From NCBI GenBank assembly GCA_963799105.1, contig CAWCVR010000001.1, positions 1,032 to 65,031 on the forward strand: a stretch of 64,000 nt of DNA, in the 5' to 3' direction. Below are positions 1 through 64,000 of this stretch, piece by piece. This DNA comes from Bryobacterales bacterium. GTDB taxonomy: Bacteria; Acidobacteriota; Terriglobia; Bryobacterales; Bryobacteraceae. A program made the position numbers and the translations under genes. Every line of letters begins with the position of its first letter. Positions within the stretch are counted from its first letter, which is position 1. The notes under the pieces were generated by a model. That model saw only the letters and a list, made by a program, of their open reading frames with translations. It did not search any database and was not told the DNA's origin.

Positions 1-911
1 TCGAGGAGCAGGTCGTCCGCCAGAACCCGGGCGAGCGCCGTTGCCATCAAGGTCTTCCCCAGGCCGACCACGTCTCCAATGAGGACGCCGCCGCGTTTGT
101 GGACGTGATGGGCCGCGATTTTCACGGCCGCAACCTGGAAGTCAAAGAGCCTATTGCCGAAGTCCTTTGGGATGGTGTGTTGAATGATGCCTTCCCGCGC
201 CTCTTGAGAGAGGTGGTAAGCCATCTTCACGTAGATATGGTGCGGCGGGATTGCGTCTGGCCTGGCCCAGCTCTGGTCGATGATGTCGGCGATCTCCTTC
301 GAAATGTCGATGCACCAATGGTCGGCCCATCGGTCTTCAAACCACTGCGCGAGCTTGTTGCAGGCATCGTGGTCCGTGACGTCCACGTTCAACTCGCCCT
401 GCTTTGACAGCCCGGCGAACGTGAGGTTACTGCTGCCGAGGAAGCCGATGGACGGACTCACTGGATCGTGCCGGAAGAGGAGGTACAGCTTCGCGTGCAA
501 CGAGTGGCGAAGATGCAGCTTCACTACGACCTTGCCAGCTTTAATCTGGGCCGCCAGCCTGCGGAGCCCTGCCTCATCGGCGCCGGTCGGCGCGCCCATC
601 GTCAATTGGTCGCGGAAGTGGCCCGCCAGCGACTTCTTCAGGCGTACGGCGGTCTGGTTGTCCAATTCGCCGTCCTGTTTGATGATGCTGTAGGCTTCGG
701 CAAGCTCCTGCTGGGGGAGGGCCTGCATCCCAACGAGCAGCCGGCAACACTCGCCATCCCCTCCGGCCCACTGCTCGATATGCTCGTCAAGTTGCCGCCA
801 TCCGCGCAGGTTGAAGTACCCAACGCAAAAATCCGCACGGTGTGAGACGGCCAGGGTGGTCTTGAGGGTCGGCAAGAGCTGCTGATCGATGTTGTCGAAG
901 ATCCGCGGCAT
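1..911 (-). CDS. PLD-like (HKD) nuclease domain fused to an SNF2-family helicase. Only the N-terminal ~303 codons are present; the gene runs off the window.
   Basis: The minus-strand frame is open from ATG 911-909 to position 1. It is absent from the ORF track because there is no stop in the window. Translation starts MPRIFDNIDQQLLPTLK. 'LHLRHSLHAKLYLL' plus 'FLGSSNLT' match the PLD-nuclease HKD signature. 'LFDFQVAAV' and helicase motif I 'GDVVGLGKTLMA' follow. Confidence 0.75.
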   Translation of the reverse strand, partial: MPRIFDNIDQQLLPTLKTTLAVSHRADFCVGYFNLRGWRQLDEHIEQWAGGDGECCRLLVGMQALPQQELAEAYSIIKQDGELDNQTAVRLKKSLAGHFRDQLTMGAPTGADEAGLRRLAAQIKAGKVVVKLHLRHSLHAKLYLLFRHDPVSPSIGFLGSSNLTFAGLSKQGELNVDVTDHDACNKLAQWFEDRWADHWCIDISKEIADIIDQSWARPDAIPPHHIYVKMAYHLSQEAREGIIQHTIPKDFGNRLFDFQVAAVKIAAHHVHKRGGVLIGDVVGLGKTLMATALARVLADDLLL

Positions 912-1133
912 GGTGGGCGCGATCCACGCGCTAGTCTCCAGAAACCTAAAGAAGTACGATTGTATCTGAAACCGACGCTGGTCGCGCCATTTATCCACCA
1001 CGCCGGGGTGTTCAACAGGCATACAATAAGCAATCTTGGGGTATTCGGTCGACGGGACTCGAATCTCCTCTTGGCTTTGCCCGTTTCGAAGCGAACCTCA
1101 AGAAGCCCATTCAGACACGGGGAGGTCGCAGAG

Positions 1134-2244
1134 ATGGAACCAACCACCGCAAAGGTGACGGCGGCTGTTGAAGTAATCCGGAAGCGAATTCAGCAGGTCC
1201 GCGAACGGAAGGAACTCATCGGCGAGCAGAACACCAAGGCGGCGCTGATTGATCCGCTGCTGTCGGCCATGGGGTGGGAACTCCAGGAGATTGATGAGGT
1301 TCGCCGGGAGTACCGGCGCAAGCCGCAGGACAACCCCGTGGACTATGCGCTCTTCCTGAACCGCACGGAGTGCCTGCTGATTGAGGCGAAGTCGCTGGAG
1401 AAGGACCTCGGCGACAGGAAGTGGATTTCGCAGAACATCAGCTACGCGGCCGTGGTCGGGGTCAAGTGGTGCGTGCTCACAAATGGGGACGAGTATCGGA
1501 TCTACAACTCGCACGCCGAGGTCGACGTCGATGAAAAGCTGTTCCGCAAAGTGCGCATTTCGGACAGCGAGCCGAAGTTCATCATCGACACCCTCGTGTT
1601 GCTGTCGAAGGAGAAGATGCGCGGGAGCCTGCTCGATGAGATGTGGAAGGCCCACTTCATCGACCGCAGAGTCAGGCTCGCGCTCGAGAGCTTGCTCGGT
1701 GAAGACGACGCGCCATTGATTCGGGCCATCTGCAAGAAGGCGAATGGCGTCACGCCGTCAGAAGCACGCGCTTCTCTCAAGCGCGGCAAAGATTACCATC
1801 GATTTCCCGTTGCCGAAGGTTCTCGAACAGCCGGTGGCGCCCGCCGCGCCGCCTGTCACAGCCGAAGGCAGAAGCCTCCACCGCTCGCCGGGAAGCTGGC
1901 AAGAAGGCGTGGGAGACCATGACCGCCATGGCCGAGGCGACTCTGCCCAACCTCATCGCAGCCGGATTTGTAAAGGCGCCACTGGAGCTGGAGCGTACGT
2001 ACAAGGGTGTTCAGCTTAACCGCATCAATTCAGCCGGACGGAACGGTCTCGTTCGGCGGCGAGACCTGCCTGACCCTGTCGGCCGCCGGCGGCATCGCCC
2101 GGAAGTCGGTACTCGGCACATCCACACACGAACCGCCGCCAGCAACTAACGGCTGGACCTTCTGGCAGTTTCGGGAACCCGAAGACAGGCAACCTCCGGG
2201 ACATGGACAGCCTGCGGCAGGAGTTTCTGGCGGAGAAGAAGTAA
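1134..2244 (+). pseudogene. HsdR_N/Mrr-like PD-(D/E)xK domain protein with a RAMA-like C-terminal domain, broken by four +1 frame shifts
   Basis: ATG 1134 lies 8 nt after GGAGG (1121-1125). The N-terminal ~215 aa are intact ('VDYALFLN..CLLIEAKS', 'WCVLTNGDEYRIY'). The coherent peptide then hops frame at ~1785, ~1880, ~2010 and ~2187. The segments read ..AKITIDFPLPKV.. / ..AGKKAWETMTAMAEATLPNLIAAGFVKAPLELERTYKGVQL / TASIQPDGTVSFGGETCLTLSAAGGIARKSVLG..NGWTFWQFREPED / GNLRDMDSLRQEFLAEKK*. The stop is at 2242-2244. Confidence 0.6.
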
Positions 2245-2289
2245 TGCCAGCGGGCACGAATGGCGGCTAACGCTGGTCCGGAGCGCAAA

Positions 2290-2361
2290 ATGAGGATCAA
2301 GAAGAGCACCCGACACGCCAAGATTACCGGCGATTTCGGCGAGATGGCGGTCCTCTATTGG
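2290..2361 (+). pseudogene. 5' fragment (24 codons) of a PD-(D/E)xK-type gene interrupted by a transposon
   Basis: From ATG 2290 the frame reads MRIKKSTRHAKITGDFGEMAVLYW and ends exactly at the transposon end. It continues in frame at 5603 (LSKYGFECALVDHTGIDIIA..). Confidence 0.7.
2357..2361. repeat. Target-site duplication ATTGG (left copy)
   Basis: ATTGG lies immediately before the TGTAAC.. transposon end. An identical ATTGG lies immediately after the ..GTTACA end at 5598-5602. Confidence 0.7.
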
Positions 2362-2587
2362 TGTAACCGGCCACGCTTATTGCCCGCGTAGCGGGCAGTT
2401 TTTCTCACACTGACGCCGGTCTTCCCCGGCGGCATCGCGACCGCTTGACGGCGGCCAGCCTGCACAAACCACCAATCCAGCGCTAGGATGTCGAAGTGTG
2501 TGCGGGAGAGTTCCAAAAGCCTCACAGCCCGGACCCTCCCGCCAGAGCAACCCCGGGAGTTAGCGCTCCCTGAAGGCCGATCCTACA

Positions 2588-3181
2588 ATGCAAATCCTAC
2601 ACCCTTTCGCCGGGTCCGTGGCGGACTACCTCGCGCAGCTCGACAACCCGGATCAGTACCGCCCCCATCAATGTCCACTGTGCCATGCCAAACATCCGCT
2701 GGCGGCGCACGGTTTCTACACGCGCACCATCGCCGATTCCACGTTCGAAGGATGGATCCGCGTGCGCCGCTATCTGTGCGAGTCCTGCCGGCGTACCGTA
2801 TCGTTGCTGCCGGACTTCGCCTTGCCGTACTTGCGCTTCAGCCTCACCGTGATCGCCGCGTTCCTGGTGGCGCGGCTGGTCCACGGCAAGACACTCGGGG
2901 AAGCGCTTCCGCCGGGAGCGCCCTATCAGCGCGGGCAGTCGTGGATCCGCCGTTTTCGCGCCCAGGCCGCAGCTCTCGCGGCCGCGCTGTCCGCGCTTGC
3001 CGATCCGCCGCCCGCGCCGAATTTCGTGGCTCGTGCACTCGCCATGCTCAACGCGGCAGGGTGGATTCCCGCGCATCGTTTCCTGTTCTCCAGCCTTCGA
3101 CAACATCTGCTGGGCTGGTCCCGTTCGCTCATTCCCGGCGGCCGCCACGCCGCGATCCCGCCCGCCGCCGCGCCCGCCTGA
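2588..3181 (+). CDS. Transposon accessory protein with a double CxxC zinc-ribbon (DUF6431-like)
   Basis: This 197-aa ORF is the first gene of the element. It has 'HQCPLCH' and 'CESCRRT' cysteine pairs. Overlapping ORFs in other frames are Arg/Ala/Pro-rich noise. Confidence 0.6.
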   Translation: MQILHPFAGSVADYLAQLDNPDQYRPHQCPLCHAKHPLAAHGFYTRTIADSTFEGWIRVRRYLCESCRRTVSLLPDFALPYLRFSLTVIAAFLVARLVHGKTLGEALPPGAPYQRGQSWIRRFRAQAAALAAALSALADPPPAPNFVARALAMLNAAGWIPAHRFLFSSLRQHLLGWSRSLIPGGRHAAIPPAAAPA

Positions 3182-3259
3182 GCGTCCCCACACACCATTT
3201 GTCTGGAACCGGACCGCTTTTCGCCCTACGCTCGAACCCAAGGAGAAAGCAGTCACCCG

Positions 3260-4480
3260 ATGCCCGACGACAAGACCGAAAAGACCGCCCTGTTCCGCTA
3301 TGGGCTCATTGCACCGCTGGTGCTGGAAACCCTCCCGCGCGGCGAACTGACACGCCGCGCCCAGGAGGTTGCCTCGCGTCTCTACGATATTCCGAATTCC
3401 ACGCGCCGCCAGGTTTCGGTGGACACCTTGCTGGAATGGACGCTGCGCTACCGGCGCAACGGCCTCACCGCGCTCATGCCCAAGCCGCGCGAGGATCGCG
3501 GACGGATGCGCGCCATCCCCGACGCCACCGCCGCGCTCATCGAACGGCTCAAGCGCGAAAGCCCGCATCGCACCGGAACGGCCTTGCTGAACCACCTGGC
3601 CCTGGCCGGCGATCAGGCCGAAATCTCACCGTCCACGCTCTATCGATTCCTGCGCGCCCGTGGACTCACCGAGCGCCAACTGGTGCTCGACAAAGCCACC
3701 GCGCACAAGAAGTACGAAGCCGAGTTCGCCAATCAGATCTGGCAGTCCGACATGCTCTTCGGCCCGTGGGTCGAGCGCGCCGGCGGCGGCAAGATGCAGG
3801 TGTTCCTGCAGGCCGCGCTCGACGATGCCAGCCGCTTGATCCCGCACGCGCAGTTCTATCCCAACCAGGGCCTCGACTCCTTCCTCGACTGCCTGCGTCA
3901 GGCCATCGCCGCGCGCGGTCTGCCTACTCGTCTCTATATGGACAACGCCAAGATCTATCGCTCGCCGCAACTGTCGCGGATCGCCGCCTCCATCGGCATC
4001 CTGATCGTTCACACGCCGCCCTATCAACCCGAAGGCCGCGGCAAGATCGAACGCTTCTTCCGTTCCGTGCGCGAGCAGTTTCTCTCCAACCTCGACCCCA
4101 AGGCTTTGCTTTCGCTCGATCAGTTGAACGAACGACTCTGGCACTGGCTCGATACCGTCTATCACCGCCGCGAGCACAGCGCGCTTCAAACCACCCCGCT
4201 GTTGCGCTGGCAACGGGACATCGCGCAGGTGCGGCAACTGCCGCCGGCCACCGACATGCGCCGTCTGTTCTTCCATCGCGTTGACCGCCTGGTGCGCCGC
4301 GATTCCACGTTCCTGCTGCGCCATCGTTTCTTCGAAGCGCCGCCTTATCTGGCCGGCAAGAAGATCGAGGTGCGTTTCGATCCGCTCGATCTGGCACAGT
4401 TGGAAATCTACTGCGCCGGAAAGCCGGAGGGCGCGGCGCGTCCGGTCGATGCGGTGGTCAACGGAAGGACCTACCGGTAA
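3260..4480 (+). CDS. DDE transposase (integrase-core/rve fold, Mu-transposase-like)
   Basis: 406 aa. It has an N-terminal HTH-like region and candidate DDE residues in 'QIWQSDM', 'LYMDNAKIY' and 'PYQPEGRGKIERFF'. Its stop overlaps the ATG of the ATPase gene (ATG at 4480). Confidence 0.85.
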   Translation: MPDDKTEKTALFRYGLIAPLVLETLPRGELTRRAQEVASRLYDIPNSTRRQVSVDTLLEWTLRYRRNGLTALMPKPREDRGRMRAIPDATAALIERLKRESPHRTGTALLNHLALAGDQAEISPSTLYRFLRARGLTERQLVLDKATAHKKYEAEFANQIWQSDMLFGPWVERAGGGKMQVFLQAALDDASRLIPHAQFYPNQGLDSFLDCLRQAIAARGLPTRLYMDNAKIYRSPQLSRIAASIGILIVHTPPYQPEGRGKIERFFRSVREQFLSNLDPKALLSLDQLNERLWHWLDTVYHRREHSALQTTPLLRWQRDIAQVRQLPPATDMRRLFFHRVDRLVRRDSTFLLRHRFFEAPPYLAGKKIEVRFDPLDLAQLEIYCAGKPEGAARPVDAVVNGRTYR

Positions 4481-5280
4481 TGTGGGAATCTTTCTTCGGC
4501 TTCAAGAAGACGCCGTTTTCCGACAACCCGGACGGCAAGCAACTGTTCGCATCGGCGGCCTGGCAGCAAGTCAAGACACGGCTCGAGTTCCTGACGCGGC
4601 ATCCCGGCGTGGGGTTGCTCACCGGCGAAGTGGGCGCCGGCAAATCGACAGCCGCGCGGATCTTCACCGCCTCGCTGAACCCCAACCTTCACAAGGTGCT
4701 CTATGTTCACTTCTCCTCCGGCACGGCGCTCGACCTGTTGCGCCAGATCGCGCTCACTCTCGATCTGGAGCCCGCGCACTTTCGCGGCGACCTGGTCCGC
4801 CAGATCGCCGAGGCCGTCGTACGTCTGAACCAGAGTAAGAAGCAGCATCCGATTCTCATCTGCGACGAAGCGCACTTACTGCCACATCCGGCGCTCGAGC
4901 AGTTGCCGCTGCTGCTGAACTTCGACATGGACTCTTCGCGTTATCTCACGCTGCTGCTGGTCGGTCAGCCGCTGTTGCGCCGGACGCTTTCGCTGCAGAT
5001 GCATGAAGCCTTGCGCCAGCGCATCGGCACGCACTATCACCTGGAGGGACTTTCGCGCGAGGAACTCGACGCCTATCTGGCGCAGCAACTCAAAGCCGCG
5101 GGCGTGACTCAGCCGTTGTTCGATGACACCGCGCGCCAAGGTCTCTATCAGGCCACCAAGGGCATTCCCCGGAAAGTGAACAAGTTGGCGGCGGCGGCAT
5201 TGCATCTGGCGGCCGCGCGCCAGGCTCCGCTGGTTGACGAAGCGATCCTGCTGGACGCCACCGCCGAGGCGTTGCTATGA
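4480..5280 (+). CDS. AAA+ ATPase transposition helper (ExeA/TniB-like)
   Basis: 266 aa. Walker A is 'GEVGAGKST' and Walker B is 'ILICDEAH'. It is translationally coupled to the transposase. Confidence 0.8.
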   Translation: MWESFFGFKKTPFSDNPDGKQLFASAAWQQVKTRLEFLTRHPGVGLLTGEVGAGKSTAARIFTASLNPNLHKVLYVHFSSGTALDLLRQIALTLDLEPAHFRGDLVRQIAEAVVRLNQSKKQHPILICDEAHLLPHPALEQLPLLLNFDMDSSRYLTLLLVGQPLLRRTLSLQMHEALRQRIGTHYHLEGLSREELDAYLAQQLKAAGVTQPLFDDTARQGLYQATKGIPRKVNKLAAAALHLAAARQAPLVDEAILLDATAEALL

Positions 5281-5381
5281 AGTAACGAAGCACCGTATCG
5301 ATCTTCCGTCCGGGGTCGCGCCTGGGCGGAGCCCAAGGCCGAGGCGACGGGCTGGCTCCGTTACTGATCGGCACAACAGAA

Positions 5382-5413
5382 CCCCCGGGCAAGTCTCGGG
5401 GGTTTTGCTTTTT
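5382..5413 (+). terminator. Rho-independent terminator after the transposon ATPase gene
   Basis: Stem CCCCCGGG (5382-5389), loop caagt, stem CTCGGGGG (5395-5402), 7/8 paired. TTTTGCTTTTT follows. Confidence 0.6.
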
Positions 5414-5597
5414 GTGGTTGACATCAGGGTGGTGATGTCCCCGAGCTGAGGCCTTGGGCATTAAACGCGAAGATCGCCGTAGGCGTTCCCTATTGTTCCG
5501 CCGAGACGCTCCGGCGCCACATGGCCCGCCAATAGCTTGACCAACTCGCCGGAAAACAAAGTGAGAATCTCGGGGGGAAAGATCGTGACCCGTTACA

Positions 5598-5602
5598 ATT
5601 GG
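5598..5602. repeat. Target-site duplication ATTGG (right copy)
   Basis: See the left copy at 2357-2361. Confidence 0.7.
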
Positions 5603-6043
5603 CTCTCGAAGTACGGGTTCGAGTGCGCTCTGGTGGACCACACGGGAATCGACATCATCGCTCGTAACCCGCATACGAATGAGATCATGGGCATCTCCGT
5701 CAAGAGTCGGAGCCGGGCCGAGGAACAAGAAGATGAGTACGTGAGCATCCCGAACGACAACTTCGACAAGGCAGAAAAGGCGTGTGCCGCGTTCGGGTGT
5801 GTTCCGTACTTTGCCATCGTCGTCGATGCGGGCGAGATGATCCGTGGGTTCATATTACCGATGGCCAAGGTCCTCACCCTCTTCCCCAAAGGCAAGGCGG
5901 GTTCTGGTTGGAAGATGACAGAACGATATCTGGCCCGTTATGCGGCAGACCCGGCGATTCAGGTTTTTGCGTTTCAGACAAAGACGATGAGATGGTGGGG
6001 CCAAGACGTGGGCGCAGCCAGCGTCCCTACCGCGCGCGGCTGA
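5603..6043 (+). pseudogene. 3' part of the transposon-interrupted PD-(D/E)xK-type (Hjc/restriction-endonuclease-like) gene
   Basis: It is in frame with the 2290-2361 fragment after removal of the element. 'HTGIDIIA ... MGISVKSRS' fits a D..(S/E)xK nuclease core. The track ORF 5537-6043 begins inside the transposon end and so is chimeric. Confidence 0.65.
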
Positions 6044-6425
6044 CCCTGCGGTCGTTAGCCGGCGGCGCGTTGTCGCCCCAGGGCCGCGCCCGGATCATCG
6101 CGGCGACCAAACGGCGATGGGCCAAGGCGCGGAGGTTGAAGCGAGCGAAGGGATAGAGGTGGGCCGACACGGGCGGCGAGTCTGGCGGGTCGGAGGGGGC
6201 GGATGGCCGAAAGCACCTCGTCCTTCCACAGCACGACCTGCTTCAGGAGAGATACCTCCAGGCCGGAGGCGTCAGCCTTCATCTTGGCTTGAAACGCAGC
6301 CATGGCGGCTCAGTTGGATAACAAAACCGCCACAATGGCACTTTAAGCGCACTAAAAATGTGCTTAAATAACAATATGGCCGGTTCACAATCGCAATCAC
6401 AGCCCAGGAATCCGGTCACTGGAGG

Positions 6426-7931
6426 TTGCAATTGCCGCTTTCGAAGGAATTAAGGCTTCTGGAGAACCGTTGGAAGAGTGGTCAGGGATGGCCTAAACGG
6501 TTAGAGTGGATAGAGATAGAAGGACTCAGGGGCTGGACTGGCGAGAGAATTGAGTTCCAGTTCCCCATCGTTGCGCTCGTGGGAGAGAATGGCATAGGGA
6601 AGAGCACTGTGCTTCAAGCGGTTGCCGCATCCTACAAGGGGGAGTCACAGCGGCAACATTATGCGTCGGATTTCTTCCCTGACACGCCGTGGGAGCAAGT
6701 CACTGGCGCGGAAATCAGGACTTCCATGCGGGAGGGCCCTACTTCAGGCTCGATTTCGGTTAGCATCCGGCGACCTTCCGAGCGCTGGCGCGGCAACGAT
6801 GAACGCAGGGAGCGAGATGTCGAATACATCGACCTCCGTCGAATCCAGCCGATTGCATCTAGAACTGGTTATGCGCGAATGGCGAAGCGTGAAGTTAAAG
6901 AGAGAGCCGTCCAGGCATTTGACGTTGCCACAGTGGAACGCCTGTCGGGCCTAATGGGTCGAAACTACGACTTGGCTAAAGTTTCCACGACGGATGTTGA
7001 CGAATTTCGAACCGTTCCCGTTTTGTCTAAGAACGGTAGATGGTACTCCGGTTTTCATGGCGGTGCAGGTGAGACGGTTATGGCAGAACTGCTCCAGCGC
7101 CGCATCAAGAAGTACTCTATCGTTTTGATCGATGAGGTCGAAACCTCCCTTCATCCGAGGACTCAGCGTAGGTTTATTCGGGATTTGGCTACTATCTGCC
7201 GGAACCTTGATGTCCAGTGCATAGTAAGCACTCATTCTCCGTATGTATTGGACGAACTGCCGCCAGAGGGCCGGATCTACCTAATGGAGAGCGACGGCCA
7301 ACGAAAAATCATGGTAGGGGTTAGCCCGGCATTTGCTATGTCCAAAATGGACGACGAACCTCACCCCGAAGCGGACGTTTACGTTGAAGACGAGCGAGCC
7401 AAGACACTGGTGAATGAAATCGTCGCCTTCTCCGACAGAAAGGATCTGATCACTCGGTACCAAGTAGTTCCCTTTGGCGCGGCGAACGTGGGAAGAGCGC
7501 TTGGATCGATGGTTAAGGGGAAGCGCTTCCCTCGCCCTTCAGTTGTGTTTTTGGATGGCGATCAAGAGGCGAGCGAGGGCTGCCACTTGTTGCCCGGAGA
7601 AGACGCACCGGAGCGGGTCGTATTTGATCAACTGCAAAAGAGCGGTGTTGATGGTCTGGCCGCGAGGCTGGGCCGTTCCGCTTCGAATATTGCCGAAGCC
7701 TGCATCGCCGCTATGTTGATTGGGGACCATCACGAATGGGTACGCTACGCAGCGGATCGCCTTACCGTACCGGGCAATGTCTTGTGGCAGGGAATGTGCG
7801 CGGAGTGGTCTATCCGGTGCCTCTCACCGATAAGCGCCAATAGGGTTGGCGACGCGATCCTTGAGGCAATTATTCAGTATGGCGGCTCACAGCATGTAGA
7901 GCAGACGCCGCCGCAGTCGAGACTCTTCTAG
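6426..7931 (+). CDS. OLD-family nuclease-like protein: ABC-type ATPase fused to a Toprim/DUF4435-like domain
   Basis: 501 aa. Walker A is 'GENGIGKST', Walker B is 'IVLIDEVETSLHP', and 'STHSPYV' is present. The C-terminal region has a Toprim-like Glu ('VYVEDERAK') and DxD ('VVFLDGDQE'). GGAGG lies at 6421-6425. The true start may be the TTG at 6432. Confidence 0.7.
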   Translation: MQLPLSKELRLLENRWKSGQGWPKRLEWIEIEGLRGWTGERIEFQFPIVALVGENGIGKSTVLQAVAASYKGESQRQHYASDFFPDTPWEQVTGAEIRTSMREGPTSGSISVSIRRPSERWRGNDERRERDVEYIDLRRIQPIASRTGYARMAKREVKERAVQAFDVATVERLSGLMGRNYDLAKVSTTDVDEFRTVPVLSKNGRWYSGFHGGAGETVMAELLQRRIKKYSIVLIDEVETSLHPRTQRRFIRDLATICRNLDVQCIVSTHSPYVLDELPPEGRIYLMESDGQRKIMVGVSPAFAMSKMDDEPHPEADVYVEDERAKTLVNEIVAFSDRKDLITRYQVVPFGAANVGRALGSMVKGKRFPRPSVVFLDGDQEASEGCHLLPGEDAPERVVFDQLQKSGVDGLAARLGRSASNIAEACIAAMLIGDHHEWVRYAADRLTVPGNVLWQGMCAEWSIRCLSPISANRVGDAILEAIIQYGGSQHVEQTPPQSRLF

Positions 7932-8166
7932 CACTAGTTACCCCTTGCGCGGCCTGCCGCCGCCGTCTGTGCTTGCGTGGCCGCGATCTTGGCGACGTAC
8001 TCAGGCCCGCGCATTGCCGTCACTTTGCCTCCCTTCGCACCCAGGACGACTGCGGGCGACGTAGTGCGCAAGAGCGCCACAGCCACGCGTAGTAATCAGC
8101 CGTGCTCTGCGCGGGTGCTGCATTCTTACGGGACTTCATCGCCAACTTGCCAAAACAGATGGCTTG

Positions 8167-8517
8167 TCACTCCTGCGGGTCCGTTGGGAACAGCGCATCG
8201 ACAAGCGGCTTTAGCCATCGGCGATCCGCATTGGCTGTGTACGAGTCCCAGGTCTGGAGGGCGGCTTTGATGCGGGCCGTCTCCAGATCGGAGAACTCGA
8301 AGTCTTGGGGCGGGATCGAGAGCGCGGGGTTCCACACCATCCGCTCCGTCCCGTTCACCATCTCGCGCTTCAGTTCGATGAGCTTCTCCTCGTCGGCATC
8401 GAGGGCGAGCTTGTCCTGCACCGCCCAGATCGCGCGAATAGACCCCACGTCTGCCCGCTGCGCGCCCAGGAGCGCGTGCAGGTTCAGACGCTGGGTATGG
8501 TCCAGCGTCAACTTCAT
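8167..8517 (-). CDS. Hypothetical phage protein, last gene of the structural operon
   Basis: This 116-aa ORF has normal amino-acid composition (MKLTLDHTQRLNLHALLGAQ..). An AAAGGA ribosome-binding site lies upstream. It starts 22 nt after the tail-fibre stop. Confidence 0.65.
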   Translation of the reverse strand: MKLTLDHTQRLNLHALLGAQRADVGSIRAIWAVQDKLALDADEEKLIELKREMVNGTERMVWNPALSIPPQDFEFSDLETARIKAALQTWDSYTANADRRWLKPLVDALFPTDPQE

Positions 8518-8538
8518 TCGATTTGTCCTTTCGGGGGA

Positions 8539-10914
8539 TTACGGGTTCGAGTAGAGGAGGATGTAGCCCGCCGTGGCTCCGGCAGGCGTTCTTCACTTTG
8601 AGCACGCCAGACCATCCGGACGGGTTGGTGGCGCCCATCAGTTCGGCGAGGCGGTAGCCATTGCCGGTGCCGCCCGCGAGGATCAACTCGCCGCCGGCGG
8701 TGACCTCCACCAGCCTGTGGTCCGCGAGGTTCGAGCCGGGACCGTAGATCCGAAGTGGCGACTCCGCGTTGTCCTTGGCAGCGATCACGGTCGCGCCGCA
8801 CGCGATTCCTGCCGCAACGGCGGCGGTCTGCGACGCCCACGTACGGGCGTAGCCAGCCTTCGGATCGTTGCCCTGCTGCAGGCATGCGCCCCACAGGTAG
8901 ATGGCGCCGCTGGTCCAGTTGTCGCCGTTCCCGGCGAACTGGCGCACGACGATCCAGAGTCCGGTCTGCCCGCCCGCCAGCGTGCCGGTGATCTTGAACC
9001 GCTGCCACGCCGTCGTGAGCGTGATGCTCGTCGGGCCCGCGAGGTATCCGGCATAGGCGTTGTCCACGATGGCGATGGACACCTGCTTCGTTCCGGACGC
9101 GACCTTGGCCCAGACGTAGAACGTGTACTGGCCTCCGGACGCCAAGCCCGCGATCTGCTGCTGGACGATAGGCGTCGCGGTTACCGCCGTGATGGTGTCC
9201 GCGGTCGCGTTGCCATCCGGTGCGGCGGTGCTGTTCGCGGTGGCCGAGCAGGAACCGCCGTTCTTGTCCCAGGTCGCGACGGTGAAGTCCTCGGAGTACT
9301 TCGCCATGTTCTCGAAGGGACCGCCCACCGTTTGGAACGCGCCGCACTCGAACGATTGGAAGTGGGAGTCCAGGTAAGCCCACTGATTGTTGGCGGCGAC
9401 ATAGCCGAATGACGCGCCGCCGGAGCCATCGCGCAGCACCAGGGTGCTGGCCGTCGCGCTGGCTGTGCCCGAGGTGCGCGCGTTATCGAGAGTGCCACTG
9501 ACGATGTCCGTTGCGGCGTGGGTGTGGGCCGTGTCCGCCTTGGCTGTGCTGCTGCCGTTCACCAAGACGCAGTCCGTGACAGTTCCGGCTGCGCCGTCCA
9601 GTTGGCCGGAGGAGTTGATTACCGCCGCCTTGGAGACGGCCCACGCGGTGCCCTTCACGGGGCGGTTCGTCAGATCGGTCGCCAAACTGGTCACGTCCGA
9701 TTCGGCGTGCGTGTGCGCCGGGAGATCGCCAGCCAGAAGGCTATCCCACGCCGGCGCAGCGGACACCGTCCCGGTCCCGGTCTGCCGCAGGAACTTCCGG
9801 CTCGCGGTGGTGTTCCCCGCCAGGCGCGCCCAGGCGGGCGTCCCGTTCGCCGCGATGAGGTCACCCAGGACCGGCGCGGCAGCCACGGTGTCCGGATGCG
9901 TCGCGGAGAGCAGGTTGTGCGTGGTGGCGCCGCTTGCAGCCGCCACCGTAACGTTCACGCGGTCGTTGCCTGCATCGTCCGCGACCGTCAACGTCACGTT
10001 CGCCCCTTCGATCAGGTTCAACGCCCGGCGCGTCCCAACCGCTGTGCCCGCCTTCTGGATCGTGAACGGCAGCGCTCCGGAAACGATGTCGGTGGCCACA
10101 TGGGTGTGGGCGGGGAGGTCGCCAGAAACCAACGCCGCGCCGCCTGTGACGCGCCCCTTGGCGTCCACGGTGACCTTCGGGTACGTCCCTGCCACCACGC
10201 CCGTCGCCGCCAACGAGGCCACCCCTGCCGCCACAGCAAGCCCGCCGACCGGGTCCACCTGGACGATGCCCTTGCTGGTGGTCGTGGCGTCCGGGTAGGA
10301 GAACGCGCCGAAGGTCTGGCCCGCCGCGAAGTCGATAATGGCGTCCATCGCCAGGTGGTTGCTGGCGTTCAAAGCCATCGCCGAGGTCGCCCGAGTTGTC
10401 AGCCTTGCGCCACTTGACCGCGCCGAGGTTGGGCAGGCGTACCAGGCCCGTGGCGGCTTTGTTCCCCGACCCGAATTCCGCGCCGTCCTGGAACGTCTTC
10501 AGGCCGGTGATGGTGACCGCGCCGTTCTTCTGGACGTAGTTGCGCGCCGCCGCCGTGCCGAGCTCGTTCTCGATGGCCAGCACCGCCGACTGGAGCGCGG
10601 TGATGAAGCCGGAGACCATGTTGGCCTTCACCGGGACGCCGCTGGCGTGCGTGGCGGCGGTCGTACCGAATGCCCCGCGCTGGCAGCCGGTGAACTGCGT
10701 GCCGGTCTTCGCAGTGTAAACGATCAACTCGTCGTCGATGGAGAGGATGCCGTAGCGTGGCGGCGAATCCGCCCGCCGTGGACTGCACGGAGATTGTGGA
10801 GTCGCCGGCGCCGATGGCCGCCGTGGCTGTGGTTTCGAGCGGCTTGGTCGAGAACGCATCGACCGGCGAGTACAGCGTGGACGGCCCGTCAATCGCAGTC
10901 GGAAAGTCAGTCAT
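8539..10914 (-). pseudogene. Phage tail fibre / receptor-binding protein with three +1 frame breaks
   Basis: The ATG at 10914 overlaps the upstream stop (ATGA). The coherent peptide is spread over 3 frames. It reads MTDFPTAIDGPSTLYSPVDAF..STAGGFAA / RYGILSIDDELIVYTAKTG..KADNSGDL / AMALNASNHLAMDAI..(repeated 'GDLPAHTH' motifs)..GVLKVKNA / AGATAGYILLYSNP* (stop 8541-8539). Breaks are at ~10760, ~10385 and ~8584. Confidence 0.7.
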
Positions 10915-13900
10915 TGCATTTTGCCTTGTTCGCTTCGAAGCGATTGAGTGCGCCGCCAGCCACCGCTCCCACTGGTACCGCGATGACAGATCTCGACCGC
11001 GCGCGCGGCCATGGGCTTGAAGTACTGCGCGCCGGTCACCTGCATCTGGCCGGCGATTTCGAGCGGGACCGGGCGGGAGTTCAGGCAGAACTGATCGAAG
11101 GCCCAGTAGCAGAACGAGTAGAGCTTCAGCGGGAGCCACATCCCGTACGCCTGCGCCATAGGCGGGTCCGGTGGGCCGTACAGACCCGCTCAGGAACATG
11201 CATTCCGACGCCGGCCTCCCGAGCGCGATGCTTGCGAACGTGATGGCCTGCTTCATCAGGCCGGAGTTCTTCTGCCACACGTCATAGTCGAATCCCTCGC
11301 ACCGGAAATACTTGATCCCGTACGAGGAGTTCTTCCATTGGTTCGGCAGGTTCACAGAGAAGTTGAGCGCCCGGAACTTCGTGCTCGGCTTGGGCGCGCC
11401 CTGGTTCGCATCGAGAGGCCACAGGCACTCGAACACGGCGGTCGGATGATACCCGCGGACGTATGTGATCACGTCCTGGCAGTAGGCCCAAATGCGGTCG
11501 CGCAGGAAGTCGGCGGATCTCGTTCTGGTGCGCCGGGTCGCCAGCGGGATCATCGGTGTTTGCCCGGAATGGCCAGATCTGGTGGCCCTTGGCGGCGGCG
11601 AAGTCGCTGATGGTGTCCTGGTCGTAGTAGGGCATCCCGCCGTTCGCGTCCTGTGCCTGATTGTCGAAGTACCACCACTGCGTCTCCCCGAACTGAAGCA
11701 CCACCGGCAGGCCCGCCGCCTCGATCTGGTCGGCGCACTCTTTGTACATCTGGCGCAGGTACGTCCGGACGCGGGTGCCAAAGTGCATCTGGTGCGAGGG
11801 GACGCCCAGGTCCACGTCCGCGCCTGGCGACACGACGCCGCCCGAGTAGGAGAGGTACTTGGCGCGCATCGCGGCAGGAGGGAGGTAGCACTCCATCGAG
11901 AAAGCGAACGACGCCATGATGCCCGCCGCCTGGAACTGGCCGGCGAGATCGCGAATCCACTTTCGCGCGCCCTCGGTCATGACGGGCGAGACGGCGTCGA
12001 TCATGTCCCAATCGCCGTCGGCGCCAGCCGTGCCAAGGTGGTCCGTGAGCGTGAGCGTCACGGAGTTCGGCGTGCCTACCGCGACGCCGGTGTACGTCCA
12101 CGAAGGCGCCTTCGATTGGATGCGGAGCGTGGTGCTCGATCCGAAGTTATCGTCGGCCCACACGCCTGAGAACATCCCGTTGATGATCGCGCGCATGTCG
12201 GAGACGATCCCCTGCAGCGTCTCGCCGTACCCGATGGCGTGGTTGATCGTGGTCCCACCAATCGAGAACGAGACCACGTCGCCCGCGACGGGCGTGCCGG
12301 AGAAATCCACCGTGGCGTATGGATAGGTGGCGTTGATGCGCCGCCGCTTGTTGTTCCAGAAGACGCCCATGTACACATCGGCGTGGCCCTTGAAGCCGAG
12401 CTTCTGGAGTTGCCAGAGGTGCCATGCCGGAGGCTTCTTGTAGCCGTGGTCGGTGTCAAAATCCATGGCGAGGGACACGTCGGTATAGATCTGCGGGGCG
12501 TCCGGAACGTCCTGTGGCTCCAACGGCCAGAGGTAATCGAAGTAGAAGTAGTACCCGCTGCTGGCGGCGTTCTTGCTGAACAGGGCGGTGATCTCGACGG
12601 TGTGGTTGCCCGCCGCCACGCCGCCCCGCACTTTCAGATTCGCCGTTGTGCCGCCGTACTCGTTCAAATACAGATCGTGGGTGGTCGCCACGCCATCGAC
12701 GGACACGCTGACCTTGCCGCAATCGGTGTTGAGAAAGGTCCCAAGGTAAAGATCGTGCTGGCGCGGGTACGAGTAGCGGAGCGTGACCTTGCGAACGTCG
12801 AGCGAGTTCGAGGCCGCGGTGCGCTTCGCGTGTCCCTTGCTCCACCACTGCGACGGCCACCCCACCGCGCCGTACTTGTAGTCCTCCCAGAAGCCGGTGT
12901 ATTTGCATCGCGCGTCCCCTTCCTCGATCCGGTCCGACCCGCCGCCCACCTTCAGGCTGCCGTCACCGCTCACCGCGATATTGGAGATCGTGCATCCCCA
13001 CTCGACGTTGCCGGCGAAGCCGGAGACAGGAGAGAGCTTCTTCAGGCGCACGCCAGCCGACCACGTGCCGGGCGTAGAGGCTTCGAAACCGCGCGCCACG
13101 GTGATCTGGGTTCCCGAGACGACGGACAGCAGTTGGATGCGCTCCTCGCTGGTCGGCGTGCCAATGAAGTACCGGCCACCGGTCAACTTCGTCGCGTCGT
13201 CCACCGTCCACGTCGCATCGGAGGAGCCCACGCCCGCCGTGAGGAAGCAGCCGTCCTGGAGGTCCTGCTCGACGTTCTCGAATCGCGGCGCGAAGACCAT
13301 GTACATCTTGCGGCAGTCGCTCATCGGAACGGACCGCGCCATTCTTGTCCAGCAAGGTCTGCGTGAAGTCGAGCGTAACGTGGTACTTCGTGTTGTTGTC
13401 ACCGTTCGCGAACATGAAACTCGAACCGCTGCCCGCCGTCCACTGGAATCCCTGCCCGCTGCTGACCGGGACGCCGGCCAGCGTGCGGCCATGAGCGACG
13501 AAGACGCGATCCAGATTCCCGAGTTTCCCGTACCGCGCTGTCGGCCCGGTGCCCAGCACGAAGGTAAGAGTAATGCCGCCGGTGCTCGGGCCACTGGCCC
13601 AAGCCTGCGCGTGAATCACGCCGCTCTGGTCCGGACCAAATCTGCCGGCAACGGAAGCGCCCACCGTGTTGATGATGTCCGCGAGCTTCTTGGCGACATG
13701 CCATGCCTTCGTCTTCCGTGTCACGAAGGAGCCACTCGGATGGCCCATCGATACGCTCGCGTGGAGCGCGCCCGCGCCCACTCCTATTACGGTGGTCTGT
13801 TCCTCGTTGCGGCCGGTGCGCTCGATCCAGATGCCATCGCCTGTGTCGAACCCCGCAGAACTCTGCACCGGCAGGGTGATATCACCAGCGTTCACATTGG

Positions 13901-14436
13901 CTCTCAGTTGGGTTTCGACCCGGCAGTCCGAACTGGTCACCGTGTACCGGGTATCGCGGAAGTAGAGGTGGAGCCAGTCGATTCCGCCATCCATGTTCTC
14001 TTCGCCGTTGATATCGACGAGGACGGTGGCAGCGGTCTCGCTGCCAGAGAAAGCGGTCGCGTGGTCGAGCAGACGCACTTCGTGGGTGTCGCCGGCGCCG
14101 GTAACGAACGTCATGGCGTCCCAGGAGACGGACGGATACTTCGCCGCATCGAACCGCATCGCGCCGTCGAGAGCCTGATCGTATTCGATATCGAATTCCA
14201 GTTTCAGGCCGGAGAGATCGGTCTTCGGCAAGTGCTTCAGGCGCAGGTGGTTGAAGTAATCGTAAGCGTTCCACCAGCCCAGCACCGCGAAGTCCTCCGC
14301 AGCCTGGAAGATGCCGGAGATCGAGACACCGGTCTGCGGTGGCATCGTGGAGAGTGGTCGTCGCGCCGCGGCCAGTGAATCCCTGCAACTGGAAGTTGCG
14401 GCGGGGGTCGAAAATCTGGAGTGGTTCAGTCGACAT
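10911..14436 (-). pseudogene. Large (~1,175-codon) phage tail/host-interaction structural protein with four +1 frame breaks. The C-terminal half may be glycan-hydrolase-like (uncertain).
   Basis: ATG is at 14436 (MSTEPLQIFDPRRNFQLQGF..). A continuous sensible peptide is obtained only by joining four more track ORF frames (12963-14444, 11282-13594, 10399-11781, 10911-11159). Joins fall at ~14350, ~13330, ~11515 and ~11190. It ends with a TGA that overlaps the tail-fibre ATG. Confidence 0.6.
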
Positions 14437-14517
14437 GGAGCCAATCGCTACGTCAGGACCTGGTGCAGAGGGAGAAACCCAACGTCTGCGCATTCTGATA
14501 CCATCGGCGAAGATCCA

Positions 14518-15222
14518 ATGGACGAACGATTACGCCTGCTCGTTGAACTCGAGCATAGTCTGAAGACCCCCCTACTTGCCGCGATTCGAACAGCGGACAT
14601 GGCCATTGATCGCGGACAGCCGACTACTGAAGATCTCGTTGTCATTCGCGCCTTCTGTACGAGGATGTATGCGCAACTCTCGACAGCCCGAATCTTTGCC
14701 CGAATTGCCTCCGGTGAGCAAGTAAGCGTTGATGTCGTTCCGGTGTCTCTGTCTCAGGTTTTGAGAATGCTTCATATCACGGCGCGGGACGCTGAAGCGT
14801 TGGAGAGGCGGGACAACCGCAACAGGATCGAGGTGGAAACGGATGCACCTCAGGATATCTCGGTCGATGTTGACATCAGTCTGTTCGAGGTCGCAATCAG
14901 GAATGTCCTCGACAATGCGATCAAGTACAGCTACCATGGCACGCCAATCCGGATTACAGTAGCCGGTCGTGCCGGACTGGAGATTGCTGTTGCCAACAAG
15001 GGACTACGCCTTCAACCCGCTGAGGTTCAGCAAGTGTTCGAACGGGGCTGGCGATCTCGCTCCGCTATGTCTGTGCGTGGAGAAGGGTCCGGGATTGGCC
15101 TGTGGATTGTCCAGCAGGCAATGAAGGCGCTCGATGGAAGCGTGTCGATAGACGTTGCCGATGATTTAACTACAGTCAAACTCTGTCTACCGTACTCAAA
15201 ACATGCGACTACTGATCGTTGA
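14518..15222 (+). CDS. Minimal histidine kinase (DHp + catalytic ATPase core only, no sensor or TM domain)
   Basis: ATG is at 14518 (MDERLRLLVELEHSLKTPLL..). The H-box His is at residue 13, the N-box is 'VLDNAIKYS' and the G-box is 'GEGSGIGLW'. The ORF upstream of 14518 is antisense to the phage gene. The gene overlaps the next gene by 20 nt. Confidence 0.85.
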   Translation: MDERLRLLVELEHSLKTPLLAAIRTADMAIDRGQPTTEDLVVIRAFCTRMYAQLSTARIFARIASGEQVSVDVVPVSLSQVLRMLHITARDAEALERRDNRNRIEVETDAPQDISVDVDISLFEVAIRNVLDNAIKYSYHGTPIRITVAGRAGLEIAVANKGLRLQPAEVQQVFERGWRSRSAMSVRGEGSGIGLWIVQQAMKALDGSVSIDVADDLTTVKLCLPYSKHATTDR

Positions 15223-16105
15223 AGACGAAGATACTGAAGCTCAATACCTGCGGACTGAGCTATCAAAGGCGTTTCCCGGCCTCGAAGTATTGACGATATC
15301 GACTGAGAGCAGTTTTCGTCTGGAGCTACCCAAGATTGCGGCGGCCCCTCCAGACGTCATTATCCTGGACATGCTTCTGCGCTGGTCAGACTCTTCGGAC
15401 GAGACTGCGGAACATGATTTCTTGCGGGCAGGTCTTCGATGCCAAGAACTGCTGGCGTCCGATCCTCGCACTCGGTCAACGCCGATAGTGTTCTATAGCG
15501 TGGTCCCACGCGCCGATATTGCAGGGCTGCAACTCCCAAGTAATGTGTTTTACTGTCAAAAGACTGCCGAGCCTTTCGACGTTATCCGGAACGTGCGCAG
15601 CCTCCTCGCTGCTCAGGGAAAGCGGCCAGTGACCGACGCTGTGCAAACACCGCGAGATGGCGTGTTCATCAGCTACAGCCACAAGGATAAGCGCTGGCTG
15701 GACGAGCTCCTCGTGACGCTCACACCTTATGACAAGGGCGGTCGTCTGTGCCTCTGGTCGGACAGAATGCTCAAACCCGGCGAGGATTGGCGACAGTCGA
15801 TCACACAGAACTTAACCCGGGCGAAAGTCGCGGTGCTGCTGGTCAGCAGGTACTTCCTTGATTCCAAGTTCATACAAGAGAATGAACTCCCTCCTCTTCT
15901 TGACGCGGCTAAACACCACGGTCTACGTGTCTTCTGGATACCAGTGAGCGCTAGCGGCTATCACAAAACCCAAATTGCCGGATACCAAGCGGCATCGGAC
16001 CCCACGAGGCCCCTTGATTCGCTCGGTCGCGCAGACCGCGGCAGGGAACTTGTTCGTATTGCGGACTTGTTGGAGGAAGCCATCAGTAATCAACGGAGCC
16101 TTTGA
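15203..16105 (+). CDS. Response-regulator receiver domain fused to a TIR domain
   Basis: 300 aa. The receiver has 'LLIVEDED', acceptor Asp56 in 'DVIILDMLL' and 'IVFYSVV'. The TIR has 'VFISYSHKDKRWLDELL' and 'VAVLLVSRYFLDSKFIQENEL' (candidate catalytic Glu). The frame is intact, and the gene is more A/T-rich than the flanking phage DNA. Confidence 0.85.
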   Translation: MRLLIVEDEDTEAQYLRTELSKAFPGLEVLTISTESSFRLELPKIAAAPPDVIILDMLLRWSDSSDETAEHDFLRAGLRCQELLASDPRTRSTPIVFYSVVPRADIAGLQLPSNVFYCQKTAEPFDVIRNVRSLLAAQGKRPVTDAVQTPRDGVFISYSHKDKRWLDELLVTLTPYDKGGRLCLWSDRMLKPGEDWRQSITQNLTRAKVAVLLVSRYFLDSKFIQENELPPLLDAAKHHGLRVFWIPVSASGYHKTQIAGYQAASDPTRPLDSLGRADRGRELVRIADLLEEAISNQRSL

Positions 16106-16114
16106 TTTTCGACG

Positions 16115-18813
16115 TTACGTCTGGATCACCACCGTCAGATCGGAGCCAGGATCGGGCGTGGCAACCGCCTTGATATCGAACGCCAAGTCGTTTCCTTCGA
16201 TCAGCACGGCGGTGGGCCAGATCGAAGGCCGGATGGTCGATCCCGCCGGATGGTTTTGGGCCACGATGGCGGTGAAGGTCTGGTTCGCCGCATCCACCGA
16301 GATCACGTTCACATGCTCCTCGTTGGCCTGGCCGAACTCCAGGAACACGAAGTCGCCGGGTGCCAGGCCACTGGTCGATCCGTCATAGGATGCCGTCGCC
16401 ACCGCTTGCGCAACGCCGCTGCCGGTGATCGGGGCGGTGGTGATCAGCCCGTAGTCGTCATATGGCAGGCGGCGCGTCTCCGGCTTACCGTAGCCTTGGG
16501 AGACGAGGAAGTCCCAAGTGTTCTTGAACGGCGTCCCGAGGTTCTGCGCGATGCCCATCTTCTCCAGCACGTTCCACGTCGCGCCGCCGTCGGTCGAGTA
16601 CTTCACGACGAAGGCCGACTGGCCATCGCTGGTCCCTTGCTGGAGGTACGCATAGACGCACCGGATCGAAGCGGCGTTCTGAACCTTCATCGGGATCGCG
16701 ACGTTGTCCTGGACCGCGAGCGCGCCGGGAATTTGGAATGTGTAAGCGCCGCCGGAGCAGGTGCGGTCGCCCGGCATGAAAGGCTCGTTGTGGTGCGAGA
16801 GCGGAAACGTCGTGAACGGCCCATACCCGAAGTGGTTCGCCACACCCACAACCGCCGCGACCACGCACGCCGAGGGAAGCGTCGCCTCGATGCGCGGCGG
16901 GCAATCCGGGGGTCCGGAAGAAGCCCTTTTTCACGGAGTATGTGAAGATCTTATAGTCGAGCCTGAAGAATCGGATGCCCTTCGCGTGCGGGCACCGTAG
17001 CGTCTCGAACGACGCCCAATCTTCCGGCTCTCCGGCCCAGTATCTCTGGAACTGGAAATTCCCGGTCGGGACCACATCGCCGGTATTACCGGGACCGACA
17101 ATCTGGGCGCACTCGTATGATCGCCGGTAACCGACGTTCGGGTCGCGCGATTCGTCGTTGAAGATCACGAAGTCGCCCACCTGGAATGACCGGGAGGTGC
17201 TGGGGTTCACGGTGCATGTCACCGTCACCGGATCGGTGTCTTTGTCGATGGCGGAGTCGAGGCTGGCCCACAGGTCGGTCGCAAGCTCGTCGATGTAGTA
17301 CAGAGACATCGCAACCTCGTTCGCGCCCACGATATTCGCGTTGCCGGAGGCGTCCGGAAGCACCTCCATCTGATCGAGGGCGAAAGTGCCGTAGTCGGAG
17401 AGCTTCGGCGTCCCAGTCTACGATGCCGGGAACTCCGTTGTCTTGCAGGTTCTCGTCCGGCACCGGCGCGGCGGCAACGTCGGCGGGCTTCGGGCCGGCG
17501 ACCAGATCGTACATGGAGTCCGTGGTCGTGCGGCCCTGGATGTCGATGGAGTAATCCTTGTTGAGCTTCCAAGACGAGACGCGAAACTCGCCCGAGCCGC
17601 CCGGCATATCCGGATGCGTCATCGAGCAGACCATCCCCGGCTCGGTGTTGAGCGCCAGGACCGTGGTGCGGAAGACCAACTGGCGCGCTGCCTTCCACTC
17701 CGCGATGCTGGTGCCGCCCAACTCCTCGCGCAGCCGGATGCTGATAATCCGCGCCGCCTGCGACTTCGTGCAGGTGCCGGATAAATTGACGTTGGATTTC
17801 AGGAACAGCGGACCCGCTGCACCGCCCAGTAGCGTGGCGCGGTCGATATCGTAAACCGTGACTGAGTTGTTGACGAACTTGTAATCCTGGTCCGCGAAGT
17901 TGGCGGTGAGGTGGTCGAACGAGGGCTTCAGCGGAGCCAGTTGGAGGGAATTGAAGACGATGTTCCCGACGGTAAAGGCCTCCACGGTCGAGGAGTTCTC
18001 CCGCACGCCGATCTTGAGCTTGCCGAACGAGAACGTGTAGTAGCCCAGGCAGTTCATCAGCACTTCCTGGAGCCAGTCACGGAGGGGCTTCGCCGCTTCG
18101 CCGAACTTCACCAGCCAATCGGAGTTGTCCTTCAGGAAGCCCACAAGATCGCGCAGATGGCCGACCCACGACCGCAGATACCCCTGGAACTGCTCGCCCA
18201 CCGCCTCCTTCAGTTCATTCACTTCGCGGGCGAGTGCGGCGGACTGCTCCTCCGCGCTGCCAGTCGCAGCGGCGTGGGCACCTTGAATCTTGGCGGCCTC
18301 GCGCATGACCGCGTTGTACCGGAGTTGCAGAACCTCATTCTCGCCGAGGGTCACTTCCTGCCTGCCAAACGGCATGTCGAGCAACCGCGCGAATCCGCGC
18401 CGGTACTCGAACACGTCCTTGGCTGAGGGCATCTTCAGCAGGTGGACGGTCGTCGCGCCCAGGACCCGGAGAGTGACCTTGAAGGAGTCGCCGTCCGGAA
18501 CTACATCGTCCACTTCCGCCAGGCTCAACTGCTCGACGACCTTCATAGCCTCGAAGGCATCGATCTCCGGGGCGTCGCCGTCGGTGGGCTTCGCTTGGAT
18601 GAGGGCTACCAGCGCGGCATCCACATCCTCTCCATTGGCCACGGTGGTCTCGGAGATGCCGCGCCCCAACTGCTTCACCAGCACCTTGCGGCGTCGCTGG
18701 CGTCCGATCCATTCGTCATCGGAGGGGAAGCGGACGCGCACGGCTTTCACGCCGCCCGGCGTCCGCAGGTTGATCGTAATCGGCCTGCTTGCGTCAAATA
18801 CTGGGGTTTCCAT
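16115..18813 (-). pseudogene. Composite tail gene: tail-assembly-chaperone-like N-terminus joined to a lambda-J/Phage-tail_3-like tip protein, with two +1 frame breaks
   Basis: The peptide METPVFDASRPITINLRTPGG.. (~150 aa) runs directly into ..AEEQSAALAREVNELK.. and ..LTANFADQDYKFVNNSVTVYD..PGMVCSMTHPDMPGG... Frame joins are at ~17410 (..GIVDWD / TPKLSDYGTFALDQMEVLPD..) and at ~16910 in a GGGGG run (..KKGFFRTP / DCPPRIEATLPSACVVAAVV..). The stop is at 16115. Confidence 0.55.
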
Positions 18814-18825
18814 TTTCGGTCCTTT

Positions 18826-19866
18826 CTACTGGCAGATGGCGTCCACATTGCATTTCGCGACCGCCGTGATGATGCCGTTGGTCGCGTCGTAGATCGGCGT
18901 CGCCTCCACCGCGACGGTAACGATCTGGTCCGTCTCGCCCACTTCCGCCGTGGCGAACGCCACCTTCTGCCACGTGATATCGAGCGAATTGTTGGCGTCG
19001 AACTGGAGATGGATCACCGCCGTGCCGGTGGTCTGCGCCTTGAGCAGAGTCAACTCCGTAGAGCTGTGATCGAAGCGGGCTACGAACTTGAGCGCGCCCG
19101 CCCGGTTACCGAATTCCAGCCTGCCGCGAATCGCGCCGGTGGTCGCGTCGCCCGACGTCTGGAAGCCGGAGCCAGGATAGAAGCCCGCGTCCATGCGGAT
19201 GTTGTTTTTCCACGACGTTTCGAGCGAGACGATGTTCTTGTTTGTGACGTAATCCACGCCGTTGATGGTGAGCGTCAGGGACGCCGACGGCAGAAGCTTC
19301 TCCACCGTCGCGGCCGGCATGGTGATAGCGGAAGGCTCCGTGAGTTTCCCGCAGCCCTGGAACTCGACGCTGATCTTGCTGTTCGCGCGGCCCGGCCCGG
19401 AGCCAATCGAAATCGTCCATCCCTCGACGGCGCAGCCGGTCAAGAGCCGGTCGATGACCGAACTGGCGCCCGGACGGATCTGCTCGACGAACGAAAAGTA
19501 CGGCAATTCCGTCGCGTCGCCGTTCGCCGGGATCAGGGGAGTGCAGGTGTAGACCCAGTTGGGCGTCGTGCCCGACTTCACTACCTTGCCCAAGCCGAAG
19601 CACATGGCCCATGCCGCCATCTCCGCGCTCAGGTACTTTTCCAGCGTGCCGCCCGTGTCCCACGAAGTCTTGAACGTGGTCGTCGCAAACTCGTGGCCTT
19701 TGCCGTACTCCTCGGCGTCGTTCTCCGTGTTGAGTTTCGGGTTGGCGAGTTGGGCGTTGAGCTTCTTCAACCGCCACATCGCCGCCACCAGATTGGCGGT
19801 CGCGATGTCGGTCTGCTTGCCGGAGCCGAAGCAGATTTGTACTTCTTGCAGTCTAGTCGTTGACAT
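18826..19866 (-). CDS. Major tail (tube) protein candidate
   Basis: Intact 346-aa ORF with a GGAGG ribosome-binding site. It sits between the connector genes and the chaperone-like gene. The call rests on position and size only. Confidence 0.55.
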   Translation of the reverse strand: MSTTRLQEVQICFGSGKQTDIATANLVAAMWRLKKLNAQLANPKLNTENDAEEYGKGHEFATTTFKTSWDTGGTLEKYLSAEMAAWAMCFGLGKVVKSGTTPNWVYTCTPLIPANGDATELPYFSFVEQIRPGASSVIDRLLTGCAVEGWTISIGSGPGRANSKISVEFQGCGKLTEPSAITMPAATVEKLLPSASLTLTINGVDYVTNKNIVSLETSWKNNIRMDAGFYPGSGFQTSGDATTGAIRGRLEFGNRAGALKFVARFDHSSTELTLLKAQTTGTAVIHLQFDANNSLDITWQKVAFATAEVGETDQIVTVAVEATPIYDATNGIITAVAKCNVDAICQ

Positions 19867-20011
19867 GTGTCGTTACCTCCTGGGTGTTGTTGGCCGGCGG
19901 CTCGCACTGGCTGTAGCCAGAGGCCATCAGCGGCGTGAGAATTTCGGGCGTCGCATCGACCTCCATGGGTTCGCCTAGCCCCCACGGCGGCATTAACCAG
20001 ACCTTCGACAT
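19853..20011 (-). CDS. Small hypothetical phage protein (52 aa)
   Basis: The ATG at 20011 follows the upstream stop (20013-20015) directly. The peptide reads MSKVWLMPPWGLGEPMEVDATPEILTPLMASGYSQCEPPANNTQEVTTHVND*. It overlaps the tube gene start and is below the ORF-track size cut-off. Confidence 0.3.
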   Translation of the reverse strand: MSKVWLMPPWGLGEPMEVDATPEILTPLMASGYSQCEPPANNTQEVTTHVND

Positions 20012-20012
20012 T

Positions 20013-20486
20013 TCAGTCGTCTCCTATTTCCGTGAATGAAAGTGGTACTTCGAAATAGTCCAGCCCTTCCGCGTCCGTCTGCCGCTGGATCTGCGGCAGG
20101 TCCATCGGATAGCAGGACTCGTGGACCGTAACGTTGAGCATCTCGACGCCGGCCGCGGTGGGGACGCCTTTGGTAATCAAACGGAACAGCCGGTAATAGG
20201 CGGTGGGAGCATCGCCTTCGAATGTTTCCTTGGCGCGCAGGAACAACGTGATCTGGTGCTTCCACACGTCAACGCCGCCGAACGAGCCTGGCTGCGTCCC
20301 CTGCCAGACCACCATCAGGCCCGGCGCCGGCATGCTGTGGATCGCATGCACCAGGCTGACCTTCTTCGGGTACGAGTCGTGATACGGGTAGATCCGCTCC
20401 GCATCGCCGCCCATCTCGACGACGAGATCGGGCATGTCGCGCAGCGTCGCCACAAGGTTCGTGATGATCTCGGAGGGATCGATCAT
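20013..20486 (-). CDS. Phage neck / tail-terminator-like protein (hypothetical)
   Basis: Intact 157-aa ORF with an ATGA overlap to the upstream gene. It lies in the head-tail connector block. Confidence 0.55.
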   Translation of the reverse strand: MIDPSEIITNLVATLRDMPDLVVEMGGDAERIYPYHDSYPKKVSLVHAIHSMPAPGLMVVWQGTQPGSFGGVDVWKHQITLFLRAKETFEGDAPTAYYRLFRLITKGVPTAAGVEMLNVTVHESCYPMDLPQIQRQTDAEGLDYFEVPLSFTEIGDD

Positions 20487-20938
20487 AGGTGCTTACCGTC
20501 GAGCGCGCGTTCGAGGATCAACTTCGGCCTCATCTCCCGCAGCACCCGCCGCGCAGACTCCGCGACCGCCGCCTTGTTTTTCGGGGAGAACACCACCCAC
20601 GGCTCGATCTTCTGGTTGATCCACGCCTTCAGCCGGTCCTTCCGCGTGGAGTTATTGGCCTTCGCCTTGTTGTCCGAAACCGTGCGCACCTGAAAGTTCC
20701 GCAGCATGTCGCCGGTCATCATCAGGTTGCGACGGTTCCCTTTGCCGAGCTGCGTCTTCCGGATGGCATATCGCTTGGTAAGAGGCTTCGCGGAGGAGTC
20801 GGTCGGACCCTGCGCGGCCGCCAGGCGGTTTTTAACGGCGGCCACGCCAACAGTCCCGATCTTGAGCATCGACTGCTGGCGGAAGTTCATCTGGTCGATC
20901 CGCACTTGCTTCTTGTAAAATACGCGCACCGACGCCAT
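20483..20938 (-). CDS. Phage head-tail connector protein (HK97 gp10-like, tentative)
   Basis: The start is taken at MASVRVFYKK (ATG 20938), which overlaps the upstream stop as ATGA. The track ORF extends 10 codons further. Confidence 0.5.
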   Translation of the reverse strand: MASVRVFYKKQVRIDQMNFRQQSMLKIGTVGVAAVKNRLAAAQGPTDSSAKPLTKRYAIRKTQLGKGNRRNLMMTGDMLRNFQVRTVSDNKAKANNSTRKDRLKAWINQKIEPWVVFSPKNKAAVAESARRVLREMRPKLILERALDGKHL

Positions 20939-21243
20939 CAGATCTTCTCTCGAATGGAAAGCCAGCAACCGCCGGCGGGATCGTTCAGTACTTCGAAAAC
21001 GGTGTAAATCGCGCCGTCAACAGTGACCTCGTCACCGTGGTCAGGCGGCGCCGAGAAATCGGAGAGGTTCACGAACAACCGTGCGTAGACGGTATCGGGG
21101 TGACGCTCCTCGTCGGTCCTCTTGTCCAGGATGCCGGTGACAGTGAAAGCATCACCGGCGTCCGGTTGATAGGAAAACGGCTGGCCGAACGCGGCCATGA
21201 CAGCCGCGTTTGCCAGACCGGACTGTAGATTCCACGCCGCCAT
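20938..21243 (-). CDS. Phage head-tail adaptor / head-closure protein (tentative)
   Basis: Intact 101-aa ORF just downstream of the decoration-like gene. Its size and position are typical for this role. Confidence 0.5.
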   Translation of the reverse strand: MAAWNLQSGLANAAVMAAFGQPFSYQPDAGDAFTVTGILDKRTDEERHPDTVYARLFVNLSDFSAPPDHGDEVTVDGAIYTVFEVLNDPAGGCWLSIREKI

Positions 21244-21247
21244 GGGA

Positions 21248-21961
21248 TTACGCCGCAGCGGTGGTGTAAAGCACCCAGACCTCGATCACGCCAGCGGTCA
21301 GCGGGCCGGTGGCGATCGTGACGTTGATCTTGCCGGCCGCCGTCATCTTGAACGGGGTGGCTTGGCACGTCGGTACGACCACCGCATCCAAACCGAGCGA
21401 CGCCTTGCCGGTGGCCGTCAAGATGGAGTTGGCTGCGGAACCCGCGGCGGTTCCAATCGCGACCGTGGCCGATCCGGATGCGGTCACCGCGGCGGTGGAG
21501 TTGACCACGCCGCCCAGCACCACGGCATTGTCGGGAATGGTGTCGCTGTTGGCCGGAGTGCAGGTGGCGCCGCCGTCCACGGAATAGTCATAGAGCGCAT
21601 GCGCCACTTTGACGCCGTGCGCCTGCCCCGAGAAGCCGGGCACGCCGAACAGGTTGACCCGCACAGTGGCGACACCCGTCGCGGCGGCCACCTCGACCGC
21701 TCCGATCAGCAGGTTGCTGGCGACCGTGGACGTTACCTTCTTCGCCGAGTCGTCCCAGTAGGCCAAATCGCCCTGCGCAAAGGTGCTGCTGTCCTTGGCC
21801 AGGTCGTAGACGCCCTCGACGTTGCACTCGACGTCGGCGCCCGAGAGCGTGTCGTTGGCTGCCACACCGAAGACGTTGCCCACCTTGAAGCCGCCCCCGG
21901 ACAGCACGTCGTAGGGCGCGGCGAGGGTGAGATTATCACCGCTTTTCACGAAATTCGTCAT
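21248..21961 (-). CDS. DUF2190-family (capsid-decoration-like) protein with a C-terminal extension
   Basis: ATG is at 21961 with an AAGGAG ribosome-binding site. The peptide MTNFVKSGDNLTLAAPYDVLSGGGFKVGNVFGVA..DLAYWD resembles DUF2190 proteins found next to major capsid genes. The track ORF's N-terminal 40 codons look spurious. Confidence 0.6.
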   Translation of the reverse strand: MTNFVKSGDNLTLAAPYDVLSGGGFKVGNVFGVAANDTLSGADVECNVEGVYDLAKDSSTFAQGDLAYWDDSAKKVTSTVASNLLIGAVEVAAATGVATVRVNLFGVPGFSGQAHGVKVAHALYDYSVDGGATCTPANSDTIPDNAVVLGGVVNSTAAVTASGSATVAIGTAAGSAANSILTATGKASLGLDAVVVPTCQATPFKMTAAGKINVTIATGPLTAGVIEVWVLYTTAAA

Positions 21962-22040
21962 GATCCATTTCTCCTTTTTGTCTGTCTGAAATGTTGCGCG
22001 CGGACACGGAGGCCCGCGCGCGCCTGTTGGCTCAACCGCC

Positions 22041-24141
22041 CTACGCTGCCACCGTGTTCTTGCAGAGGCCACGGTAGTCAATCGCGCCCGCCGCGAAGTC
22101 CAACCGCGCCTTGATTTCCACGCCGTCCACCTCGAAGCCCTGGCGGGTCTCGATGTAAACGCCCTGCTGCCCTTCGAGGTAGCAGTACTCGATGGTGTCG
22201 ATCTGCGAGGGATCGACCGCCATAAACCAGTTCGTCACGCCGAGCGAGGCGACCGCATCGAGGCGGCCTTCGACGATCTTCACTAGGGACTGCACCCAGG
22301 GCGGAACGACGCCCGTCACAGCGGTCGAGGCCAGGTTGATCGGGATAGATCAACTGGTCGGCGGTCTGTTCGAGCGCGGCGGGGACGATCAGGTACCGGG
22401 GCTGCAGATTCAGGACCGTGCCCTTGGGCGCCTTCTGCACGCGCAGTGCGGCGCGGGCTGTGGCCAGTGCGCCGAGCGCGAGCGCGTTGCTGCCGTTCAG
22501 GTTCTTGTGGTTCGCGTGGAACAGCGGGTTGCCGTCTGCCATGTTCGGGTTGCCGGTGATGACTGCCCAGACGGTGTCGCTTTCGAGTTGGGCAGCCGCC
22601 TGGCCGAGGCCGGCAGGAACGCGGGTCAGCGCCTGCAGGTCGTCGTTGACGATAACCTTGCGCGTGATGGCCACGATCTCGCCGAAGGTAGCCAGCGAGT
22701 AGGTCTCCTTCGAATCCGATAGCGCCGTGCGATGGAACTCGCCTTTTTCGTTTACCTTGGGCAACGTCGGAACGTCGCTCAACTGCACGCGGTTGATGGG
22801 CTTGAAGTCCGCGGCCGACACCTGGCGGCAGAACGGTACGAAGGTGCGCGGCGCGGCCTCATAAGCCTGGCGCAGCGTCTTGTTAGCGACGTTCGCCAGG
22901 ATATTGGGGAAGTCGCTGGTGGTCGCCATCCCGCCCTCAAAATACTCTTCGGCGCCATGCCGGCCTTGCAGAGCCACTCGCGCGATTTCGTTGCGGCTCA
23001 TCCCCCGCGTTTTCACGCCGACGGCCTCCAGGCACTCGCGTGCGATATCCACGAGCGTCAGGCCGGCGTACTCCCGACCTGCGTCGCGCAGCTTCGAGTC
23101 GCCGGGATTGCCACGGAACAGAATGCCGGCCTCCATTCCCTCCCGCCGCTTGTCTCTCGCGTCCGCACCCATCGTCACGGTCGGGTTGACCGGGTCGGTA
23201 TGGTGCTCGCCCCACTGAGCGGCAAGCTTCGTCATGATGCGCTCGCGCGCGATCTCAACGGACAAGCCCTCGTCGATGATCGCGTTGACGAACTTCTCCT
23301 CCAGTTTGAAGGGGTTGGCCATCGTGCGAATCGTGGTCGCACGAAGGCGTTCCGTCTTCACTGCCTCGTCGCGCGCCGCGGCGAGTACTACTTCGTTCTG
23401 ACGGGCCTCTTCGCCCGCAACCTGCGTGCTTGGTTCCACTGGGGTCTCCTTATGGGCAGATGCCCGTTGCGTTTCAACTACAGTCGATTGCGCCGGTGGC
23501 TGCGTTCCTGCCGCCGACATGAAAGTCGTGTTTGCGTCGCCGGGAATCGGTGTGAGAGATATCTCAAACGGCTCCCAATCGACTGCCGTGAATTCCTTGC
23601 GCGCCTGGTTCTTGGGGGTAGTATCGACCTTTTTGTAGATCCACATCCCTGGGCTCAGGTTTTGAATGATGCCGGCGCGAACGTCGTTCCAGATGGGCGT
23701 CACGGAGTCGCGCTTACTGAACTGAATGGTTGCCTTGCCGGTTGCGCCCACGGCCCACGCGCGCCTGATGACTCCCATCTGGCTCTCGACGCCACACGCC
23801 ACGTGGGAGTCCAGCACGGGCCCGCCATTGTTGAGGCGATCCAGGCGGCAGCCTTTCATCGAGAGGATGAGATCGTACTCCTCTCCACTGCGCCAGTCGA
23901 ACCGGGGAACCTTCGCGCCGGTGTACCAGACGGCGTCGATCATCCGGTTGTCGTCATCTGCGGATGAGGGCGCGAATGCCACCGCCACGGCGAAATGTTC
24001 CACCTCCACCCCCGGATCGACGGGGGTGCTGCCCACGGCACTCAAGCCTGCTGCGACAGCATCCGGCCCGGTGCTGGCGCTAGCGGCGATCACCTCGGCA
24101 GGCGCCTCGGCCTCCTGGCGTTCAGCAATTTCGTCTGGCAT
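22041..24141 (-). pseudogene. Prohead protease / major capsid protein fusion with one +1 frame break
   Basis: The N-terminal protease-like region contains 'GGPVLDSHV'. The capsid part reads ..TSDFPNILANVANKTLRQAYE..NPLFHANHKNL... The frame join is at ~22340 (..TADQLIYP / INLASTAVTGVVPPWVQSL..AGAIDYRGLCKNTVAA*). Confidence 0.7.
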
Positions 24142-24166
24142 GAAAAGTCTCCTTGGGTTATGGCGC

Positions 24167-25726
24167 CTACGAACGGTAGGTTCTTGTAATCCGCGCCGAA
24201 AACTCGGCGGACGCCTTCACTGCCGGTTTCTGCTTGGAATCCCCAGGCGTCGCCTCCCCGCTGCTGGTGGGCTGCTCGACGCCCTTGTCGTTAACGTTGC
24301 GGGGGTCGCAGTCGAGGATGATGTCGTACTCGTCGAGCAGCTCGTTTACCCGCTTGATTTCGAGCAACTGCTTTTCCGGATCGTAGCCGTTCTGCGCGAT
24401 GGCCTCGGGCAGAGTCAACGTCCCGGTGCGGATCTTCTTAAGTTCCGCCATCGCGTCCTTCAACGGATCGACGGACTCAAACTTCGGCGCTGTCCACTGG
24501 ACGCTGTAATTCGCCTCGGGCAGCCTCCCGATCAACACCAGCGTGTCGATAAACCTGCGCCAGGTCGGGCGGCAATACATCGGGATCAGCGTCAACCACC
24601 GGAACGCCTCGATGGCGTTGCGGAAGCCCAGCATGCCGGCCCGGTAAGACGAATAGTTGACGTTCGAAAGGTCCCCGGAAAGCAGTTCGTATGGCACGTC
24701 CACGCCCGCGCCGACGCCCTGCAGTTCCGTCATCAGATACTCGCGGTAGCCGCCGGCCGCCGCAGGCGCGTTGAACTTGATATCCTCGCCCGGCTTCAGA
24801 TACTCGATCATGCCGGGATACATCCGCTCCAGCGTGTTCCCGGTTTTCGGGTCGGTGGACTTTGCGCCGATGGGCAGGCCGCCCGATCCCTCGGGGCGCG
24901 TCACGATCCCCGCCAGGCACGCCTCCGTCTTCTTCCGCATGCGCTCCGCGTCGCGGTAGTCATCGAGGTCGCGGAGCGCCAGCATCACCGGCGCCAGCCA
25001 CGGCACGCCGCGAACTTGGCCCGGTCGCAGGATGCAGTACGTGTGCATGACCTGGTCCGCCGGCACGGGCTGGCTGAGAATCCCGCCACGCGGGTTCAGC
25101 ATGTAGACGCCGCCTGGGTGGTAGTTGTAGAGCCAGTACGCCTCGCGTTGGCCGAACAGATTGAACTGCACCCCCTGAACGACGCTCCCGGTCGCGATTC
25201 CCATCGTGCGGGAAATGTCCAGGTAGTCGCCTTCCAGCACCTGCAGTTGCAAAGGCACGCGGAAATTGTCCTGCGGCAGCCGGCCACGGAAACGAACAAT
25301 GCCGTCTCCGCTCTCGGCGGTGGTCCGCACGATCAGCGCCTGCATGCCGTAGAAATCCAACTGGCCGCCGGGGTCGCAGTTCTCCGCAAAGTACGGCCAC
25401 TCCCCGTCGATGATGGCGTCGAGCGTCGGGTTGCCGGTCTTTGCCTGGGGCACGATCCCCGTGCCGACCGTGTTGCCAACCAGTTCCGCGACCGCCTTGC
25501 TGGCATACGGGTTGTTGCGCAGCAGGTCGCGCGAGCGGTTCCGAAGTGCGGCCAGGCCAGCGCCTACCTCGGTGTTGGCGTCGCCACCGGCAGCAATCCA
25601 GCCGTCCGTACGACGCCCCGACTTCGCGCCGTCGTATGCGAAGACCTGGGTCGCGGCGCGATACTGCGCGCGGCGGTAGCCTCGCTCAGGCGAGAAATAG
25701 CCGATCATCCTGTCGATGGTGTTCAC
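24167..25726 (-). CDS. Phage portal protein, lambda (gpB) family
   Basis: Intact 519 aa with a GTG start. The peptide reads MNTIDRMIGYFSPERGYRRAQYRAA..GRRTDGW..LRNRSRDLLRNNPYA... It sits between gpW/terminase and the capsid gene. Confidence 0.85.
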   Translation of the reverse strand: MNTIDRMIGYFSPERGYRRAQYRAATQVFAYDGAKSGRRTDGWIAAGGDANTEVGAGLAALRNRSRDLLRNNPYASKAVAELVGNTVGTGIVPQAKTGNPTLDAIIDGEWPYFAENCDPGGQLDFYGMQALIVRTTAESGDGIVRFRGRLPQDNFRVPLQLQVLEGDYLDISRTMGIATGSVVQGVQFNLFGQREAYWLYNYHPGGVYMLNPRGGILSQPVPADQVMHTYCILRPGQVRGVPWLAPVMLALRDLDDYRDAERMRKKTEACLAGIVTRPEGSGGLPIGAKSTDPKTGNTLERMYPGMIEYLKPGEDIKFNAPAAAGGYREYLMTELQGVGAGVDVPYELLSGDLSNVNYSSYRAGMLGFRNAIEAFRWLTLIPMYCRPTWRRFIDTLVLIGRLPEANYSVQWTAPKFESVDPLKDAMAELKKIRTGTLTLPEAIAQNGYDPEKQLLEIKRVNELLDEYDIILDCDPRNVNDKGVEQPTSSGEATPGDSKQKPAVKASAEFSARITRTYRS

Positions 25727-25939
25727 TTACTCCCTGCTGTGCACGGCCAAGCTGAAAGAGGATGGCGCAGGTCCCGATACCCTGGCGATCTCGGCATTGA
25801 TATCGGCCAGCGCCTTCCGCTTGTCGTCGATGCTGTCATAGTCAACCGCGCGGTCGGCGAACTGCACCCGGCGAGTCCCGCTGAAGATCGCGCGCTGCAG
25901 CGTGTCGCGCGCGGAAAGAAGCTCGGAGAGTTGCATCAT
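25727..25939 (-). CDS. gpW-like head-tail joining protein
   Basis: 70 aa. It lies between large terminase and portal, as in lambda, and its start overlaps the terminase stop. Confidence 0.6.
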   Translation of the reverse strand: MMQLSELLSARDTLQRAIFSGTRRVQFADRAVDYDSIDDKRKALADINAEIARVSGPAPSSFSLAVHSRE

Positions 25940-27873
25940 TTAAACCAGTCCCCACCACCCCTGCGCGTGCCCCACATGTCATCGCGCCCACCCCAGTAGT
26001 CGCCGGTGCCGGACGGGCGCGGCGCGGCGGTTGGAGTGGCGCCCTCCAGCGCTGCCCAATCCTCATCCGAGAAACGATCAATTCCACAGACCGCCGCAGC
26101 CGCGCGGCAGAGCACCGCGAGGTCGAGTGGTTCGTTTCTGATCGACTTGTCGGGTATCCACTCCACCTTGCCGCTCGACCGTATGATCCGCGACTCGGAG
26201 CAGAGCCCGCGATAGAAGTCCTGATCCTTGTATGCGTAGTGCTGGTATCCCGGAGGGTACGTGCCATCGTCGGGAAGCACGATTCGCAGCCAATCGTAGA
26301 ACTCCTGCTTCGCCCAGTGCGTGCCGATGTGCCAGATCCGAACGTTCTGCCGTTTACGCGCGGCGTCCGTAGGCGACACCCGTGCGATCAGTTTTAGAAA
26401 GTCCGGCGTGCCCTTGGTCGCCACCACGGTACGCGGCGCCGAGATCCTGTCACCAGCCGGGCCGTGAGCCGGTTGTGGATGGCGCGCGGCGAACTCGTAC
26501 ACCATCTGCGGCCGGAATCCGGTGTCGATTGTCATGGCCATGATGGGCATGGTCCCGCCCGACTCGCACGGCCAGTCCGTCGCCAGCAAGGCTTCCAACT
26601 CTTGCCAGACTTCGGGCGACGACGTTTTGAGGGGTTGTCCGGAGTGATCGGGAACCTGGATCACCCGGTAATCCACCGACCACGACTCCTTACCCCGGCC
26701 ATACGCCTTGATCTCCACCTCGAGCCGGTCGTCCTGAACGTCAACGCCAGCCACCAGCAGCCACGCCCTCGCCGGCACGATCCCCAGGGCGTAATCCTCC
26801 CGCCGCAGATAGATCTTTTCCCAGTCGGGGGCCGACCCGCGTTCCGTCCAGAGTTCCGCCAGCACCGTGTTCAGGAACGCCTTGAGCGTCTCCGTCGAAT
26901 CCTTGGCGACCAGGAACTCAGCGGCGATGGTTCCCCAGGACCGCTTCGGGGAGATCAACTGCGACACCCGGAACCCCGGAATCGGCGACCCAGGATTCTG
27001 CGGACGGTACTCGCCGCGCTCCACCATCCATGACTTCTGGTTGTGCGGGATGAGTTCGCGGCACTTCTCGCAGCAGTAGGCGGCCTTCTCCGGCTCGCCT
27101 TCCGGCCACACGAGCCCGCCGTCAGTGCCGTCGCTGAATACCAGGGTCTGAAAGTGGTTGCATAGCGGGCACGGCACGAAGTACTCGCGCTGGTCGCTCG
27201 TGTTCCACGCGGCTTGAATCCGGCTCTCCCCATCGACGGTCGGCGTCGAGCACATGATTACCTTCTTGTTGTGCTCAAACTCTCCGGTGCGCTGCATCGC
27301 CAGCGATACGGGATCGCCCTCCGATCCTGCGCTCAGGGGATACCTGTCCACCTCGTCCAGCAACAGATACCGGATCGGACGCATGGCAAGGCCGGACGGC
27401 GAGATTGCGCCGGTGAAGGTGATGTGCCCGGAACCGTTGGCGAAAACCTTGTGCATCGCCGTGTTGTTCGAATCCCGCGACTTGACCGCTGCGAGTTTCC
27501 CGCGGAGTGCCGGCGAGTGCCGGAACAACGGGGCAACGCGATCCTTCGAGAGCGCCTTGGCGTCTTCCGCTCGCGGCTCCACCGCCAGCGTCGGGCCCGG
27601 ATCTACGTCCGCGATGTAGCCCAGGAAGTTAACCATCACGCTGGTTTTGAGCATCTGTGCAGCGGACATCAACACCACCTGCTTGCACGGATGGCTTGGG
27701 CTGAGGACATCCATCGGTTCCCGTTGGTACGGCCTGGTCTGCCACTGGCCCCGTTCCGCCGATCCGGAACCGGTGAGGACCACGTTCTCGTCGGCCCACT
27801 GCGACACGGAAATATCCCGTGGTGGCAGCAACGCCTCCGATCCAACCTGGTACATCGAGAATGGGGTGGTCAT
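25936..27873 (-). CDS. Terminase large subunit, lambda GpA family
   Basis: Intact 645 aa. The peptide has ..RGQWQTRPYQREPMDV.., 'LLLDEVDRYP' (Walker-B-like) and a 'CPLCNHFQ' zinc-like motif. An ATGA overlap joins it to the small subunit gene. Confidence 0.85.
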   Translation of the reverse strand: MTTPFSMYQVGSEALLPPRDISVSQWADENVVLTGSGSAERGQWQTRPYQREPMDVLSPSHPCKQVVLMSAAQMLKTSVMVNFLGYIADVDPGPTLAVEPRAEDAKALSKDRVAPLFRHSPALRGKLAAVKSRDSNNTAMHKVFANGSGHITFTGAISPSGLAMRPIRYLLLDEVDRYPLSAGSEGDPVSLAMQRTGEFEHNKKVIMCSTPTVDGESRIQAAWNTSDQREYFVPCPLCNHFQTLVFSDGTDGGLVWPEGEPEKAAYCCEKCRELIPHNQKSWMVERGEYRPQNPGSPIPGFRVSQLISPKRSWGTIAAEFLVAKDSTETLKAFLNTVLAELWTERGSAPDWEKIYLRREDYALGIVPARAWLLVAGVDVQDDRLEVEIKAYGRGKESWSVDYRVIQVPDHSGQPLKTSSPEVWQELEALLATDWPCESGGTMPIMAMTIDTGFRPQMVYEFAARHPQPAHGPAGDRISAPRTVVATKGTPDFLKLIARVSPTDAARKRQNVRIWHIGTHWAKQEFYDWLRIVLPDDGTYPPGYQHYAYKDQDFYRGLCSESRIIRSSGKVEWIPDKSIRNEPLDLAVLCRAAAAVCGIDRFSDEDWAALEGATPTAAPRPSGTGDYWGGRDDMWGTRRGGGDWFK

Positions 27874-28427
27874 CAGTAGCCAGCGTCCGAGATCGCTTTC
27901 GCCATCTTGCGGCGCAGCGCGTTCGTTTCGCCCGCGAGTATCCGGTGGATCTCTGCTTCCGTTTTCGCGGCGGCCACCAGCGGCGCCACGCGATCCGGGT
28001 AGGCTGACAGCGCATCACCGACGATGGCGGACCAATGCGCGGCATACTCACCGGCCTTGGTAGCCTGGATCAGCTTGCCGGCGCGCTCTTCATACTCCAA
28101 CTGCGCCGTCTTCGCCTTGAACGTCTCGCTCACGGCGCGGGCCCGCAGATAGGCAGTAACAGGATCGCTCGATACGTCGGGCTGGCTCGACATGCCCAAA
28201 CTGCCACGCGGGGGTGGGGGCGTTCTGAGCGGGGCCACCTGCGGTCTGGTCGCCTGGTGCAGCGTCTTGCCCGCGAACGTGTTCATTTCCCATTCCTGGT
28301 TCGCTCGCTCCGGATCGATGCTCCCGTCAGGGTTCGGCGTGATCCGCTTGCTCGCGATGGCCTTTTGGACTGCGCTTAGAGCCACGCCGCGCAACCGCGC
28401 ATACGCCCGCTGAGAGACTCCAGTCAT
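27873..28427 (-). CDS. Terminase small subunit (HTH-type)
   Basis: 184 aa. It has an N-terminal HTH-like 'SQRAYARLRGVALSAVQKAI' and lies directly upstream of, and coupled to, the large terminase. Confidence 0.6.
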   Translation of the reverse strand: MTGVSQRAYARLRGVALSAVQKAIASKRITPNPDGSIDPERANQEWEMNTFAGKTLHQATRPQVAPLRTPPPPRGSLGMSSQPDVSSDPVTAYLRARAVSETFKAKTAQLEYEERAGKLIQATKAGEYAAHWSAIVGDALSAYPDRVAPLVAAAKTEAEIHRILAGETNALRRKMAKAISDAGY

Positions 28428-28572
28428 GTGGACACCGGGCGGTCAGCCAAATCTCACGACCGCCGCCATCGAAGCTTTCTTCCGAAACGCTGAACTTCAG
28501 CCTTGCCTTCCGGGGGCACAAGAGTGATGAATCGTCATGCGCGGATCAACCGCCGAAAGGACAAGCAAAACG

Positions 28573-28928
28573 ATGAAGACCAACACCGAAGCCACCCAGA
28601 ACGAAGCCACAGCCGCCGCCGTTGCGGAACAGGGCGCGAACGCCGCGCCGGAGCAGGCCGCCGCGACGAAGAAGGCCACCAGCAAGAAGGGCGCGCCCAA
28701 GGGCCAGAAAGCAGCCAAGAAAGCCGCCTCCAAGAAGGAAGCCAAGCCCGCCAGCAAACCCGCCGCAAAGAAGGAGGCGAAGCCCGCCAGCAAAAAGGCC
28801 GTCAAAGTGAAGGGGCCCAAGGTGCCGCGCGAGTTCTCGAAAAAGAGCATCGTCCTGGACCTCCTGCGCCGCCCCAAGGACGGCGCGACGATGGCCGAGA
28901 TCGCCAAGGCCACCGACTGGCAGAACCA
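28573..28928 (+). pseudogene. 5' part of a DUF3489-type gene (Lys/Ala/Pro-rich N-terminal tail) interrupted by a RIT element
   Basis: From ATG 28573 the peptide has ..AKKAASKKEAKPASKPAAKKEAKPASKK.., then 'SKKSIVLDLLRRPKDGATMAEIAKATDWQNH'. The frame then enters the element's inverted repeat. Confidence 0.7.
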
Positions 28929-29017
28929 TTATGCCGACGTCCGGATTATGCCGACCTGTGTTGGCAACCCGGCCTGTGGGGCGGGGATCGCTGCGATGGA
29001 GTCGGCATAATCAGAGA
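28927..29017. repeat. RIT element inverted repeat, left copy (91 bp)
   Basis: It matches the reverse complement of 32187-32277 at 86/91 positions. It contains the 11-mer ATTATGCCGAC twice in direct and once in inverted orientation. Confidence 0.85.
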
Positions 29018-30000
29018 GCCTCGAGGAAGGCGAGCAGTTTGTCGGTCGGTCGGAAACGGCCGGGTTTTGTCTCTATCGGAGCTGTCTTGTCCAGAGCGCG
29101 TTCCTTGATCTCCAGATCCGCGTGTAGATAGATTTGGGTCGTCTCGATCTGTTCGTGGCCGAGCCAGAGTGCGATCACCGAGGTGTCGATGCCGGCGCGC
29201 AGCAATCGCATGGCGGCTGAATGCCGCAATACGTGCATGGTCACCGATTTTTGTGCCAGCGCCGGACAAGCGTCGGTGGCTTTCCCGACGTATTTGGCAA
29301 GCCTGTGCTCCAGAGCATCCCGGCTGAGTCTTCTTCCAGTCTGTGTGCTGAACAGCGGGGCTTCTGGCTGACCGGCCCGCTCGGCCAGCCAGGAACGCAA
29401 GACGGCGACTGTGCCCGAGGTGAGCGGCGTGATCCGTTGCTTTCGTCCCTTCCCATTGCAACTCACATGCGCACCGGTTCCGAGATGGACATCGGCGCAG
29501 CAAAGGCCGGTCAGTTCAGACGCCCGAAGGCCGGTCTGGACAGCGAGGCTGAACAGGGCGGTGTCGCGCCGCCCGGCCCACTTCGACCGATCGGGCGCGG
29601 CGAGCAAGGCGTTGATTTCCGCCTCGGTCAGGAAGGTCACGAGCCGTCGCTCGAAGCGTTTTGGTGGAATGGCAAGAACGCGCTCGATGGCAGAAGCATG
29701 CTCTGGATGCCGCAGCGCCGCGTATCGAAACAGGGAACGGATGGCAGCAAGCCGCGCATTGCGGGTGCGCACGCTGTTCTTTCTCTGCTGTTCCAAGTCG
29801 TTGAGGAAGGCGCCGACCAGCGGAGCATCAAGATCGCCGATATCCAGCTTGCTTGGCGCATTGCCTTTCCTGTCTGATGCGAAGACCAGCAACAGCCGCA
29901 GGGTATCCCGATATGCACAGAGCGTGTTCGGGCTGACCTGACGCTGAAGGACGAGGCGATCAGTGAAGAACGCCTGCAAAGTCGTGGCAAGTGCGGTCAT
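29011..30000 (-). CDS. Tyrosine recombinase, third gene of the trio (RitC position)
   Basis: 329 aa. It has a C-terminal catalytic region '..VLRHSAAMRLL..GHEQIETTQIYLH'. An ATGA overlap joins it to the middle gene. Confidence 0.8.
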   Translation of the reverse strand: MTALATTLQAFFTDRLVLQRQVSPNTLCAYRDTLRLLLVFASDRKGNAPSKLDIGDLDAPLVGAFLNDLEQQRKNSVRTRNARLAAIRSLFRYAALRHPEHASAIERVLAIPPKRFERRLVTFLTEAEINALLAAPDRSKWAGRRDTALFSLAVQTGLRASELTGLCCADVHLGTGAHVSCNGKGRKQRITPLTSGTVAVLRSWLAERAGQPEAPLFSTQTGRRLSRDALEHRLAKYVGKATDACPALAQKSVTMHVLRHSAAMRLLRAGIDTSVIALWLGHEQIETTQIYLHADLEIKERALDKTAPIETKPGRFRPTDKLLAFLEAL

Positions 30001-30935
30001 GCGTCACCTCCAAGGTGGCGCTCAAGCCGATCGCCGGCCAACCCCAGCAATTCCGGTGCGGCCGAAAGATACCAGTAGGTATTGGCAGGGTCGACATGGC
30101 CGAGATAGGTTGACAAGATCGCCATGCGGGTCCCGGGTTCGCCTGCCTTGTAGCCATCAATGATGGTGTTGACGGCGAAGCCATGTCGGAGATCATGGAT
30201 CCTCGGCCTGCATGCGGCCGAACGTGGTGAGATACTGCAATGGCGCAGCAGTTTCTGGAATGTCGGCATCACGTTGTTGTAGCGCAGTCGCCTGCCTGCA
30301 GAAGACGACAGCAATGCCGACGTGCCCGCCTGATGAGGACGATCATTGCGGCGCAAGTAGTCCTGCAGTGCCGTGACCACGGTTGGGTGCAACGGCAATT
30401 CGCGCAGCTTGCCGAATTTGCCATTGCGGATCGTGAGCAGGCCATTGATCGCGTCGAAGTCATCGCTGTCGAGGCCGATCGCCTCTCCGACTCGCATTCC
30501 GGTTGCCGCCAGCACGCCAATCAGTGTCCGATACGTTGCCTGCAAGTGGGACCCGCGCACGATCGCTGTCGCCGACATCAGGTTCGAGATTTCGTGTGGC
30601 GAGTAGAGGTACGGTGTTGCTCTGCGCGTTCGACCTGGCAGGATACCCATTGGCGGCACCTGGGTGGCAGGGTCGAGCCCATGGAGGTGTCGGGCGAAGA
30701 TACGAACTTCGGCAAGTCGCCTGGAAGTCCAGCTTGCGTCGGCGCCTGCGGGGAGACTTGCCCAGGCCAGCGCAGTTTCGGTTGTCAGACATTTTTCGCC
30801 GCGATTTTCGACGAAGGAAACGAACTGGCCGAGAAGTCGCTCTGTTTTGTCGAGCTTGTAACCAAGGGCGCGACGCATGGCCAGATACTCTGTGAGAGCT
30901 TGGCGAAGGGCGCTCATTGGACGTCTCCCGGCCAT
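29997..30935 (-). CDS. Tyrosine recombinase, middle gene of the trio (RitB position)
   Basis: 312 aa. It has '..IHDLRHGFAV..' and '..LGHVDPANTYWYL' (R..HxxR..Y signature). It overlaps the first gene by 22 nt. Confidence 0.8.
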   Translation of the reverse strand: MAGRRPMSALRQALTEYLAMRRALGYKLDKTERLLGQFVSFVENRGEKCLTTETALAWASLPAGADASWTSRRLAEVRIFARHLHGLDPATQVPPMGILPGRTRRATPYLYSPHEISNLMSATAIVRGSHLQATYRTLIGVLAATGMRVGEAIGLDSDDFDAINGLLTIRNGKFGKLRELPLHPTVVTALQDYLRRNDRPHQAGTSALLSSSAGRRLRYNNVMPTFQKLLRHCSISPRSAACRPRIHDLRHGFAVNTIIDGYKAGEPGTRMAILSTYLGHVDPANTYWYLSAAPELLGLAGDRLERHLGGDA

Positions 30936-32134
30936 GGGCGCGCAATCGTGCGCAAGCCGTTACGGTCGACCTTCGCATAGATCGCTGTCGTCCCGGCACG
31001 AACGTGACGCAAGAGTTGACCGATTTCCGGTAGTGACGCACCGGTACGTAAAAGTTGCGTGGCTGCGGTATGGCGCAGGCGATGCGCGTGGACGCGCCCG
31101 AGATCGGCCCTCCGTGCGGCATCCGCCACGATCGTGCTCACGCGAGTCGGAGTGAGATGGTGATAGGGAGCGACGCATCTTACGAATACGGCCCGGCCCT
31201 GTGCGTTCATGGGGCGGGCCTGTTCCAGGTATTCGACCAGCCTGAGGCCGACGTCCTGCGGCAAGGGAATGCGTTCTACACAGTTTCCCTTGCCGCGCAC
31301 TACGATCGTGCCCGCTCGCCAGTCGATATCGTCCAACATGAGCTTTGCGACCTCGCCGCGTCGTAGTCCCAGCCGGACCAGCAGGGTCAGAACGGCAAGG
31401 TCCCGACAGCCGACGGGGGTATTTGCATGGCATGACGCAAGTAGGCGCTGAACCTGATCGGGCTCAAGTCCCTTGGGCAAACCCACCAATCGACGACGGG
31501 CAACCGATGGCACGGCGCAGACGAGCGATCTTTCCGTGATGCCTTCAAGATGAAGAAAGCCAAGGAACGACCGAAGCGCCGTGACTGTCAACTTCGCCAT
31601 GCCGCTGGTTTGGCGAGGACACCGCGCCACCACAAACGAGATGATATCGGCCGGGCTCAGGTTGCCAAGCTCCAGGGCAAGGCCATCTGCAGAATTCCTG
31701 CTATCCAGAAATGGGCGCAGGCGATTGACATACCCCTCGACCGTAGTGGCTATCAAGGAACGCTCCATGGTCAAAAAGCGCCGATACCGGTCCAGAATTA
31801 TGCTTGCAGGGCCTTCGCGCACAGGCGCCTCAAGGGGAGGAGCCAGCTTCAGCCGGTGGAGATAATCAAGGATCGGACGCAGGGTCATGTGCGTCTTGTG
31901 TCTAGCGAAGCCTGCGGATCTACGGTCGCGTAAGAAACGATCCGCCAGTCTGAATGACAGATCGCCCGCGGTTAATTCCTGGGCCTGCAGCCAATCGCTC
32001 AGATCGGCAAACAGTCTCTTCTTTCTGTGAACGGTACTTGGTGGGTATCCTTGCTGCAGCAGTTCGCCTTCAAAGCCCTGCAAAAGGGCGTCGCGTGAGC
32101 ATACGGCCGGTGTTTCGATGGGTTTGACCAACAT
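30914..32134 (-). CDS. Tyrosine recombinase, first gene of the trio (RitA position)
   Basis: 406 aa. It has '..HAHRLRHTAATQLL..' and '..LLRHVRAGTTAIYAKV'. Confidence 0.8.
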   Translation of the reverse strand: MLVKPIETPAVCSRDALLQGFEGELLQQGYPPSTVHRKKRLFADLSDWLQAQELTAGDLSFRLADRFLRDRRSAGFARHKTHMTLRPILDYLHRLKLAPPLEAPVREGPASIILDRYRRFLTMERSLIATTVEGYVNRLRPFLDSRNSADGLALELGNLSPADIISFVVARCPRQTSGMAKLTVTALRSFLGFLHLEGITERSLVCAVPSVARRRLVGLPKGLEPDQVQRLLASCHANTPVGCRDLAVLTLLVRLGLRRGEVAKLMLDDIDWRAGTIVVRGKGNCVERIPLPQDVGLRLVEYLEQARPMNAQGRAVFVRCVAPYHHLTPTRVSTIVADAARRADLGRVHAHRLRHTAATQLLRTGASLPEIGQLLRHVRAGTTAIYAKVDRNGLRTIARPWPGDVQ

Positions 32135-32186
32135 GAAAACTCCTCTTCTAGGTTTGAAAGAGGAGACCGTAGCACGTGGTCAAACG

Positions 32187-32277
32187 TCTCTGATTATGCC
32201 GACTCCATCGCGGCGATTCCCGCCCCACAGACCGGGTTGCCAACGCAGGTCGGCATAATCCGAACGTCGGCATAATG
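32187..32277. repeat. RIT element inverted repeat, right copy (91 bp)
   Basis: See the left copy. An extra palindrome CCTTATGCCGA-tg-TCGGCATAAGG made from the same motif follows at 32280-32303. Confidence 0.85.
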
Positions 32278-32307
32278 CGCCTTATGCCGATGTCGGCATA
32301 AGGCCCA

Positions 32308-32413
32308 CAGCATCCGGGGCTTTATTTCCGGCAACCTGATGAAGAAGATGGACCTGCCGGTCGAGTCCTTCAAGAACGAGGCCGGCGAACGCACGTATCG
32401 CCTTGCCAAGTAG
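32308..32413 (+). pseudogene. 3' part of the RIT-interrupted DUF3489-type gene
   Basis: The frame reads (H)SIRGFISGNLMKKMDLPVESFKNEAGERTYRLAK* with its stop at 32411-32413. It continues the 28573-28928 frame once the element is removed. Confidence 0.7.
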
Positions 32414-32430
32414 GGCGCGCAACGCACCAC

Positions 32431-32461
32431 GCCGCCAGCCGCGAGGTTGGCGGCTTTTCTT
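32431..32461 (+). terminator. Rho-independent terminator after the DUF3489-type gene
   Basis: Stem GCCGCCAGCC, loop gcga, stem GGTTGGCGGC, then TTTTCTT. It is nearly identical to the hairpin at 32852-32884. Confidence 0.6.
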
Positions 32462-32521
32462 CGGCTTCCCGCGATTATTCGCTTGATGTTCCGCGCGACC
32501 GGAGTGATGAATCGAGGTGCC

Positions 32522-32833
32522 ATGAAACATACCACCAAGAAGCAGCAGAAACAGACGCCCACCAACGGGTTCGCAATCCCGCTGACGGACACGACCGACT
32601 TGGGCCTCGCGATGCTGATCGCGGAATCCGAAGACGGCCAGTACGAGCCGGTGGGAGTCGTATGCAGCATCGGCGAGGCGCGCGAGATCGCGGAGAGCGA
32701 CCTCAAAGGCCGGATGCGCCGCCTGGATCGCGACCAGGATCCTGGCCTTTGCCCCTACACCTACAAGGTCTGGGCCAACGGGATCGACGGCGACTACCGC
32801 ATCGCCATTGAACTAACAGCCACCAAACTGTAG
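32522..32833 (+). CDS. Hypothetical small protein (103 aa)
   Basis: ATG 32522 lies 5 nt after GAGGTG. The peptide reads MKHTTKKQQKQTPTNGFAIPLTDTTDLGLAMLIAESEDGQYEPVG... A terminator follows. Confidence 0.6.
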   Translation: MKHTTKKQQKQTPTNGFAIPLTDTTDLGLAMLIAESEDGQYEPVGVVCSIGEAREIAESDLKGRMRRLDRDQDPGLCPYTYKVWANGIDGDYRIAIELTATKL

Positions 32834-32851
32834 GGTAGCCGTCGCACAACC

Positions 32852-32884
32852 GCCGCCAGCCGCAAGGTTGGCGGCTTCTTTCGC
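32852..32884 (+). terminator. Rho-independent terminator (twin of 32431-32461)
   Basis: Stem GCCGCCAGCC, loop gcaa, stem GGTTGGCGGC, then TTCTTTCGCTT. Confidence 0.55.
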
Positions 32885-33089
32885 TTCAGTCCACTTCTAC
32901 GATAACCACTCGCCTGGCATGATCTCTTCTTTCCGAGTGCCCGGCGACCTGACCGGCGCGAGTCGGGCGCAGGCTCCCGAGTTTCGGGAACGGCATCGGC
33001 AACGCGCCCGCGATTATCGGCGCCTCCATGGCAAGACCTCTTCGTGAAACGCCTGAGCGGCCAGTGCGGATGGCTGGCCTTGACATGCT

Positions 33090-35099
33090 TCATTGAGGCG
33101 GCGTGGAGGTTTTCGTTCTGATGCTGCTTAGGATCTCTGGGAAATTCTCTCTCAGGTAATCTGAGAGCGTCAGCTCCTCGGACTTCTGCTTCAAATGATC
33201 ACGAACTAGCTGCATTTCTGCGCGAGCGTTCGCAATAATCTCCGACCACTCCAGCGCCCATAGCGTCATGTTGTCCCATTCGAACAGCACGCCGTGGGGC
33301 TTGTCCTTCTGGTTGCGATCCCGCTCAATTTCCTTGCCGCAGCGGCTCGATACCAAAAAGATGTCCCACCGGGTGGAAGTCGTATCGAATTCATGGGATT
33401 CAAGGATAGTTTCTGCGTAACGGCGGATCTGCTCCGCTTCTTCGCGCCCAAGGCCCACTCTCGGAGCCTTCAGCTCCACCAATAGATGATGGTGTTTCGG
33501 ATGAACGGGGAAATCGCGCGTCGAAGCCAGAAACAGATCTGGTATATCATCGACGCCGCCGACGTTTTCTAAGGCCTGATCATCGATATCCGCCAGACCG
33601 GCCTTTTTCCTGTGACGCCGGATCACTTCCCGAAAACTCTTATCACTGGTTGCAAGGTGGAACTGCGGGCCGAAAATCCAGCAATGGGGGTCGACGATCT
33701 TGTGAAGCTGGCTTCTCTCCCTCACCGTCTTTGCGTCTGGGCCGTATACCAGGATGTGCAGGAGGTCGAGAAACGTCAGCCGGTTCGTAACCTCGGAAGA
33801 CAGCTTTATGATAGACTCCAGCGTTGTCCGTGCCAGCACTTTGCGGAAGCGCTCGATATCCGCATCCGAGAGTTTTGCGACCTCCTGCAACACCTCCAGT
33901 AGATTCTCATTTTCCAGGGACCGCTTGAGGAGCTTGAAAACAAGCTCCTGCTGCTTCCGCGTCATGTTTCCAAGATTCGCCGTCTCGTTTATTTTTTCGA
34001 GAGCAACATCATATACGGCCTGTTCGACTTCAGCGATCGGGTCCTCGCTCTTCTCGCGATAAGGGTAAAAGTCTTCTTGACGTGCCTGTTCAATGAACGT
34101 TGTCTTCCGCTGAGCAAAGATCCTTCTCCCGTATTCATTGATCCGATCCAGTGCCGCTTCTTTCAGGACGGCGTAGCCCTCATCCATATCGATTAGCAGC
34201 TCGCGGTTCGAGGTCACGATCGAATCCAGATACGGGCATTCGACAATGCTGAGATATTGGACTGGAGGGGGCTCTTCGGGTTGAACGCTTGTGACCGTGC
34301 GCCCCTTTGCCGAAAACAGGACTTGTTTCGGGAACCGCGACTGATCGACGGGCCGCTTTAGCATCAAGTGATTAAGCGTCGCCTCCGTCGAGACCTTCTC
34401 CGAGGCGGGAATGATTTCCTTTTCGCGGGACGCGATCAGCTCCTCAACGGCCAACTCCTCTCCATTGACGCGAATGCGGCGATTGGGGTGGCCAAGCAGG
34501 AAGCTGCAATATTGGGACAGTAGATCATTCCCAACGCGGGTCGGCGTTAGGTGATCTTTGCCGGTATCCAGAACGTTGAAAATCTCTATCGTCGTTCCGC
34601 TCGGAGACTCCGCGGAAACGCTCTCCTCCTCAACTTTCAGCCGCTTACTATTGTCTGTTCGGAGCGTGAAGGCAGAGCGCACCTGCCCTGCTGTGCTAGT
34701 CCACGTGCTCACACTTCCGATTCGGTGAACGGCCAAGCGCCCTACCCCTAGCCGGCCGAGGCGCGTTCCATCGCCTTCACCCGTTGGTTCCACGCCAACG
34801 ACTACAAACCGCTCGCGTAGTTCCTCCGGGGAAATCCCTCTGCCGTTGTCAGTGATTACTACTTTCTCGGTGCCACCGAAAGCGTTCTCGACGATCTCGA
34901 TATCAATGAGCGTCGCTCCCGCATCCAGACCATTTGCCACCAGCTCGCCGATTGCTCGGCTGCTAGTGGAATACTTTTGGCTCCCTAGATGCTGTGTTGC
35001 AACCCGACTTTCGTAGCGCCAAGCCAGTTCGTAGGACCGTTTTCTTGCAGTCTTCATCTTCATCAGATCGAACACTCTACAACTACCGCAACTCACCAC
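33090..35099 (-). CDS. GHKL-superfamily ATPase (HATPase_c_3 / paraMORC-like) with a C-terminal PD-(D/E)xK-like nuclease region
   Basis: 669 aa and noticeably lower G+C than the surroundings. The Bergerat N-box is 'GELVANGLDAGA' and the G1 box is 'ITDNGRGIS'. The C-terminal region has 'IPDLFLAS..HHLLVELKAP' (D..ExK). The start is uncertain: GTG 35099 or ATG 35063. Confidence 0.7.
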   Translation of the reverse strand: MVSCGSCRVFDLMKMKTARKRSYELAWRYESRVATQHLGSQKYSTSSRAIGELVANGLDAGATLIDIEIVENAFGGTEKVVITDNGRGISPEELRERFVVVGVEPTGEGDGTRLGRLGVGRLAVHRIGSVSTWTSTAGQVRSAFTLRTDNSKRLKVEEESVSAESPSGTTIEIFNVLDTGKDHLTPTRVGNDLLSQYCSFLLGHPNRRIRVNGEELAVEELIASREKEIIPASEKVSTEATLNHLMLKRPVDQSRFPKQVLFSAKGRTVTSVQPEEPPPVQYLSIVECPYLDSIVTSNRELLIDMDEGYAVLKEAALDRINEYGRRIFAQRKTTFIEQARQEDFYPYREKSEDPIAEVEQAVYDVALEKINETANLGNMTRKQQELVFKLLKRSLENENLLEVLQEVAKLSDADIERFRKVLARTTLESIIKLSSEVTNRLTFLDLLHILVYGPDAKTVRERSQLHKIVDPHCWIFGPQFHLATSDKSFREVIRRHRKKAGLADIDDQALENVGGVDDIPDLFLASTRDFPVHPKHHHLLVELKAPRVGLGREEAEQIRRYAETILESHEFDTTSTRWDIFLVSSRCGKEIERDRNQKDKPHGVLFEWDNMTLWALEWSEIIANARAEMQLVRDHLKQKSEELTLSDYLRENFPEILSSIRTKTSTPPQ

Positions 35100-35138
35100 T
35101 GCCGTGCAAACATGCGTTGGATAGTGTTATGAGCAACA

Positions 35139-35345
35139 TCAGTATTCGGCTCGCATTTCTGCCTCCAGAATCCTCAACTCGGCCGACCAGTCTGCCAGCG
35201 CCATGCATAGGCCCTCGACGTCAGGGTGCCCGGCGAGGAGCAACAACTCCGCGGCTGCAATCTCGTCGCGGCACCGGTCCACCTCACGCTGCCACTGCGC
35301 TTCGCTCTGCGGCGACCACGCTGTGGCTTCTCCCGTCGGAGTCAA
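35139..35345 (-). CDS. Small hypothetical protein (at most 68 aa; start uncertain)
   Basis: The track ORF has a TTG start. Its 5' end overlaps the corrected-frame C-terminus of the methyltransferase, so the true start may be the internal GTG (VDRCRDEIAAAELLLLAGHPD..). Confidence 0.3.
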   Translation of the reverse strand: MTPTGEATAWSPQSEAQWQREVDRCRDEIAAAELLLLAGHPDVEGLCMALADWSAELRILEAEMRAEY

Positions 35346-36544
35346 GCTTCGCCTCTTGACCGGTGAATTCCTGCCAACGCCGAATAATCACGTCGCAGTA
35401 CTTCGGCTCCAATTCGATCAGCCGCGCCTGGCGCCCGGCCTTCTCGCACGCGATCAACGTCGTGCCAGACCCGCCAAACGGATCGAGTACCGTATCGCGC
35501 GCCCTTGCTACTGTTGCGCACGGCGCGCTCGACCAGCTCGACCGGCTTCATCGTCGGGTGCAGATCGTTGACGTGGGGCTTCTTGATGAACCACACGTCG
35601 CCCTGGTCGCGGGCGCCGCACCAAAAGTGATCCGCGCCTTCCTTCCACCCGTAGAGGATCGGCTCGTACTGCCGTTGATAGTCCGACCGCCCCATCGTGA
35701 ACGTGTTCTTCGCCCAGACGACGAACGTGGACCAGTGGCCGCCCGCATCGCGGAACACCCTCTGGAGGGTGTGGATCTCCGAGGACGACATGCAGATGTA
35801 AAGCGCGCCCTTGCAGACCGCCAGCATGTTCACGCTGGCGTCGCGCAGGAACCGCTCGAAGTCGGCCCCCAAGTTATCGTTTGCGATTGGCCGGTGCGTG
35901 CCGCGGAGCGTGTCCTTCATGGTCGCCCCGTAGTTCACGTTGTACGGTGGATCGCAGAAGACCATGTCGGCCAGGCCGCCGGCCAGCACCTTCTCCACGG
36001 CTTCCATCTGCGTGGCATCGCCGCACAGCAGCCGGTGCTCCCCGAGAGTCCAGACATCGCCGGGAAGGGTGACGGCGGTCTCCGGCGTCTCCGGAACGGC
36101 GTCCTCGTCGGTCAGGCCCTCGTTTGTCCCCTCCGGGTCCGCCAGGATGATCTCCAATTCCTCTGCGGAGAACCCGATCAGGTCGAGGTTGAATCCGTTG
36201 ACCTCCAGATCCTGCAACTCGACCCGCAGCATCTCCTCGTCCCATCCCGCGTTGAGCGCGAGTTTGTTGTCGGCCAGGACCAGCGCGCGCCGTTGCGCTT
36301 CGGTCAGGTGGCCGAGGACGATCACCGGGACCTCGGCCATCTTCAACTTGCGGGCGGCCAGCAGGCGGGCATGACCCGCGATGATAACGCCGTTCGCGCC
36401 GACCAGAATCGGAGACGTCCACCCAAACTCCACGATGCTGGCAGCGACCTGGGCGATCTGCTCGTCGGAATGCGTCCGCGAATTGCGGGCGTACGGGATC
36501 AGCCGGTCGATCAGCCACTGCTCGATATGGAGATCGGTCTTCAA
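35284..36544 (-). pseudogene. ParB-like nuclease domain + DNA methyltransferase (beta-class N6A/N4C), with one +1 frame break
   Basis: TTG start at 36544. The ParB-N region has 'IPYARNSRTHSDEQIAQVAASIVEFGW'. Motif IV is 'FCDPPYN'. At ~35497 the frame breaks. Motif I 'DTVLDPFGGSGTTLIACEKAGRQARLIELEPKYCDVIIRRWQEFTG' appears only in the next frame, which stops at 35286-35284. Confidence 0.75.
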
Positions 36545-36700
36545 GATGCCTTCCTTCGAGGGCCATAGTGAGGGTTAGGCCCGTTGTGCTTGATCGCACC
36601 GGAGTCCTGCGCCTTCGGGTTCAACACCTGCTCCGATCCACGATGCACGCAGCCGCGACGGACGCGAACGTCTGTCCGGTGGCTTCGAGCGTCGGTTCAG
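36541..36700 (-). pseudogene. C-terminal relic of a third ParB-methyltransferase paralogue
   Basis: The translation ..PTLEATGQTFASVAAA.. / ..EQVLNPKAQDSGAIKHNGPNPHYGPRRKAS* parallels the C-terminus of the 37378-39021 protein (..PVLEATGQALAEVAAA..LNPRAVDSRAIKHHGVNPYYGPRKK..). The 24-residue block shares 17/24 residues. No N-terminal part is present. Its TGA overlaps the TTG start of the next gene. Confidence 0.5.
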
Positions 36701-36849
36701 GGCGTACGGCAGCAGCCGGTCAGCGCGGCGCAAGGTTCGATTTGCGTGGGTGGGTCGATAGTATGTACGTTAAGCAACCCCAGGCGCTTGCGATGGTGAT
36801 AGGATAAGAGCCGTAAGCAGGTAAATTGCAATCCAGGAGGAACCGCCAA

Positions 36850-37029
36850 ATGGCGAATGTAGGTGATAAGTGTTCCGTGGGGACTCACGCGCCCGATACG
36901 GGCCGCTATAAACACTCCGCTTGCCAGAATACGGAGATTTTCAACAAAGGCAACATCTTAGCTCCATGTGCAAATGGGCAGTGTCCGAACAAAGGGGCGG
37001 ACTGGATTCTCCAACAAAAACTCACTTAG
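36850..37029 (+). CDS. Small Cys-rich (zinc-ribbon-like) protein, 59 aa
   Basis: ATG 36850 lies 9 nt after AGGAGG (36835-36840). The peptide is MANVGDKCSVGTHAPDTGRYKHSACQNTEIFNKGNILAPCANGQCPNKGADWILQQKLT, with four Cys. It lies in the low-G+C islet and converges on the next gene with an 8-nt overlap. Confidence 0.55.
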   Translation: MANVGDKCSVGTHAPDTGRYKHSACQNTEIFNKGNILAPCANGQCPNKGADWILQQKLT

Positions 37030-37381
37030 ATCGCTCAATAAAATTGACTATCTCGCGATCTGCATATCCGAACAATTTTCCCATGCTCCATATACCCAGT
37101 TCCGATGTGGGAGCGGATTGCAAATGGTCAACAAGGCGTTTCGCCAACTTGTCGCGATAGATCCAGAGTGAAACGCGGCGCGAATTAAGTCGTTCAATCG
37201 CCGACTTACAGCCCTCTTGCGCGACGAGAGGGATTAGTTTGCTTATGTATACGCTCGGGCAGTTTATTTGTCCGGCGAGACGCGAGCCTGTTTTTACCTG
37301 CTCGCAGTATGCAACTACTTGCCCGGCTAAATAGCCCTCAACATACTGATCTTTTCCGAGTTGACGCGGCTGGCGCTTCAT
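37022..37381 (-). CDS. Hypothetical protein (119 aa) translationally coupled to the ParB-methyltransferase
   Basis: ATG 37381 overlaps the methyltransferase stop as ATGA. The gene is low in G+C. The peptide reads MKRQPRQLGKDQYVEGYLAGQVVAYCEQVK... I recognise no family. Confidence 0.55.
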   Translation of the reverse strand: MKRQPRQLGKDQYVEGYLAGQVVAYCEQVKTGSRLAGQINCPSVYISKLIPLVAQEGCKSAIERLNSRRVSLWIYRDKLAKRLVDHLQSAPTSELGIWSMGKLFGYADREIVNFIERSK

Positions 37382-39021
37382 TTGAATCCCAGGGGAGCGC
37401 ATTGCGGCCATGAGCGGAGCAATCCCAGAATCAACATCCCGGTCGGTCTGCAGGCGTCGGAATCCCTCTTCTTGCGCGGGCCGTAATACGGATTGACGCC
37501 GTGGTGCTTGATCGCACGCGAGTCCACGGCCCGCGGGTTCAACGCGTCCTCGAGCAAGACGCCGCGCGCGGCAGCGACCTCCGCCAACGCCTGGCCCGTA
37601 GCCTCGAGAACCGGCGCATCACATCCGAGATTCATCAGGCGGCGTAGGATCACGTCGCAGTACGCTGGCGAGATCTCACAGCCGTATCCGTTACGGTCAA
37701 GCACCTGCGCCGCGGCCATCGTCGTCCCGGACCCCATGAACGGATCGAACACCGCGTCGCCGGCGTCGCTGAACGCCAGGAGGAAGAATTCCACCAGAGC
37801 GCGCGGGAAGGGAGCGGAGTGGCTTCCCTGGCTGCTCTCCGTCTTGACCTCGATCACATTGCTCGGCCGCGCGATGCCCTCGTGCCGCCCGTCCACCAGT
37901 TTGCGGCGCATGTGACCCCACGCCTGCGATCCCTCCGGCGGGAGCGAGGCGGCCGCGCCGCGCGGTCCAGTGCCCAGCAGCCCGCTCCCGGACCTCGATA
38001 CCGGATTGTCCGGGGAGTAATCGAAGCAATCCTCCGAGGCGTGTCCGACCGCCTCCGCGCGGAACTTGATCTGCTGCTGGCGGCAAAAGTGGTAGATAGG
38101 CTCCCAGGCGTTTTTGAATCGGTTCCCCCACCCGCCAGGCACGCCGTTGTCGGTTTTCCGCCAACAGAACTCATCCACGAATCGCCAGCCCCACTGGCGC
38201 CGGTGGGCCAGCACCAAGTCCATCACGTACAGATTCCGCTCGCCCTCGTCGGCATGTGCCTTGATGTTCAGGAAGTACGACCCATCGGGAGCCAGCACCG
38301 ACTGGACGCCAGCCGCTACGGCGCGGTACCACTCGACGTACTCCCCGGGCGGCACCGGCGTGAACCCGCTCGTGGGATCGTACTCGCGCTGCGTGGCGTA
38401 CGGCGGCGACGTGATCGCGACCGCCGCCCGCGCGCCGGCCAGCAACTTCTCCACGACCGCCAGATCCCGGCAATCGCCGCATATCAGCCGGTGCTTCCCG
38501 ATTTGCCACACGTCTCCGGGCTGGGTGACCGGCGTGGCTGGCGGCTCGGGGATTTCTTCGGCAACATCCTGGTCCTGTTCCCCGCCATCGTCGAGTAGCG
38601 CTTCGAGTTCCTCGTCGCTGAAGCCGATCAGCGTGAGTTCCACGCCGGCCCTGGCGAGGTCGCCCAGTTCCGCGGCCAAGGCCTTCTCGTCCCATCCGGC
38701 ATTCAATGCGAGCCGGTTGTCCGCAAGGATATAGGCCCGCCGCTGGGTCTCGCTGAGGTGGTCCAGCACCACCACCGGAACCTCCGCAAGGCCCAACTGG
38801 CGAGCAGCCAGGAGGCGGCCGTGGCCGGCGATAATCCCGTTGCTGGTATCGACGAGGATCGGGTTGACGAAACCGAACTCCACGATGGACGCCGCAATCT
38901 GAGCCACTTGCTCGGGCGAATGCGTCCGCGCGTTCTTCGCGTAAGGCACCAGCCGGTTAATCAGCCAGATTTCAATGCGGCGCGCCATGACGGGCGTAAT
39001 GGTTGCTGGAGGTGTTGGCAT
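37378..39021 (-). CDS. ParB-like nuclease domain + DNA methyltransferase (beta-class), intact
   Basis: 547 aa. The ParB-N region has 'VPYAKNARTHSPEQVAQIAASIVEFGF'. Motif IV is 'ITSPPYA' and motif I is 'VFDPFMGSGTTMAAA'. Confidence 0.85.
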   Translation of the reverse strand: MPTPPATITPVMARRIEIWLINRLVPYAKNARTHSPEQVAQIAASIVEFGFVNPILVDTSNGIIAGHGRLLAARQLGLAEVPVVVLDHLSETQRRAYILADNRLALNAGWDEKALAAELGDLARAGVELTLIGFSDEELEALLDDGGEQDQDVAEEIPEPPATPVTQPGDVWQIGKHRLICGDCRDLAVVEKLLAGARAAVAITSPPYATQREYDPTSGFTPVPPGEYVEWYRAVAAGVQSVLAPDGSYFLNIKAHADEGERNLYVMDLVLAHRRQWGWRFVDEFCWRKTDNGVPGGWGNRFKNAWEPIYHFCRQQQIKFRAEAVGHASEDCFDYSPDNPVSRSGSGLLGTGPRGAAASLPPEGSQAWGHMRRKLVDGRHEGIARPSNVIEVKTESSQGSHSAPFPRALVEFFLLAFSDAGDAVFDPFMGSGTTMAAAQVLDRNGYGCEISPAYCDVILRRLMNLGCDAPVLEATGQALAEVAAARGVLLEDALNPRAVDSRAIKHHGVNPYYGPRKKRDSDACRPTGMLILGLLRSWPQCAPLGFK

Positions 39022-39230
39022 CTACTGTGAGGCCCTTCGGCCAACCGTGGCGCGGCCAGGGTGACCGACCTGCCCTGACCGCCTAGATAAGTGCAACTAA
39101 CTATGAGACTTTGTGGGCCCATGCCACCCGCCGGCCGAAAGTGGAAGGCCAGGTCCCAGGATTTGCCCCGCGCTGCGTCTAACGCGGTAGACTACTGCCA
39201 CCCTTTTGCGCACGGGTGCGCGAAGTTGCG

Positions 39231-39683
39231 CTACGTCACGGCCTCCGGGTTGGCCTGGAGGTCCACGGCTTTAACAGGCGCGCCTGGCGCCACGGAACGC
39301 GCCACGAGCTCGCGCGATGTGCCGCCCGCCGATCTGGCGTCGGCTTTCATCCGACCGACAATCCTTAGCACCTGGAGGAAGACGCCGCGCGTGATCACGG
39401 GTACGCCATCCTCGTCGCGCCGGTCCAATCGCCGAAGGCTCCAGCAGCGGCCCGTTTGGATGTTCTCCAGGAAGCTATACCGAGTGCCACCGCGCGCCTG
39501 TGTCTCAACGGGGTTGCCGCCGTCCTCCTGGAGTAGCCAGATCGCCTTCAGGTGGCCCTTCCGGCCGTAGGCAGGTTTCACGTAGCCACTTGCGATGAGT
39601 CGCTTTGCTGCCTCGATGGTGCGGAAGCCCAGAGAAGTCCCGTCCGCCGCGTAGATCGGGATCTGTTCGCGCTTTGAAGACAC
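39231..39683 (-). CDS. Hypothetical phage/early-region protein (150 aa)
   Basis: GTG start, ordinary composition (MSSKREQIPIYAADGTSLGFRTIEAAKRLIASGYVKP..). It is the first gene inside the island next to the tRNA. Confidence 0.55.
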   Translation of the reverse strand: MSSKREQIPIYAADGTSLGFRTIEAAKRLIASGYVKPAYGRKGHLKAIWLLQEDGGNPVETQARGGTRYSFLENIQTGRCWSLRRLDRRDEDGVPVITRGVFLQVLRIVGRMKADARSAGGTSRELVARSVAPGAPVKAVDLQANPEAVT

Positions 39684-40079
39684 TTTGGTTGTTTGGAGCG
39701 AAGGGAAGGAGTTTTTGGAGAGTCCCGTCTCTCGGGCCAGACCGCAGCTTACATCTCCTGAATATCAGGTGCGGAATTCAGTCGTCAACAGTAAAGTTCG
39801 ACGGGCACAGAGGAGTCGCGGACGTTGGGCGCGGTGGGCATCGTCCTTATATAGAAACGAAATGTTGTCGTCTCAGGAAGACGACGACACGCGCGGAAAA
39901 CGGTGCCCAAGGTGCCCAAACTCGCCACCGTCATTGAATCGGTTGGCTTGATCGTGGGCAGGCATCGAAATCCACACGATGCCCATGGCTGCCCATGCTC
40001 AAAATGGGTTTTGGACTCCAGTTGGACTCCGGTGGCTACGTTCTGGCGGGCGGGGAAACGGTAAGTGTTTGAAACGTTT

Positions 40080-40155
40080 TGGTGGACCTGGTGAGATTCG
40101 AACTCACGACCTCTTCCATGCCATGGAAGCGCGCTCCCAACTGCGCCACAGGCCC
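40080..40155 (-). tRNA. tRNA-Ala (anticodon GGC)
   Basis: The reverse complement is GGGCCTGTGGCGCAGTTGGGAGCGCGCTTCCATGGCATGGAAGAGGTCGTGAGTTCGAATCTCACCAGGTCCACCA. This is a 76-nt cloverleaf (7/4/5/5-bp stems) with anticodon loop AT-GGC-AT, a G3:U70 pair, a GTTCGAATC T-loop and an encoded CCA. Confidence 0.9.
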
Positions 40156-40198
40156 GATTCACGCTTGCGTTTAGTGTAACATAACCGCGGCCGCCCCT

Positions 40199-40582
40199 TC
40201 AGTAGAAGAACTCACACACGCGGCGGAGCCAGCCCCGCGGCTCGGCCTCCCGGCTCTCCACGGGAGCCTCCCTCTTGAAACCGGCACAGGCTTCGGACAA
40301 CAGGATCGGGCACTCGCTCACCTGCTGCCGTTCCACCCGCGAGATCGCCGGCTCGTCGCGGTCCTGCGGCGCATACTGGCCAGGCGATGTGCGAATCAGC
40401 CCTGTCCACGGGTCCTTCAGGCCGTGTTTGAAACACAATCCGCAGGCGCGCGGAGCCAATTCGGCCAGCCGCTTCCGGCTCGCCAGGTACACCCTCTGCG
40501 GTTCTTCCAAATCGCCGCTGATCTTGCACGAGGGGCCGGCCAGACGATAGTACTTCCGATTCGCCGCTTCCCAGACATCCAC
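40199..40582 (-). CDS. Hypothetical Cys-containing protein (127 aa)
   Basis: ORF with a GTG start downstream of crcB. Its composition is acceptable and I recognise no motif. Confidence 0.4.
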   Translation of the reverse strand: MDVWEAANRKYYRLAGPSCKISGDLEEPQRVYLASRKRLAELAPRACGLCFKHGLKDPWTGLIRTSPGQYAPQDRDEPAISRVERQQVSECPILLSEACAGFKREAPVESREAEPRGWLRRVCEFFY

Positions 40583-40639
40583 TGCGGCCAGGTAGCCCGC
40601 AGTGGCCGCGCGGAGCTCGGCTACAAACTCGCCGGGCGC

Positions 40640-41008
40640 TTACCGGCGAGCCAGCACGGCCCCCAGCCACACCGCCGCATACCCGAATGCCACGCTGCCC
40701 ATCACATTGGCCAGGCCCACCCACGGACTGCCGTCGCGCGCCGCCGCGTACGTCTCCCACTCGAAACTCGAAAACGTCGTGTAGCCGCCCAGAAAACCGA
40801 TCACCAGCAGCGGCCGCCAGTTCGTGGCGGGCGAGAAACGCTCGGTGAGCAGCGTCATCAGAAAGCCGATCAACAGGCAGCCCGTGACGTTGACCACCAG
40901 CGTGCCCCAGGGGAAACGCGCGCCCAAACGCGTCATCACGGCCGTTCCCGCAATGTAGCGAACCAGCGAACCGGCGCCGCCTCCAGCCGCGATCAGCACG
41001 TATTTCAT
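40640..41008 (-). CDS. crcB: Fluoride ion channel CrcB/FluC
   Basis: 122 aa, four hydrophobic segments. It has 'GGGAGSLVRY', 'FPWGTLVVNVTGC' and 'GFLGGYTTFSSF', which are typical of CrcB. Confidence 0.9.
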   Translation of the reverse strand: MKYVLIAAGGGAGSLVRYIAGTAVMTRLGARFPWGTLVVNVTGCLLIGFLMTLLTERFSPATNWRPLLVIGFLGGYTTFSSFEWETYAAARDGSPWVGLANVMGSVAFGYAAVWLGAVLARR

Positions 41009-41015
41009 CGGCGCT

Positions 41016-41654
41016 CTACCCCGGCTGCAGACATTCGGCGATCTCTTTCACGCCCACCGCCCCGGTCTTGATGACACGCCATGCCGGTTCGGTGATATCC
41101 ACCGTCGTGGCGCCCTGTCCCGCGCAGACGCCGCCGTCCAGCACCAGGTCCACGCGGCCGTCCATCGTGCCAAACACGTCGATGCCGCTGTGGCAGGTGG
41201 GGCGGCCCGACATGTTGGCGCTGGTGGCGATCAGCGGCTGGTTCAGCAGGTTGATGAGCTGGTTGGCCACCTCCGACCGCGAGTGCCGCAGCGTCATCCG
41301 TCCCGTGTTGCCGGTGACTTTCAGCGGAATCTTGGCCGATGCCGGAACGATAATGGCCAGCGGGCCCGGCCAGAAACGGCGGGCCAGAAGCGTGAATCGC
41401 TTGGTCAGTTCCCCCGCCAGATCCTCCGCCATCAACAACCCCGAGATCAGAATCGGCAACGACCGGTGCGGCTCCCGGCCCTTGGCTTTGAACACCTGCG
41501 TGACAGCCCGCAGGTTGAACGGGTCGGCCACCAGTGTGTACAGGGCGTCCGTGGGAATGCAGACTACTTTGCCGCGGCGAATGGCGGCTGCGGCGCGCTC
41601 CAGCACTTCCGGCTGGGGCCGCTCCAGATCGATCTCCACCAGGTCGGTTGCCAT
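41016..41654 (-). CDS. tsaC: L-threonylcarbamoyladenylate synthase (TsaC/YrdC/Sua5 family)
   Basis: The start is taken at MATDLVEIDL. It has 'VVCIPTDALYTLVADP', 'FKAKGREPHRSLPILI', 'IATSANMSGRP' and 'ATTVDIT'. Confidence 0.8.
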   Translation of the reverse strand: MATDLVEIDLERPQPEVLERAAAAIRRGKVVCIPTDALYTLVADPFNLRAVTQVFKAKGREPHRSLPILISGLLMAEDLAGELTKRFTLLARRFWPGPLAIIVPASAKIPLKVTGNTGRMTLRHSRSEVANQLINLLNQPLIATSANMSGRPTCHSGIDVFGTMDGRVDLVLDGGVCAGQGATTVDITEPAWRVIKTGAVGVKEIAECLQPG

Positions 41655-41667
41655 TGACGATTCGCTC

Positions 41668-43536
41668 TCAGCGCGGGCCGATCGCCTCGGCAACGTCCAG
41701 GGCCATCTGGTAGCGGCCGAACGGCGCGCTCAATTGGACGCCCTGAACCATGCCCCGCACCCGCGTCACCATCTCGCGGGCGATCGCCACGCCTTCGTCC
41801 CGCGCTTTCTCGGCGCTCTCCACCCGCCGCATCCGCTCCATGTACTCTTCCGGAACCGGCACGCGCAATTCGTTCACCATGAATTCGGCGTTGCGGAAGC
41901 TGGTTAGCGGCCAGATGCCGCACACCACCGGAATCCTCACGCGTTCGATCCGCCGCAGAAACGCTTCCAGCAGGCCCAGATCGAACACCGGCTGCGTCAC
42001 CACGTACTCCGCGCCGGCTTCCACCTTCCATTCGAACCGGCGGATCTCTTCGTCCATGTTGAGCGCGCCCGGATTGGCGCCCACCCCGATCAACAGCGCC
42101 GTCTGCGACCCCATCGGATTGCCCCCGATATCCAGGCCGTGGTTGAGGTTGTTGACGATGTTCACCAGGCCGATGGCGTCCACGTCGAAGACCGCCGTGG
42201 CGTCCGGATAGGAGCCCATGCGCGGCGGATCGCCGGTGATGCATATCAGGTTGCGCACTCCCGTGGCGTGCGTCCCCAGCAACTCCGATTGAATCCCCAG
42301 GATGTTCCGGTCGCGGCAGCAGAAATGGTTGACGGCCTCGATCCCGGCCTCCCGTTGGATCAGGTGGCAGGCAATCTGCGCGCTCATGCGGGCGCTGGCG
42401 CGCGGCCCGTCCGGTACGTTGATGCAGTCGATGCCGCGTTCGGCGCAGCGGCGCGCGCCATCGATTTCCCGCGACGCATCCACCCCGCGCGGCGGCAGAA
42501 TCTCTACGAATGCCACGAACTTCCCGTCCGCCAGCTTTCGCCCCAGTTGGGATTTCTCCGCCATCGGAACCGGCTTCAGCGCCTGGGAACGCGCCTCCGG
42601 CTCGTCCACGGTGACTCTCAATTTCGGCTGCCCCGGAGACAGCGATCGCGTCTCCGACCGGATCAGCTTGATGTGCGCGGGCGTCGTGCCGCAGCAGCCG
42701 CCCACGATTTTCACGCCGGCCCACAGCATGCGCCGCGCGTACTGCGCCATGTATTCCGGGGAACAAAGATAAATGTTGCGGCCCTCCACCCGCATGGGCA
42801 GCCCGGCGTTGGGCATGGCGCTCATGGGCTTGGAGGAATACTGCATCATTTGCTCGATGGTCTCGAGCGTGGCCTTTGGACCCACCGAGCAGTTCAGCCC
42901 GATCGCATCCACCGGCCAGGAGTCCATTTCGCGCGTGAACGTCTCCGTGTCGGTGCCGCCCGGAAGGTGTCCGAAGTCGTCGATGGTCACCTGGGCGATG
43001 ACCGCCAACTCGCTGCCCGCGGCCTCGCGCGCGGCCGTTACCGCTTCGCGCAGCTCGTCCAGGTTGCCGAACGTCTCCAGAATGAGCAGGTCGATGCCCG
43101 CCTCCAGCAGCGCATCGATCTGTTCGCGAAACGCCGCCCGCGCCTCGGCGAACGACGTGGGGCCGAGCGGCTCGATGCGCACGCCCAAAGGTCCCACGGC
43201 GCCGGCCACGAAGATGCCGTCCTTGGCCGCTTCCCGCGCCAGCCGCACTCCCGCCTGGTTGATGGCCTTCAGCTTCTCCGCCATTCCGAACCCGGCCATG
43301 CGCATCCGGCTGGCGCCGAACGTGTTGGTTTCCAGAATCTCCGCGCCGGCCTTGGCGTACTCCTGGTGAATCTGGCGGACCAGGTCGGGCTGCGAGAGGT
43401 TCAGCTCGTCGAAGCAGCGATTGATGAACACCCCGCGCGAGTACAACATGGTGCCCATCGCTCCATCCGCCACCATCACCCGGCGGGTCAATTGCTCGCG
43501 GAATTCCCTGGCGCTGTCTGGCGTAGCGGTAGTCAT
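41668..43536 (-). CDS. Bifunctional homocysteine S-methyltransferase / 5,10-methylenetetrahydrofolate reductase (YitJ-type)
   Basis: ATG is at 43536 (MTTATPDSAREF..). The Hcy-MT region has 'DGAMGTML', 'ILETNTF' and 'GGCCGTTPAHI'. The C-terminal MetF-like region has 'FVEILPPRG' and 'TQPVFD'. The track ORF's upstream 386 codons are out-of-frame overlap with cimA. Confidence 0.85.
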   Translation of the reverse strand: MTTATPDSAREFREQLTRRVMVADGAMGTMLYSRGVFINRCFDELNLSQPDLVRQIHQEYAKAGAEILETNTFGASRMRMAGFGMAEKLKAINQAGVRLAREAAKDGIFVAGAVGPLGVRIEPLGPTSFAEARAAFREQIDALLEAGIDLLILETFGNLDELREAVTAAREAAGSELAVIAQVTIDDFGHLPGGTDTETFTREMDSWPVDAIGLNCSVGPKATLETIEQMMQYSSKPMSAMPNAGLPMRVEGRNIYLCSPEYMAQYARRMLWAGVKIVGGCCGTTPAHIKLIRSETRSLSPGQPKLRVTVDEPEARSQALKPVPMAEKSQLGRKLADGKFVAFVEILPPRGVDASREIDGARRCAERGIDCINVPDGPRASARMSAQIACHLIQREAGIEAVNHFCCRDRNILGIQSELLGTHATGVRNLICITGDPPRMGSYPDATAVFDVDAIGLVNIVNNLNHGLDIGGNPMGSQTALLIGVGANPGALNMDEEIRRFEWKVEAGAEYVVTQPVFDLGLLEAFLRRIERVRIPVVCGIWPLTSFRNAEFMVNELRVPVPEEYMERMRRVESAEKARDEGVAIAREMVTRVRGMVQGVQLSAPFGRYQMALDVAEAIGPR

Positions 43537-43619
43537 GGGCGAGGGTCGAAAAGCCGTTTCAGATACACAATGGGATATTTGTGATTTTAGCGCAAGTGGA
43601 CCGGTCCGTCCCGCCGCTC

Positions 43620-45215
43620 CTAATTCTCGATGGCCTGCCCAATGCAGGCGTCCGTCTCGGTAAGGCGCATCAGCTCCAGGCGGATGGCGTCCACCAGCGC
43701 CTTCCAGCTCGCCTCGATGACGTTGTCGGAGACGCCGGCGGTGGACCAGCTCTTGTGGTGGTCGCTCCACTCGATCAGCACGCGGACCTTCGCGGCGGTG
43801 CCCTGGCGCGAGTCCAGCACGCGGACTTTGTAATCCGTCAGGCGGACCTCGGCGATCTGCGGGTACAGCTTCGACAGGCACTTGCGCAGGCCCAGGTGCA
43901 GCGCGTTGAAGGGACCGTGGCCCACGGCGGCTTCGGTATGCACCTCGCCACCCACTCGCAACGTGACCGTGGCCGTGGTGTGCGACGCGGCGGCGCCACC
44001 GGCGCGCGTCGAGACGTCGTAGCCTTCCACTTCGAAGAAATGCGCGTCGGGCCGCAGCGCCTCGCGCACCAGCAGCTCGAAGCTGCCTTCGGCGGCCTCC
44101 AGTTCGTAGCCTTCGTACTCCAGTTGCTTGACGCGCTCCAGCAGCACGCGGCGCGCGTCCTCGCTCAGACGGCCGGCCAGGCCTTGCTGTTGCAGCTTGT
44201 AGAGAATGTTGCCGCGGCCCGAGAGGTCGCTCACCAGCACGCGCTGGCGATTGCCCACCAGCTCGGGCTGGATGTGCTCGTAGGTCGCGGAGTCCTTCAG
44301 CACGGCGGCCACGTGAACGCCGCCTTTGTGGGCGAACGCGCTCTTGCCCACGAAGGCCTGGTCGTTGGGGAGCGGCAGGTTGGCCAGCTCGGCGATGAAG
44401 CGGCACACGCCGGTAAGCGCGGCCAGTTTTTCGGGGCCCACCGTTGTGTGTCCCATTTTGAGTTCCAGGTTGGCGATCACGGAGGCCAGGCTGGCGTTGC
44501 CGCATCGCTCGCCGTAGCCGTTCATGCAGCCTTGCACGTGGGTGGCGCCGGCCTCGACGGCGGCCAGGCTGTTGGCCACGGCCACGTCCGAATCGTTGTG
44601 GGTGTGGATGCCGACAACGCCATCGAAACGCCGGCACACCTCGCGGACGATCTCCGCCAGGCGGCCGGTGAGCGTGCCGCCATTGGTGTCGCACAGGCAG
44701 AGCACGTCGGCGCCCGCGGCCCGCGCGGCTTCCAGCGTCTCCATGGCGTAGGCGGGATCGGCCCGGTACCCGTCGAAAAAGTGCTCCGCGTCGTAAACCA
44801 CTTCCTTGCCGTGGTCCTTGAGGTAGCGGACGGTGTCAGAGATCAGGCGCAGGTTCTCGTCGCCGGTGATCCCCAGCGCCCGCGTGACGTGCAGGTCCCA
44901 GGTCTTGCCGAAGACCGACACCACGGGCGTGCCGGCCTCCACCAGCTCTTTGACGTTGCGGTCCTGCTCGACCGGGTTCCTGGCCAGGCGCGTGGAACCG
45001 AAGGCGGTCAGCTTGGCGTGAGACAGCTTCAGATCGCGCGCGCGGGCGAAGAACTCCTTGTCTTTGGGGTTGGAGCCGGGCCACCCGCCTTCAATATAGT
45101 CGATGCCCACCTCATCCAGTTTCTGCGCCACGATCAGTTTGTCGTCCACGGAGAAGCTGATGCACTCGCCCTGCGTGCCGTCGCGGAGAGTGGTATCGAA
45201 GGTGAAGATTTTCAT
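43620..45215 (-). CDS. cimA: (R)-citramalate synthase / 2-isopropylmalate synthase family
   Basis: ATG is at 45215. It has MKIFTFDTTLRDGTQGE, 'IEGGWPGSNPKD', 'HTHNDSDVAVANSLAAVEAGA' and a C-terminal LeuA-type regulatory domain. Confidence 0.8.
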   Translation of the reverse strand: MKIFTFDTTLRDGTQGECISFSVDDKLIVAQKLDEVGIDYIEGGWPGSNPKDKEFFARARDLKLSHAKLTAFGSTRLARNPVEQDRNVKELVEAGTPVVSVFGKTWDLHVTRALGITGDENLRLISDTVRYLKDHGKEVVYDAEHFFDGYRADPAYAMETLEAARAAGADVLCLCDTNGGTLTGRLAEIVREVCRRFDGVVGIHTHNDSDVAVANSLAAVEAGATHVQGCMNGYGERCGNASLASVIANLELKMGHTTVGPEKLAALTGVCRFIAELANLPLPNDQAFVGKSAFAHKGGVHVAAVLKDSATYEHIQPELVGNRQRVLVSDLSGRGNILYKLQQQGLAGRLSEDARRVLLERVKQLEYEGYELEAAEGSFELLVREALRPDAHFFEVEGYDVSTRAGGAAASHTTATVTLRVGGEVHTEAAVGHGPFNALHLGLRKCLSKLYPQIAEVRLTDYKVRVLDSRQGTAAKVRVLIEWSDHHKSWSTAGVSDNVIEASWKALVDAIRLELMRLTETDACIGQAIEN

Positions 45216-45235
45216 GGTGTGGCCCGGCGCCGAAG

Positions 45236-46255
45236 TTACTCCTGGGGTACGCCGGCCTCCTTTTTCTTTTTGAGGAACGTCATCATTTCGCGCAGCCCCT
45301 TGCCCACCTCTTCGACGGGCTGATGGCGCGCGGCTTCGCGCATGGCCAGGAACTTCTTGCGGCCGGCCTTGTTTTCGGCGATCCACTCGCGGGCGAATTC
45401 GCCGGACTGGATCTCGCCCAGGATCTTCTTCATCTCGGCGCGCGTCTGTTCGTTGACGATGCGCGGGCCGCGGGTGTAATCGCCATACTCGGCGGTGTCC
45501 GAAATCGAATACCGCATGTAAGCCAGGCCGCCTTCCTGAATCAGGTCGACGATCAGCTTCAACTCGTGCAGGCACTCGAAATAGGCGATCTCGGGCGCGT
45601 ATCCGGCGGCCACCAGGGTCTCGAATCCGGCGCGGATCAGCTCGCTCGCGCCGCCGCACAGCACGGCCTGCTCGCCGAAGAGGTCGCTCTCGGTCTCCTC
45701 TTTGAAGGTGGTCTCGATCACCCCGGCTTTCAGGCAGCCGAGCGCCAGGGCGTAAGCCAGCGCGCGCTCCAGCGCCTGTCCGGTGGCGTTCTGGTGGACG
45801 GCCACCAGGGCCGGCACTCCCACGCCCTCGGTGTACAGCTCGCGGACGCGATGGCCAGGGGCCTTCGGCGCAATCATCGACACGTCGATATCCTTCGGCG
45901 GCACGATCTGTCCGAAGTGGATGTTGAAACCGTGCGCGAACATGAGCGTCTTGCCGGCGGTCATGTGGGGGGCGATGTCCTTATTGTAGAGGTCGCCCTG
46001 GATGTGATCGGACACCAGGATCATCACCACGTTCGCGGCTTTGGCGGCTTCCGGCGTGCTCAAAACCTTCAGCCCGGCGGATTCGGCCTTGGCCCACGCC
46101 GCGGTGCCGGGCGCCTCGCTCACCACCACGTCCACGCCCGAATCGCGCAGGTTCAGCGCGTGCGCGTGGCCCTGGCTTCCGTATCCGATAATGGCGACCG
46201 TGCGCCCCTTCAGGTATTCCAGACTTCCGTCTTTTTCGTAAAAGCGTCTTGCCAT
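45236..46255 (-). CDS. ilvC: Ketol-acid reductoisomerase (class I)
   Basis: ATG is at 46255. It has '[21 protein letters not shown]', 'FAHGFNIHF' and '[22 protein letters not shown]'. Confidence 0.95.
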
Positions 46256-46310
46256 TCTGCCTCCTGATTTCGATTTCGATAAGCCGCGCGCGGGCTGCTC
46301 GTGCCCCACG

Positions 46311-46862
46311 CTAAGATTGCGGCTCGGTTTGCAACTCTTCCTTGGTCCCGGCCTTGGTCGGCACGGGGGGCTGGAGGCGCAGTTTCCGCGCTTCCAGCGC
46401 AATGGCCAGGGCGCCCGAGCGGGTCACCTCGACCTCGCCGTAGCTGCCCATCACGTCGATGAATTCTCCCAGCTTCTCGGGATCGCCGGTGACCTCGATG
46501 ACGAACCCCTCGGTGGAGGAATCCACCACGCGGCCGGCGAAGATCTCGGCCTCTTTCAAGACCGCGGTACGCGATTCCTGAGCGGTGCGCACGCGCACCA
46601 GAACCAGCTCGCGCACCACCGCCGGCGTCTCCGTGAGGTCGGTCGCCTGCAGCACGTTGATGAGCTTGTTCATCTGCTTGATTACCTGCTGGCGCTGGAC
46701 GGAATCCACGTCCACCACGATGGTCATCCGCGAAAGCTCGGGATCGAGCGTGCGCGCGACAGTCAGGCTTTCGATATTATAACCGCGCTGGCTGAGCAGG
46801 CCGGTGACACGCATCAGCGCGCCGGGCTTGTTCTCCATTAACAAGGATATGACTTGCAGCAT
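46311..46862 (-). CDS. ilvN: Acetolactate synthase small (regulatory) subunit
   Basis: ATG is at 46862. It has an ACT-domain start '[31 protein letters not shown]'. Confidence 0.9.
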
Positions 46863-46882
46863 ATGTCTCCTTCGCTCGACCG

Positions 46883-48640
46883 CTATTTGGACGGCACCGC
46901 CACCGGCTCGGGCGGCCCGAGCACCATCTCGTTGATGGCCGCCCCGGCGGGCACCATCGGATACACGTTCTCCATCTGCGCCACCTTCACGCACAGCAGG
47001 TACGGCCCGGGCTCGCGGACGGCCTCCTCGATCGCGCCGCGCAGTTCCGCGGGCTTGTCGACGATCCTGCCCTTGAACCCGTAAGCGGCGGCCAGTTTTT
47101 CGACGTCGGGGAAACAGTCGAGCTGCACCGCGCTGAGCCGGTTGTTGTAGAACAGCGTCTGCCACTGCCGCACCATGCCCAGGTGGCCGTTATTCATCAC
47201 GATGATCTTGATGGGCAGAGCGTTGCCGGCGATGGTGGACAACTCCGGAATGGACATCTGGAAACCGCCATCGCCCACCAGCGCGAAGACCAGCTTGCCG
47301 GGATTGGCGAATTGCGCGCCGACGGCGGCCGGTAGGCCGAACCCCATGGACCCCAGCCCGCCCGAGCTGAGCCACAGGCGCGGCTCGGAGAAGCCGATCA
47401 ACTGCGCGGCCCACATCTGGTGCTGGCCCACGTCGCTGGCGATGATGGCCTTCCCACCGGAGGCGCGGTCGATTTCGCCCATCAGGTGCTGCGGCATGAT
47501 CTCCGTTTCGGAGGTCACCACCTGCAGCGGATGCTCCCGCTTCCACTCCCGAACCTGGCCCCACCACGCTTTCCGCGCGGCGGACCGCTTTTCCGCGGCC
47601 GGGGTCTTGCCCTCCGCGGCGGCCAACTCGGCCAGCAGGCGGTTCAGCTTGGGGAGGATGCGCTTCACGTCGCCCACAATGGGCACGTCCGGCGTGCGGT
47701 TCTTGCCGACTTCGGCGGGGTCGATGTCCACGTGAACCACCTTGGCGTGCGGCGCGAAGGCGGCCAGCTTGCTGGTGACGCGGTCGTCGAAGCGCGTGCC
47801 GAGGGCGATCATCACGTCGCAACCCATGAGCGCCATATTGGAAGCGTAAGACCCGTGCATGCCGGGCATGCTGATGAAGTTGGGGTGATCGGCGGGCAGC
47901 GCGCCCAGTCCCAGCAGCGTGAGAACCACCGGAGCGTCCGTCAGTTCCACCATCTCCCGCAGTTCGCGCGATGCGTCCCCGGCAACCAGTCCGCCGCCGC
48001 CGTAAACCAGCGGCCGTTCGGCTTCGTGGATCAGTTGCGCCGCGCGGCGGATCTGTCCGGTGTGGCCCTCGGTGAAGACCTTGTAGCCCGGCAGATGGAC
48101 GGCGGTCACCGGCTGGTAATGGCCCTGCCCCTGGAAGACGTCCTTGGTGATGTCCACCAGCACCGGGCCGGGCCTGCCGCTGGCGGCCACGTAGAAAGCC
48201 TCGTGGATGGTCTGGGCCAGGTCCTCGAGCCGCTTCACCAGGTAGTTGTGCTTGGTGCAGGAGCGCGTGATGCCGAACGTGTCGCCTTCCTGGAAGGCGT
48301 CGCTGCCGATGAGTTTCGAGTTCACCTGGCCGGTGAGGGCCACGATGGGAATCGAATCCATCAGGGCGTCCACCAGGCCGGTAGTGAGGTTGGTGGCGCC
48401 CGGGCCGCTGGTGGCGCAGCACACGCCCACCTTGCCGGTGGAGCGGGCGTAGCCCTCGGCCGCGAAGGCGGCGTTTTCCTCATGGCGCACCAGCACGTGG
48501 CGGATCTGGCGTTCGTACAGAACGTCGTAGAAGGGGATGGTGACACCCCCCGGATACCCGAAGATACAATCGACGCCTTCCCGTGCCAGGCATTCCAATA
48601 GCATGCGGGCGCCGCTCATCAGTGTTGACATATCGTCCAT
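46883..48640 (-). CDS. ilvB: Acetolactate synthase large subunit (ThDP-dependent)
   Basis: 585 aa. It has 'GYPGGVTIPFYD', 'GPGATNLTTG' and the ThDP motif 'GDGGFQMSIPELSTI..NN'. An alternative start is the ATG at 48631. Confidence 0.95.
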   Translation of the reverse strand: MDDMSTLMSGARMLLECLAREGVDCIFGYPGGVTIPFYDVLYERQIRHVLVRHEENAAFAAEGYARSTGKVGVCCATSGPGATNLTTGLVDALMDSIPIVALTGQVNSKLIGSDAFQEGDTFGITRSCTKHNYLVKRLEDLAQTIHEAFYVAASGRPGPVLVDITKDVFQGQGHYQPVTAVHLPGYKVFTEGHTGQIRRAAQLIHEAERPLVYGGGGLVAGDASRELREMVELTDAPVVLTLLGLGALPADHPNFISMPGMHGSYASNMALMGCDVMIALGTRFDDRVTSKLAAFAPHAKVVHVDIDPAEVGKNRTPDVPIVGDVKRILPKLNRLLAELAAAEGKTPAAEKRSAARKAWWGQVREWKREHPLQVVTSETEIMPQHLMGEIDRASGGKAIIASDVGQHQMWAAQLIGFSEPRLWLSSGGLGSMGFGLPAAVGAQFANPGKLVFALVGDGGFQMSIPELSTIAGNALPIKIIVMNNGHLGMVRQWQTLFYNNRLSAVQLDCFPDVEKLAAAYGFKGRIVDKPAELRGAIEEAVREPGPYLLCVKVAQMENVYPMVPAGAAINEMVLGPPEPVAVPSK

Positions 48641-48660
48641 CTCACAATGAAGTCGTTACA

Positions 48661-48708
48661 CAACAAAAAAGGCCATCAGCCGGTTGCTTTCGCCCCGCCG
48701 ATGGCCTT
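48661..48708 (-). terminator. Attenuator/terminator hairpin in the ilv leader
   Basis: The minus strand reads AAGGCCATC-(22 nt)-GATGGCCTT, a 9-bp perfect outer stem, followed by TTTTTTGTTG. It lies between the leader-peptide stop and the ilvB start. Confidence 0.6.
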
Positions 48709-48728
48709 GGGAATTTCTTCCGGCTGGC

Positions 48729-48827
48729 CTACGCGGGGCCGGCTACGATGACCAGGATAATAATGCTTACGGGAACCGCAAGAATGTTGCCGAGTGGAAG
48801 GGACCGGTTTGTGGCGGCGGGCAACAT
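48729..48827 (-). CDS. Putative ilv operon leader peptide (32 aa, branched-chain-rich)
   Basis: The ATG at 48827 opens MLPAATNRSLPLGNILAVPVSIIILVIVAGPA* (stop 48731-48729). Nine of the 11 residues in 'VPVSIIILVIV' are Val, Ile or Leu. A terminator hairpin follows directly. The ORF is below the track size cut-off. Confidence 0.5.
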   Translation of the reverse strand: MLPAATNRSLPLGNILAVPVSIIILVIVAGPA

Positions 48828-48844
48828 CGGAGTACCGAACTTTG

Positions 48845-48873
48845 AGTGTAGCCGGAAAATTCCCTTAATGCAA
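48845..48873 (-). promoter_or_regulatory. Candidate sigma70-type promoter for the ilv leader/operon
   Basis: The minus strand reads TTGCAT (48873-48868), a 17-nt spacer, then TACACT (48850-48845). The -10 element is 17 nt upstream of the leader ATG. Confidence 0.4.
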
Positions 48874-49057
48874 GGGCGGGGTGGTATTAACAGAGTTAAT
48901 GGGAGAATTAGCGGGCGCCAGCCAGCGCGTCCGCTCTCCTGGGCAGCCCCACGGAACCGCGAGCGTAAGCGAGCGGCCCGAACGCCACGACCGAATCGCC
49001 GCGGGGGCTCGTCTCCCGTCCGGGCCGGGAAGGAAAGCGAGCGCCGGCCACGCGCCG

Positions 49058-49381
49058 TTACCCCAATTCCAATATGCGGCGCACGGCGGCCTCCACGGCC
49101 AGCAGATCGGACGCGGAAATCTCACCCATGCGCTCGTGCAGCCTCTCTTTAGCGACGGCGCGAATCTGATCCGTCACGGCCACTACTCGCCGTCCGGCGC
49201 ACTCCACCGGCACCAGAATTGGCGGGCTCGGTTGCGGCGATGACGAAAGCGGCACCACCACCGTGCGCCGGCGTTCGTTCAGAATATTGGCGGAGAGAAC
49301 CAGGCACGGGCGGGTCTTCCCAATTCCCGACCCAAGTGTGGGCTCCAGCCGGACCCACCACACCTCACCGCGACGGGCCAT
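49058..49381 (-). CDS. mazF: MazF/PemK-family toxin endoribonuclease
   Basis: 107 aa. It has 'RGEVWWVRLEPTLGSGIGKTRPCLVLS' and '..VVVPLSS..', typical of PemK/MazF. It overlaps the upstream antitoxin gene by 17 nt. Confidence 0.8.
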   Translation of the reverse strand: MARRGEVWWVRLEPTLGSGIGKTRPCLVLSANILNERRRTVVVPLSSSPQPSPPILVPVECAGRRVVAVTDQIRAVAKERLHERMGEISASDLLAVEAAVRRILELG

Positions 49382-49616
49382 TTGTCCACGGCTCGACGAT
49401 TTCGGCTGAGATCACATCGAACTCCCGTTCTATCGAACGAACGTCTACGCTCCGGTTGGCGACATCGCACGCCAGCGCCAACTCCTCGTCCCAGGCGGAC
49501 AACCGCGCCCGAAGCGCATCGGCGACATAGCGGGACCTGTCCCTCGCCGCGACACTCTTGATCAGCTCAGCGGCCAGGGCGTCGGGAAGTGAAAACGTCA
49601 TCTTTCTGGCGGCCAT
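49365..49616 (-). CDS. Antitoxin of the MazF-like toxin (RHH/CopG-like N-terminus)
   Basis: The start is taken at ATG 49616 (MAARKMTFSLPDALAAELIKSVAARDRSRYVADALRARL..). The track ORF's longer N-terminus is Arg/Cys-rich and looks spurious. Confidence 0.6.
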   Translation of the reverse strand: MAARKMTFSLPDALAAELIKSVAARDRSRYVADALRARLSAWDEELALACDVANRSVDVRSIEREFDVISAEIVEPWTNGPSR

Positions 49617-50278
49617 ATCGGCAAAATACCATAATGGTTCCACCGGACGCTGTCCCACTGGATTTTGCCCACGGAAGCCGCCCCAGCAGCGCGCGGGAGG
49701 TCGACTCGCTGGCTGGCGGCAAGACCGGCAAAACCTGGCAAACGTCCTGACGCATGTTGCGCGCCTTGCGGCCGTGGATGCCCACCTGCATGTCTTTGTA
49801 TTCCGTGTAGATGTTCGCGCCGACCGCGGCAACTCCGGTGAGAAGCAACGCCCAGGGATTCGCCGCAAGCGCGAGCGCCAGCCCTTGCACAGCCGTGGCA
49901 ATGACCGCAATCTTCGTGCAACACGCACGTCACTGGTTGCATGACGGCAATTGGCACGGCTGCTGGCGGTCCCACCGAGTTCGGACGTTGCCGACCGGGA
50001 CTATACAATCCCGTCGAGGTTTTCAGCGGGTGCCGCGCATTCCAAGGATAATCTTCAGGCCAGTGTCTCGTGTGCGACGGCTATCGCTGCATCCCGGCCG
50101 TTCGTCCAGGGAGTGCTTGGGGCAGCCCTGATGAGACGGGAAAAAACGTTACGACGAGCAGATATGTCACGGCTTGAGCAGTCGTAGCGAATTTAGAAAC
50201 GCAGCAACGCGGGGTTCAGCACTCGAATCGTTAACGTCCGCCACAGCGGTGAGCAGTCTCAGCGGTAATTTCACCCAA

Positions 50279-50680
50279 TTATGTTCGTAGCACCATTAGT
50301 CTCTTATTCGCCTTCCACCGAATGCGGATTTCGCGGCCTGGATTTCCATCGAGAATAATGTCGGTTTTAGTGACGAGTGTATTGGTGTAGTCCCTAACGT
50401 GGGCTCTGACGAAGTTGCCCTCGATGCGATCAAACTGCCACTTAGCATCGTCAACGTACTTGCCTGACATAGGCTCGTACACAAGCATGTACCTTTCGTC
50501 GCCGCCTGTTGATTTGATCTCGTAATCGTCGAGGGTGATTCCATTGCGAGCCTGAACAGGAGTTCCAGGCATCCGCGCAGCAACACCGGCTTCCTTCCAG
50601 ACGTACTCGTTCCCTTGAGCTTGGGCGACTTGGTACGGTGCGAGCAGAAAGAACGCACCCACGAAGATGGCGCACATCAT
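50279..50680 (-). CDS. Secreted hypothetical protein (signal peptide)
   Basis: 133 aa. 'MMCAIFVGAFFLLAPYQVAQAQG' looks like a signal peptide. The gene is lower in G+C than its surroundings. Confidence 0.65.
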   Translation of the reverse strand: MMCAIFVGAFFLLAPYQVAQAQGNEYVWKEAGVAARMPGTPVQARNGITLDDYEIKSTGGDERYMLVYEPMSGKYVDDAKWQFDRIEGNFVRAHVRDYTNTLVTKTDIILDGNPGREIRIRWKANKRLMVLRT

Positions 50681-51125
50681 ATCACCTCACATCAATTGGA
50701 CCCCATCAGCCAACTGCCGAACTCGTACTTGGGGCCCTGCGAAGCCCCTTCATCCGGTGAGCCTAACACAAATCCGCAAGGCGATGCGGTCACATAGCGC
50801 GGTGATTCGACGATCCCTGCGACTTCTCTCGTTCCAGCAGGTCCCGCTCCTCCGCGATGATCAGCATTGCGCAGAACTCGTCGGCGCGAATCTCGTCAAG
50901 GCCGATGTGAACCCCCAGTTTTGGCGCGCCAATCAGGTCGAGCGCGCGCCGGATGAGCAGTCCCTTCTCCGTGCACTGGGCGGCGTCCAGTCGGTCCAAC
51001 GGGCAATGGTCGCACCGCTCGCCATCGTCCTCCGGCGCGTCGGGGCACAGGCCGGGATCGCACAGTTCCTCTCGGCGCAGCGCCCAATGTACCAGGAACG
51101 GGAACGATAGACTATCCAGCTACGG

Positions 51126-51674
51126 TCAGTGGCTGGAAGCAATCAATTCCACGAACCGTGGCACCGTCTTTCCTAGGATGTTCAGAAGCTCCGGTAGGCT
51201 ACGGTTTCGGTCGGCGGCCTGCTCTCGCAGTTTCGCCATTACGGCGGCCGGCTCCTGATGGTAAAGCGCGCCGAGGAATGACCCAGGGTGCAGGGCTGCG
51301 ACTCCCCACGGATCGAGATGTTCTTTCCGGAAGTGCCGGAGATTGAAGGTCACGATGATGGGAGCCCCGCAGGAGACCGCCGCGGCAAGGACGTGCCGGT
51401 CCTTCTCGTCGTTCTCCATGCGGGAAACCAGTGGATTGTGGCCCGTCACCCAGGCATCTCCAAAGTGCGAAAGAAGCTCGCTCTGGAAATGGGCCGTGAG
51501 CGTGGAAGGCCACGCCAGCCTGGATTCCAGCGTGCGGACGGTTTCGGCCATGATCTCCGCCGACCATCTTGGCTCGTAAAGCGAAGGGGCCTCCGCAAGC
51601 CGGAGCAGTGTGTCGCATAGGGAGAAGTTGGCAAGAACGCAGGCGTCCAGAATAGCCTGTGGAGCGCCGCTCAT
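51126..51674 (-). CDS. PIN-domain toxin (VapC-like)
   Basis: 182 aa. It has 'ILDACVLANFSLCD' (first acidic residue) and 'DRHVLAAAVSCGAPIIVTFNLRHF'. An ATGA overlap joins it to the upstream antitoxin. Confidence 0.75.
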   Translation of the reverse strand: MSGAPQAILDACVLANFSLCDTLLRLAEAPSLYEPRWSAEIMAETVRTLESRLAWPSTLTAHFQSELLSHFGDAWVTGHNPLVSRMENDEKDRHVLAAAVSCGAPIIVTFNLRHFRKEHLDPWGVAALHPGSFLGALYHQEPAAVMAKLREQAADRNRSLPELLNILGKTVPRFVELIASSH

Positions 51675-51889
51675 TCCTGGCTGGGAACGAGCACGCGCTC
51701 ATAGAGGCCCGCATCGTTCACGGCCTGGCCGACCCTGCGAAGCGCTTGGGTCCGCTCCCGGTTCCGTTCATTCTGATCGAGAAAAAACTGAACCGCGGTG
51801 TCGAAGAACTGATTCGCATCGCGGTACTGGCCGGCGGCCAATTCACCTTCTACTCGCCGCGCAATCTCAGGGGACAGGTTCACGTTCAT
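51671..51889 (-). CDS. ParD/RHH-type antitoxin
   Basis: 72 aa. 'MNVNLSPEIARRVEGELAAGQYRDANQFFDTAV' resembles ParD (COG3609) antitoxins. Confidence 0.6.
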   Translation of the reverse strand: MNVNLSPEIARRVEGELAAGQYRDANQFFDTAVQFFLDQNERNRERTQALRRVGQAVNDAGLYERVLVPSQE

Positions 51890-51914
51890 GGCCGTTCCTC
51901 TTGCTTCGATTCTA

Positions 51915-51972
51915 CGATATCCCTCAATCCAGCGTTTTATGGAACCGCGCCGTGCTCAGGCCCAGCACCACC
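51915..51972. repeat. 58-bp direct repeat, relic copy of the ABC-2 permease 3' end
   Basis: It matches 53118-53175 at 55/58 positions. On the minus strand it would encode ..VVLGLSTARFHKTLD*. Confidence 0.8.
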
Positions 51973-51996
51973 TCCTGCTACCACGAATGCCCCGTA

Positions 51997-53024
51997 CTAC
52001 TGCTGCTGCGGCGGAGCTACGCAGATCGCCGCGCCATCGAACGACATCAAACCACCGATATTCACCGTAAGGTTCGTCGAGGTATACGCCGTTGCGCATC
52101 GCGCTATGGGCACGGGAGGCGCTGGTATCGTAGCGTTGATTTGATACAGACCAACGTAACCCGGAGCGAAATAAGCTGGCAAGACGGTTGCGTTGACATG
52201 CGGGTCCTCCGCCCTTGGCGACATCGCGGCCGCGGCCGGTATCGGCGGCGGATACGGCAGACTTGGCACGGCGTTTGGCCGGAATTCGAAATCCACATTC
52301 GCCAGGGCGTTTGCCGGAGGGACCGGGCTCGCTTGCCCGGTCTTCACCGAGCCGTTCGGCTGCCCAAGCCCCACGACGTATATGGAGATGGTCTCCCCGA
52401 TCTTCGCCGGATTCGTGCCGGTCACGTTGCTGCCGTCCGCGTGAATCACGGCTGGCGGCAGTTGCGACGGGGCCAACCCGGCTGCGGGCGGAGACCCCGG
52501 AGCAGTCAGCGTGTCGCCCATGCGCACCACATGGACGGCGTCCGTCTGCATGGTAGCTGAATTGAAGCCCGGTTCGACTGGTCGTCGGAAACCGTGAGCA
52601 CGGCGGAGTTCGAGCCAGGGCCGGCGAGAGAGAAGCCGGGCGGAACCAGTTCGAACGGGAGTTGCACGGTGACTCCTGTGAGGGCCGGGCACCCCGTCGA
52701 ACCTGATGGGGCGCCGCACGCAATCGGGGCCGGAAACACCGCAAGAATTGGAACTGCGAGCGGCCCCTGTGGGCTAAGATCCTGGGTTACAGACGCCGAT
52801 ATGTGGGCTAGCGTCGAGGGCAGTGGCAGGCTGTTTGCCCGCACCGGACCCGTTAACGCCGCCCCCACGCCGTGCACGAATACTGTAAGCAACTGGCCCG
52901 GCGCAGCCAGTACTGGCGAGGGTTGAGCGTATCCAGCGCCCGCGACCAAAGCATTCTGCGCCAAAGCGGGCGGGCCGGCTATGACTGCCAGTCCGATCAC
53001 GATTGCCAAGTTCCAGAATTGCAT
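51997..53024 (-). pseudogene. Secreted TIGR03437-like (Solibacter-type C-terminal domain) protein with one -1-type frame break
   Basis: The signal peptide is 'MQFWNLAIVIGLAVIAGPPALAQ'. The peptide has ..SLPLPSTLAHISASV.. and a frame join at ~52570 (..AVLTVSDDQS / EPGFNSATMQTDAVHVV..). It also has ..'APGYVGLYQINATIP', which is typical of TIGR03437 proteins. Confidence 0.6.
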
Positions 53025-53117
53025 TCGCCCTTCTTCACTCTAGCGGGAGTTTACTACTACTACGGAGGTGCCGCGATGCGAAGTGCATGCCGCCAGGTCG
53101 GCAGGCCGCGCCGCGCC

Positions 53118-53175
53118 CGATATCCCTCAATCCAGCGTTTTGTGGAAGCGCGCCGTGCTCAGACCCAGCACCACC
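53118..53175. repeat. 58-bp direct repeat, functional copy at the 3' end of the permease gene
   Basis: See 51915-51972. Confidence 0.8.
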
Positions 53176-54278
53176 ACTCCGTACACCACCAGGCACAGCA
53201 TCTGCGGCCAGAGCACCGCGATCCCCGAGCCCTTCAGAAAAATGCCGCGCACGATCTCGATGAAGTAGCGCAGCGGGTTCAGATACGTCAGGTACTGCAC
53301 CACCACCGGCATATTGCGGATCGGGAAGGCGAACCCGCTCAGCATGAAGGCCGGCGTGGTGAAGAAGAAGCTCATCATCATGGCCTGCTGCTGGGTGTGC
53401 GACACCGTCGAGAGGAACAGCCCCGCGCCCAGCGACGTCATCAGGTACGCCAGCGAGCACACCAGCAGCAGCCACGGGCTGCCGCGGAACGGGATGTGAA
53501 ACACCGCGAGCGCCACGGTGGTGATGAGCACCACGTCCACCAGGCCCACTACGGCGAAGGGCAGCGTCTTGCCGATCATCAGCTCCAGGGGCCGCAGCGG
53601 GGTGACCATCAACTGCTCCATGGTGCCGATCTCTTTCTCGCGCACGATGGCCAGCGCCGTCAGCATCAGCGTCACCATCATGATGATGTTGGCCACCACG
53701 CCGGGGACGAAGTAGTTACGGCTGTAGAGATCGGGGTTGAACCACACCCGCGTGCGCGCGGAAACCTGCGGAAACACCATGTTCACGGGAGCCGCCGCGC
53801 CACGGCTGAGGATCTGCGAGGTGCGGCGGTCGGCCATGACGTCGTTCGAGAACGCGGCGATGATCTCTCCGCCGTAGCTGGCCACCAGCGACGCGGTATT
53901 GGAATTGGTGCCGTCCACCAGCACCTGCACGGCGGCTGGGCGGCCGCGCCGCACGTCGCGCTCGAAATCCGCCAGTACCCGCACCACGGCCTGCACCCGG
54001 CCGCGGTCGAGCGCCTGCTGCACGTCATCTTCGCTTGCGGGCAGCGCCACCACGTCGAACTTGCCGGAGCCCTCGAAGCGCGCGCGCAGGTCGCGGCTCA
54101 TCGGGGTGCGGTCCAGATCCATCCAGGCGATGCGCACGTGGTCCACGTCCAGGTTCACCGCGAAACCGAACACCAGCAATTGAATGATCGGAGGGAGGAA
54201 CAGCAGCGTGCGCATGCGCGGCTCGCGCAGCGCCTGTATGAATTCCTTGCGGATGACGACTCGGATACGTTCCCACAT
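53127..54278 (-). CDS. ABC-2 type transporter permease
   Basis: 383 aa. It has an N-terminal 'IRKEFIQALREPRMR', a large periplasmic loop and C-terminal multi-span hydrophobic segments. Confidence 0.85.
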   Translation of the reverse strand: MWERIRVVIRKEFIQALREPRMRTLLFLPPIIQLLVFGFAVNLDVDHVRIAWMDLDRTPMSRDLRARFEGSGKFDVVALPASEDDVQQALDRGRVQAVVRVLADFERDVRRGRPAAVQVLVDGTNSNTASLVASYGGEIIAAFSNDVMADRRTSQILSRGAAAPVNMVFPQVSARTRVWFNPDLYSRNYFVPGVVANIIMMVTLMLTALAIVREKEIGTMEQLMVTPLRPLELMIGKTLPFAVVGLVDVVLITTVALAVFHIPFRGSPWLLLVCSLAYLMTSLGAGLFLSTVSHTQQQAMMMSFFFTTPAFMLSGFAFPIRNMPVVVQYLTYLNPLRYFIEIVRGIFLKGSGIAVLWPQMLCLVVYGVVVLGLSTARFHKTLD

Positions 54279-54281
54279 AGT

Positions 54282-55415
54282 TCACGCCAGTTTCTGATTC
54301 ACCTTGCGCACCGCCAGCAAAAAGATGATGGTGGCGTACAGCGCCAGGAACCCCAATTCGCCCCACAAGATCCGGAAGCCCACGCCCTTCAGGAAAATGC
54401 CCTTCAGAATCGTCACCACGTAGCGCGCCGGTATGATCCGCGAGATTACCTGGATCACCGGCGGCATGTTCTCGATGGAGTACACGAAACCCGAGAGCAG
54501 GAACGCCGGGAGGAACGAGCTCAGGAGTCCCATCTGGTAGGCCTGCAACTGCGTCTTGGCCGCAGCCGAAACGAAGATGCCCCAGAACAGCACGCCCACC
54601 AGGAAGACGCACACCGAAAGCGCCAACAGCGGGATGCTGCCGCGCAACGGCACGGTGAAGACGAACAGCCCCACCAGCACCGCCAGCACCGCGTCCGCCA
54701 GGCCCAACACGAAATAGGCCAGCATCTTACCCAGCACCATTTCGGCGGGCCGCAGGGGCGTGGAGAGCAACTGCTCCATGGTCCCCATTTCCCATTCCCG
54801 CGCGATGGTCAGCGAGGTCAGCAGGGCCGCGATGATTTGCAGGATCACCGCGATCAGGCCGGGCACCACGTAGTTCTTGGATTCGAGCGAGCTGTTGTAC
54901 CACACCCGCAAACGCGCGTCCACGGGTGGAACGGCGCGCTCGCCGCCGCGCCGGTTCTGCATCTGCGCGCGAACGTCGAAGGAATAGCTCCGCACCACGG
55001 TCTCGGCGTAACCCAGCGTGATCGAGGCCGTGTTGGAGTCGCTGCCATCCAGCAGCAGTTGCACCGGCGCGTCGTGCCCGGAGCGGATCAGCTTCGAGTA
55101 ATCGCGCGGAATCACCACCCCCATCAGCACCTGGTTGCGGTCGATGGCCCGTTCGATGGCCGCGTAGTTGGCCACCACGCCCTCGATCTCGAAGTACTTC
55201 GATCCCCGGAACTCGTCTGTCAGGTCGTGGCTGGCCTGGGTGTTGTCCTGGTCGTAGATCAGGGTGGAGACGCGGTCCACGTCCAGGCTCAAGGCGTAGC
55301 CGTAGAGCAGCAGCATCATCACCGGGACGAACAGGGCCAGCCCCAGGCTGCGCGAATCGCGCACGATGTGGTGCAGTTCCTTGACGAACATGGCTCGCAG
55401 CCGGCGGGCGCTCAT
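54282..55415 (-). CDS. ABC-2 type transporter permease
   Basis: 377 aa. It is a paralogue of the downstream permease ('VKELHHIVRDSRSL'). Confidence 0.85.
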   Translation of the reverse strand: MSARRLRAMFVKELHHIVRDSRSLGLALFVPVMMLLLYGYALSLDVDRVSTLIYDQDNTQASHDLTDEFRGSKYFEIEGVVANYAAIERAIDRNQVLMGVVIPRDYSKLIRSGHDAPVQLLLDGSDSNTASITLGYAETVVRSYSFDVRAQMQNRRGGERAVPPVDARLRVWYNSSLESKNYVVPGLIAVILQIIAALLTSLTIAREWEMGTMEQLLSTPLRPAEMVLGKMLAYFVLGLADAVLAVLVGLFVFTVPLRGSIPLLALSVCVFLVGVLFWGIFVSAAAKTQLQAYQMGLLSSFLPAFLLSGFVYSIENMPPVIQVISRIIPARYVVTILKGIFLKGVGFRILWGELGFLALYATIIFLLAVRKVNQKLA

Positions 55416-56356
55416 GCGGCCTTCCTATCCTCGGCCTCGATGAGGGCGACGAACACGTCCTCCATCGAAGGCGCGATTTCCTCCAGGCGGGTCACGCGAA
55501 CCCCCTTGGCTTCGAGCGCGGCACGGAGCGCGCCGGCCCGCGCGGTGTTGTCCACTGTGACATGCAGGCCGCTGCCGAAGACCGCCACGTCGAACACGCC
55601 TACCGTGCCTTCGATGGCGCGCATGGCTTCCAGCGGGTCCGACGATTCGAGGCGCAGAAGCTGGTGCTCCGTCAACCCTTTCTTCAGCTCGGCGGGCGCG
55701 CCGAGAGCGATCACCTTGCCGCGGTACATGAGCGCCAGGCGATGGCAATACTCGGCCTCGTCCATGTAGTGCGTGCTGACAAAGATGGTGTGGCCGGTGC
55801 GCGAAAGGTCTTGGATCAGGGCCCAGAAGGACGCGCGCGCGATGGGGTCCACACCCGAGGTCGGCTCGTCCAGGAACAGGACGGGCGGGTCGTGGAGAAT
55901 GGCGCATCCCAGCGCCAGCCGCTGTTTCCAGCCGCCCGACAGGGTGCGCGTGAGGGCGGAGCGCCGCTCGGCGATGCCCGCCATTTCAAGCACGTAGTCC
56001 TTGCGCGCGGCCCGCTGCGCGCGCGGCACGCCGTAGATCCCGCTAAAGAAGTCGATGTTCTCTTCCACCGTGAGATCGTCGTAGAGCGAGAACTTCTGCG
56101 ACATGTAGCCGATGTTGCGGCGCACTTCCTCGGGCTGCGTGGCCACGTCCAGGCCGTGCACCGAGGCGCGGCCAGCGGTGGGCGTGAGCAGGCCGCACAG
56201 CATGCGAATGACGGTGGATTTCCCGGCGCCGTTCGGCCCCAGGAAGCCGAAGATCTCGCCCTTTGAGACGCGCAGCGACACGTGGTCCACGGCTACGAAT
56301 GCGCCGAAGGTTTTCACCAGCCCGTCGATTTCGACCGCATATTCCGGGGGCATCAT
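55412..56356 (-). CDS. ABC transporter ATP-binding protein
   Basis: 314 aa. Walker A is 'GPNGAGKST', the signature is 'LSGGWKQRL' and Walker B is 'LFLDEPTSG'. Confidence 0.9.
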   Translation of the reverse strand: MMPPEYAVEIDGLVKTFGAFVAVDHVSLRVSKGEIFGFLGPNGAGKSTVIRMLCGLLTPTAGRASVHGLDVATQPEEVRRNIGYMSQKFSLYDDLTVEENIDFFSGIYGVPRAQRAARKDYVLEMAGIAERRSALTRTLSGGWKQRLALGCAILHDPPVLFLDEPTSGVDPIARASFWALIQDLSRTGHTIFVSTHYMDEAEYCHRLALMYRGKVIALGAPAELKKGLTEHQLLRLESSDPLEAMRAIEGTVGVFDVAVFGSGLHVTVDNTARAGALRAALEAKGVRVTRLEEIAPSMEDVFVALIEAEDRKAA

Positions 56357-56366
56357 TCACCCTCCC

Positions 56367-56491
56367 TGTGGGGCGGACCCCCTGGTCCGCGGCCGGCCCC
56401 CTGGCCGGCCATTCGCCAATTGCGGGCGCTTGACTCCGCGGCGAAGAGCGGGACGAGGGCGTCCCGCGCGGACCAGGGGGTCCGCCCTACA
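56367..56491. repeat. Palindromic intergenic element (MITE/REP-like) with 25-bp terminal inverted repeats
   Basis: TGTGGGGCGGACCCCCTGGTCCGCG (56367-56391) pairs with CGCGGACCAGGGGGTCCGCCCTACA (56467-56491) at 24/25 positions. An internal hairpin is GCGGGAC-gagggc-GTCCCGC. Confidence 0.7.
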
Positions 56492-56714
56492 AATCCCGAG
56501 GAGATCCCGATGCAGGCAGAAGTCCGCGGCGCACGGCGGCGCAGCCGCAAACAAGCCAGGCTGCGGTGCTCCGGTTTCGGGGGCCGGTTAGTTTTGCGGG
56601 CAGGCGAGCTTCGCTCGCCGGGCGGGTTGACAACCCGCCGCAGGCTGCCAGCCTGCCCCACATAAGACCGTAGCGGCGCGCGAAGAATTTGACGGGTAGT
56701 AGTACATAAGATCC

Positions 56715-57512
56715 TCATGCGGCGGCCTCCGCTTCCCTGATCCGTTGGATGAACGCGGCTTCCAGCGTGGCCGATCCGCTCTCCCGCTTGATCGCCTCGG
56801 GAGGGGCGCAGCGAATCAGCTTCCCCCGGTGCATCAGGCCCACGCGGTTGCAGCGTTCCGCCTCGTCCAGGTAAGCCGTGGTCATGAAGATGGTGATGCC
56901 GTCCTTCAGAAGCTGGTAGAGGATGGCCCAGAACTGCCGCCGCGACACCGGGTCCACGCCGTTGGTCGGTTCGTCCAGAAACAGAATCCGCGGGCGGTGA
57001 AGCAGGGTACACATCAGCGCCAGCTTCTGTTTCATGCCGCCCGAAAGCCGGCCGGCCTGGCGCCCGCGGAACTCCTCCATGCGCGTCATCGCGAGCAGTT
57101 CCACGGTGAGACGCTGGCGTTCCGCGCCGGTGATGCCGAACAGGTCGGCGTAGAAATCCATGTTTTCCTGGACCGTCAGGTCGCCGTACAGGCCGAACCG
57201 CTGCGCCATGTAACCGATCTGATCCTTGACGGCCCGCGACTCGCGCGCCACGTCGTGCCCCGCCACCCGCGCCGAGCCTTCGCTCGGGTCCATCAGGCCG
57301 CACAGCATGCGCAGCGTGGTGGTCTTGCCCGCGCCGTCCGGCCCCACGAGGCCGAAGATCTCGCCGGTGGGGATGCTGAGGTTCAGGCGGTCGACGGCGG
57401 TGATGGCTCCGAAACGGCGCGTCAGGTCGTGCGTTTCGATGATGGGCCGCTCGGGCCGCTCGACCCAGAGGGTACCCCCGGTCGCGGTTCCGTGAGTGGG
57501 CGCTTCCGTCAT
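56715..57512 (-). CDS. ABC transporter ATP-binding protein
   Basis: 265 aa. Walker A is 'GPDGAGKTT', the signature is 'LSGGMKQKL' and Walker B is 'LFLDEPTNG'. Confidence 0.9.
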   Translation of the reverse strand: MTEAPTHGTATGGTLWVERPERPIIETHDLTRRFGAITAVDRLNLSIPTGEIFGLVGPDGAGKTTTLRMLCGLMDPSEGSARVAGHDVARESRAVKDQIGYMAQRFGLYGDLTVQENMDFYADLFGITGAERQRLTVELLAMTRMEEFRGRQAGRLSGGMKQKLALMCTLLHRPRILFLDEPTNGVDPVSRRQFWAILYQLLKDGITIFMTTAYLDEAERCNRVGLMHRGKLIRCAPPEAIKRESGSATLEAAFIQRIREAEAAA

Positions 57513-58678
57513 TCCAGCACGATCTCCGCGTCCGCCGGCATGTTGGCCTTCAGCTCGCCTTTCGGATTATCCAGGTCGATCTTGATGCGGTAGACCAGCT
57601 TCACGCGCTCCTGCTGGGTCTGGATCTGCTTGGGCGTGAACTCGGCTTCGTCGGCGATGAAGCCCACCCGTCCCCAATAGACTTTGTCCGGCGAATCGGT
57701 GGTTACGCGCGCTTTGGCGCCGATCTTGACCCTGGGTTTGTCGGTCTCGTTGATGTAGCCGCGCAGCCATGGGTGGGCCATGTCGCCCACCGTCAGCACG
57801 CTGGTTCCCGGCGCCAGAATTTCTCCCACCTCGGCGGCTTTCACCAGCACCACGCCGTCCAGCGGACACACCGCGATGGTGTCGGCCAGTTGGGTATCGA
57901 TCATTTCCAGGCTAGCCCGGGCGCGCTCCACTTCCGCTCGCCGCGTGGTGAGTTCCTGCTCGCGCCGCTTCATTTCGATGCTGTTGGCCTCGGCCATTTT
58001 GAGCGCGCCGCGAGCGTGTTCCAACTGTCCCTGCTGCGCCTGGATCACCTCGGCGCGCGGCCCCGCGTCCACCAGGGCCTGCTTCTCCCTGGCCGACCGC
58101 AGCGCGGCCGCGGCGCTTTCCCAGCGCATGCGGTATTGGTCGTATTGCGCCTTGGAAATGTCGTCGTCCCGGAAGAGCGGCTGCGCGCGGTCCCAGTCCG
58201 CCTTGGACCGCTGCGCCTCGCTGTCGGCCGCATCCACCGCGGCTTTGGCGTCCAGCTTCTCCTGCGGCCGCGAGCCGTTTTTCAATTCCGCCAGGCGGGC
58301 TTCGCTGGACGCCAGATCGGCGGTGCGCTGCTGGATATCCGCCGCCAGCGTGGCTTTTTCCCATGCCAGCGCGGATTCCGCCTGCGCCAGTTGGGACTGC
58401 GCCGATTCCAAACCGGCCTGCTGCATCTCCTTCTGCGCCAGGAGCTGATCTCGGTCGAGCCGCGCGATCACCATGCCCCGCTTCACCGCGTCGCCTTCGT
58501 CGGCATTCCGTTCGATCAGGCGGCCGGAAGTCTTGAAGGCGATGTTCACCTCCGTCAGCTCGATGTTTCCCGAGATCATGATCCGGTTGTCTGGCTGACG
58601 ATTCATGCCTCGAAACGCGTAGACTCCCGCGCCCGCCAGGGCCAATACGATGACGATGATGACGATTCGCTTTTTCAT
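57509..58678 (-). CDS. HlyD-family membrane fusion (periplasmic adaptor) protein
   Basis: The start is taken at MKKRIVIIVIVLALAGAG (ATG 58678). It has a long coiled-coil region and a C-terminal beta-barrel region 'VYRIKIDLDNP'. Confidence 0.85.
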   Translation of the reverse strand: MKKRIVIIVIVLALAGAGVYAFRGMNRQPDNRIMISGNIELTEVNIAFKTSGRLIERNADEGDAVKRGMVIARLDRDQLLAQKEMQQAGLESAQSQLAQAESALAWEKATLAADIQQRTADLASSEARLAELKNGSRPQEKLDAKAAVDAADSEAQRSKADWDRAQPLFRDDDISKAQYDQYRMRWESAAAALRSAREKQALVDAGPRAEVIQAQQGQLEHARGALKMAEANSIEMKRREQELTTRRAEVERARASLEMIDTQLADTIAVCPLDGVVLVKAAEVGEILAPGTSVLTVGDMAHPWLRGYINETDKPRVKIGAKARVTTDSPDKVYWGRVGFIADEAEFTPKQIQTQQERVKLVYRIKIDLDNPKGELKANMPADAEIVLE

Positions 58679-58679
58679 G

Positions 58680-60033
58680 CTATTGCACCGTGCTCCTGAC
58701 CTTGCCCATGGCCTGCGCCAGGTCGATGCGCGCCACATTGAACAGGTATAAGGCCGCGGTCCGATTGTCGCGCGCCCGTTCCAGCCGCGTCTGCGCGTCG
58801 GTCACTTCGATACTGTTAGTCACGCCCGCCTCGTACCGGCGGCGCGCCTGGGCCAACTCGTTCCCCGCTAGGTCGAGGCCCTCCTTGGCCACCCCCACCT
58901 GGTCGCCGGCCGATTTCAGGGCGTCCAACGCCAGCCGCACGTCCAGCGAGATCTGCGCCTTCAAATCGTTGGTGCGAACCTGCTCGGCGCGGTACTGCGA
59001 GAAGGATTCCTCGCGCCGCGAGTCGAACGCGTCCGCCGTCGAAAATCGGCACGCGAACCGAAATGCCATACGTGCGCGTGGGCAAGGCGTTTTCGAGGCC
59101 AGACCCGCTGGAACCATAGTCTCCGAACGCCGCCACGGTTGGCAGCCGTTCCATCTTCGTGGCGCTGGCCGAATAGCGCGCCGTCCGCTCGCGCTCCTGC
59201 TGGGCCTCGAAATCCGGCCGGCTTTTCAACGCCTCTGCCTGGGCCTGATCCACGGTGACGGCGTCCGCCGGCGTGTAGGCCAGTTTGTCGGTCAACTGCA
59301 CTTCCAGGTCGAGCCGCATGTTCATGGCCCGCAGCAGGCGCAGGTAGGCGGCGCGGCGTGCGTTTCCGGCTTCCAACTGGTGCTGACGGTCGTTGGCCAG
59401 TTGCACCTTGGCGCGGGTGATCTCGATGCCCGTGCCGGTGCCGGCGGCCTTCTGGTTTTCGGCCAGTTGCAACACCGCCTCCGAGAGCGTCACATTGGCC
59501 TCGGCGGCTTCCACGTCGGCGTCGGCCTTGACCGCGGCCAGGTAGGCGCGCGCCACCATGCCGGCCACTTGCTCGCCGGCGGTCTCCGCGTCGCCGCGCG
59601 TCGCCGCCACCCCGGTCTTCGCGGCCTGGTAGCGGCGGATGGCGCTCAGGTCGAGCACGCTCTCCGAGCCCGACAGCCGGGCATCCATGACCGTGAACGG
59701 ACCCACAAACTGCGGGAAGTGGAAACCCGGAATGGGTATGTCGAGCTTGTTGAGCCCCTGCGCCGCCAGATCCGCCGTGCGGCTCTGGTAGGCGAGGGCG
59801 CCACTCACGTTGGGCAGCAGCGCCGAGCGCGCCTGGATGGACCGCTCCCGCGCCTGCCGCAAGGCCTCGCCCGCCAGCTTGATGCTGGCGTTTCCGTCGG
59901 GCGCGAGGGCCACCTCGACGGCGCGTTTCATGCTGAGCGGAACCGGCCCCGTCCCCGCCGCCTGGTCCGCCGCGGCGCTATCCGCCGCAGCCAGCGGCGC
60001 GACCGTCAAGAGAATTGCCAACGCCAGTCTCAT
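58680..60033 (-). pseudogene. TolC-family outer membrane efflux protein with one +1 frame break
   Basis: The signal peptide is 'MRLALAILLTVAPLAAA'. The frame joins at ~59040 (..GISVRVPIFDGG / ..ADAFDSRREESFSQYRAEQVRTNDLKAQI..). It ends ..AQAMGKVRSTVQ*. Confidence 0.75.
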
Positions 60034-60672
60034 CTACCTGTCCTCGCTCCTTGCTTCGATGGTTTCGGGGGCGGTTTGGGGCGCCCGGAAACCGGCGCTT
60101 AAGAAGGTCACCAGCAGCCCCATCCGCGTCCGGAAATCGCTTCCGGCACCGCCCAAGCTGGGGAAAAGGCGGGCGCCGCACATGGTATGCGCCATGGCCC
60201 CCGACATGAAGTGCATCCGCCAGGCGAACTCCTCATCCGTCAGGTTTGGAACCGCCCGCCGCAGCGCCCCCATAAGCCGAGCGGCAACCTGCTGAAAGTG
60301 CCGCGCCAGGATGGTTGGCATCAACCCTTCCGCCAGCATGCGGCCCATGAACGGCACAAACGCCGGGGTGCGGTCGGCGACTTCCGCCATGGGCATCAGG
60401 AAAGACTCCAGAACGGTGTTTACGGGCGGCGCGCCGGGCGCGGCTTCCCGCTCGATCCTGTCGAGCCACGCCAGGCGCCGCTCGTTGACCGGTTTGGCTT
60501 TGCGCTGAATGATCTCGTCCAGCAGCTCTTCCTTGGACCCGAAATGGTAGTGAATCGCGGCCAGGTTGACGCCCGCCTCGGCGATGATGTGGCGGAGCGA
60601 CGTGGCGGCGTATCCCTGTTCGGCGATGAGCCGTTCGGCGGTGTCGAGGATCTTCTGCTTCGTGTCAGTCAT
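60034..60672 (-). CDS. TetR/AcrR-family transcriptional regulator
   Basis: The HTH is 'TSLRHIIAEAGVNLAAIHYHFGSKEEL'. ATG is at 60672; the track uses the TTG at 60681. The stop abuts the TolC start. Confidence 0.85.
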   Translation of the reverse strand: MTDTKQKILDTAERLIAEQGYAATSLRHIIAEAGVNLAAIHYHFGSKEELLDEIIQRKAKPVNERRLAWLDRIEREAAPGAPPVNTVLESFLMPMAEVADRTPAFVPFMGRMLAEGLMPTILARHFQQVAARLMGALRRAVPNLTDEEFAWRMHFMSGAMAHTMCGARLFPSLGGAGSDFRTRMGLLVTFLSAGFRAPQTAPETIEARSEDR

Positions 60673-60693
60673 CCGATTCAAGCGAATGATTCA

Positions 60694-60721
60694 ATTATAC
60701 GCATGAATGACGCTGTGTCAA
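60694..60721 (-). promoter_or_regulatory. Near-consensus sigma70 promoter of the TetR-efflux operon
   Basis: The minus strand reads TTGACA (60721-60716), a 16-nt spacer, then TATAAT (60699-60694). The -10 element is 21 nt upstream of the tetR ATG. A short palindrome GAATcATTC lies just downstream of the -10 and could be an operator. Confidence 0.55.
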
Positions 60722-61196
60722 GAGCCGGGTGAGGGGCGGAGTTCCAGCCCCGGAAACGGGTTCGTTTGGAAGTTCCATAAGTGGCTTCATTGCTTATGGT
60801 TGGAGGGGACAAATGGGTTCGTTCGGTATTTTTTTGGGCACGGGTTCGAGGAGGGCGTGGTGGCATAAGTTCTTCCAACTCGAGCTATAGCACGGGGGTG
60901 GATGGAGTCTGAAACCGATTTCGTGTAGGTAACTGAGGGAGAAGGAGTTATTTTTGGAAAACCGGGGTGACTGAAAGAGGTTTACTCGGTTTCGCGGCGC
61001 CGGAAAGCCGAAGTGCGAGATGGTGCTGAACGCCGCCGAATCGAGTAAGCCCCTTTCAGTCACGCGGATCAACGAGCTGAAAGTCGAGGACTGGACGAGG
61101 CGATGACCGGTGCGGGCTGCACTCAGGCGCCCGGAGAGCTTCGTTCGAGCCACCGGCCCGCCCGACCCTCTACAATGGATGTAAAGACGAGGCAGG

Positions 61197-61412
61197 ATGA
61201 ACGGCCAGACAACAGAACCGGCGGATTTCGCGGCCCTATACCGCCGGGCGTTCACGGAATTCGGAACGCAGGCTCTCTGGAACAAGCGCCTGCTGGAGGA
61301 ACCGGCGCCGGAGGATGCTCTGGTGGTGGCGCGGGCCTTGCGCATCGAGGGCGACCGCGAAGCCCGGCGTCTGGCGGAGCGGATCGAGCAGGCCTGCCGT
61401 GCCGCTGTCTAA
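61197..61412 (+). CDS. Small hypothetical protein (71 aa), possible partner of the downstream nucleotidyltransferase
   Basis: ATG follows GAGG. The composition is ordinary (..ALWNKRLLEEPAPEDALVVARALRIEGDREARRLAERIEQA..). Its 3' end overlaps the next gene's GTG by 14 nt. Confidence 0.5.
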   Translation: MNGQTTEPADFAALYRRAFTEFGTQALWNKRLLEEPAPEDALVVARALRIEGDREARRLAERIEQACRAAV

Positions 61413-62211
61413 GATTCAGATCGAAGTTCTCCGGCTGCTGGCCTCGCACCGCGACCCGGAAAGCTATGTGGCGGATGCCACAGCCTGAAACGGGGACCCG
61501 CCGCGGTATTCCGGCGATATTGACGTTTTCCATGATCGCGAGGAGCGTGTTGTGTCTGCTGCTTTAGACGATGCGCAGGCGCTCGAAGCGGCTGGTTACG
61601 GCGTCAGGTGGTTGCGGCAACTGCCCCTCATTTGCGCAGCCGAAGTTGCGCGGCAGGGCGCCGGCACGCGCCTCGAATGGGTGGCTGACAGCGACTTCCG
61701 CTTCTTCCCGACGATGAGGGAAGAGACTTTCGGCTATGTTCTTCACCCGGCCGACCTCGCCATGAACAAGGCGATGGCTGCTGCGGGGCGGCGTGAGGTA
61801 CGCGACCTGGTTGACTTGGTGACGATTCACACCGCCATTCTTCCGCTGGGGGCCGTGATCTGGGCCGCCGTGGAAAAGTCGCCCGGCTTCACGCCCGAGG
61901 GACTGATCGCTGAGATCCGCCGGAACGCCCACTATCCCGCCGCCGAATGGCGGGCGCTTGTAACCATTGAGCCGCTCGACCCTCAAGTAATTACGGCGCA
62001 ACTGCGCGGCGCCCTGGACGAAGCGGAGGCTTTCGTCAGCCGTATGCCGACTGACAAGATGGGGCTGCTGTTTCTGAAGGACGGTCAGGTAGTGCAGCCC
62101 GATCCGGGCCGGTTGCAGGAGTACCAGACCCACGCGGGGCAAAGGCGCGGCCAATGGCCGGCCAGCGCCGAGATCAGTGCGGCTATGTTGGAGCGGTACA
62201 AGAAGCCGTAA
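61399..62211 (+). pseudogene. AbiEii/AbiGii-like nucleotidyltransferase with an in-frame TGA
   Basis: From GTG 61399 the frame reads (V)PLSKIQIEVLRLLASHRDPESYVADATA-TGA(61486-61488)-NGDPPRYSGDIDVFHDREERVVSAALDD... It continues in the same frame to 62211. 'SGDIDVFHD' fits the NTase GS..DxD motif. Confidence 0.55.
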
Positions 62212-62726
62212 AGCTTGTAAGTTCGGCCTAAAAGGAGACTCTTGCTCCAGGCCCTGACCAGCCCGGCGTATCCTGAAAGAGGAAACCACGGCTACGGAGA
62301 CTCGCGGCCGGTCACAGAGCCCCGAAGAAGGGCGAGAAAGGAGTGACCATTGCCACCAGACGACGGTTTCACCGCACACGACTACGTGGTAGTGAGCGCG
62401 CCGCGGCTTAGACGGCTTCTCCCGATCGCTCAGCACCAACGCCGAGATCCAAAGCAGAGAGGATTGGCCGGGAACTCCAAAAGGGGACTGGAGCCGCTGG
62501 GTGAGAGGGGAGTAGGGGACGATCTCAGGAACACCTGGCCGGCGGCGGGGGCAAAGCTGTGGCGCCGCGCCCTGCCGCCGAGATGCTTCCGGGCTTAACG
62601 AGCGCTCGCGGCGCTGCCGCGCATCTTCCGCTCAGGTTTCCACGAGAGCAACGCCTGATTCCAGCGCCGCTTTCCGCAGATCGCGGTCGAAAGTGGCGAG
62701 GGGCGCTTGCAAGCATCGCACCGTGG

Positions 62727-63917
62727 CTAACCGAGCCAGCGCAATGCAAAGCCGGTGAGGTCTTTCGCGGCGGCTGGGGAGCGCGGAAGATCCTTGCCGC
62801 CCGCGCCCAGTGCCAGGACGCGATTCGAGTCGCACGCCGCCAGGAGCGTGAGCGTGTGGCCGGGATAGCAGGCCACCCGCTGGGCTGCCAGATAGACGTA
62901 GCGGGCAAGCAGCAGCGCGTCCGTCAGCGATCCCGCGGGGTCTTCCTGATTGGCCACCGGGTTGGCGCGGTTCTGATCCTCGAAGAGCACCAGGCTGCTG
63001 AACGGCTTGAGCTTCTGGCGCAGGCCGAAGGAGGCGATCAGCGCCTGCGGCTGCGCGCGCCGCAGCGCCTCCGACGCACCCCACTCGACGAACGAATTCG
63101 GGAACACCAGCGACCCGTTGCCGCTCAGCAGAAGGCCGCGGAGAAACTCCCGCACGCGCGCATTCGAGGCCAGCGCCTGAGGCATCAGGCGGCCGATGTC
63201 GGCGCGTCTCAGCTCCTCGCTCGTCTGGTCCACCGAACGGAGGTCTCTCTGCACCGCGTTGAGGCGGCGCAGAAATTCGCGCCGCAGGGCGTCGAGATCC
63301 GCCCACGACAGCACCGGCACGCCGGGGAGAGCGGAGAACCGGGATTCGCACTCGAAAACCCAGGTGCGCTCGTCCGGGTCCAACTCGGGCAGGCAGACCC
63401 GTTTTGCGATGGCGGCGGCGAACGCCCATAGAATCTCGCCGAACGGCCGGTCGAGCGAGAGCCATGCGCCCTCGGCGGCCAGGTCCGGCCAGAGCGGCTG
63501 CTCCTGCAAAGGGATACCCGCAGGCAGTACGCAGACCACCAGGCGCGGCAGACTCCGCAGCCCGGCGGGCGCGACCGCTCGCTCATCGATACGGCTGAAG
63601 ACTCTCTCCACTTCCGCGCGCCATCGCGGATAGAGCGGAGAACGCGCCAGAATGCCCGCGTCCCGGACACTCAGTCCCGCCGCGCTCGAATCCAGGCGCG
63701 GCAGAGCCATGCGTTTCTCGATGTCCAGCAGGGGACCGAAGAGCCCATCAAACTCCTTCGGCGGCAGCCCCGAGAGCCAGTCCAGTTGCGCTTGAAGCTG
63801 CCGGCGCTCGGCGCGAAACAGGAGATTCCATTGCGCGAACTGATCGCGCAGCGCCGGACCAAACGTGGCCGGCAGGCGCCGGATCAGATCCACCGGGACC
63901 GGCGGCTGTTCAGGCAT
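62727..63917 (-). CDS. Conserved-looking hypothetical protein (396 aa)
   Basis: This is a long ORF with normal composition. Its start overlaps the stop of the upstream gene by 8 nt. I recognise no motif. Confidence 0.6.
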   Translation of the reverse strand: MPEQPPVPVDLIRRLPATFGPALRDQFAQWNLLFRAERRQLQAQLDWLSGLPPKEFDGLFGPLLDIEKRMALPRLDSSAAGLSVRDAGILARSPLYPRWRAEVERVFSRIDERAVAPAGLRSLPRLVVCVLPAGIPLQEQPLWPDLAAEGAWLSLDRPFGEILWAFAAAIAKRVCLPELDPDERTWVFECESRFSALPGVPVLSWADLDALRREFLRRLNAVQRDLRSVDQTSEELRRADIGRLMPQALASNARVREFLRGLLLSGNGSLVFPNSFVEWGASEALRRAQPQALIASFGLRQKLKPFSSLVLFEDQNRANPVANQEDPAGSLTDALLLARYVYLAAQRVACYPGHTLTLLAACDSNRVLALGAGGKDLPRSPAAAKDLTGFALRWLG

Positions 63918-64000
63918 GGAACTCCGGCAGGAGGACGCCCGGCGCGCGGCCGCAGTCCACTCCCATCCACGCGGCCATCGAAGGCGTCAGGTCGATCTGG
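63910..64000 (-). CDS. 3' end of an upstream gene (partial). The C-terminus is vaguely sulfatase/alkaline-phosphatase-superfamily-like.
   Basis: The frame is open from the window edge and reads ..QIDLTPSMAAWMGVDCGRAPGVLLPEFHA* (stop 63912-63910). It is coupled to the next gene. Confidence 0.4.
   Translation of the reverse strand, partial: QIDLTPSMAAWMGVDCGRAPGVLLPEFHA

Follow-up and report, generated by a model that had tools for sequence, protein, structure and literature searches.

The window analysed here, the whole stretch of 64,000 nucleotides from the assembly of a Bryobacterales bacterium, contains a 40-kb island of prophage and defence genes whose reading frames are repeatedly interrupted, and this raises the question of whether the interruptions reflect genuine decay of the genes or errors in the deposited sequence. 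The initial annotation had listed 17 reading-frame breaks. All of these were found in the deposited sequence, at most approximately 20 nt from the coordinates given there, and the signs were as described: 16 of the 17 were +1, and the only –1 break lay in the TIGR03437-like gene. We refined the break sites by nucleotide or protein alignment against intact relatives (73–99.5% nucleotide identity); this comparison with related genomes, which the annotation had proposed, revealed one surplus base in the window at every +1 break. The numbers of breaks assigned to individual genes agreed for every listed break, except that the tail gene contained five rather than four, the break at 10992 having been overlooked. 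With this site added, 17 of 18 breaks were +1 (P = 1.4e-4 against a 50:50 expectation). The sequence comparisons described below suggest that the frame breaks are very probably single-base insertion artefacts of the assembly consensus, which are patchy and occur genome-wide; between the two options considered by the annotation, systematic insertion-type consensus error and decay, they favour the former.

We compared the broken prophage genes with their closest intact counterparts. The tail fibre gene (8539..10914, minus strand; 790 codons when read through) contained three +1 breaks at approximately 10755, 10380 and 8590, as determined by blastn against the related sequences L001 and L002. Its counterpart in L001 is a single open frame of 813 codons, to which the read-through fibre protein was 92% identical from end to end with zero gaps and zero stops. 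The tail gene of 1174 codons (10907..14436, minus strand), whose product belongs to the PF23845 TIM-barrel family, contained its five +1 breaks at approximately 14336, 13331, 11517, 11184 and 10992 in the same blastn comparisons. The read-through tail protein was 91.5% identical to the unbroken ORF of L001 and had more than 100 intact full-length homologues, although a search of public protein sets for an identical intact tail protein found none, the top match being only 90% identical. When both proteins (1174 and 790 aa) were read through against L001, stop codons were absent and the alignment had no more than one gap, and the two genes contained no frame-changing indels other than the breaks. 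Two further +1 breaks, at approximately 17415 and 16895, were located in the J-like tail gene (16118..18813, minus strand) by blastn against L001 (90% nucleotide identity). The latter break had been placed inside a GGGGG run; however, the closest relative has a run of equal length, and the surplus base lies approximately 15 nt away. The protease-capsid fusion gene (22048..24141, minus strand) contained one +1 break at approximately 22345, and this extra base was single and uncompensated in the blastn comparison with L056 (provirus record G001; 86% nucleotide identity). The tail, fibre and J-like genes thus match intact relatives from end to end, which supports the earlier idea that little of the prophage might be damaged; the prophage is probably complete.

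Similar results were obtained for genes outside the phage structural modules. The HsdR_N/RAMA gene, which is type IV restriction-like (1134..2241, plus strand), contained four +1 breaks at approximately 1791, 1860, 2018 and 2176; tblastn and blastn against an ENA contig (L101, 91.7% nucleotide identity) revealed four 1-nt extras in the window, and more than 100 intact homologues of approximately 368 aa were found, the best being 92% identical. In the ParB-like methyltransferase 1 gene (35287..36574, minus strand), there was one +1 break at approximately 35501–35508, where an intact 450-aa ORF of a relative (L087) is spread over two frames of the window with a +1 offset. The TolC/OEP outer-membrane efflux gene (58681..60033, minus strand) contained one +1 break, caused by an additional A at 59027 that is absent from the same-genus genome G004. 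An exact-protein look-up for three neighbouring genes found no match. In all likelihood, the organism carries intact forms of the prophage, defence gene, methyltransferase and TolC.

Near-identical contigs from other assemblies were compared with the window at four sites (59027, 52555, 50280 and 14334), and the surplus base was absent at three of them: 59027 (L115, 99.5% identity), 50280 (L113, 99.8%) and 14334 (Logan contig L119). L115, an independent MEGAHIT-style ENA contig, encodes an intact OEP protein of 450 aa. Public samples with near-identical DNA are ENA ERZ27248448, JGI 3300036931 and 3300048769, and run ERR11571142. Assemblies made independently from the same or closely matching DNA accordingly lack the extra base; as these contigs are 99.5–99.8% rather than 100% identical to the window, a real strain-specific insertion is improbable, though conceivable, at any single site. 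In addition, blastn gaps against L001, L056, L101 and L113 revealed at least five further extra bases in non-coding DNA or at the extreme end of a coding sequence (1111, 8518, 8537, 24146 and 50280), two of which lie in the intergenic spacer between the fibre gene and the next gene (8518..8537, no strand assigned). Therefore, the insertions are not limited to coding DNA.

We further analyzed the whole genome with an HMM on codon usage, and found 276 '+1' and 70 '–1' frame switches, distributed over nearly all contigs. This raw ratio is biased, because the frame that follows a –1 switch meets stop codons sooner in a G+C-rich genome; after correction for sensitivity (detection of 0.87 versus 0.59), the numbers were approximately 320 and 110, and this estimate was then superseded by an alignment-based count. 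In an unbiased 211-kb alignment with G004, 13 coding 1-nt extras and four opposite-sign events were observed, and only one of the latter four alters the frame of this genome. Among 40 HMM candidates picked at random, a single Pfam domain spanned the junction in at least 24, including the domains of peptide deformylase, Met-tRNA formyltransferase, citrate synthase, ALAD, SMC, PDH E1, Mfd, FlhA and FliF. The lesion was thus found genome-wide and in genes of any function, with essential or housekeeping genes such as def, fmt, gltA, hemB, smc, aceE and mfd among those broken. Comparison with G004 also revealed dense patches in core regions: 15 extras at 423.5–431.8 kb of contig C2, eight of them inside 450 nt, and six extras inside 1.6 kb of the def-fmt region, with no uncompensated coding deletions in either patch.

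The breaks had been described as concentrated in the mobile 40 kb. Locally this is the case: no other 20-kb bin of the genome is as dense as the one that opens the contig, with seven HMM-detected breaks, and the local density of breaks is approximately 7-fold above the genome mean (P ~ 1e-9). Genome-wide, however, two core bins contain six breaks each and half of the bins contain at least one, and the equally dense patches in core regions contradict the idea that the breaks are a property of mobile DNA. That the affected DNA is poorly covered or strain-variable, as the annotation supposed, is a conjecture. An effect of contig ends, where coverage could be low, was rejected for lack of significance, and G+C content as a driver was likewise discarded, the rise being slight (0.667 versus 0.649).

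The inserted bases themselves were examined at the 39 mapped sites. At 24 of these, the extra base was unlike both neighbours, and only three lay in runs of three or more; the bases inserted were A (13), G (11), C (10) and T (5), in a genome of 65% G+C. No homopolymer enrichment was observed at the junctions, and on these results, together with the misplaced GGGGG example, homopolymer errors were rejected as the explanation. The pattern is unlike that of slippage mutation. The annotation's argument from the one-way bias to a technical cause is supported by these observations: the insertions occur genome-wide and are mostly non-templated, apart from the breaks the affected genes are intact and under purifying selection, and near-identical assemblies lack the base at three sites.

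We propose that spurious single-base insertions very probably entered the consensus of this assembly (29 contigs, 6.59 Mb) of a Bryobacteraceae-like acidobacterium. Their baseline in coding DNA is approximately six per 100 kb (~1 per 15 kb), but they are patchy, with a density climbing to one per 50–700 nt in patches that include the RAMA gene and the tail module. Because the inserted bases are largely non-templated, their source might be incompletely polished single-molecule reads of a noisy kind, or else a consensus of mixed strains; we infer both the platform and the reason for the patchy distribution from this pattern. Gene-fragmenting indel errors are known from long-read bacterial and metagenome assemblies (PMC12007338 Kastor, PMC9262707, PMC8442456). 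As in the present genome, single-base indels there split intact genes across a contiguous assembly and come to light when relatives are compared, and polishing removes them. However, nanopore errors as published are mainly deletions linked to homopolymers (PMC12007338), whereas the events described here are nearly all insertions, mostly unlike either neighbour, and strongly patchy; this difference weakens any assignment to a sequencing technology.

If the breaks are consensus artefacts, approximately 5–7% of the genes of this genome would be wrongly annotated as pseudogenes or as split ORFs, which calls for caution in all inference from it, and no biological reading of the apparent decay of the prophage, defence island, methyltransferase or TolC would be warranted. 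The insertion-only, non-homopolymer and patchy signature would represent a recognisable class of artefact, the signs of which can be seen without reads: every break is +1, the frame upstream stays open, the surplus base differs from the bases beside it, and the damage extends to essential genes.

Whether a few real lesions are superimposed on genome-wide technical insertions is, in our judgement, evenly balanced, and the clearest candidate is the missing base at 52555, the only break of opposite sign. It lies in the gene for a TIGR03437-like secreted protein (52003..53024, minus strand), which is a single ORF in relatives but falls into two overlapping matches in the genome to which the window belongs. 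The sister strain represented by L115 has the base that is missing here, yet contains a premature TAG 20 nt upstream, so that the gene has been inactivated separately in a 99.5%-identical strain; this stop codon would predict that the gene is dispensable. The TIGR03437-like gene may therefore be a genuine pseudogene, and it is the sole break that we grade in this way. One missing base may equally be a consensus error; the alignment with G004 revealed no more than one event of this kind in 211 kb, which fits either origin.

It is quite improbable that the island as a whole is a cryptic prophage with defence genes that are gathering real inactivating mutations. The locus does resemble cryptic prophages and defence pseudogenes in that several structural genes of the phage, together with a restriction-like gene, are interrupted within an island adjoining a tRNA gene, and the local excess of breaks and the stop codon in L115 would agree with decay. 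Real decay also happens in the RAMA gene family: two relatives from other metagenomes (P0180 and P0182) have C-termini that are genuinely out of frame. However, a decaying prophage is expected to show a mixed spectrum of deletions, nonsense codons, larger indels and truncations, and what was found is 17 single-base insertions; across approximately 12 kb of phage genes, all lesions were 1-nt insertions, with no deletions, nonsense codons or larger indels. Unlike in cryptic prophages, there were also no rearrangements, and purifying selection acts on genes that have kept their full length. Against L001, dN/dS was 0.114 in the tail gene and 0.124 in the fibre gene (~0.12), giving no sign of relaxed selection in these two genes, although on such a long branch a very recent inactivation would stay hidden. 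Moreover, lesions of the same type and density strike chromosomal genes such as def, fmt, a trmFO-like gene and fliF, essential ones among them, and the mostly non-templated nature of the inserted bases also argues against decay.

The strong one-directional bias, and the fact that the affected genes all read cleanly when one base is skipped, would fit surplus bases that are real and that the cell overcomes through +1 ribosomal frameshifting, quadruplet decoding or deletion editing of the RNA, a reading that we regard as extremely improbable. As in programmed frameshifting of the prfB type and in quadruplet decoding, the frame moves by one base per site; in contrast to these systems, a single gene can contain as many as five breaks, and the breaks extend to hundreds of unrelated genes. 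Neither a conserved shift motif nor conservation of the breaks was found: the 39 mapped sites shared no sequence context, and the frames of orthologues are uninterrupted, the base being simply absent in relatives and near-identical strains. Surplus bases in intergenic DNA also speak against recoding. ARAGORN reported one tRNA-like match with a 4-base anticodon (ccgg, C10:323554); however, its cloverleaf is poor, with a weak D-arm and a non-canonical T-loop, CCGG is not common to the break sites, and the match is likely a false positive. Several over-long ARAGORN 'tRNAs' also had poor structures and are likely false positives. Finally, it is hardly conceivable that the surplus bases are physically in the DNA, whether through an unknown patchy, non-templated insertion process or with +1 correction at the RNA or translational level, and such bases would touch hundreds of genes, essential ones included, in a free-living acidobacterium.

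We analyzed the reading-frame breaks of the window (C1:1032-65031 of a 6.59-Mb, 29-contig genome with 65% G+C, placed in or near Bryobacteraceae, phylum Acidobacteriota, by the names on homologues) on comparative and statistical evidence, using fetched relatives that carry uninterrupted versions of the broken genes. Three-frame translations reproduced the frame-hopping pattern in the HsdR_N/RAMA and tail genes, and a codon-usage Viterbi decoder trained on the window's own genome changed frame at the places given in the initial annotation. All 17 breaks listed there were present with their signs in three-frame translation, decoding and alignment to intact relatives, although the list had overlooked one at 10992, as well as several surplus bases lying outside genes or at gene ends. 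In the alignment to related genomes that had been proposed, the relatives' genes were intact and at the +1 breaks the window carried surplus bases.

Searching for exact matches to the proteins of intact neighbouring genes retrieved public contigs from other assemblies. Among these, L115, a MEGAHIT-style ENA contig spanning 12.8 kb with 99.5% identity, has no extra A at position 59027 in TolC (a base that is also surplus against the same-genus genome G004), and its OEP/TolC product is intact at 450 aa. A JGI contig (L113, 99.8% identity) lacks the surplus T at 50280, the extra tail-gene base at 14334 is absent from a Logan contig (L119) with an identical REC-TIR protein, and no indels were found in other same-strain JGI pieces (99.8–100% identical). 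In the RAMA gene, for which more than 100 intact relatives of ~368 aa each were found, bases 1791, 1860, 2018 and 2176 are surplus relative to a 91.7%-identical ENA contig; in the ParB-methyltransferase, a methyltransferase ORF of 450 aa from a different provirus matches two frames of the window that differ by +1, with the change near 35505. Two metagenome proteins (P0180 and P0182) share 96–97% identity with the N-terminal 226–243 residues of RAMA and continue into an off-frame reading of the C-terminal half; thus, frame-shifted copies of this defence gene occur in other public assemblies, and these could be real pseudogenes or errors of their own assemblies.

The TIGR03437-like gene is split by a break of opposite sign (–1) at 52555, where a base present in L115 is missing from the window. 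L115 itself carries a premature TAG in this gene (L115 10930-10940, window ~52575), 20 nt upstream of the missing base, which suggests a genuinely decaying gene, independently inactivated in two near-identical strains. Since the inactivating lesions in these close strains differ, the only –1 break may be a true lesion, or alternatively a consensus error of the deletion type.

Two IMG/VR contigs (L001 and L002) share 88% nucleotide identity over the prophage tail module, and the J-like gene, a 1195-codon tail open frame and an 813-codon fibre open frame are each unbroken in L001. In a blastn-type nucleotide alignment of the tail module with L001, every single-base gap was a surplus in the window and no single-base deficit was found. 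The surplus bases lie in the tail gene (PF23845; 14336, 13331, 11517, 11184, 10992), the tail fibre (10755, 10380, 8590), the spacer beyond it (8537, 8518) and the J-like gene (17415, 16895). The break previously assigned to a GGGGG run (~16910) proved misplaced, as this run is also present in L001, with the surplus base lying ~15 nt from it. Alignment to the provirus record behind L002 placed further surplus bases at 22345 in the capsid-protease gene and at 24146 (intergenic). When read through the breaks, the tail and fibre genes encode 1174 and 790 residues, respectively, with no stop codons, and match the L001 proteins end to end at 91.5% (one gap) and 92.0% identity (no gaps), with dN/dS of 0.114 and 0.124. 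Neutral decay is an unlikely cause, as 17 insertions without any deletion, nonsense codon or larger indel are unlike its product.

In a related prophage (L101 11313-13107; ENA ERZ25039473 contig_14137), the PF23845 tail gene is likewise annotated as a pair of overlapping ORFs (486 aa and 628 aa); the contig is named in the manner of a long-read assembler, suggesting the same kind of artefact elsewhere. Between the tail and J-like genes, window 14311-16105 is occupied by a histidine-kinase-like (HATPase_c) gene of low G+C (0.56) together with a REC-TIR gene. Both are missing from L001 and L002 at the corresponding position and look like cargo of the moron or defence type; run ERR11571142 has a Logan contig that encodes an identical TIR protein.

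Genome-wide, the decoder found 346 same-strand frame switches (276 of +1 and 70 of –1), counted when the upstream frame stayed open for >60 nt beyond the switch, at 3–9 per 100 kb in nearly all contigs. This count favours +1 (sensitivity 0.87 versus 0.59 for –1), because the frame after a –1 shift reaches stop codons sooner in a G+C-rich genome; after correction, the ratio was still ~3:1. For an unbiased count, 20 arbitrary 20-kb G004 stretches were aligned to the window's genome (211 kb aligned, 84% identity). Coding DNA showed 13 single-base surpluses in the window's genome (~6 insertions per 100 kb coding sequence) and four opposite-sign events, three of which leave its frame unchanged, whereas intergenic indels were symmetric. 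When the ORFs at 40 random +1 candidates were joined and scanned against Pfam, a single domain ran straight through the junction in at least 24, including peptide deformylase, methionyl-tRNA formyltransferase, citrate synthase, porphobilinogen synthase, SMC, pyruvate dehydrogenase E1, biotin carboxylase, Mfd, FlhA and FliF.

The 40-kb island contains at least 17 insertions against 2.5 expected at the genome coding rate (P about 1e-9), and the tail module alone at least 10 against 0.6. The concentration noted initially is thus real locally, but it is not a property of the mobile region. The densest 20-kb decoder bin is the first 20 kb of C1 (seven breaks), followed by C2:420-440 kb and C6:60-80 kb (six each), with no contig-end effect found on break density. 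Nucleotide alignment to G004 revealed 15 surplus bases in a core patch at C2:423.5-431.8 kb, eight of them within 450 nt, and six within 1.6 kb in the def-fmt core patch, with no uncompensated coding deletions in either. Such equally dense patches in core DNA argue that the enrichment stems from the quality of the consensus in these places rather than from mobility itself; a drop in depth over a strain-variable prophage is our guess at the cause.

Real +1 mutations usually come from replication slippage, which always copies an adjacent base. Of the 39 surplus bases that could be placed precisely, 24 differ from both neighbours, 12 lie in a run of two and three in longer runs; the A+T share of the inserted bases (A13, G11, C10, T5) is far above the 35% that the genome's composition predicts. 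Such non-templated, near-random insertions look like read noise surviving into the consensus. Noise in older single-molecule continuous long reads is dominated by insertions, and a mixed-strain consensus can keep both alleles as an insertion; either might be the source here. Published nanopore assembly errors are deletion-rich and homopolymer-linked (PMC12007338), whereas the insertions here showed no homopolymer enrichment at junctions and are therefore not a typical nanopore signature.

The genome-wide +1 excess, the broken def and fmt, the non-templated bases and the near-identical contigs without the base favour the first option of the initial annotation, and from these comparisons the breaks are very probably errors in the assembly consensus, of the insertion type and patchy in distribution. 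A free-living bacterium cannot bear multiple frameshifts in def, fmt and ~300 other genes, so the lesions would be technical. The breaks indicate no new biology; the gain is a recognizable artefact signature, and caution is due for all other findings drawn from this genome.

Outside the breaks, a related element in G004 (window 28500-43604 versus G004:C2:1005459-1017524), 73–80% identical to the ParB-methyltransferase and the genes around it, adjoins the orthologous tRNA-Ala flank, so elements appear to integrate recurrently at this site. At window 43.6 kb the synteny moves to a different region of G004, and no match to window 48.9-53.1 kb was found among the G004 stretches examined. ARAGORN called a tRNA with the four-base anticodon ccgg at C10:323554-323627 (weak cloverleaf, 3-bp D stem, non-canonical T loop); this call and about eight over-long 'tRNAs' (79–99 nt) are probably false positives. 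An intergenic repeat of ~130–370 nt (window 56355-56725), the most divergent stretch relative to L115, has many copies in the window's own genome (C1, C2, C3, C6, C10 and C13) and in related genomes (80–97% identity), and looks like a REP/MITE-like dispersed element.

What the first reader, a model, noticed from the sequence alone, without database searches (positions are those of the whole stretch)
14437..16114. Sensor-less histidine kinase plus receiver-TIR fusion: a two-gene phosphorelay-gated TIR module sitting antisense inside the prophage tail region
Seen in the sequence: two plus-strand genes (14518-15222 and 15203-16105, 20-nt overlap) are wedged between minus-strand tail genes. The 1,175-codon tail gene starts at 14436. 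The J-like gene stops at 16115, only 9 nt after the TIR gene stop. The pair is visibly more A/T-rich than the flanking phage DNA, which is the classic layout of a prophage moron. Gene 1 is only a DHp + CA kinase core. Its H-box 'ELEHSLKTPL' has the His at residue 13, the N-box is 'VLDNAIKYS' and the G-box is 'GEGSGIGLW'. It has no transmembrane segment and no recognisable sensor domain. Gene 2 is a receiver ('LLIVEDED', acceptor Asp56 in 'DVIILDMLL'), a short linker and a TIR domain. The TIR has 'VFISYSHKDKRWLDELL' and 'LLVSRYFLDSKFIQENEL', which includes the Glu expected in NAD+-cleaving TIRs. Both genes are frame-intact although the neighbouring phage genes carry frame breaks. Established knowledge: bacterial TIR domains act as NADases or signal generators in Thoeris and in several other anti-phage systems. 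A defensive two-component system, Detocs, is also known; it has a TPR-sensor kinase DtcA, a buffer receiver DtcB and a receiver-PNP effector DtcC. Inference: this locus would be a minimal and distinct architecture, with no buffer receiver, no sensor domain and TIR in place of PNP. The phosphorylation state of the receiver would gate TIR assembly and NAD+ depletion. It might act as prophage-encoded superinfection immunity. I do not know of a described defence system with this gene pair.
Basis: partly seen in the sequence, partly recalled or inferred. Interest (0 to 1): 0.9.

Follow-up and report, generated by a model that had tools for sequence, protein, structure and literature searches.

The report
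Kinase-gated TIR module in prophage
A prophage in a soil acidobacterium carries, in a cargo slot between two tail genes, a stripped-down histidine kinase and a receiver protein fused to an NAD-cleaving TIR domain; it looks like an undescribed relative of known two-component anti-phage systems, but its function is untested.

Summary
Two intact plus-strand genes fill exactly the 1,678 bp (14437-16114) between two minus-strand tail genes of a Terriglobia prophage.

- **Gene 1** is a complete DHp+CA histidine-kinase core with no sensor domain.
- **Gene 2** is a genuine receiver joined by a flexible linker to a TIR domain with an invariant catalytic Glu.
- **Cargo hotspot:** related phages have the two tail genes 1-2 nt apart, or carry other low-GC cargo there (Lit protease, BrnT/BrnA, a Schlafen-like protein, a HipA-like kinase).
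- **Conserved pairing:** 10 of 11 verified related loci have a kinase of the same family directly upstream of the receiver-TIR gene.

- "Sensor-less" is one end of a series: 0, 1 or 3 GAF domains.
- The same kinase and receiver clades also carry PNP, Pycsar-type TIR, Shedu-nuclease and DUF2321 effectors, or a stand-alone receiver.
- At least one tail-gene frame break is absent from an independent assembly.

No profile library or paper I searched names the system. It resembles Detocs in logic but fails Detocs membership: no TPR kinase, no buffer receiver, no specific homology. I rate it a new variant of a known kind. Function and signal polarity are inferred only.

The parts
14437..16114 (.). 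Cargo insertion (moron) between the stop of the upstream tail gene and the start of the downstream tail gene
   Evidence: Related phages have the stop and start 1-2 nt apart (L092, L099, L100, L102) or carry unrelated inserts of 0.7-5.2 kb. Homology to relatives breaks at 16117 and at 14427-14437. GC is 0.551 against 0.63 in the flanks.
14518..15222 (+). Sensor-less histidine kinase, 234 aa: DHp helices at residues 3-64, CA domain at residues 74-224
   Evidence: HATPase_c 2.7e-16. The family profile hits CusS, WalK and HK853 across residues 10-229. The AF2 model has pLDDT 89.6 and matches HK853 with TM 0.7. The start position is conserved in homologues.
14554..14556 (+). Codon for His13, the phospho-accepting histidine (H-box ELEHSLKTPL)
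   Evidence: Nearly invariant in the family and aligned to the H-box His of CusS, WalK and VicK. It reads GAT (Asp) in the independent assembly L001/P0121.
14914..14916 (+). Codon for Asn133, the N-box residue (VLDNAIKYS)
   Evidence: Invariant in alignments A2 and A3.
15085..15102 (+). G2 box GSGIGL (residues 190-195)
   Evidence: G190, G192, G194 and L195 are invariant.
15203..15222 (+). 20-nt overlap of the two genes, suggesting translational coupling
   Evidence: Overlaps of 4-20 nt or gaps of a few nt recur in relatives.
15203..16105 (+). Receiver-TIR fusion protein, 300 aa
   Evidence: TIR_2 3.8e-12. Sixteen full-length homologues at 40-57% identity. The AF2 model has pLDDT 88.
15203..15613 (+). 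Receiver domain (residues 1-137): a (beta-alpha)5 fold with a long insert after D56 and a vestigial alpha4
   Evidence: Foldseek matches to PhoB, RR468 and FrzS with TMt about 0.8. The profile hits PleD and DrrD receivers at about 1e-4. E7, D8, D56 and K120 are conserved.
15368..15370 (+). Codon for Asp56, the predicted phospho-acceptor
   Evidence: Invariant in A1 and A4 and nearly invariant (90% or more) across the wider receiver clade A5.
15614..15658 (+). Flexible linker (residues 138-152)
   Evidence: pLDDT is below 50 for residues 142-148. A pTM of 0.52 indicates that the relative orientation of the domains is undefined.
15659..16087 (+). TIR domain (residues 153-295)
   Evidence: Pfam TIR_2. 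PADLOC ThsB1 5e-13 and SAVED-TIR 8e-12. The PDB profile hits AtTIR, PdTIR and AbTIR.
15884..15886 (+). Codon for Glu228, the predicted catalytic glutamate (ENEL)
   Evidence: Invariant in 16 of 16 sequences. It aligns with the Glu of the 'DEL' and 'KEL' motifs of solved TIR domains.
10913..14436 (-). Downstream tail gene (about 1,175 codons), read in six frame segments in this window
   Evidence: tblastn of the intact 1,183-aa L090 protein. The relative's copy has a TIM-barrel_NCTSP domain.
16115..18813 (-). Upstream large tail-module gene, with at least 2 frame changes in this window
   Evidence: Homologues were found in 20 IMG/VR contigs.

Best explanation
The cassette is a self-contained, two-gene phosphorelay-gated TIR effector. 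It was acquired as cargo at a moron hotspot of a temperate phage. It most likely acts as an abortive-infection or superinfection-exclusion module in the lysogen.

Proposed mechanism:
1. The kinase dimer autophosphorylates on His13.
2. It transfers the phosphoryl group to Asp56 of the receiver.
3. Receiver phosphorylation drives dimerisation or oligomerisation.
4. This brings the flexibly tethered TIR domains together into an active assembly that cleaves NAD+ through Glu228 and stops phage replication.

In relatives, triple-GAF domains on the kinase supply the trigger. In this sensor-less form, the trigger must act directly on the DHp/CA core or on the kinase/phosphatase balance.

Shown here: domain identities, key residues, folds, conserved gene pairing, the cargo hotspot, and effector swapping on the same chassis.
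Inferred: phosphotransfer, oligomerisation-dependent NADase activity, ON = phosphorylated, and the anti-phage role.
For: - The kinase core is complete: H, N, G1 (Asn, as in CusS) and G2 boxes, plus the DHp+CA fold.
- The receiver retains the full phospho-switch set and fold.
- The TIR has an invariant Glu and the aromatic residue that aligns with the Trp four residues before that Glu in a solved plant TIR.
- The pairing is conserved. A kinase of the same family lies directly upstream on the same strand in 10 of 11 verified REC-TIR loci, often overlapping. The one exception has a related kinase two genes away.
- The same kinase family and receiver clade carry established defence effectors: PNP with a short kinase, Shedu nuclease, Pycsar-type TIR and TIR_2.
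- The insertion site is a cargo hotspot. In related phages it holds a Lit protease (PADLOC 6.8e-58), BrnT/BrnA, a Schlafen/AlbA_2 protein, an HNH protein and a HipA-like kinase.
- Neighbours of the chromosomal relatives are defence-like: AbiEi/AbiEii, TIR-NB-ARC-WD40, TIR-TPR, CHAT-TPR, RES and Tn7 TniQ.
- Detocs gives the experimental precedent. His, Asp and effector mutants abolish its defence (bioRxiv 10.1101/2023.01.24.525353).
- There is weak support for ON = phosphorylated. A natural H13D (kinase-dead) allele coexists with an unchanged REC-TIR protein. This suggests that unphosphorylated REC-TIR is tolerated.
Against: - There is no functional data of any kind.
- There is no sensor domain, no buffer receiver and no recognisable promoter or terminator. 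How a truncated kinase stays off is unexplained, since kinase cores of this type are usually constitutively active in vitro (own knowledge).
- The fusion is rare. About 16 clusters were found among 5.8 billion proteins.
- The fusion is absent from the other 2.9 million viral contigs, so there is no statistical enrichment in phages.
- Most members of the receiver clade are stand-alone receivers with no attached effector. The chassis may therefore also serve non-defence signalling.
- The H13D allele could instead mean that the cassette is decaying.
Confidence: 0.55

Rival explanations
1. Inverse-polarity 'dead-man switch', or a toxin-antitoxin-like addiction module. The sensor-less kinase is constitutively active and keeps the TIR OFF by phosphorylating D56. 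Infection, ATP collapse or loss of the prophage stops phosphorylation. The receiver then dephosphorylates and the TIR fires.
For: - The absence of any sensor or buffer receiver fits a constitutive kinase.
- The hotspot in related phages carries classic TA cargo: BrnT/BrnA and a HipA-like kinase.
- Tight translational coupling, with the 'antitoxin-like' gene first.
Against: - A natural H13D allele of the kinase coexists with an unchanged REC-TIR. Under this model that allele should be self-toxic.
- Close relatives use 3xGAF sensor kinases, which fits stimulus-activated kinases.
- The Detocs precedent is activation by phosphorylation.
Confidence: 0.15
2. A signal-generating TIR. Phosphorylated REC-TIR makes a cyclic-ADPR-type messenger, as Thoeris ThsB does, for an effector encoded elsewhere in the host. 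It does not deplete NAD+ itself.
For: The best PADLOC hit of the TIR is ThsB1 (5e-13). The catalytic Glu is also required by signal-producing TIRs (own knowledge).
Against: - There is no ThsA-like, SLOG, Macro or SAVED partner in the 1,678-bp cassette or next to any relative.
- A mobile two-gene cargo that depends on a host-encoded effector is less parsimonious.
- Sister architectures carry directly toxic effectors: PNP and Shedu nuclease.
Confidence: 0.12
3. An ordinary, non-immune two-component pathway. The TIR domain would be a protein-interaction or metabolic output that modulates host physiology or lysogeny, not defence.
For: Most members of this receiver clade are stand-alone receivers paired with GAF kinases, which is typical of housekeeping signalling. 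One relative sits next to ABC-transporter genes.
Against: - The invariant catalytic Glu argues for an enzyme rather than a scaffold.
- Effector swapping involves PNP, Shedu nuclease and Pycsar-type TIR.
- The location is a phage hotspot shared with Lit and TA modules.
- Relatives have defence-like neighbours.
Confidence: 0.1
4. Decaying, non-functional cargo in a defective prophage.
For: The tail genes show at least 7 frame changes in this window. An H13D allele exists. No promoter was found.
Against: - Both cassette ORFs are intact in two assemblies. REC-TIR is identical and carries only a synonymous change.
- The single testable frame break is absent from the independent assembly, which suggests assembly error or strain variation.
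- Terminase, portal, head and integrase genes are intact.
Confidence: 0.08

Closest known systems
Detocs (DtcA/DtcB/DtcC defensive two-component system; Rousset et al. 2023, bioRxiv 10.1101/2023.01.24.525353)
   Same: - The logic is the same: a histidine kinase signals to a receiver fused directly to a cell-killing effector instead of a DNA-binding domain.
- Effector domains are swappable. The wider family found here even includes receiver-PNP proteins whose PNP half matches DtcC (63 bits to VaDtcC; PADLOC PDC-M60C 5.5e-29).
- Both kinds of receiver have a long insertion after the acceptor Asp.
   Different: - There is no TPR sensor on the kinase; this family has none or GAF domains.
- There is no stand-alone buffer receiver in the cassette.
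- The effector is TIR. Only endonuclease, transmembrane and hydrolase alternatives are mentioned for Detocs.
- The receiver is no closer to DtcB or DtcC (7-15 bits) than to PhoB (23 bits).
- The receiver-PNP member of this clade pairs with a short kinase of this family, not with a TPR kinase.
Thoeris ThsB and other bacterial TIR effectors (TIR-SAVED in CBASS, PCTIR in Pycsar, AbTir)
   Same: The TIR_2 domain has the conserved catalytic Glu. Domain-level hits are ThsB1 5e-13 and SAVED-TIR 8e-12 and AbTIR, PdTIR and AtTIR. Activation by induced assembly is the general TIR rule (own knowledge).
   Different: The activating module is a phospho-receiver domain, not a nucleotide-binding SAVED or SLOG domain or a free-standing sensor TIR. 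There is no ThsA partner.
Classical HisKA two-component systems (PhoQ/CusS-type kinases with OmpR/PhoB-type receivers)
   Same: The DHp+CA core, the PhoQ-like H-box (HSLKTPL; own knowledge), the CusS-like G1 box with Asn, and the receiver fold and switch residues.
   Different: There is no transmembrane, HAMP, PAS or other input domain. The output is an enzyme of the immune type rather than a transcription factor. Helix alpha4 of the receiver is vestigial.
Prophage moron / defence hotspots (for example the P2/P4 hotspots; own knowledge)
   Same: A fixed site between conserved phage genes. It is empty in some relatives and filled with diverse low-GC, antisense defence or TA cargo in others.
   Different: The site lies between two tail-module genes of an uncultured Terriglobia phage lineage. 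This cargo type was not seen in any other viral contig.

Membership tests
Detocs | Sensor kinase DtcA with N-terminal TPR repeats | tested here: not met
   The kinase is 234 aa and starts 12 residues before the H-box His. Pfam finds only HATPase_c. Long relatives carry GAF domains, not TPR.
Detocs | Stand-alone buffer receiver DtcB in the operon | tested here: not met
   Only two genes fit in the 1,678-bp insert. No extra receiver lies next to the relatives.
Detocs | Receiver fused to a cell-killing effector (DtcC) | tested here: met
   A receiver+TIR fusion, with both folds confirmed.
Detocs | Sequence homology to DtcA/B/C beyond generic domains | tested here: not met
   The PADLOC PDC-M60B hit is weak and partial (6.7e-5, residues 2-65). 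The receiver profile scores DtcB and DtcC at 7-15 bits against PhoB at 23 bits. DtcA was not compared directly because its sequence was truncated in the source.
Detocs | Defence abolished by His, Asp and effector active-site mutants | not testable with these tools
   Requires plaque assays.
Two-component system (HisKA-type kinase + receiver) | DHp helical hairpin with a phospho-accepting His, and a CA domain with N, G1 and G2 boxes | tested here: met
   H13, N133, N159-x-G161 and G190-x-G-x-GL. Profile against CusS 3.4e-28 over residues 10-229. HK853 fold match with TM 0.7. Pfam HisKA itself did not hit.
Two-component system (HisKA-type kinase + receiver) | Receiver (beta-alpha)5 fold with the acidic pocket, acceptor Asp, Ser/Thr and Lys | tested here: met
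   E7/D8, D56, S99 and K120 are conserved. TMt is about 0.8 to PhoB and RR468. Pfam Response_reg did not hit this protein but hits 11 of 32 clade members.
Two-component system (HisKA-type kinase + receiver) | Cognate genes adjacent and co-inherited | tested here: met
   10 of 11 verified loci.
Two-component system (HisKA-type kinase + receiver) | His-to-Asp phosphotransfer | not testable with these tools
   Biochemical assay needed.
Enzymatic (NAD+-cleaving) TIR domains | TIR fold and profile match | tested here: met
   TIR_2 at 47 bits against a cut-off of 28. PDB TIR hits. Foldseek match to TLR1 TIR.
Enzymatic (NAD+-cleaving) TIR domains | Conserved catalytic glutamate | tested here: met
   E228 is invariant in 16 of 16 sequences and aligned to the Glu of solved TIRs.
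Enzymatic (NAD+-cleaving) TIR domains | NADase or cyclase activity | not testable with these tools
   Enzyme assay needed.
Thoeris | ThsB-type TIR together with a ThsA effector (SIR2 or TM domain + SLOG/Macro) | tested here: not met
   There is a TIR domain-level hit to ThsB1. No ThsA-like gene is in the cassette or beside relatives.
Prophage moron | Insertion between conserved phage genes, absent from related phages | tested here: met
   Seven related contigs have an empty site and nine carry other cargo.
Prophage moron | Deviant composition and opposite orientation | tested here: met
   GC 0.551 against 0.63 and GC3 0.56-0.60 against 0.80-0.86. The cassette is on the plus strand within a minus-strand operon.
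Prophage moron | Own promoter and terminator | tested here: inconclusive
   No convincing sigma-70-type site or intrinsic terminator was found. Acidobacterial promoters may not fit the consensus.

The most novel reading that the evidence does not exclude
The cassette is the minimal, phage-borne member of a large, unrecognised second lineage of defensive two-component systems that is independent of Detocs. The lineage comprises hundreds of protein clusters. A dedicated kinase family (GAF-sensing or sensor-less) drives a dedicated receiver clade that is plugged into interchangeable immune effectors: TIR, Pycsar-type TIR, PNP, Shedu nuclease and DUF2321. In the sensor-less forms, the kinase catalytic core itself would be the phage sensor, for example as the target of a phage protein or as a reader of the ATP/ADP ratio.
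Probability: 0.3. Interest if true: 0.8.

Novelty: new variant of a known kind. Interest (0 to 1): 0.6.

Why it matters
If the pair is active, it would show three things.

- Phosphorelay control of immune effectors is not limited to the TPR-kinase Detocs system. It would be a broader design principle with its own kinase and receiver lineage.
- It would add receiver phosphorylation to the known ways of switching on TIR NADases, alongside ligand-bound SAVED/SLOG domains and NLR-type assembly.
- The natural series of kinases with 3, 1 or 0 GAF domains on near-identical effectors offers a direct handle on an open question: what do defensive kinases actually sense?

The precisely delimited cargo hotspot between two tail genes is also a ready-made place to mine for new defence genes in phages of Acidobacteriota, a poorly studied soil phylum.

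Tried and rejected
- **Pfam HisKA and Response_reg:** no hits at E<0.1. I resolved this with family profiles and structure prediction rather than accepting it as absence.
- **G1-box Asp replaced by Asn, and no acidic residue after the His:** I considered these possible signs of a dead kinase. I rejected that because active CusS has the same G1 Asn and PhoQ has the same HSLKTPL H-box (own knowledge).
- **Detocs membership:** rejected.
- **cRec domain** (a receiver-like cyclic-phosphate hydrolase that is never found with kinases; PMC9503650): rejected because a kinase is always adjacent.
- **Flanking repeats of the cassette:** only chance-level matches, apart from a 9-nt near-duplicate of the end of the upstream tail gene at both junctions.
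- **GenBank phages (blastn):** no match.
- **Genome-contig scan:** the first attempt failed because the alignment was too diverse. The second returned only TIR-half matches.
- **Viral-contig scan for the fusion:** nothing.
- **Frame-break sites:** not homopolymer-associated, so their cause is unresolved.
- **The 229-aa gene upstream of the short kinase in L002-L005:** no domain and no similarity to GAF kinases.
- **Literature searches** for REC-TIR, PDC-M43/M60, and kinase + receiver + TIR/PNP + GAF: no description of this pair.
Full report
**1. What is in the sequence**

Two plus-strand ORFs lie inside a run of minus-strand phage genes. They are 14518-15222 (234 aa) and 15203-16105 (300 aa), and they overlap by 20 nt. 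The cassette has GC 0.551 against 0.63 on both sides. Its third-position GC is 0.56-0.60 against 0.80-0.86 in the terminase and a neighbouring structural gene.

The surrounding element is a prophage:
- terminase large subunit, 25936-27873
- portal, 24167-25726
- head-protease fusion, 22078-24141
- cement protein, 21248-22081
- tail fibre with a carbohydrate-binding module, 8126-10378
- two tyrosine integrases, 29997-32134
- ParB-methyltransferases, 35342-39021
- a tRNA-Ala at 40080

Cluster members of its structural proteins are named Acidobacteriia/Terriglobia by NCBI, and the source contig is 718 kb.

**2. Gene 1 is a real but minimal histidine kinase**

- Pfam finds only HATPase_c (2.7e-16) and no HisKA.
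- A profile built from 14 family members matches solved kinases across both DHp and CA: CusS 3.4e-28 over residues 10-229, plus WalK, VicK, CpxA and HK853. The H-box His is aligned in these matches.
- The AlphaFold model (pLDDT 89.6, pTM 0.85) has two long helices (residues 3-32 and 37-64) and an alpha/beta CA domain. It superposes on the HK853 cytoplasmic core (TM 0.7, E 8e-15).
- H13 is nearly invariant. N133 and the G2 box are invariant.
- Two apparent oddities are not disqualifying. CusS shares the Asn in place of the G1-box Asp ('VENPG'). PhoQ has the same 'HSLKTPL' H-box (own knowledge).
- There is no room for a sensor, because the protein starts 12 residues before the His. Homologues start at the same MxxDER position. 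The 303-aa ORF from ATG 14311, which NCBI annotated, is therefore probably over-extended into the divergent tail-gene start.

**3. Gene 2 is a receiver-TIR fusion**

- Pfam TIR_2 scores 3.8e-12, and Response_reg gives no hit.
- Sixteen full-length homologues (40-57% identity) show invariant D56 and E228, and near-invariant E7, D8 and K120. They also keep S/T at the end of beta4 and the TIR motif FxSYSHxD.
- The model (pLDDT 88) has a (beta-alpha)5 receiver at residues 1-137. It carries a roughly 16-residue insertion after D56 and an almost absent alpha4. A disordered linker (residues 142-148, pLDDT below 50) follows, then a TIR domain at residues 153-295.
- Foldseek matches the PhoB, RR468, FrzS and PleD receivers (TMt about 0.8) and the TLR1 TIR.
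- The family profile hits the AtTIR, PdTIR and AbTIR sequences. E228 sits on their catalytic Glu, and F223 aligns with the Trp four residues before that Glu in the plant TIR AT1G72930.
- The low pTM (0.52) says the two domains have no fixed mutual orientation. That fits control by assembly rather than by a rigid intramolecular lock (inference).

**4. The pair is a conserved unit**

I examined the contigs of the relatives. A kinase of the same family lies immediately upstream on the same strand in 10 of 11 verified loci.

- Short kinase (234-237 aa): the window, P0009 (four contigs), P0008, P0006 and L118.
- Intermediate kinase (364 aa, one GAF remnant): L113.
- Long kinase (827-857 aa, three GAF domains): the contigs of P0003, P0010, P0015 and P0014. 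The P0003 kinase also has T2SSE-like hits.

The exception (P0011) has a related kinase two genes away on the other strand. 'Sensor-less' is thus one end of a series, not a separate invention. Close REC-TIR relatives (56% identity) pair with either short or long kinases.

**5. The site is a moron hotspot**

Twenty IMG/VR contigs encode homologues of the upstream tail protein.

- In seven of them the two tail genes abut, with the stop and start 1-2 nt apart. An example is 'ACGTAAcATGCCC' in L100.
- In nine, inserts of 0.7-5.2 kb lie between the genes. All have lower GC than their phage, and most are antisense.
- The cargo of these inserts includes:
  - a Lit protease (PADLOC 6.8e-58; Peptidase_U49)
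  - BrnT/BrnA
  - a Schlafen AlbA_2 + HATPase_c_4 protein
  - an HNH protein
  - a guanylate-kinase-like protein with an NDT/TIR-like tail
  - a HipA-like kinase
- None carries the kinase/REC-TIR pair.
- Homology between the window and its closest relatives (L090, L091) breaks at 16117 and at 14427-14435.
- A 9-nt near-duplicate of the end of the upstream tail gene (GACGTAACG / GACGTAGCG) sits at both junctions.

The moron claim is therefore demonstrated, not merely suggested by composition. In contrast, a pattern scan of 2.9 million viral contigs found no other copy of this fusion. This prophage is a one-off carrier.

**6. A wider family**

I searched 1.84 billion representative proteins with the receiver domain alone. 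This gave 640 hits at E<=1e-3 and 300 at E<=1e-10.

- Most of the best 150 are stand-alone receivers of about 140-170 aa.
- About 30 are longer. Of the 32 longest that I scanned:
  - 11 carry TIR_2
  - 8 carry the CAP12/Pycsar TIR
  - 4 carry DUF2321
  - 2 carry PNP
  - 1 carries the Shedu nuclease domain
- A stand-alone receiver (P0190) is preceded by a GAF kinase that scores 219 bits against the kinase-family profile.
- A receiver-PNP protein (P0310) is preceded by a 258-aa sensor-less kinase of the same family (172 bits). It has no TPR and no extra receiver.

The kinase family and the receiver clade therefore form a chassis onto which known immune effectors are swapped.

**7. Comparison with what is known**

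- PADLOC gives only domain-level hits. The kinase CA domain matches PDC-M43B, the TIR matches ThsB1 and SAVED-TIR, and the receiver N-terminus matches PDC-M60B weakly.
- PDC-M60B/C appear to be the Detocs receiver and receiver-PNP models, judging by their lengths of 158 and 407 aa. P0310 matches PDC-M60C only through its PNP half.
- The Detocs paper defines a TPR kinase, a buffer receiver and a receiver-PNP. It mentions endonuclease, transmembrane and hydrolase alternatives but not TIR. 'TIR' does not occur in the stored part of its supplement.
- The receiver profile scores DtcB and DtcC at 7-15 bits against 23 bits for PhoB.
- Full-text searches found no description of a kinase + receiver-TIR system. 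The library is incomplete, so prior description elsewhere cannot be excluded.
- The comparative-genomics papers from the Aravind group note receiver domains among conflict-system effectors, but explicitly without histidine kinases.

I therefore file it as working like Detocs but not as a member: a new variant of a known kind.

**8. Mechanism and polarity**

The most economical reading is His13 to Asp56 phosphotransfer, followed by receiver-driven assembly of the TIR domains and NAD+ cleavage. Which phospho-state is ON cannot be computed.

Three observations favour ON = phosphorylated:
- The Detocs precedent.
- GAF-sensor kinases occur in close relatives.
- An independent assembly of the same element (L001, 99.4% identical) encodes Asp instead of His13 while REC-TIR is unchanged.

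If phosphorylation were needed to hold the TIR off, that allele should be self-toxic. This is a single metagenomic observation, so it counts as weak evidence only. How a sensor-less kinase is kept quiet is unexplained. Candidates are direct sensing by the DHp/CA core, a phosphatase-dominant resting state (Thr at His+4 is present), or low expression. The antisense position inside the late operon might silence the cassette during the phage's own lytic growth (speculation).

**9. Frame breaks**

I compared the window with intact relatives (ORFs of 1,183 and 1,292 aa in L090). The window's downstream tail gene is read in six frame segments, and the upstream gene in at least three. The break sites are not at homopolymers. 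The only break covered by the independent assembly is an extra C at 14334, and it is absent there. The contrast between 'intact cassette' and 'broken phage genes' may therefore be an assembly or strain artefact. I do not use it as evidence of selection.

**10. Verdict**

It needs widening from an isolated pair to a modular family, and its function is untested. Interest is moderate to high. The concept is foreshadowed by Detocs. The chassis, the TIR output, the graded loss of the sensor and the clean phage hotspot are new and directly testable.

Noticed in passing
window 14554-14556 against L001 355-357: The phospho-accepting His13 codon (CAT) of the kinase reads GAT (Asp) in an independent Logan assembly of the same element (P0121). 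REC-TIR is identical at the protein level. This is a natural kinase-dead allele, or possibly an error.
   Followed up: partly
window 10913-14436 and 16115-18813: The two tail genes flanking the cassette carry about 7 frame changes relative to intact homologues. The one at 14334 (an extra C) is absent from the independent assembly L001. The sites are not homopolymers.
   Followed up: partly
window 14251-14431: Ten of the 15 differences between the window and L001 cluster in 180 bp at the 5' end of the downstream tail gene, next to the cargo junction. This may be a recombination patch or a hypervariable N-terminus.
   Followed up: no
window 6426-7931 (+): A second plus-strand cargo gene lies beside the tail-fibre gene. 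It is an ABC/OLD-type ATPase (AAA_21/AAA_15) that matches the PADLOC candidate HEC-04 nearly full-length (1.8e-48). It also resembles PtuA, AriA and GajA.
   Followed up: partly
window 33090-35099 (-): A 669-aa protein with a MORC-like HATPase_c_3 domain lies between the integrases and the ParB-methyltransferases. Its function is unknown (phrog_6203).
   Followed up: no
window 29997-32134 (-): Two adjacent tyrosine-recombinase genes (312 and 406 aa) lie in tandem inside the prophage.
   Followed up: no
window 14444-14452 and 16113-16121: A 9-nt near-repeat (GACGTAGCG / GACGTAACG) sits at both cargo junctions. It duplicates the last codons and stop of the upstream tail gene. It may be a footprint of how cassettes are exchanged at this hotspot.
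   Followed up: partly
L094 7030-7716; L105 6756-7392; L101 7048-8466; L091 5021-6031; L107 10780-11733: The same inter-tail-gene slot in related phages holds a Lit protease homologue, a BrnT/BrnA pair, a Schlafen AlbA_2 + HATPase_c_4 protein, a guanylate-kinase-like protein with an NDT/TIR-like tail, and a HipA-like kinase.
   Followed up: yes
L112 1212-6469: A long GAF-kinase + REC-TIR pair sits directly next to a TniQ gene. This suggests carriage on a Tn7-like transposon.
   Followed up: no
L002-L005 (for example L002 6603-7292): In the P0009 loci, a 229-aa gene with no detectable domain overlaps the start of the short kinase by 14 nt. It may be a third component that replaces the missing sensor.
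   Followed up: partly
L114 1573-3801 (-): Two unannotated genes (399 and 337 aa) lie downstream of a GAF-kinase + stand-alone receiver of this family, convergent with it. The end of one overlaps the end of the receiver gene. They are candidate separate effectors.
   Followed up: no
P0003 contig (no DNA held): The 842-aa kinase paired with the REC-TIR P0003 has T2SSE and UCP018868 hits in addition to GAF. It is flanked by two TIR-(NB-ARC)-WD40 giants.
   Followed up: no

Follow-up and report, generated by a model that had tools for sequence, protein, structure and literature searches.

Introduction

Recombinase-in-trio (RIT) elements carrying ritA-ritB-ritC have been described in Cupriavidus metallidurans CH34, C. 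necator pHG1 and S. fredii pNGR234a (PMC3414803; PMC8138268), and RitA is described with two core-binding domains in sequence, RitC with an additional conserved helix at its C terminus (PMC8138268). The inverted repeats in published descriptions are short (28-51 bp), no convincing binding sites were reported (PMC3414803), and target specificity is recorded as "NT", i.e., not formally tested (PMC10214605). Here we analyzed a RIT element in a 64-kb stretch of a Bryobacterales genome (64,000 nucleotides, hereafter the window) together with its relatives in genomes and metagenomes. While this element type is already known, what appears to be new from the sequences is its target homing and site architecture, for which we found no description in the papers compared; Ricker 2013, which may hold some, lies outside this comparison.

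Results and discussion

A RIT element within a phage DUF3489 gene

The insert comprises 3379 bp (28929-32307), consisting of ritA-ritB-ritC bracketed by 91-bp inverted repeats, with no cargo. The open reading frames bear out the original prediction of three tandem recombinase genes, which overlap by 22 nt (ritA/ritB) and by the 4 nt ATGA (ritB/ritC).

28537-28928, plus strand: 5' part of the DUF3489 gene, starting at ATG 28537 or ATG 28573
29011-30000, minus strand: ritC, ORF of 329 aa, its stop codon overlapped by the left repeat; catalytic stretches LRASE, HVLRH, WLGH, IYLH
29997-30935, minus strand: ritB, ORF of 312 aa; catalytic stretches MRVGE, HDLRH, YLGH, TYWYL
30914-32134, minus strand: ritA, ORF of 406 aa; catalytic stretches LRRGE, HRLRH, LLRH, IYAKV
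32120-32190, minus strand: ritA leader stem-loop, inner stem 32140-32165
32308-32413, plus strand: 3' part of the DUF3489 gene, (H)SIRGFISGNLMKKMDLPVESFKNEAGERTYRLAK and stop codon

All three Rit proteins match Phage_integrase (Pfam) with E-values from 1e-20 to 1e-35, the catalytic R..HxxR..H..Y can be read from each sequence, and the element encodes tyrosine recombinases only, enzymes of the DDE, HUH and serine types being absent. In BLASTP comparisons with the trios of pHG1 and pNGR234a, the three proteins paired one-to-one and reciprocally by type (A-A 214-231, B-B 188-238 and C-C 275-352 bits), whereas cross-type matches reached at most 75 bits; the gene order A-B-C is likewise that of both plasmid trios, in agreement with the RIT identity and subfamily placement proposed earlier. 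The best NCBIfam models for all three are XerC and XerD, with scores under the model cut-offs. In the AlphaFold2 model of RitA (14-sequence alignment, mean pLDDT 78) two four-helix bundles (residues 14-94 and 109-196), of which Pfam detects the second only, lie N-terminal to the catalytic domain, a predicted arrangement corresponding to the two core-binding domains of this subfamily. RitC continues for about 33 residues after the catalytic Tyr, and its tail RFRPTDKLLAFLEAL is conserved at the sequence level in the pNGR234a RitC (RFRPDDNLLAFLNSL) and in the copy of genome G039. The ritA leader fold is stable (-28 kcal/mol, z = -4.9) and gives a terminator-like match; it is predicted to pair both the ribosome-binding site of ritA (GAGGAG) and its AUG start codon, and the G013 copy retains the stem. 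Judged by these sequence features, the insert is a genuine, intact RIT element.

The 5' part of the host gene terminates ..GAC TGG CAG AAC CA (D W Q N H-) and shares 81% DNA identity with an intact paralogue in the same genome (G000:C11:681-1158). As had been claimed, removal of 28929-32307 rejoins the gene, which then reads ..ATDWQNHSIRGFISGNLMKKMDLPVESFKNEAGERTYRLAK up to its stop codon; the joined protein matches the DUF3489 profile over positions 3-67 of 68 with 72 bits, whereas the 5' half by itself reaches 35 bits, and the split falls in the His codon of the WQxH/S(I/V)RGF motif (slashes mark junctions). Because CCA is present at both 28926-28928 and 32305-32307, the exact end points of the deletion are free to shift by 3 bases. 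The supposed prophage origin of the host gene also held, since it belongs to phrog_10315 and adjoins genes for both terminase subunits, the small one (phrog_57) and a large one of GpA type, and inactivation of a phage DUF3489 gene by RIT insertion is the best explanation of the locus.

Architecture of the element ends

28923-28928, plus strand: target 6-mer GAACCA, proposed overlap (crossover) region, present as a single copy in empty sites
28929-29017: left (RitC-side) terminal inverted repeat, with arms TTATGCCGAC at the terminal position 28929-28938 and direct at 28946-28955, and inverted GTCGGCATAA at 29001-29010
32187-32275: right (RitA-side) terminal inverted repeat, with arms at 32194-32203 (plus), 32249-32258 (minus) and the tip 32266-32275 (GTCGGCATAA)
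32276-32281: spacer 1, TGCGCC, whose reverse complement GGCGCA is a target-type 6-mer
32282-32301: terminal 20-bp palindrome, TTATGCCGAT-GTCGGCATAA, written TTATGCCGA-TG-TCGGCATAA
32302-32307: spacer 2, GGCCCA, target-type and unlike the local target GAACCA

The inverted repeats (28927-29017 and 32187-32277, 91 nt each) are identical at 86 of 91 positions and each contains the 11-mer ATTATGCCGAC twice in direct and once in inverted orientation, both as first described. Across the 64-kb window this 11-mer has six exact copies and one with a single mismatch, all seven in the element ends; by chance 0.78 copies would be expected, and a count of seven was reached in none of 100 shuffles. The 11-mers are probably better understood as 10-bp dif-like putative recombinase arms: in sequence they resemble the Xer site dif (GGTGCGCATAA-TGTATA-TTATGTTAAAT in E. 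coli), the RIT core having the general form GTCGGCATAA-N6-TTATGCCGAC, and spacer 1 with both adjoining arms makes up a full dif-like core, GTCGGCATAA-TGCGCC-TTATGCCGAT. The target arms (..GGCTGGCA and CAGCATCCGG) are unlike the element arms. The extra palindromic pair noticed earlier at the right end proved real, its exact place being 32282-32301, and in the junctions compared it always lies beside the 3' half of the target, so that the functional right end is the repeat, 6 bp, the palindrome and another 6 bp, beyond the 91-bp repeat alone.

The same end architecture recurs in other RIT elements, namely in lineages from Haliangiales (with CTCGCA on both sides) and Gemmobacter, within an ArdC-like gene (G039), within the Walker A motif of an SNF2-type helicase (G106), and within an IS66-type transposase gene on contig C13 of the same genome as the window.

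Empty sites and related copies

The search for further copies and empty sites, proposed with the original prediction, yielded both. An identical 30-nt site (GACTGGCA GAACCA CAGCATCC) is unoccupied in the C11 paralogue, and genome G024 has a syntenic empty site sharing the upstream leader as well as the downstream gene with the window, so uninterrupted homologues align across the junction. The window's genome has a single copy of this RIT lineage, G013 has two with 95% DNA identity to the window element, and CAWJGZ (G184) has six. Close copies from other Bryobacterales genomes show 89-99% identity in RitA. Some contigs stop exactly at the element tips. Taken together, the empty sites, near-identical copies and tip-ended contigs indicate that the element moves as a unit.

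One could also envisage a single ancient insertion into a DUF3489 gene, inherited vertically with its prophage family and involving no target specificity, given that the DUF3489 family belongs to phages or mobile elements and itself spreads, and that the window's genome holds only one copy. This is highly improbable, because the occupied DUF3489 genes are only about 68-81% identical in DNA, far less than the elements within them, with at least 16 different 6-mers and very different flanks, the six G184 copies sit in different DUF3489 paralogues of one genome, the C11-type gene is occupied instead in a closely related genome, and both the syntenic and the identical site are found empty. Equally hard to credit is the idea that the repeat-flanked segment is no transposon but a shufflon- or fim-type invertible switch regulating the DUF3489 gene: the interior does occur in both orientations relative to the gene (L055 versus the window) and the repeats are 95% identical, but neither orientation restores the reading frame, empty sites and scars are known, and the element resides in numerous genes unrelated to each other and extends to further phyla, related lineages lying in the transposase, helicase and ArdC-like genes mentioned above.

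Target choice

RitA served to collect copies from genomes, and the repeat tip to collect them from metagenomes. About a hundred related elements occupy the same codon in other DUF3489 genes. In the protein-found set, all 5' halves are joined directly to the tip and 12 of 12 3' halves are joined via the palindrome. The metagenome set contains 82 readable tips, 41 adjoining ..WQxH 5' halves and 32 adjoining the palindrome, with 28 of these 32 continuing into H[ST][IV]RGF 3' halves; overall, DUF3489 halves split at this codon adjoin about 84% of the 82 tips. The 5'-half junctions have the form ..TGGCA-nnnnCA/TTATGCCGAC and the 3'-half junctions the form GTCGGCATAA-TGnnnn-(TTATGCCGAY RTCGGCATAA)-nnnnCA/ followed by C or T, where the constancy of CA is taken from the smaller protein-found set, as the metagenome search pattern forces CA. 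Going by these junctions, the position of insertion is not a matter of chance, this lineage lying almost always at the His codon of WQxH.

The CCA trinucleotide, at first considered the possible crossover core, is indeed present at both junctions of the window, but it is not a general core, only CA being constant in nnnnCA within this lineage; from the junctions, CCA is the shared 3' part of the proposed 6-bp overlap.

L037 and L042 are flanked by 5' halves on both sides and L041 by 3' halves on both sides, configurations that call for secondary rearrangements between copies. Since the sequences are mostly metagenome-assembled, some chimeric flanks are possibly misassemblies. The flanks of L044, L050 and L154 do not fit the scheme.

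Mismatched 6-mers and scars

In the window, the target 6-mer GAACCA faces GGCCCA on the right-hand side despite syntenic, non-chimeric flanks, and among ten elements with both junctions readable the flanking 6-mers are unequal in six. Copy 1 of G013 carries ATCGCA and GGCACA, exactly both 6-mers flanking copy 2; two foreign 6-mers of G184 (GCCGCA, GGCCCA) match left flanks of other occupied sites, a third (GAAGCA) having no match; and 25 of the 30 DUF3489-type 6-mers between palindrome and repeat are also among the 16 6-mers of the 41 clear 5'-half junctions. The 6-mers beside the palindrome, such as GGCCCA of spacer 2, look like coupling sequences acquired at previous sites.

Equal 6-mers, as at L039, L045, L047, the Haliangiales copy and the C13 copy, would also be expected from transposition of the cut-and-paste or replicative kind, in which staggered cuts and their repair truly duplicate 6 bp of the target, the mismatches then stemming from later mutation or recombination between copies. 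Tyrosine recombinases do not synthesise DNA, however, and the element encodes three of them and none of the DDE, HUH or serine type; the 6-mers are more often unequal than equal in the two-junction elements, the foreign ones are target-type and not random mutations, and the syntenic flanks of the window mean that its difference did not arise from shuffling between copies. We regard a true duplication as very unlikely.

The six-copy genome also contains a RIT-free DUF3489 gene (L081) with a 26-bp scar made up of the palindrome only, GGC TGG CAA AAG CA/TTATGCCGACATCGGCATAA GGCCCA/CAC CGT.., and a second solo palindrome was found in G284. Such solo palindromes in RIT-free genes are what one would expect if the palindrome and one 6-mer formed a separate 26-bp mini-element or pre-existing landing pad, moved in trans and built from a tail-to-tail pair of terminal arms, alongside which the RIT proper (repeat to repeat) integrates, with the left arm of the palindrome serving as its half-target. 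A site B-O-TTATGCCGAC would supply one perfect arm, and all 3'-half junctions surveyed bear the palindrome, none being without it. On the other hand, the asymmetric centre (CA or TG, versus a palindromic CG) is common to the copies of many genomes, which indicates co-inheritance with the element, the solo palindrome is only one of seven in the six-copy genome, and the L081 scar has exactly the form expected after an excision via the inner core. Altogether, an independent mini-element is unlikely. The two readings, with the palindrome as a mini-element or as part of the RIT, involve the same chemistry and are mutually compatible.

Proposed mechanism

Site-specific insertion of the RIT by its tyrosine recombinases at the His codon, using dif-like cores and coupling 6-mers, is probably the correct explanation of the data as a whole, with the mechanistic steps drawn from static junctions. 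The recombination sites would be dif-like cores, each with a 6-bp overlap between two arms of 10 bp in inverted orientation, and a joined-end (circular) form would contain two mirror-image cores, one on each side of the palindrome. As either core could recombine with the target, both orientations would arise, the palindrome always lying on the 3'-half side. The overlap would have to match at CA only, leaving four bases free to differ, so that the 6-mer of the previous target could travel along with each move. If the left junction recombined with the inner core, the trio would be released, and the palindrome with 6 bp would stay behind.

A bolder joint proposal, that RITs are motif-homing Xer-like integrative elements with a dinucleotide-checked overlap, a 6-mer log and labour split among the recombinases, is possible but at this stage tentative. 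If it were true, each move would write the four variable bases of the prior target beside the palindrome, as a readable travel log of donor sites, and one recombinase would act on the identical element arms, the other two on the two unlike target arms. Such a division of labour would resolve an old puzzle, namely the need for three recombinases in a reaction of four strands.

From this locus and about 100 relatives, the target (WQxH codons in DUF3489 genes of phages) is known to the base pair, as is a site architecture of 10-bp arms, 6-bp overlaps and a terminal palindrome, usable for annotating RIT boundaries and disrupted genes. Together with the natural empty sites, occupied sites and scars, this suffices to design a direct transposition assay, and a poorly understood transposon class gains a defined target and a testable mechanism. 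That each RIT lineage is aimed at a conserved coding motif suggests that RITs are parasites of phages, insertion sequences and conjugative elements.

Comparison with known systems

With known RITs, the window element shares overlapping genes in the order A-B-C, subfamilies corresponding one-to-one, a size of about 3.4 kb, inverted repeats, the occurrence of several copies in one genome and the absence of cargo. It differs from the published RITs compared in its defined target codon, its 91-bp repeats with arrays of 10-bp arms, its terminal palindrome and 6-bp spacers, and its host phylum, the Acidobacteriota.

The likeness to Xer/dif lies in sequence geometry, with inverted arms ..CATAA and TTATG.. 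around a 6-bp centre in the RIT core, and in the junction tables the transitions from element to target are located at the borders of the 6-bp spacers. The RIT recombinases, too, are simple enzymes of Xer-like type. Unlike Xer/dif, the RIT brings its own three recombinases, and its target is a coding motif instead of the chromosomal dif.

As in coupling-sequence transposons (Tn916, CTnDOT, Tn554 and strand-biased circularizing elements), the putative donor and target overlaps are non-identical in the RIT, and its right-hand 6-mer is frequently the left-flank 6-mer of another occupied site. CTnDOT requires 2-bp homology, which the constant CA dinucleotide recalls. In contrast to these transposons, the RIT uses different recombinase families, and three of them, has no conjugation genes, cargo, or Xis-like or TnpC-like gene, and possesses symmetric ends that bear a terminal palindrome and offer a choice between two cores.

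The three recombinase genes

By comparison of its proteins, we identified the insert at window positions 28929-32307 as a RIT (recombinase-in-trio) element. As foreseen in the original prediction, it carries three tandem tyrosine-recombinase genes, which overlap by 22 nt and then by ATGA:

30914-32134, minus strand, RitA, 406 aa, Phage_integrase
29997-30935, minus strand, RitB, 312 aa, Phage_integrase
29011-30000, minus strand, RitC, 329 aa, Phage_integrase

Compared with the annotated trios of C. necator pHG1, named as RIT-rich by Van Houdt 2012 (PMC3414803), and of S. fredii pNGR234a, the window proteins paired strictly by type (A-A 214-231 bits, B-B 188-238 bits, C-C 275-352 bits, with cross-type scores of ≤75 bits) and shared the A-B-C gene order, bearing out their expected membership of the three Rit subfamilies. 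Smyshlyaev 2021 (PMC8138268) gives two structural marks of RIT proteins, in RitA and RitC. The AlphaFold2 model of RitA shows four-helix bundles at residues 14-94 and 109-196, both N-terminal to the catalytic domain, and RitC has a conserved tail past the catalytic Tyr (RFRPTDKLLAFLEAL in the window, RFRPDDNLLAFLNSL in pNGR234a). Moreover, the R..HxxR..H..Y residues are retained in RitA, RitB and RitC, and the best-scoring models for these proteins are XerC and XerD; a Pfam search found no domain in residues 1-111 of RitA or residues 1-112 of RitB.

In the ritA leader (window 32120-32190, minus strand), the GAGGAG ribosome-binding site and the AUG are both paired within a stable stem-loop (-28 kcal/mol, z = -4.9), which a U-run follows. 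The stem is retained in the copy of genome G013, and judging from the fold it may block translation of read-through transcripts, like some insertion sequences. In four copies of the CAWJGZ assembly (L045-L048) the RitA match is 1213 nt long, which is not divisible by three, and a stop interrupts the translation of L045; the cause is either a frameshift common to these copies, which would then be inactive, or a homopolymer error of long-read sequencing.

The interrupted phage gene and its empty sites

The split gene is the phage gene phrog_10315, of DUF3489 type, and its neighbours encode the small (phrog_57) and the large (GpA-type) terminase subunits. Removal of 28929-32307 rejoins it as anticipated, restoring ..ATDWQNHSIRGFISGNLMKK..RTYRLAK and the stop codon, and the joined protein scores 72 bits over nearly the whole DUF3489 profile, where the 5' half by itself reaches 35 bits. 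Uninterrupted homologues also align across the junction: an intact paralogue on contig C11 of the same genome has the site GACTGGCAGAACCACAGCATCCGGGGCTTC, identical to the rejoined window sequence, and genome G024 offers a syntenic empty site, an intact DUF3489 gene whose upstream leader and downstream 128-aa gene are the same as in the window. The two window halves therefore belong to one gene with the empty target ..TGGCA GAACCA CAGC.. (empty-site sequence GGCAGAACCACAGC). Searching with the DUF3489 protein in PDB gave low-complexity matches only, and a literature search on DUF3489 returned a mention in an unrelated context only.

An upstream box, GAGTGATGAATCG (window 28519-28545 and 32495-32525), is common to the DUF3489 gene and the downstream 128-aa gene (32447-32833), standing just before the starts of both and recurring at the intact C11 and G024 loci; it may serve the phage as a signal in regulation or translation.

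Element ends and proposed core sites

The ends correspond to the original prediction throughout. The inverted repeats (28927-29017 and 32187-32277, 91 nt each) are identical at 86/91 positions, and the 11-mer ATTATGCCGAC occurs in the window as six exact copies and one with one mismatch, all within the element ends (chance expectation 0.78; seven copies reached in 0/100 shuffles). The extra palindromic pair at the right end is real and lies at 32282-32301, reading TTATGCCGAT followed directly by GTCGGCATAA. Wherever the opposed arms GTCGGCATAA and TTATGCCGAC are paired, they stand exactly 6 bp apart, and the target arms are ..GGCTGGCA on the left and CAGCATCCGGGGC on the right.

Proposed core sites of the integrated RIT
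Site; position; composition
1; left junction; target arm, GAACCA, element arm
2; complete inner core; repeat tip, TGCGCC, left half of palindrome
3; right junction; right half of palindrome, GGCCCA, target arm

This core shares its geometry, and partly its sequence, with dif, the Xer site (GGTGCGCATAA-TGTATA-TTATGTTAAAT in E. coli). We rejected an alignment of target CTGGCAGAA to arm TCGGCATAA with a 3-bp overlap, because GAA is absent from other targets and the spacing misfits the junctions. The centre of the palindrome is asymmetric (CA in 17 cases, TG in 12) in place of the CG of a perfect palindrome, and this shared asymmetry argues that the palindrome is inherited with the element and not remade each time.

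At window 28929-29010 the repeat adds a 26-aa tail, YADVRIMPTCVGNP(A/V)CGAG.AAMESA and a stop, to the truncated DUF3489 protein, and this tail is identical whichever repeat meets the 5' half. Elsewhere in the same genome (G000:C2:349970), a dif-like site, AGGCCACATAA-CGCATA-TTATGTGGCGC, directly adjoins a Xer-like recombinase gene (about 348624-349448) and may belong to host dimer resolution or to another integrative element.

Repeated insertion at one codon

In a RitA protein search of 185,579 species genomes, with both junctions aligned, close copies (RitA 89-99% identity) appeared only in Bryobacterales/Terriglobia assemblies, six of them in one genome (CAWJGZ); a search for further copies of the window RIT in its own genome found none. 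All DUF3489 5' halves in this first sample meet the repeat tip directly (..TGGCA-nnnnCA, then TTATGCCGAC), and the 3' halves are reached in 12/12 cases via GTCGGCATAA-TGnnnn-TTATGCCGAY RTCGGCATAA-nnnnCA, where CA and the following base rebuild H(S/T)(I/V)RGF. Even the seemingly foreign site of copy 1 in G013 is a decayed DUF3489 remnant (LKELRSRQDWHPH vs LKELRKATGWQAH).

A second sample is without bias to any flank, because we searched 241 million metagenome records with the repeat tip alone. It yielded 104 stretches, with 82 tips having 50 nt of upstream sequence. Half of these tips (41/82) abut ..WQxH 5' halves, which vary widely in sequence and show 16 different 6-mers, and 32/82 abut the palindrome, 28 of the 32 continuing into H[ST][IV]RGF 3' halves; another 5/82 represent a sublineage in genes with the motif WQRCRVH/FMRN (the slash marking the junction), and the remaining tips are odd or degenerate. 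Most sequences are metagenome assemblies, but the same junction types occur in about 100 independent contigs. Additionally, DNA identity is 95% between the G013 copies and the window element, and 68-81% for the DUF3489 genes. The elements thus resemble one another much more closely than their host genes do, as results from repeated independent insertions at one codon.

The 6-mers at the junctions

All 6-mers of the first sample end in CA (TG at the start on the other strand); on the metagenome set, the search pattern itself imposes the CA. The four free bases are non-random: in nearly all 6-mers the first base, which is the third of the Gln codon, is G or A, and 25/30 palindrome-repeat 6-mers of the DUF3489 type are among the 16 sequences of the 41 clear 5'-half junctions. 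In elements with both junctions readable, left and right 6-mers were identical in 4/10 and different in 6/10. Those of the window differ (GAACCA vs GGCCCA) despite syntenic flanks, so the right one arrived with the element. The trinucleotide CCA, proposed earlier as a crossover core, is indeed present at both junctions but loses that role, being merely the part common to GAACCA and GGCCCA. Copy 1 in G013 is bordered by ATCGCA, a rare 6-mer, and GGCACA, exactly the two that flank copy 2, and in the six-copy genome most foreign 6-mers equal left flanks of other occupied sites; for GAAGCA we found no donor among the copies seen there.

Proposed joined ends, scars and odd copies

From these static junctions we infer dif-like sites and a joined-end route. 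Joined ends would place the palindrome between two mirror-image cores, and the choice of core would let the interior integrate in either orientation, with the palindrome always beside the 3' half. As this two-core model expects, L055 has a flipped interior with the palindrome on the RitC side. The model's joined-end junction would have the form GTCGGCATAA-TGCGCC-palindrome-NNNNCA-TTATGCCGAC; no circle or tandem junction (tip-6-palindrome-6-tip) occurred among the 32 palindrome-bearing metagenome tips, and the flanks of L044, L050 and L154 are not explained by the model.

If the left junction recombined with the inner core, the palindrome plus 6 bp would stay behind in the gene, as was predicted before scars were searched for. 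The palindrome is present in only 5/301 genomes scanned in the order, and 1/7 palindromes in the six-copy genome is solo. The palindrome itself could also be a separate mini-element or a landing pad. The excision-scar prediction held in the sequences found: the solo palindrome in a RIT-free DUF3489 gene reads GGC TGG CAA AAG CA/TTATGCCGACATCGGCATAA GGCCCA/CAC CGT CCG CGG GTT, so that the WQxH codon carries a 26-bp scar, and a second solo palindrome, of another lineage, was found in G284.

Some copies have unusual surroundings. In L037 and L042 (G013:C1:6631739-6635088) the RIT has 5' halves on both sides, inverted to each other, and lacks a palindrome; in L041 it has 3' halves placed in this way, and two palindromes are present. 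These arrangements need recombination between copies and look like inversion or deletion products; if they are, RITs would drive genome rearrangement. The odd G013 copy may have such an origin, by deletion or inversion between two copies; a search of G013 for the reciprocal product turned up neither a second palindrome nor any DUF3489 3' half. At L098:1259-1814 (CABEDF010000063.1), a RIT derivative of 556 bp with an internal deletion retains both repeats and about 370 bp from the 3' end of ritC but no intact recombinase gene; the DUF3489 5' halves on its two sides differ from each other.

Other RIT lineages

The layout 6-mer, repeat..repeat, 6-mer, palindrome, 6-mer recurs in other RIT lineages.

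RIT elements of other lineages
Element; location or identity; features
Haliangiales RIT; RitA 40% identity; CTCGCA both sides
Gemmobacter RIT; same end layout
G039 RIT; L079, G039:C1:~909300-909440; ArdC-like gene, TTATGCCG-type arms
G106 RIT; L077, G106:C3:~2262900; Walker A (GKT) codons, SNF2-type helicase, TTATGCCG-type arms
Second RIT of the window's genome; G000:C13:303525-306975, outside the window; TTCCGG both sides

The C13 element is 35% (RitA), 33% (RitB) and 46% (RitC) identical to that of the window, with arms TTATGTAC.. and ..GTACATAA and the terminal palindrome TTATGTACAC joined to GTGCACATAA; as we read its translated flank, the insertion is at the ..RKNW.. codons of an IS66-type transposase gene. 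Overall, each RIT lineage combines arms of its own with a conserved coding target of its own, and this target always belongs to a gene of another mobile element.

A truncated copy occupies the same kind of site as C13 at G000:C18:9540-10350. The G284 solo palindrome (L076, G284:C15:136446) is a palindrome-only scar of the G106 type, and its left flank is that of the RIT in L050. Five loci (L095, L101, L141, L105 and L158) combine the same repeat tip with a perfectly symmetric palindrome, TTATGCCGACGTCGGCATAA, and the motif WQRCRVH/FMRN, whose genes we take to be IS256-family transposases.

Discussion

The element is of a known kind, and the window copy is a new, well-resolved member. In earlier work RIT target specificity was untested (PMC10214605) and no convincing RIT binding sites were found (PMC3414803); the target homing and site architecture of this lineage were not found in the literature accessible to us, which does not include Ricker 2013. 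The RIT 6-mers seem to behave like the coupling sequences of Tn916 and CTnDOT, and likewise resemble the 6 bp that Tn554 and strand-biased circularizing elements copy from their left flank (PMC10214605).
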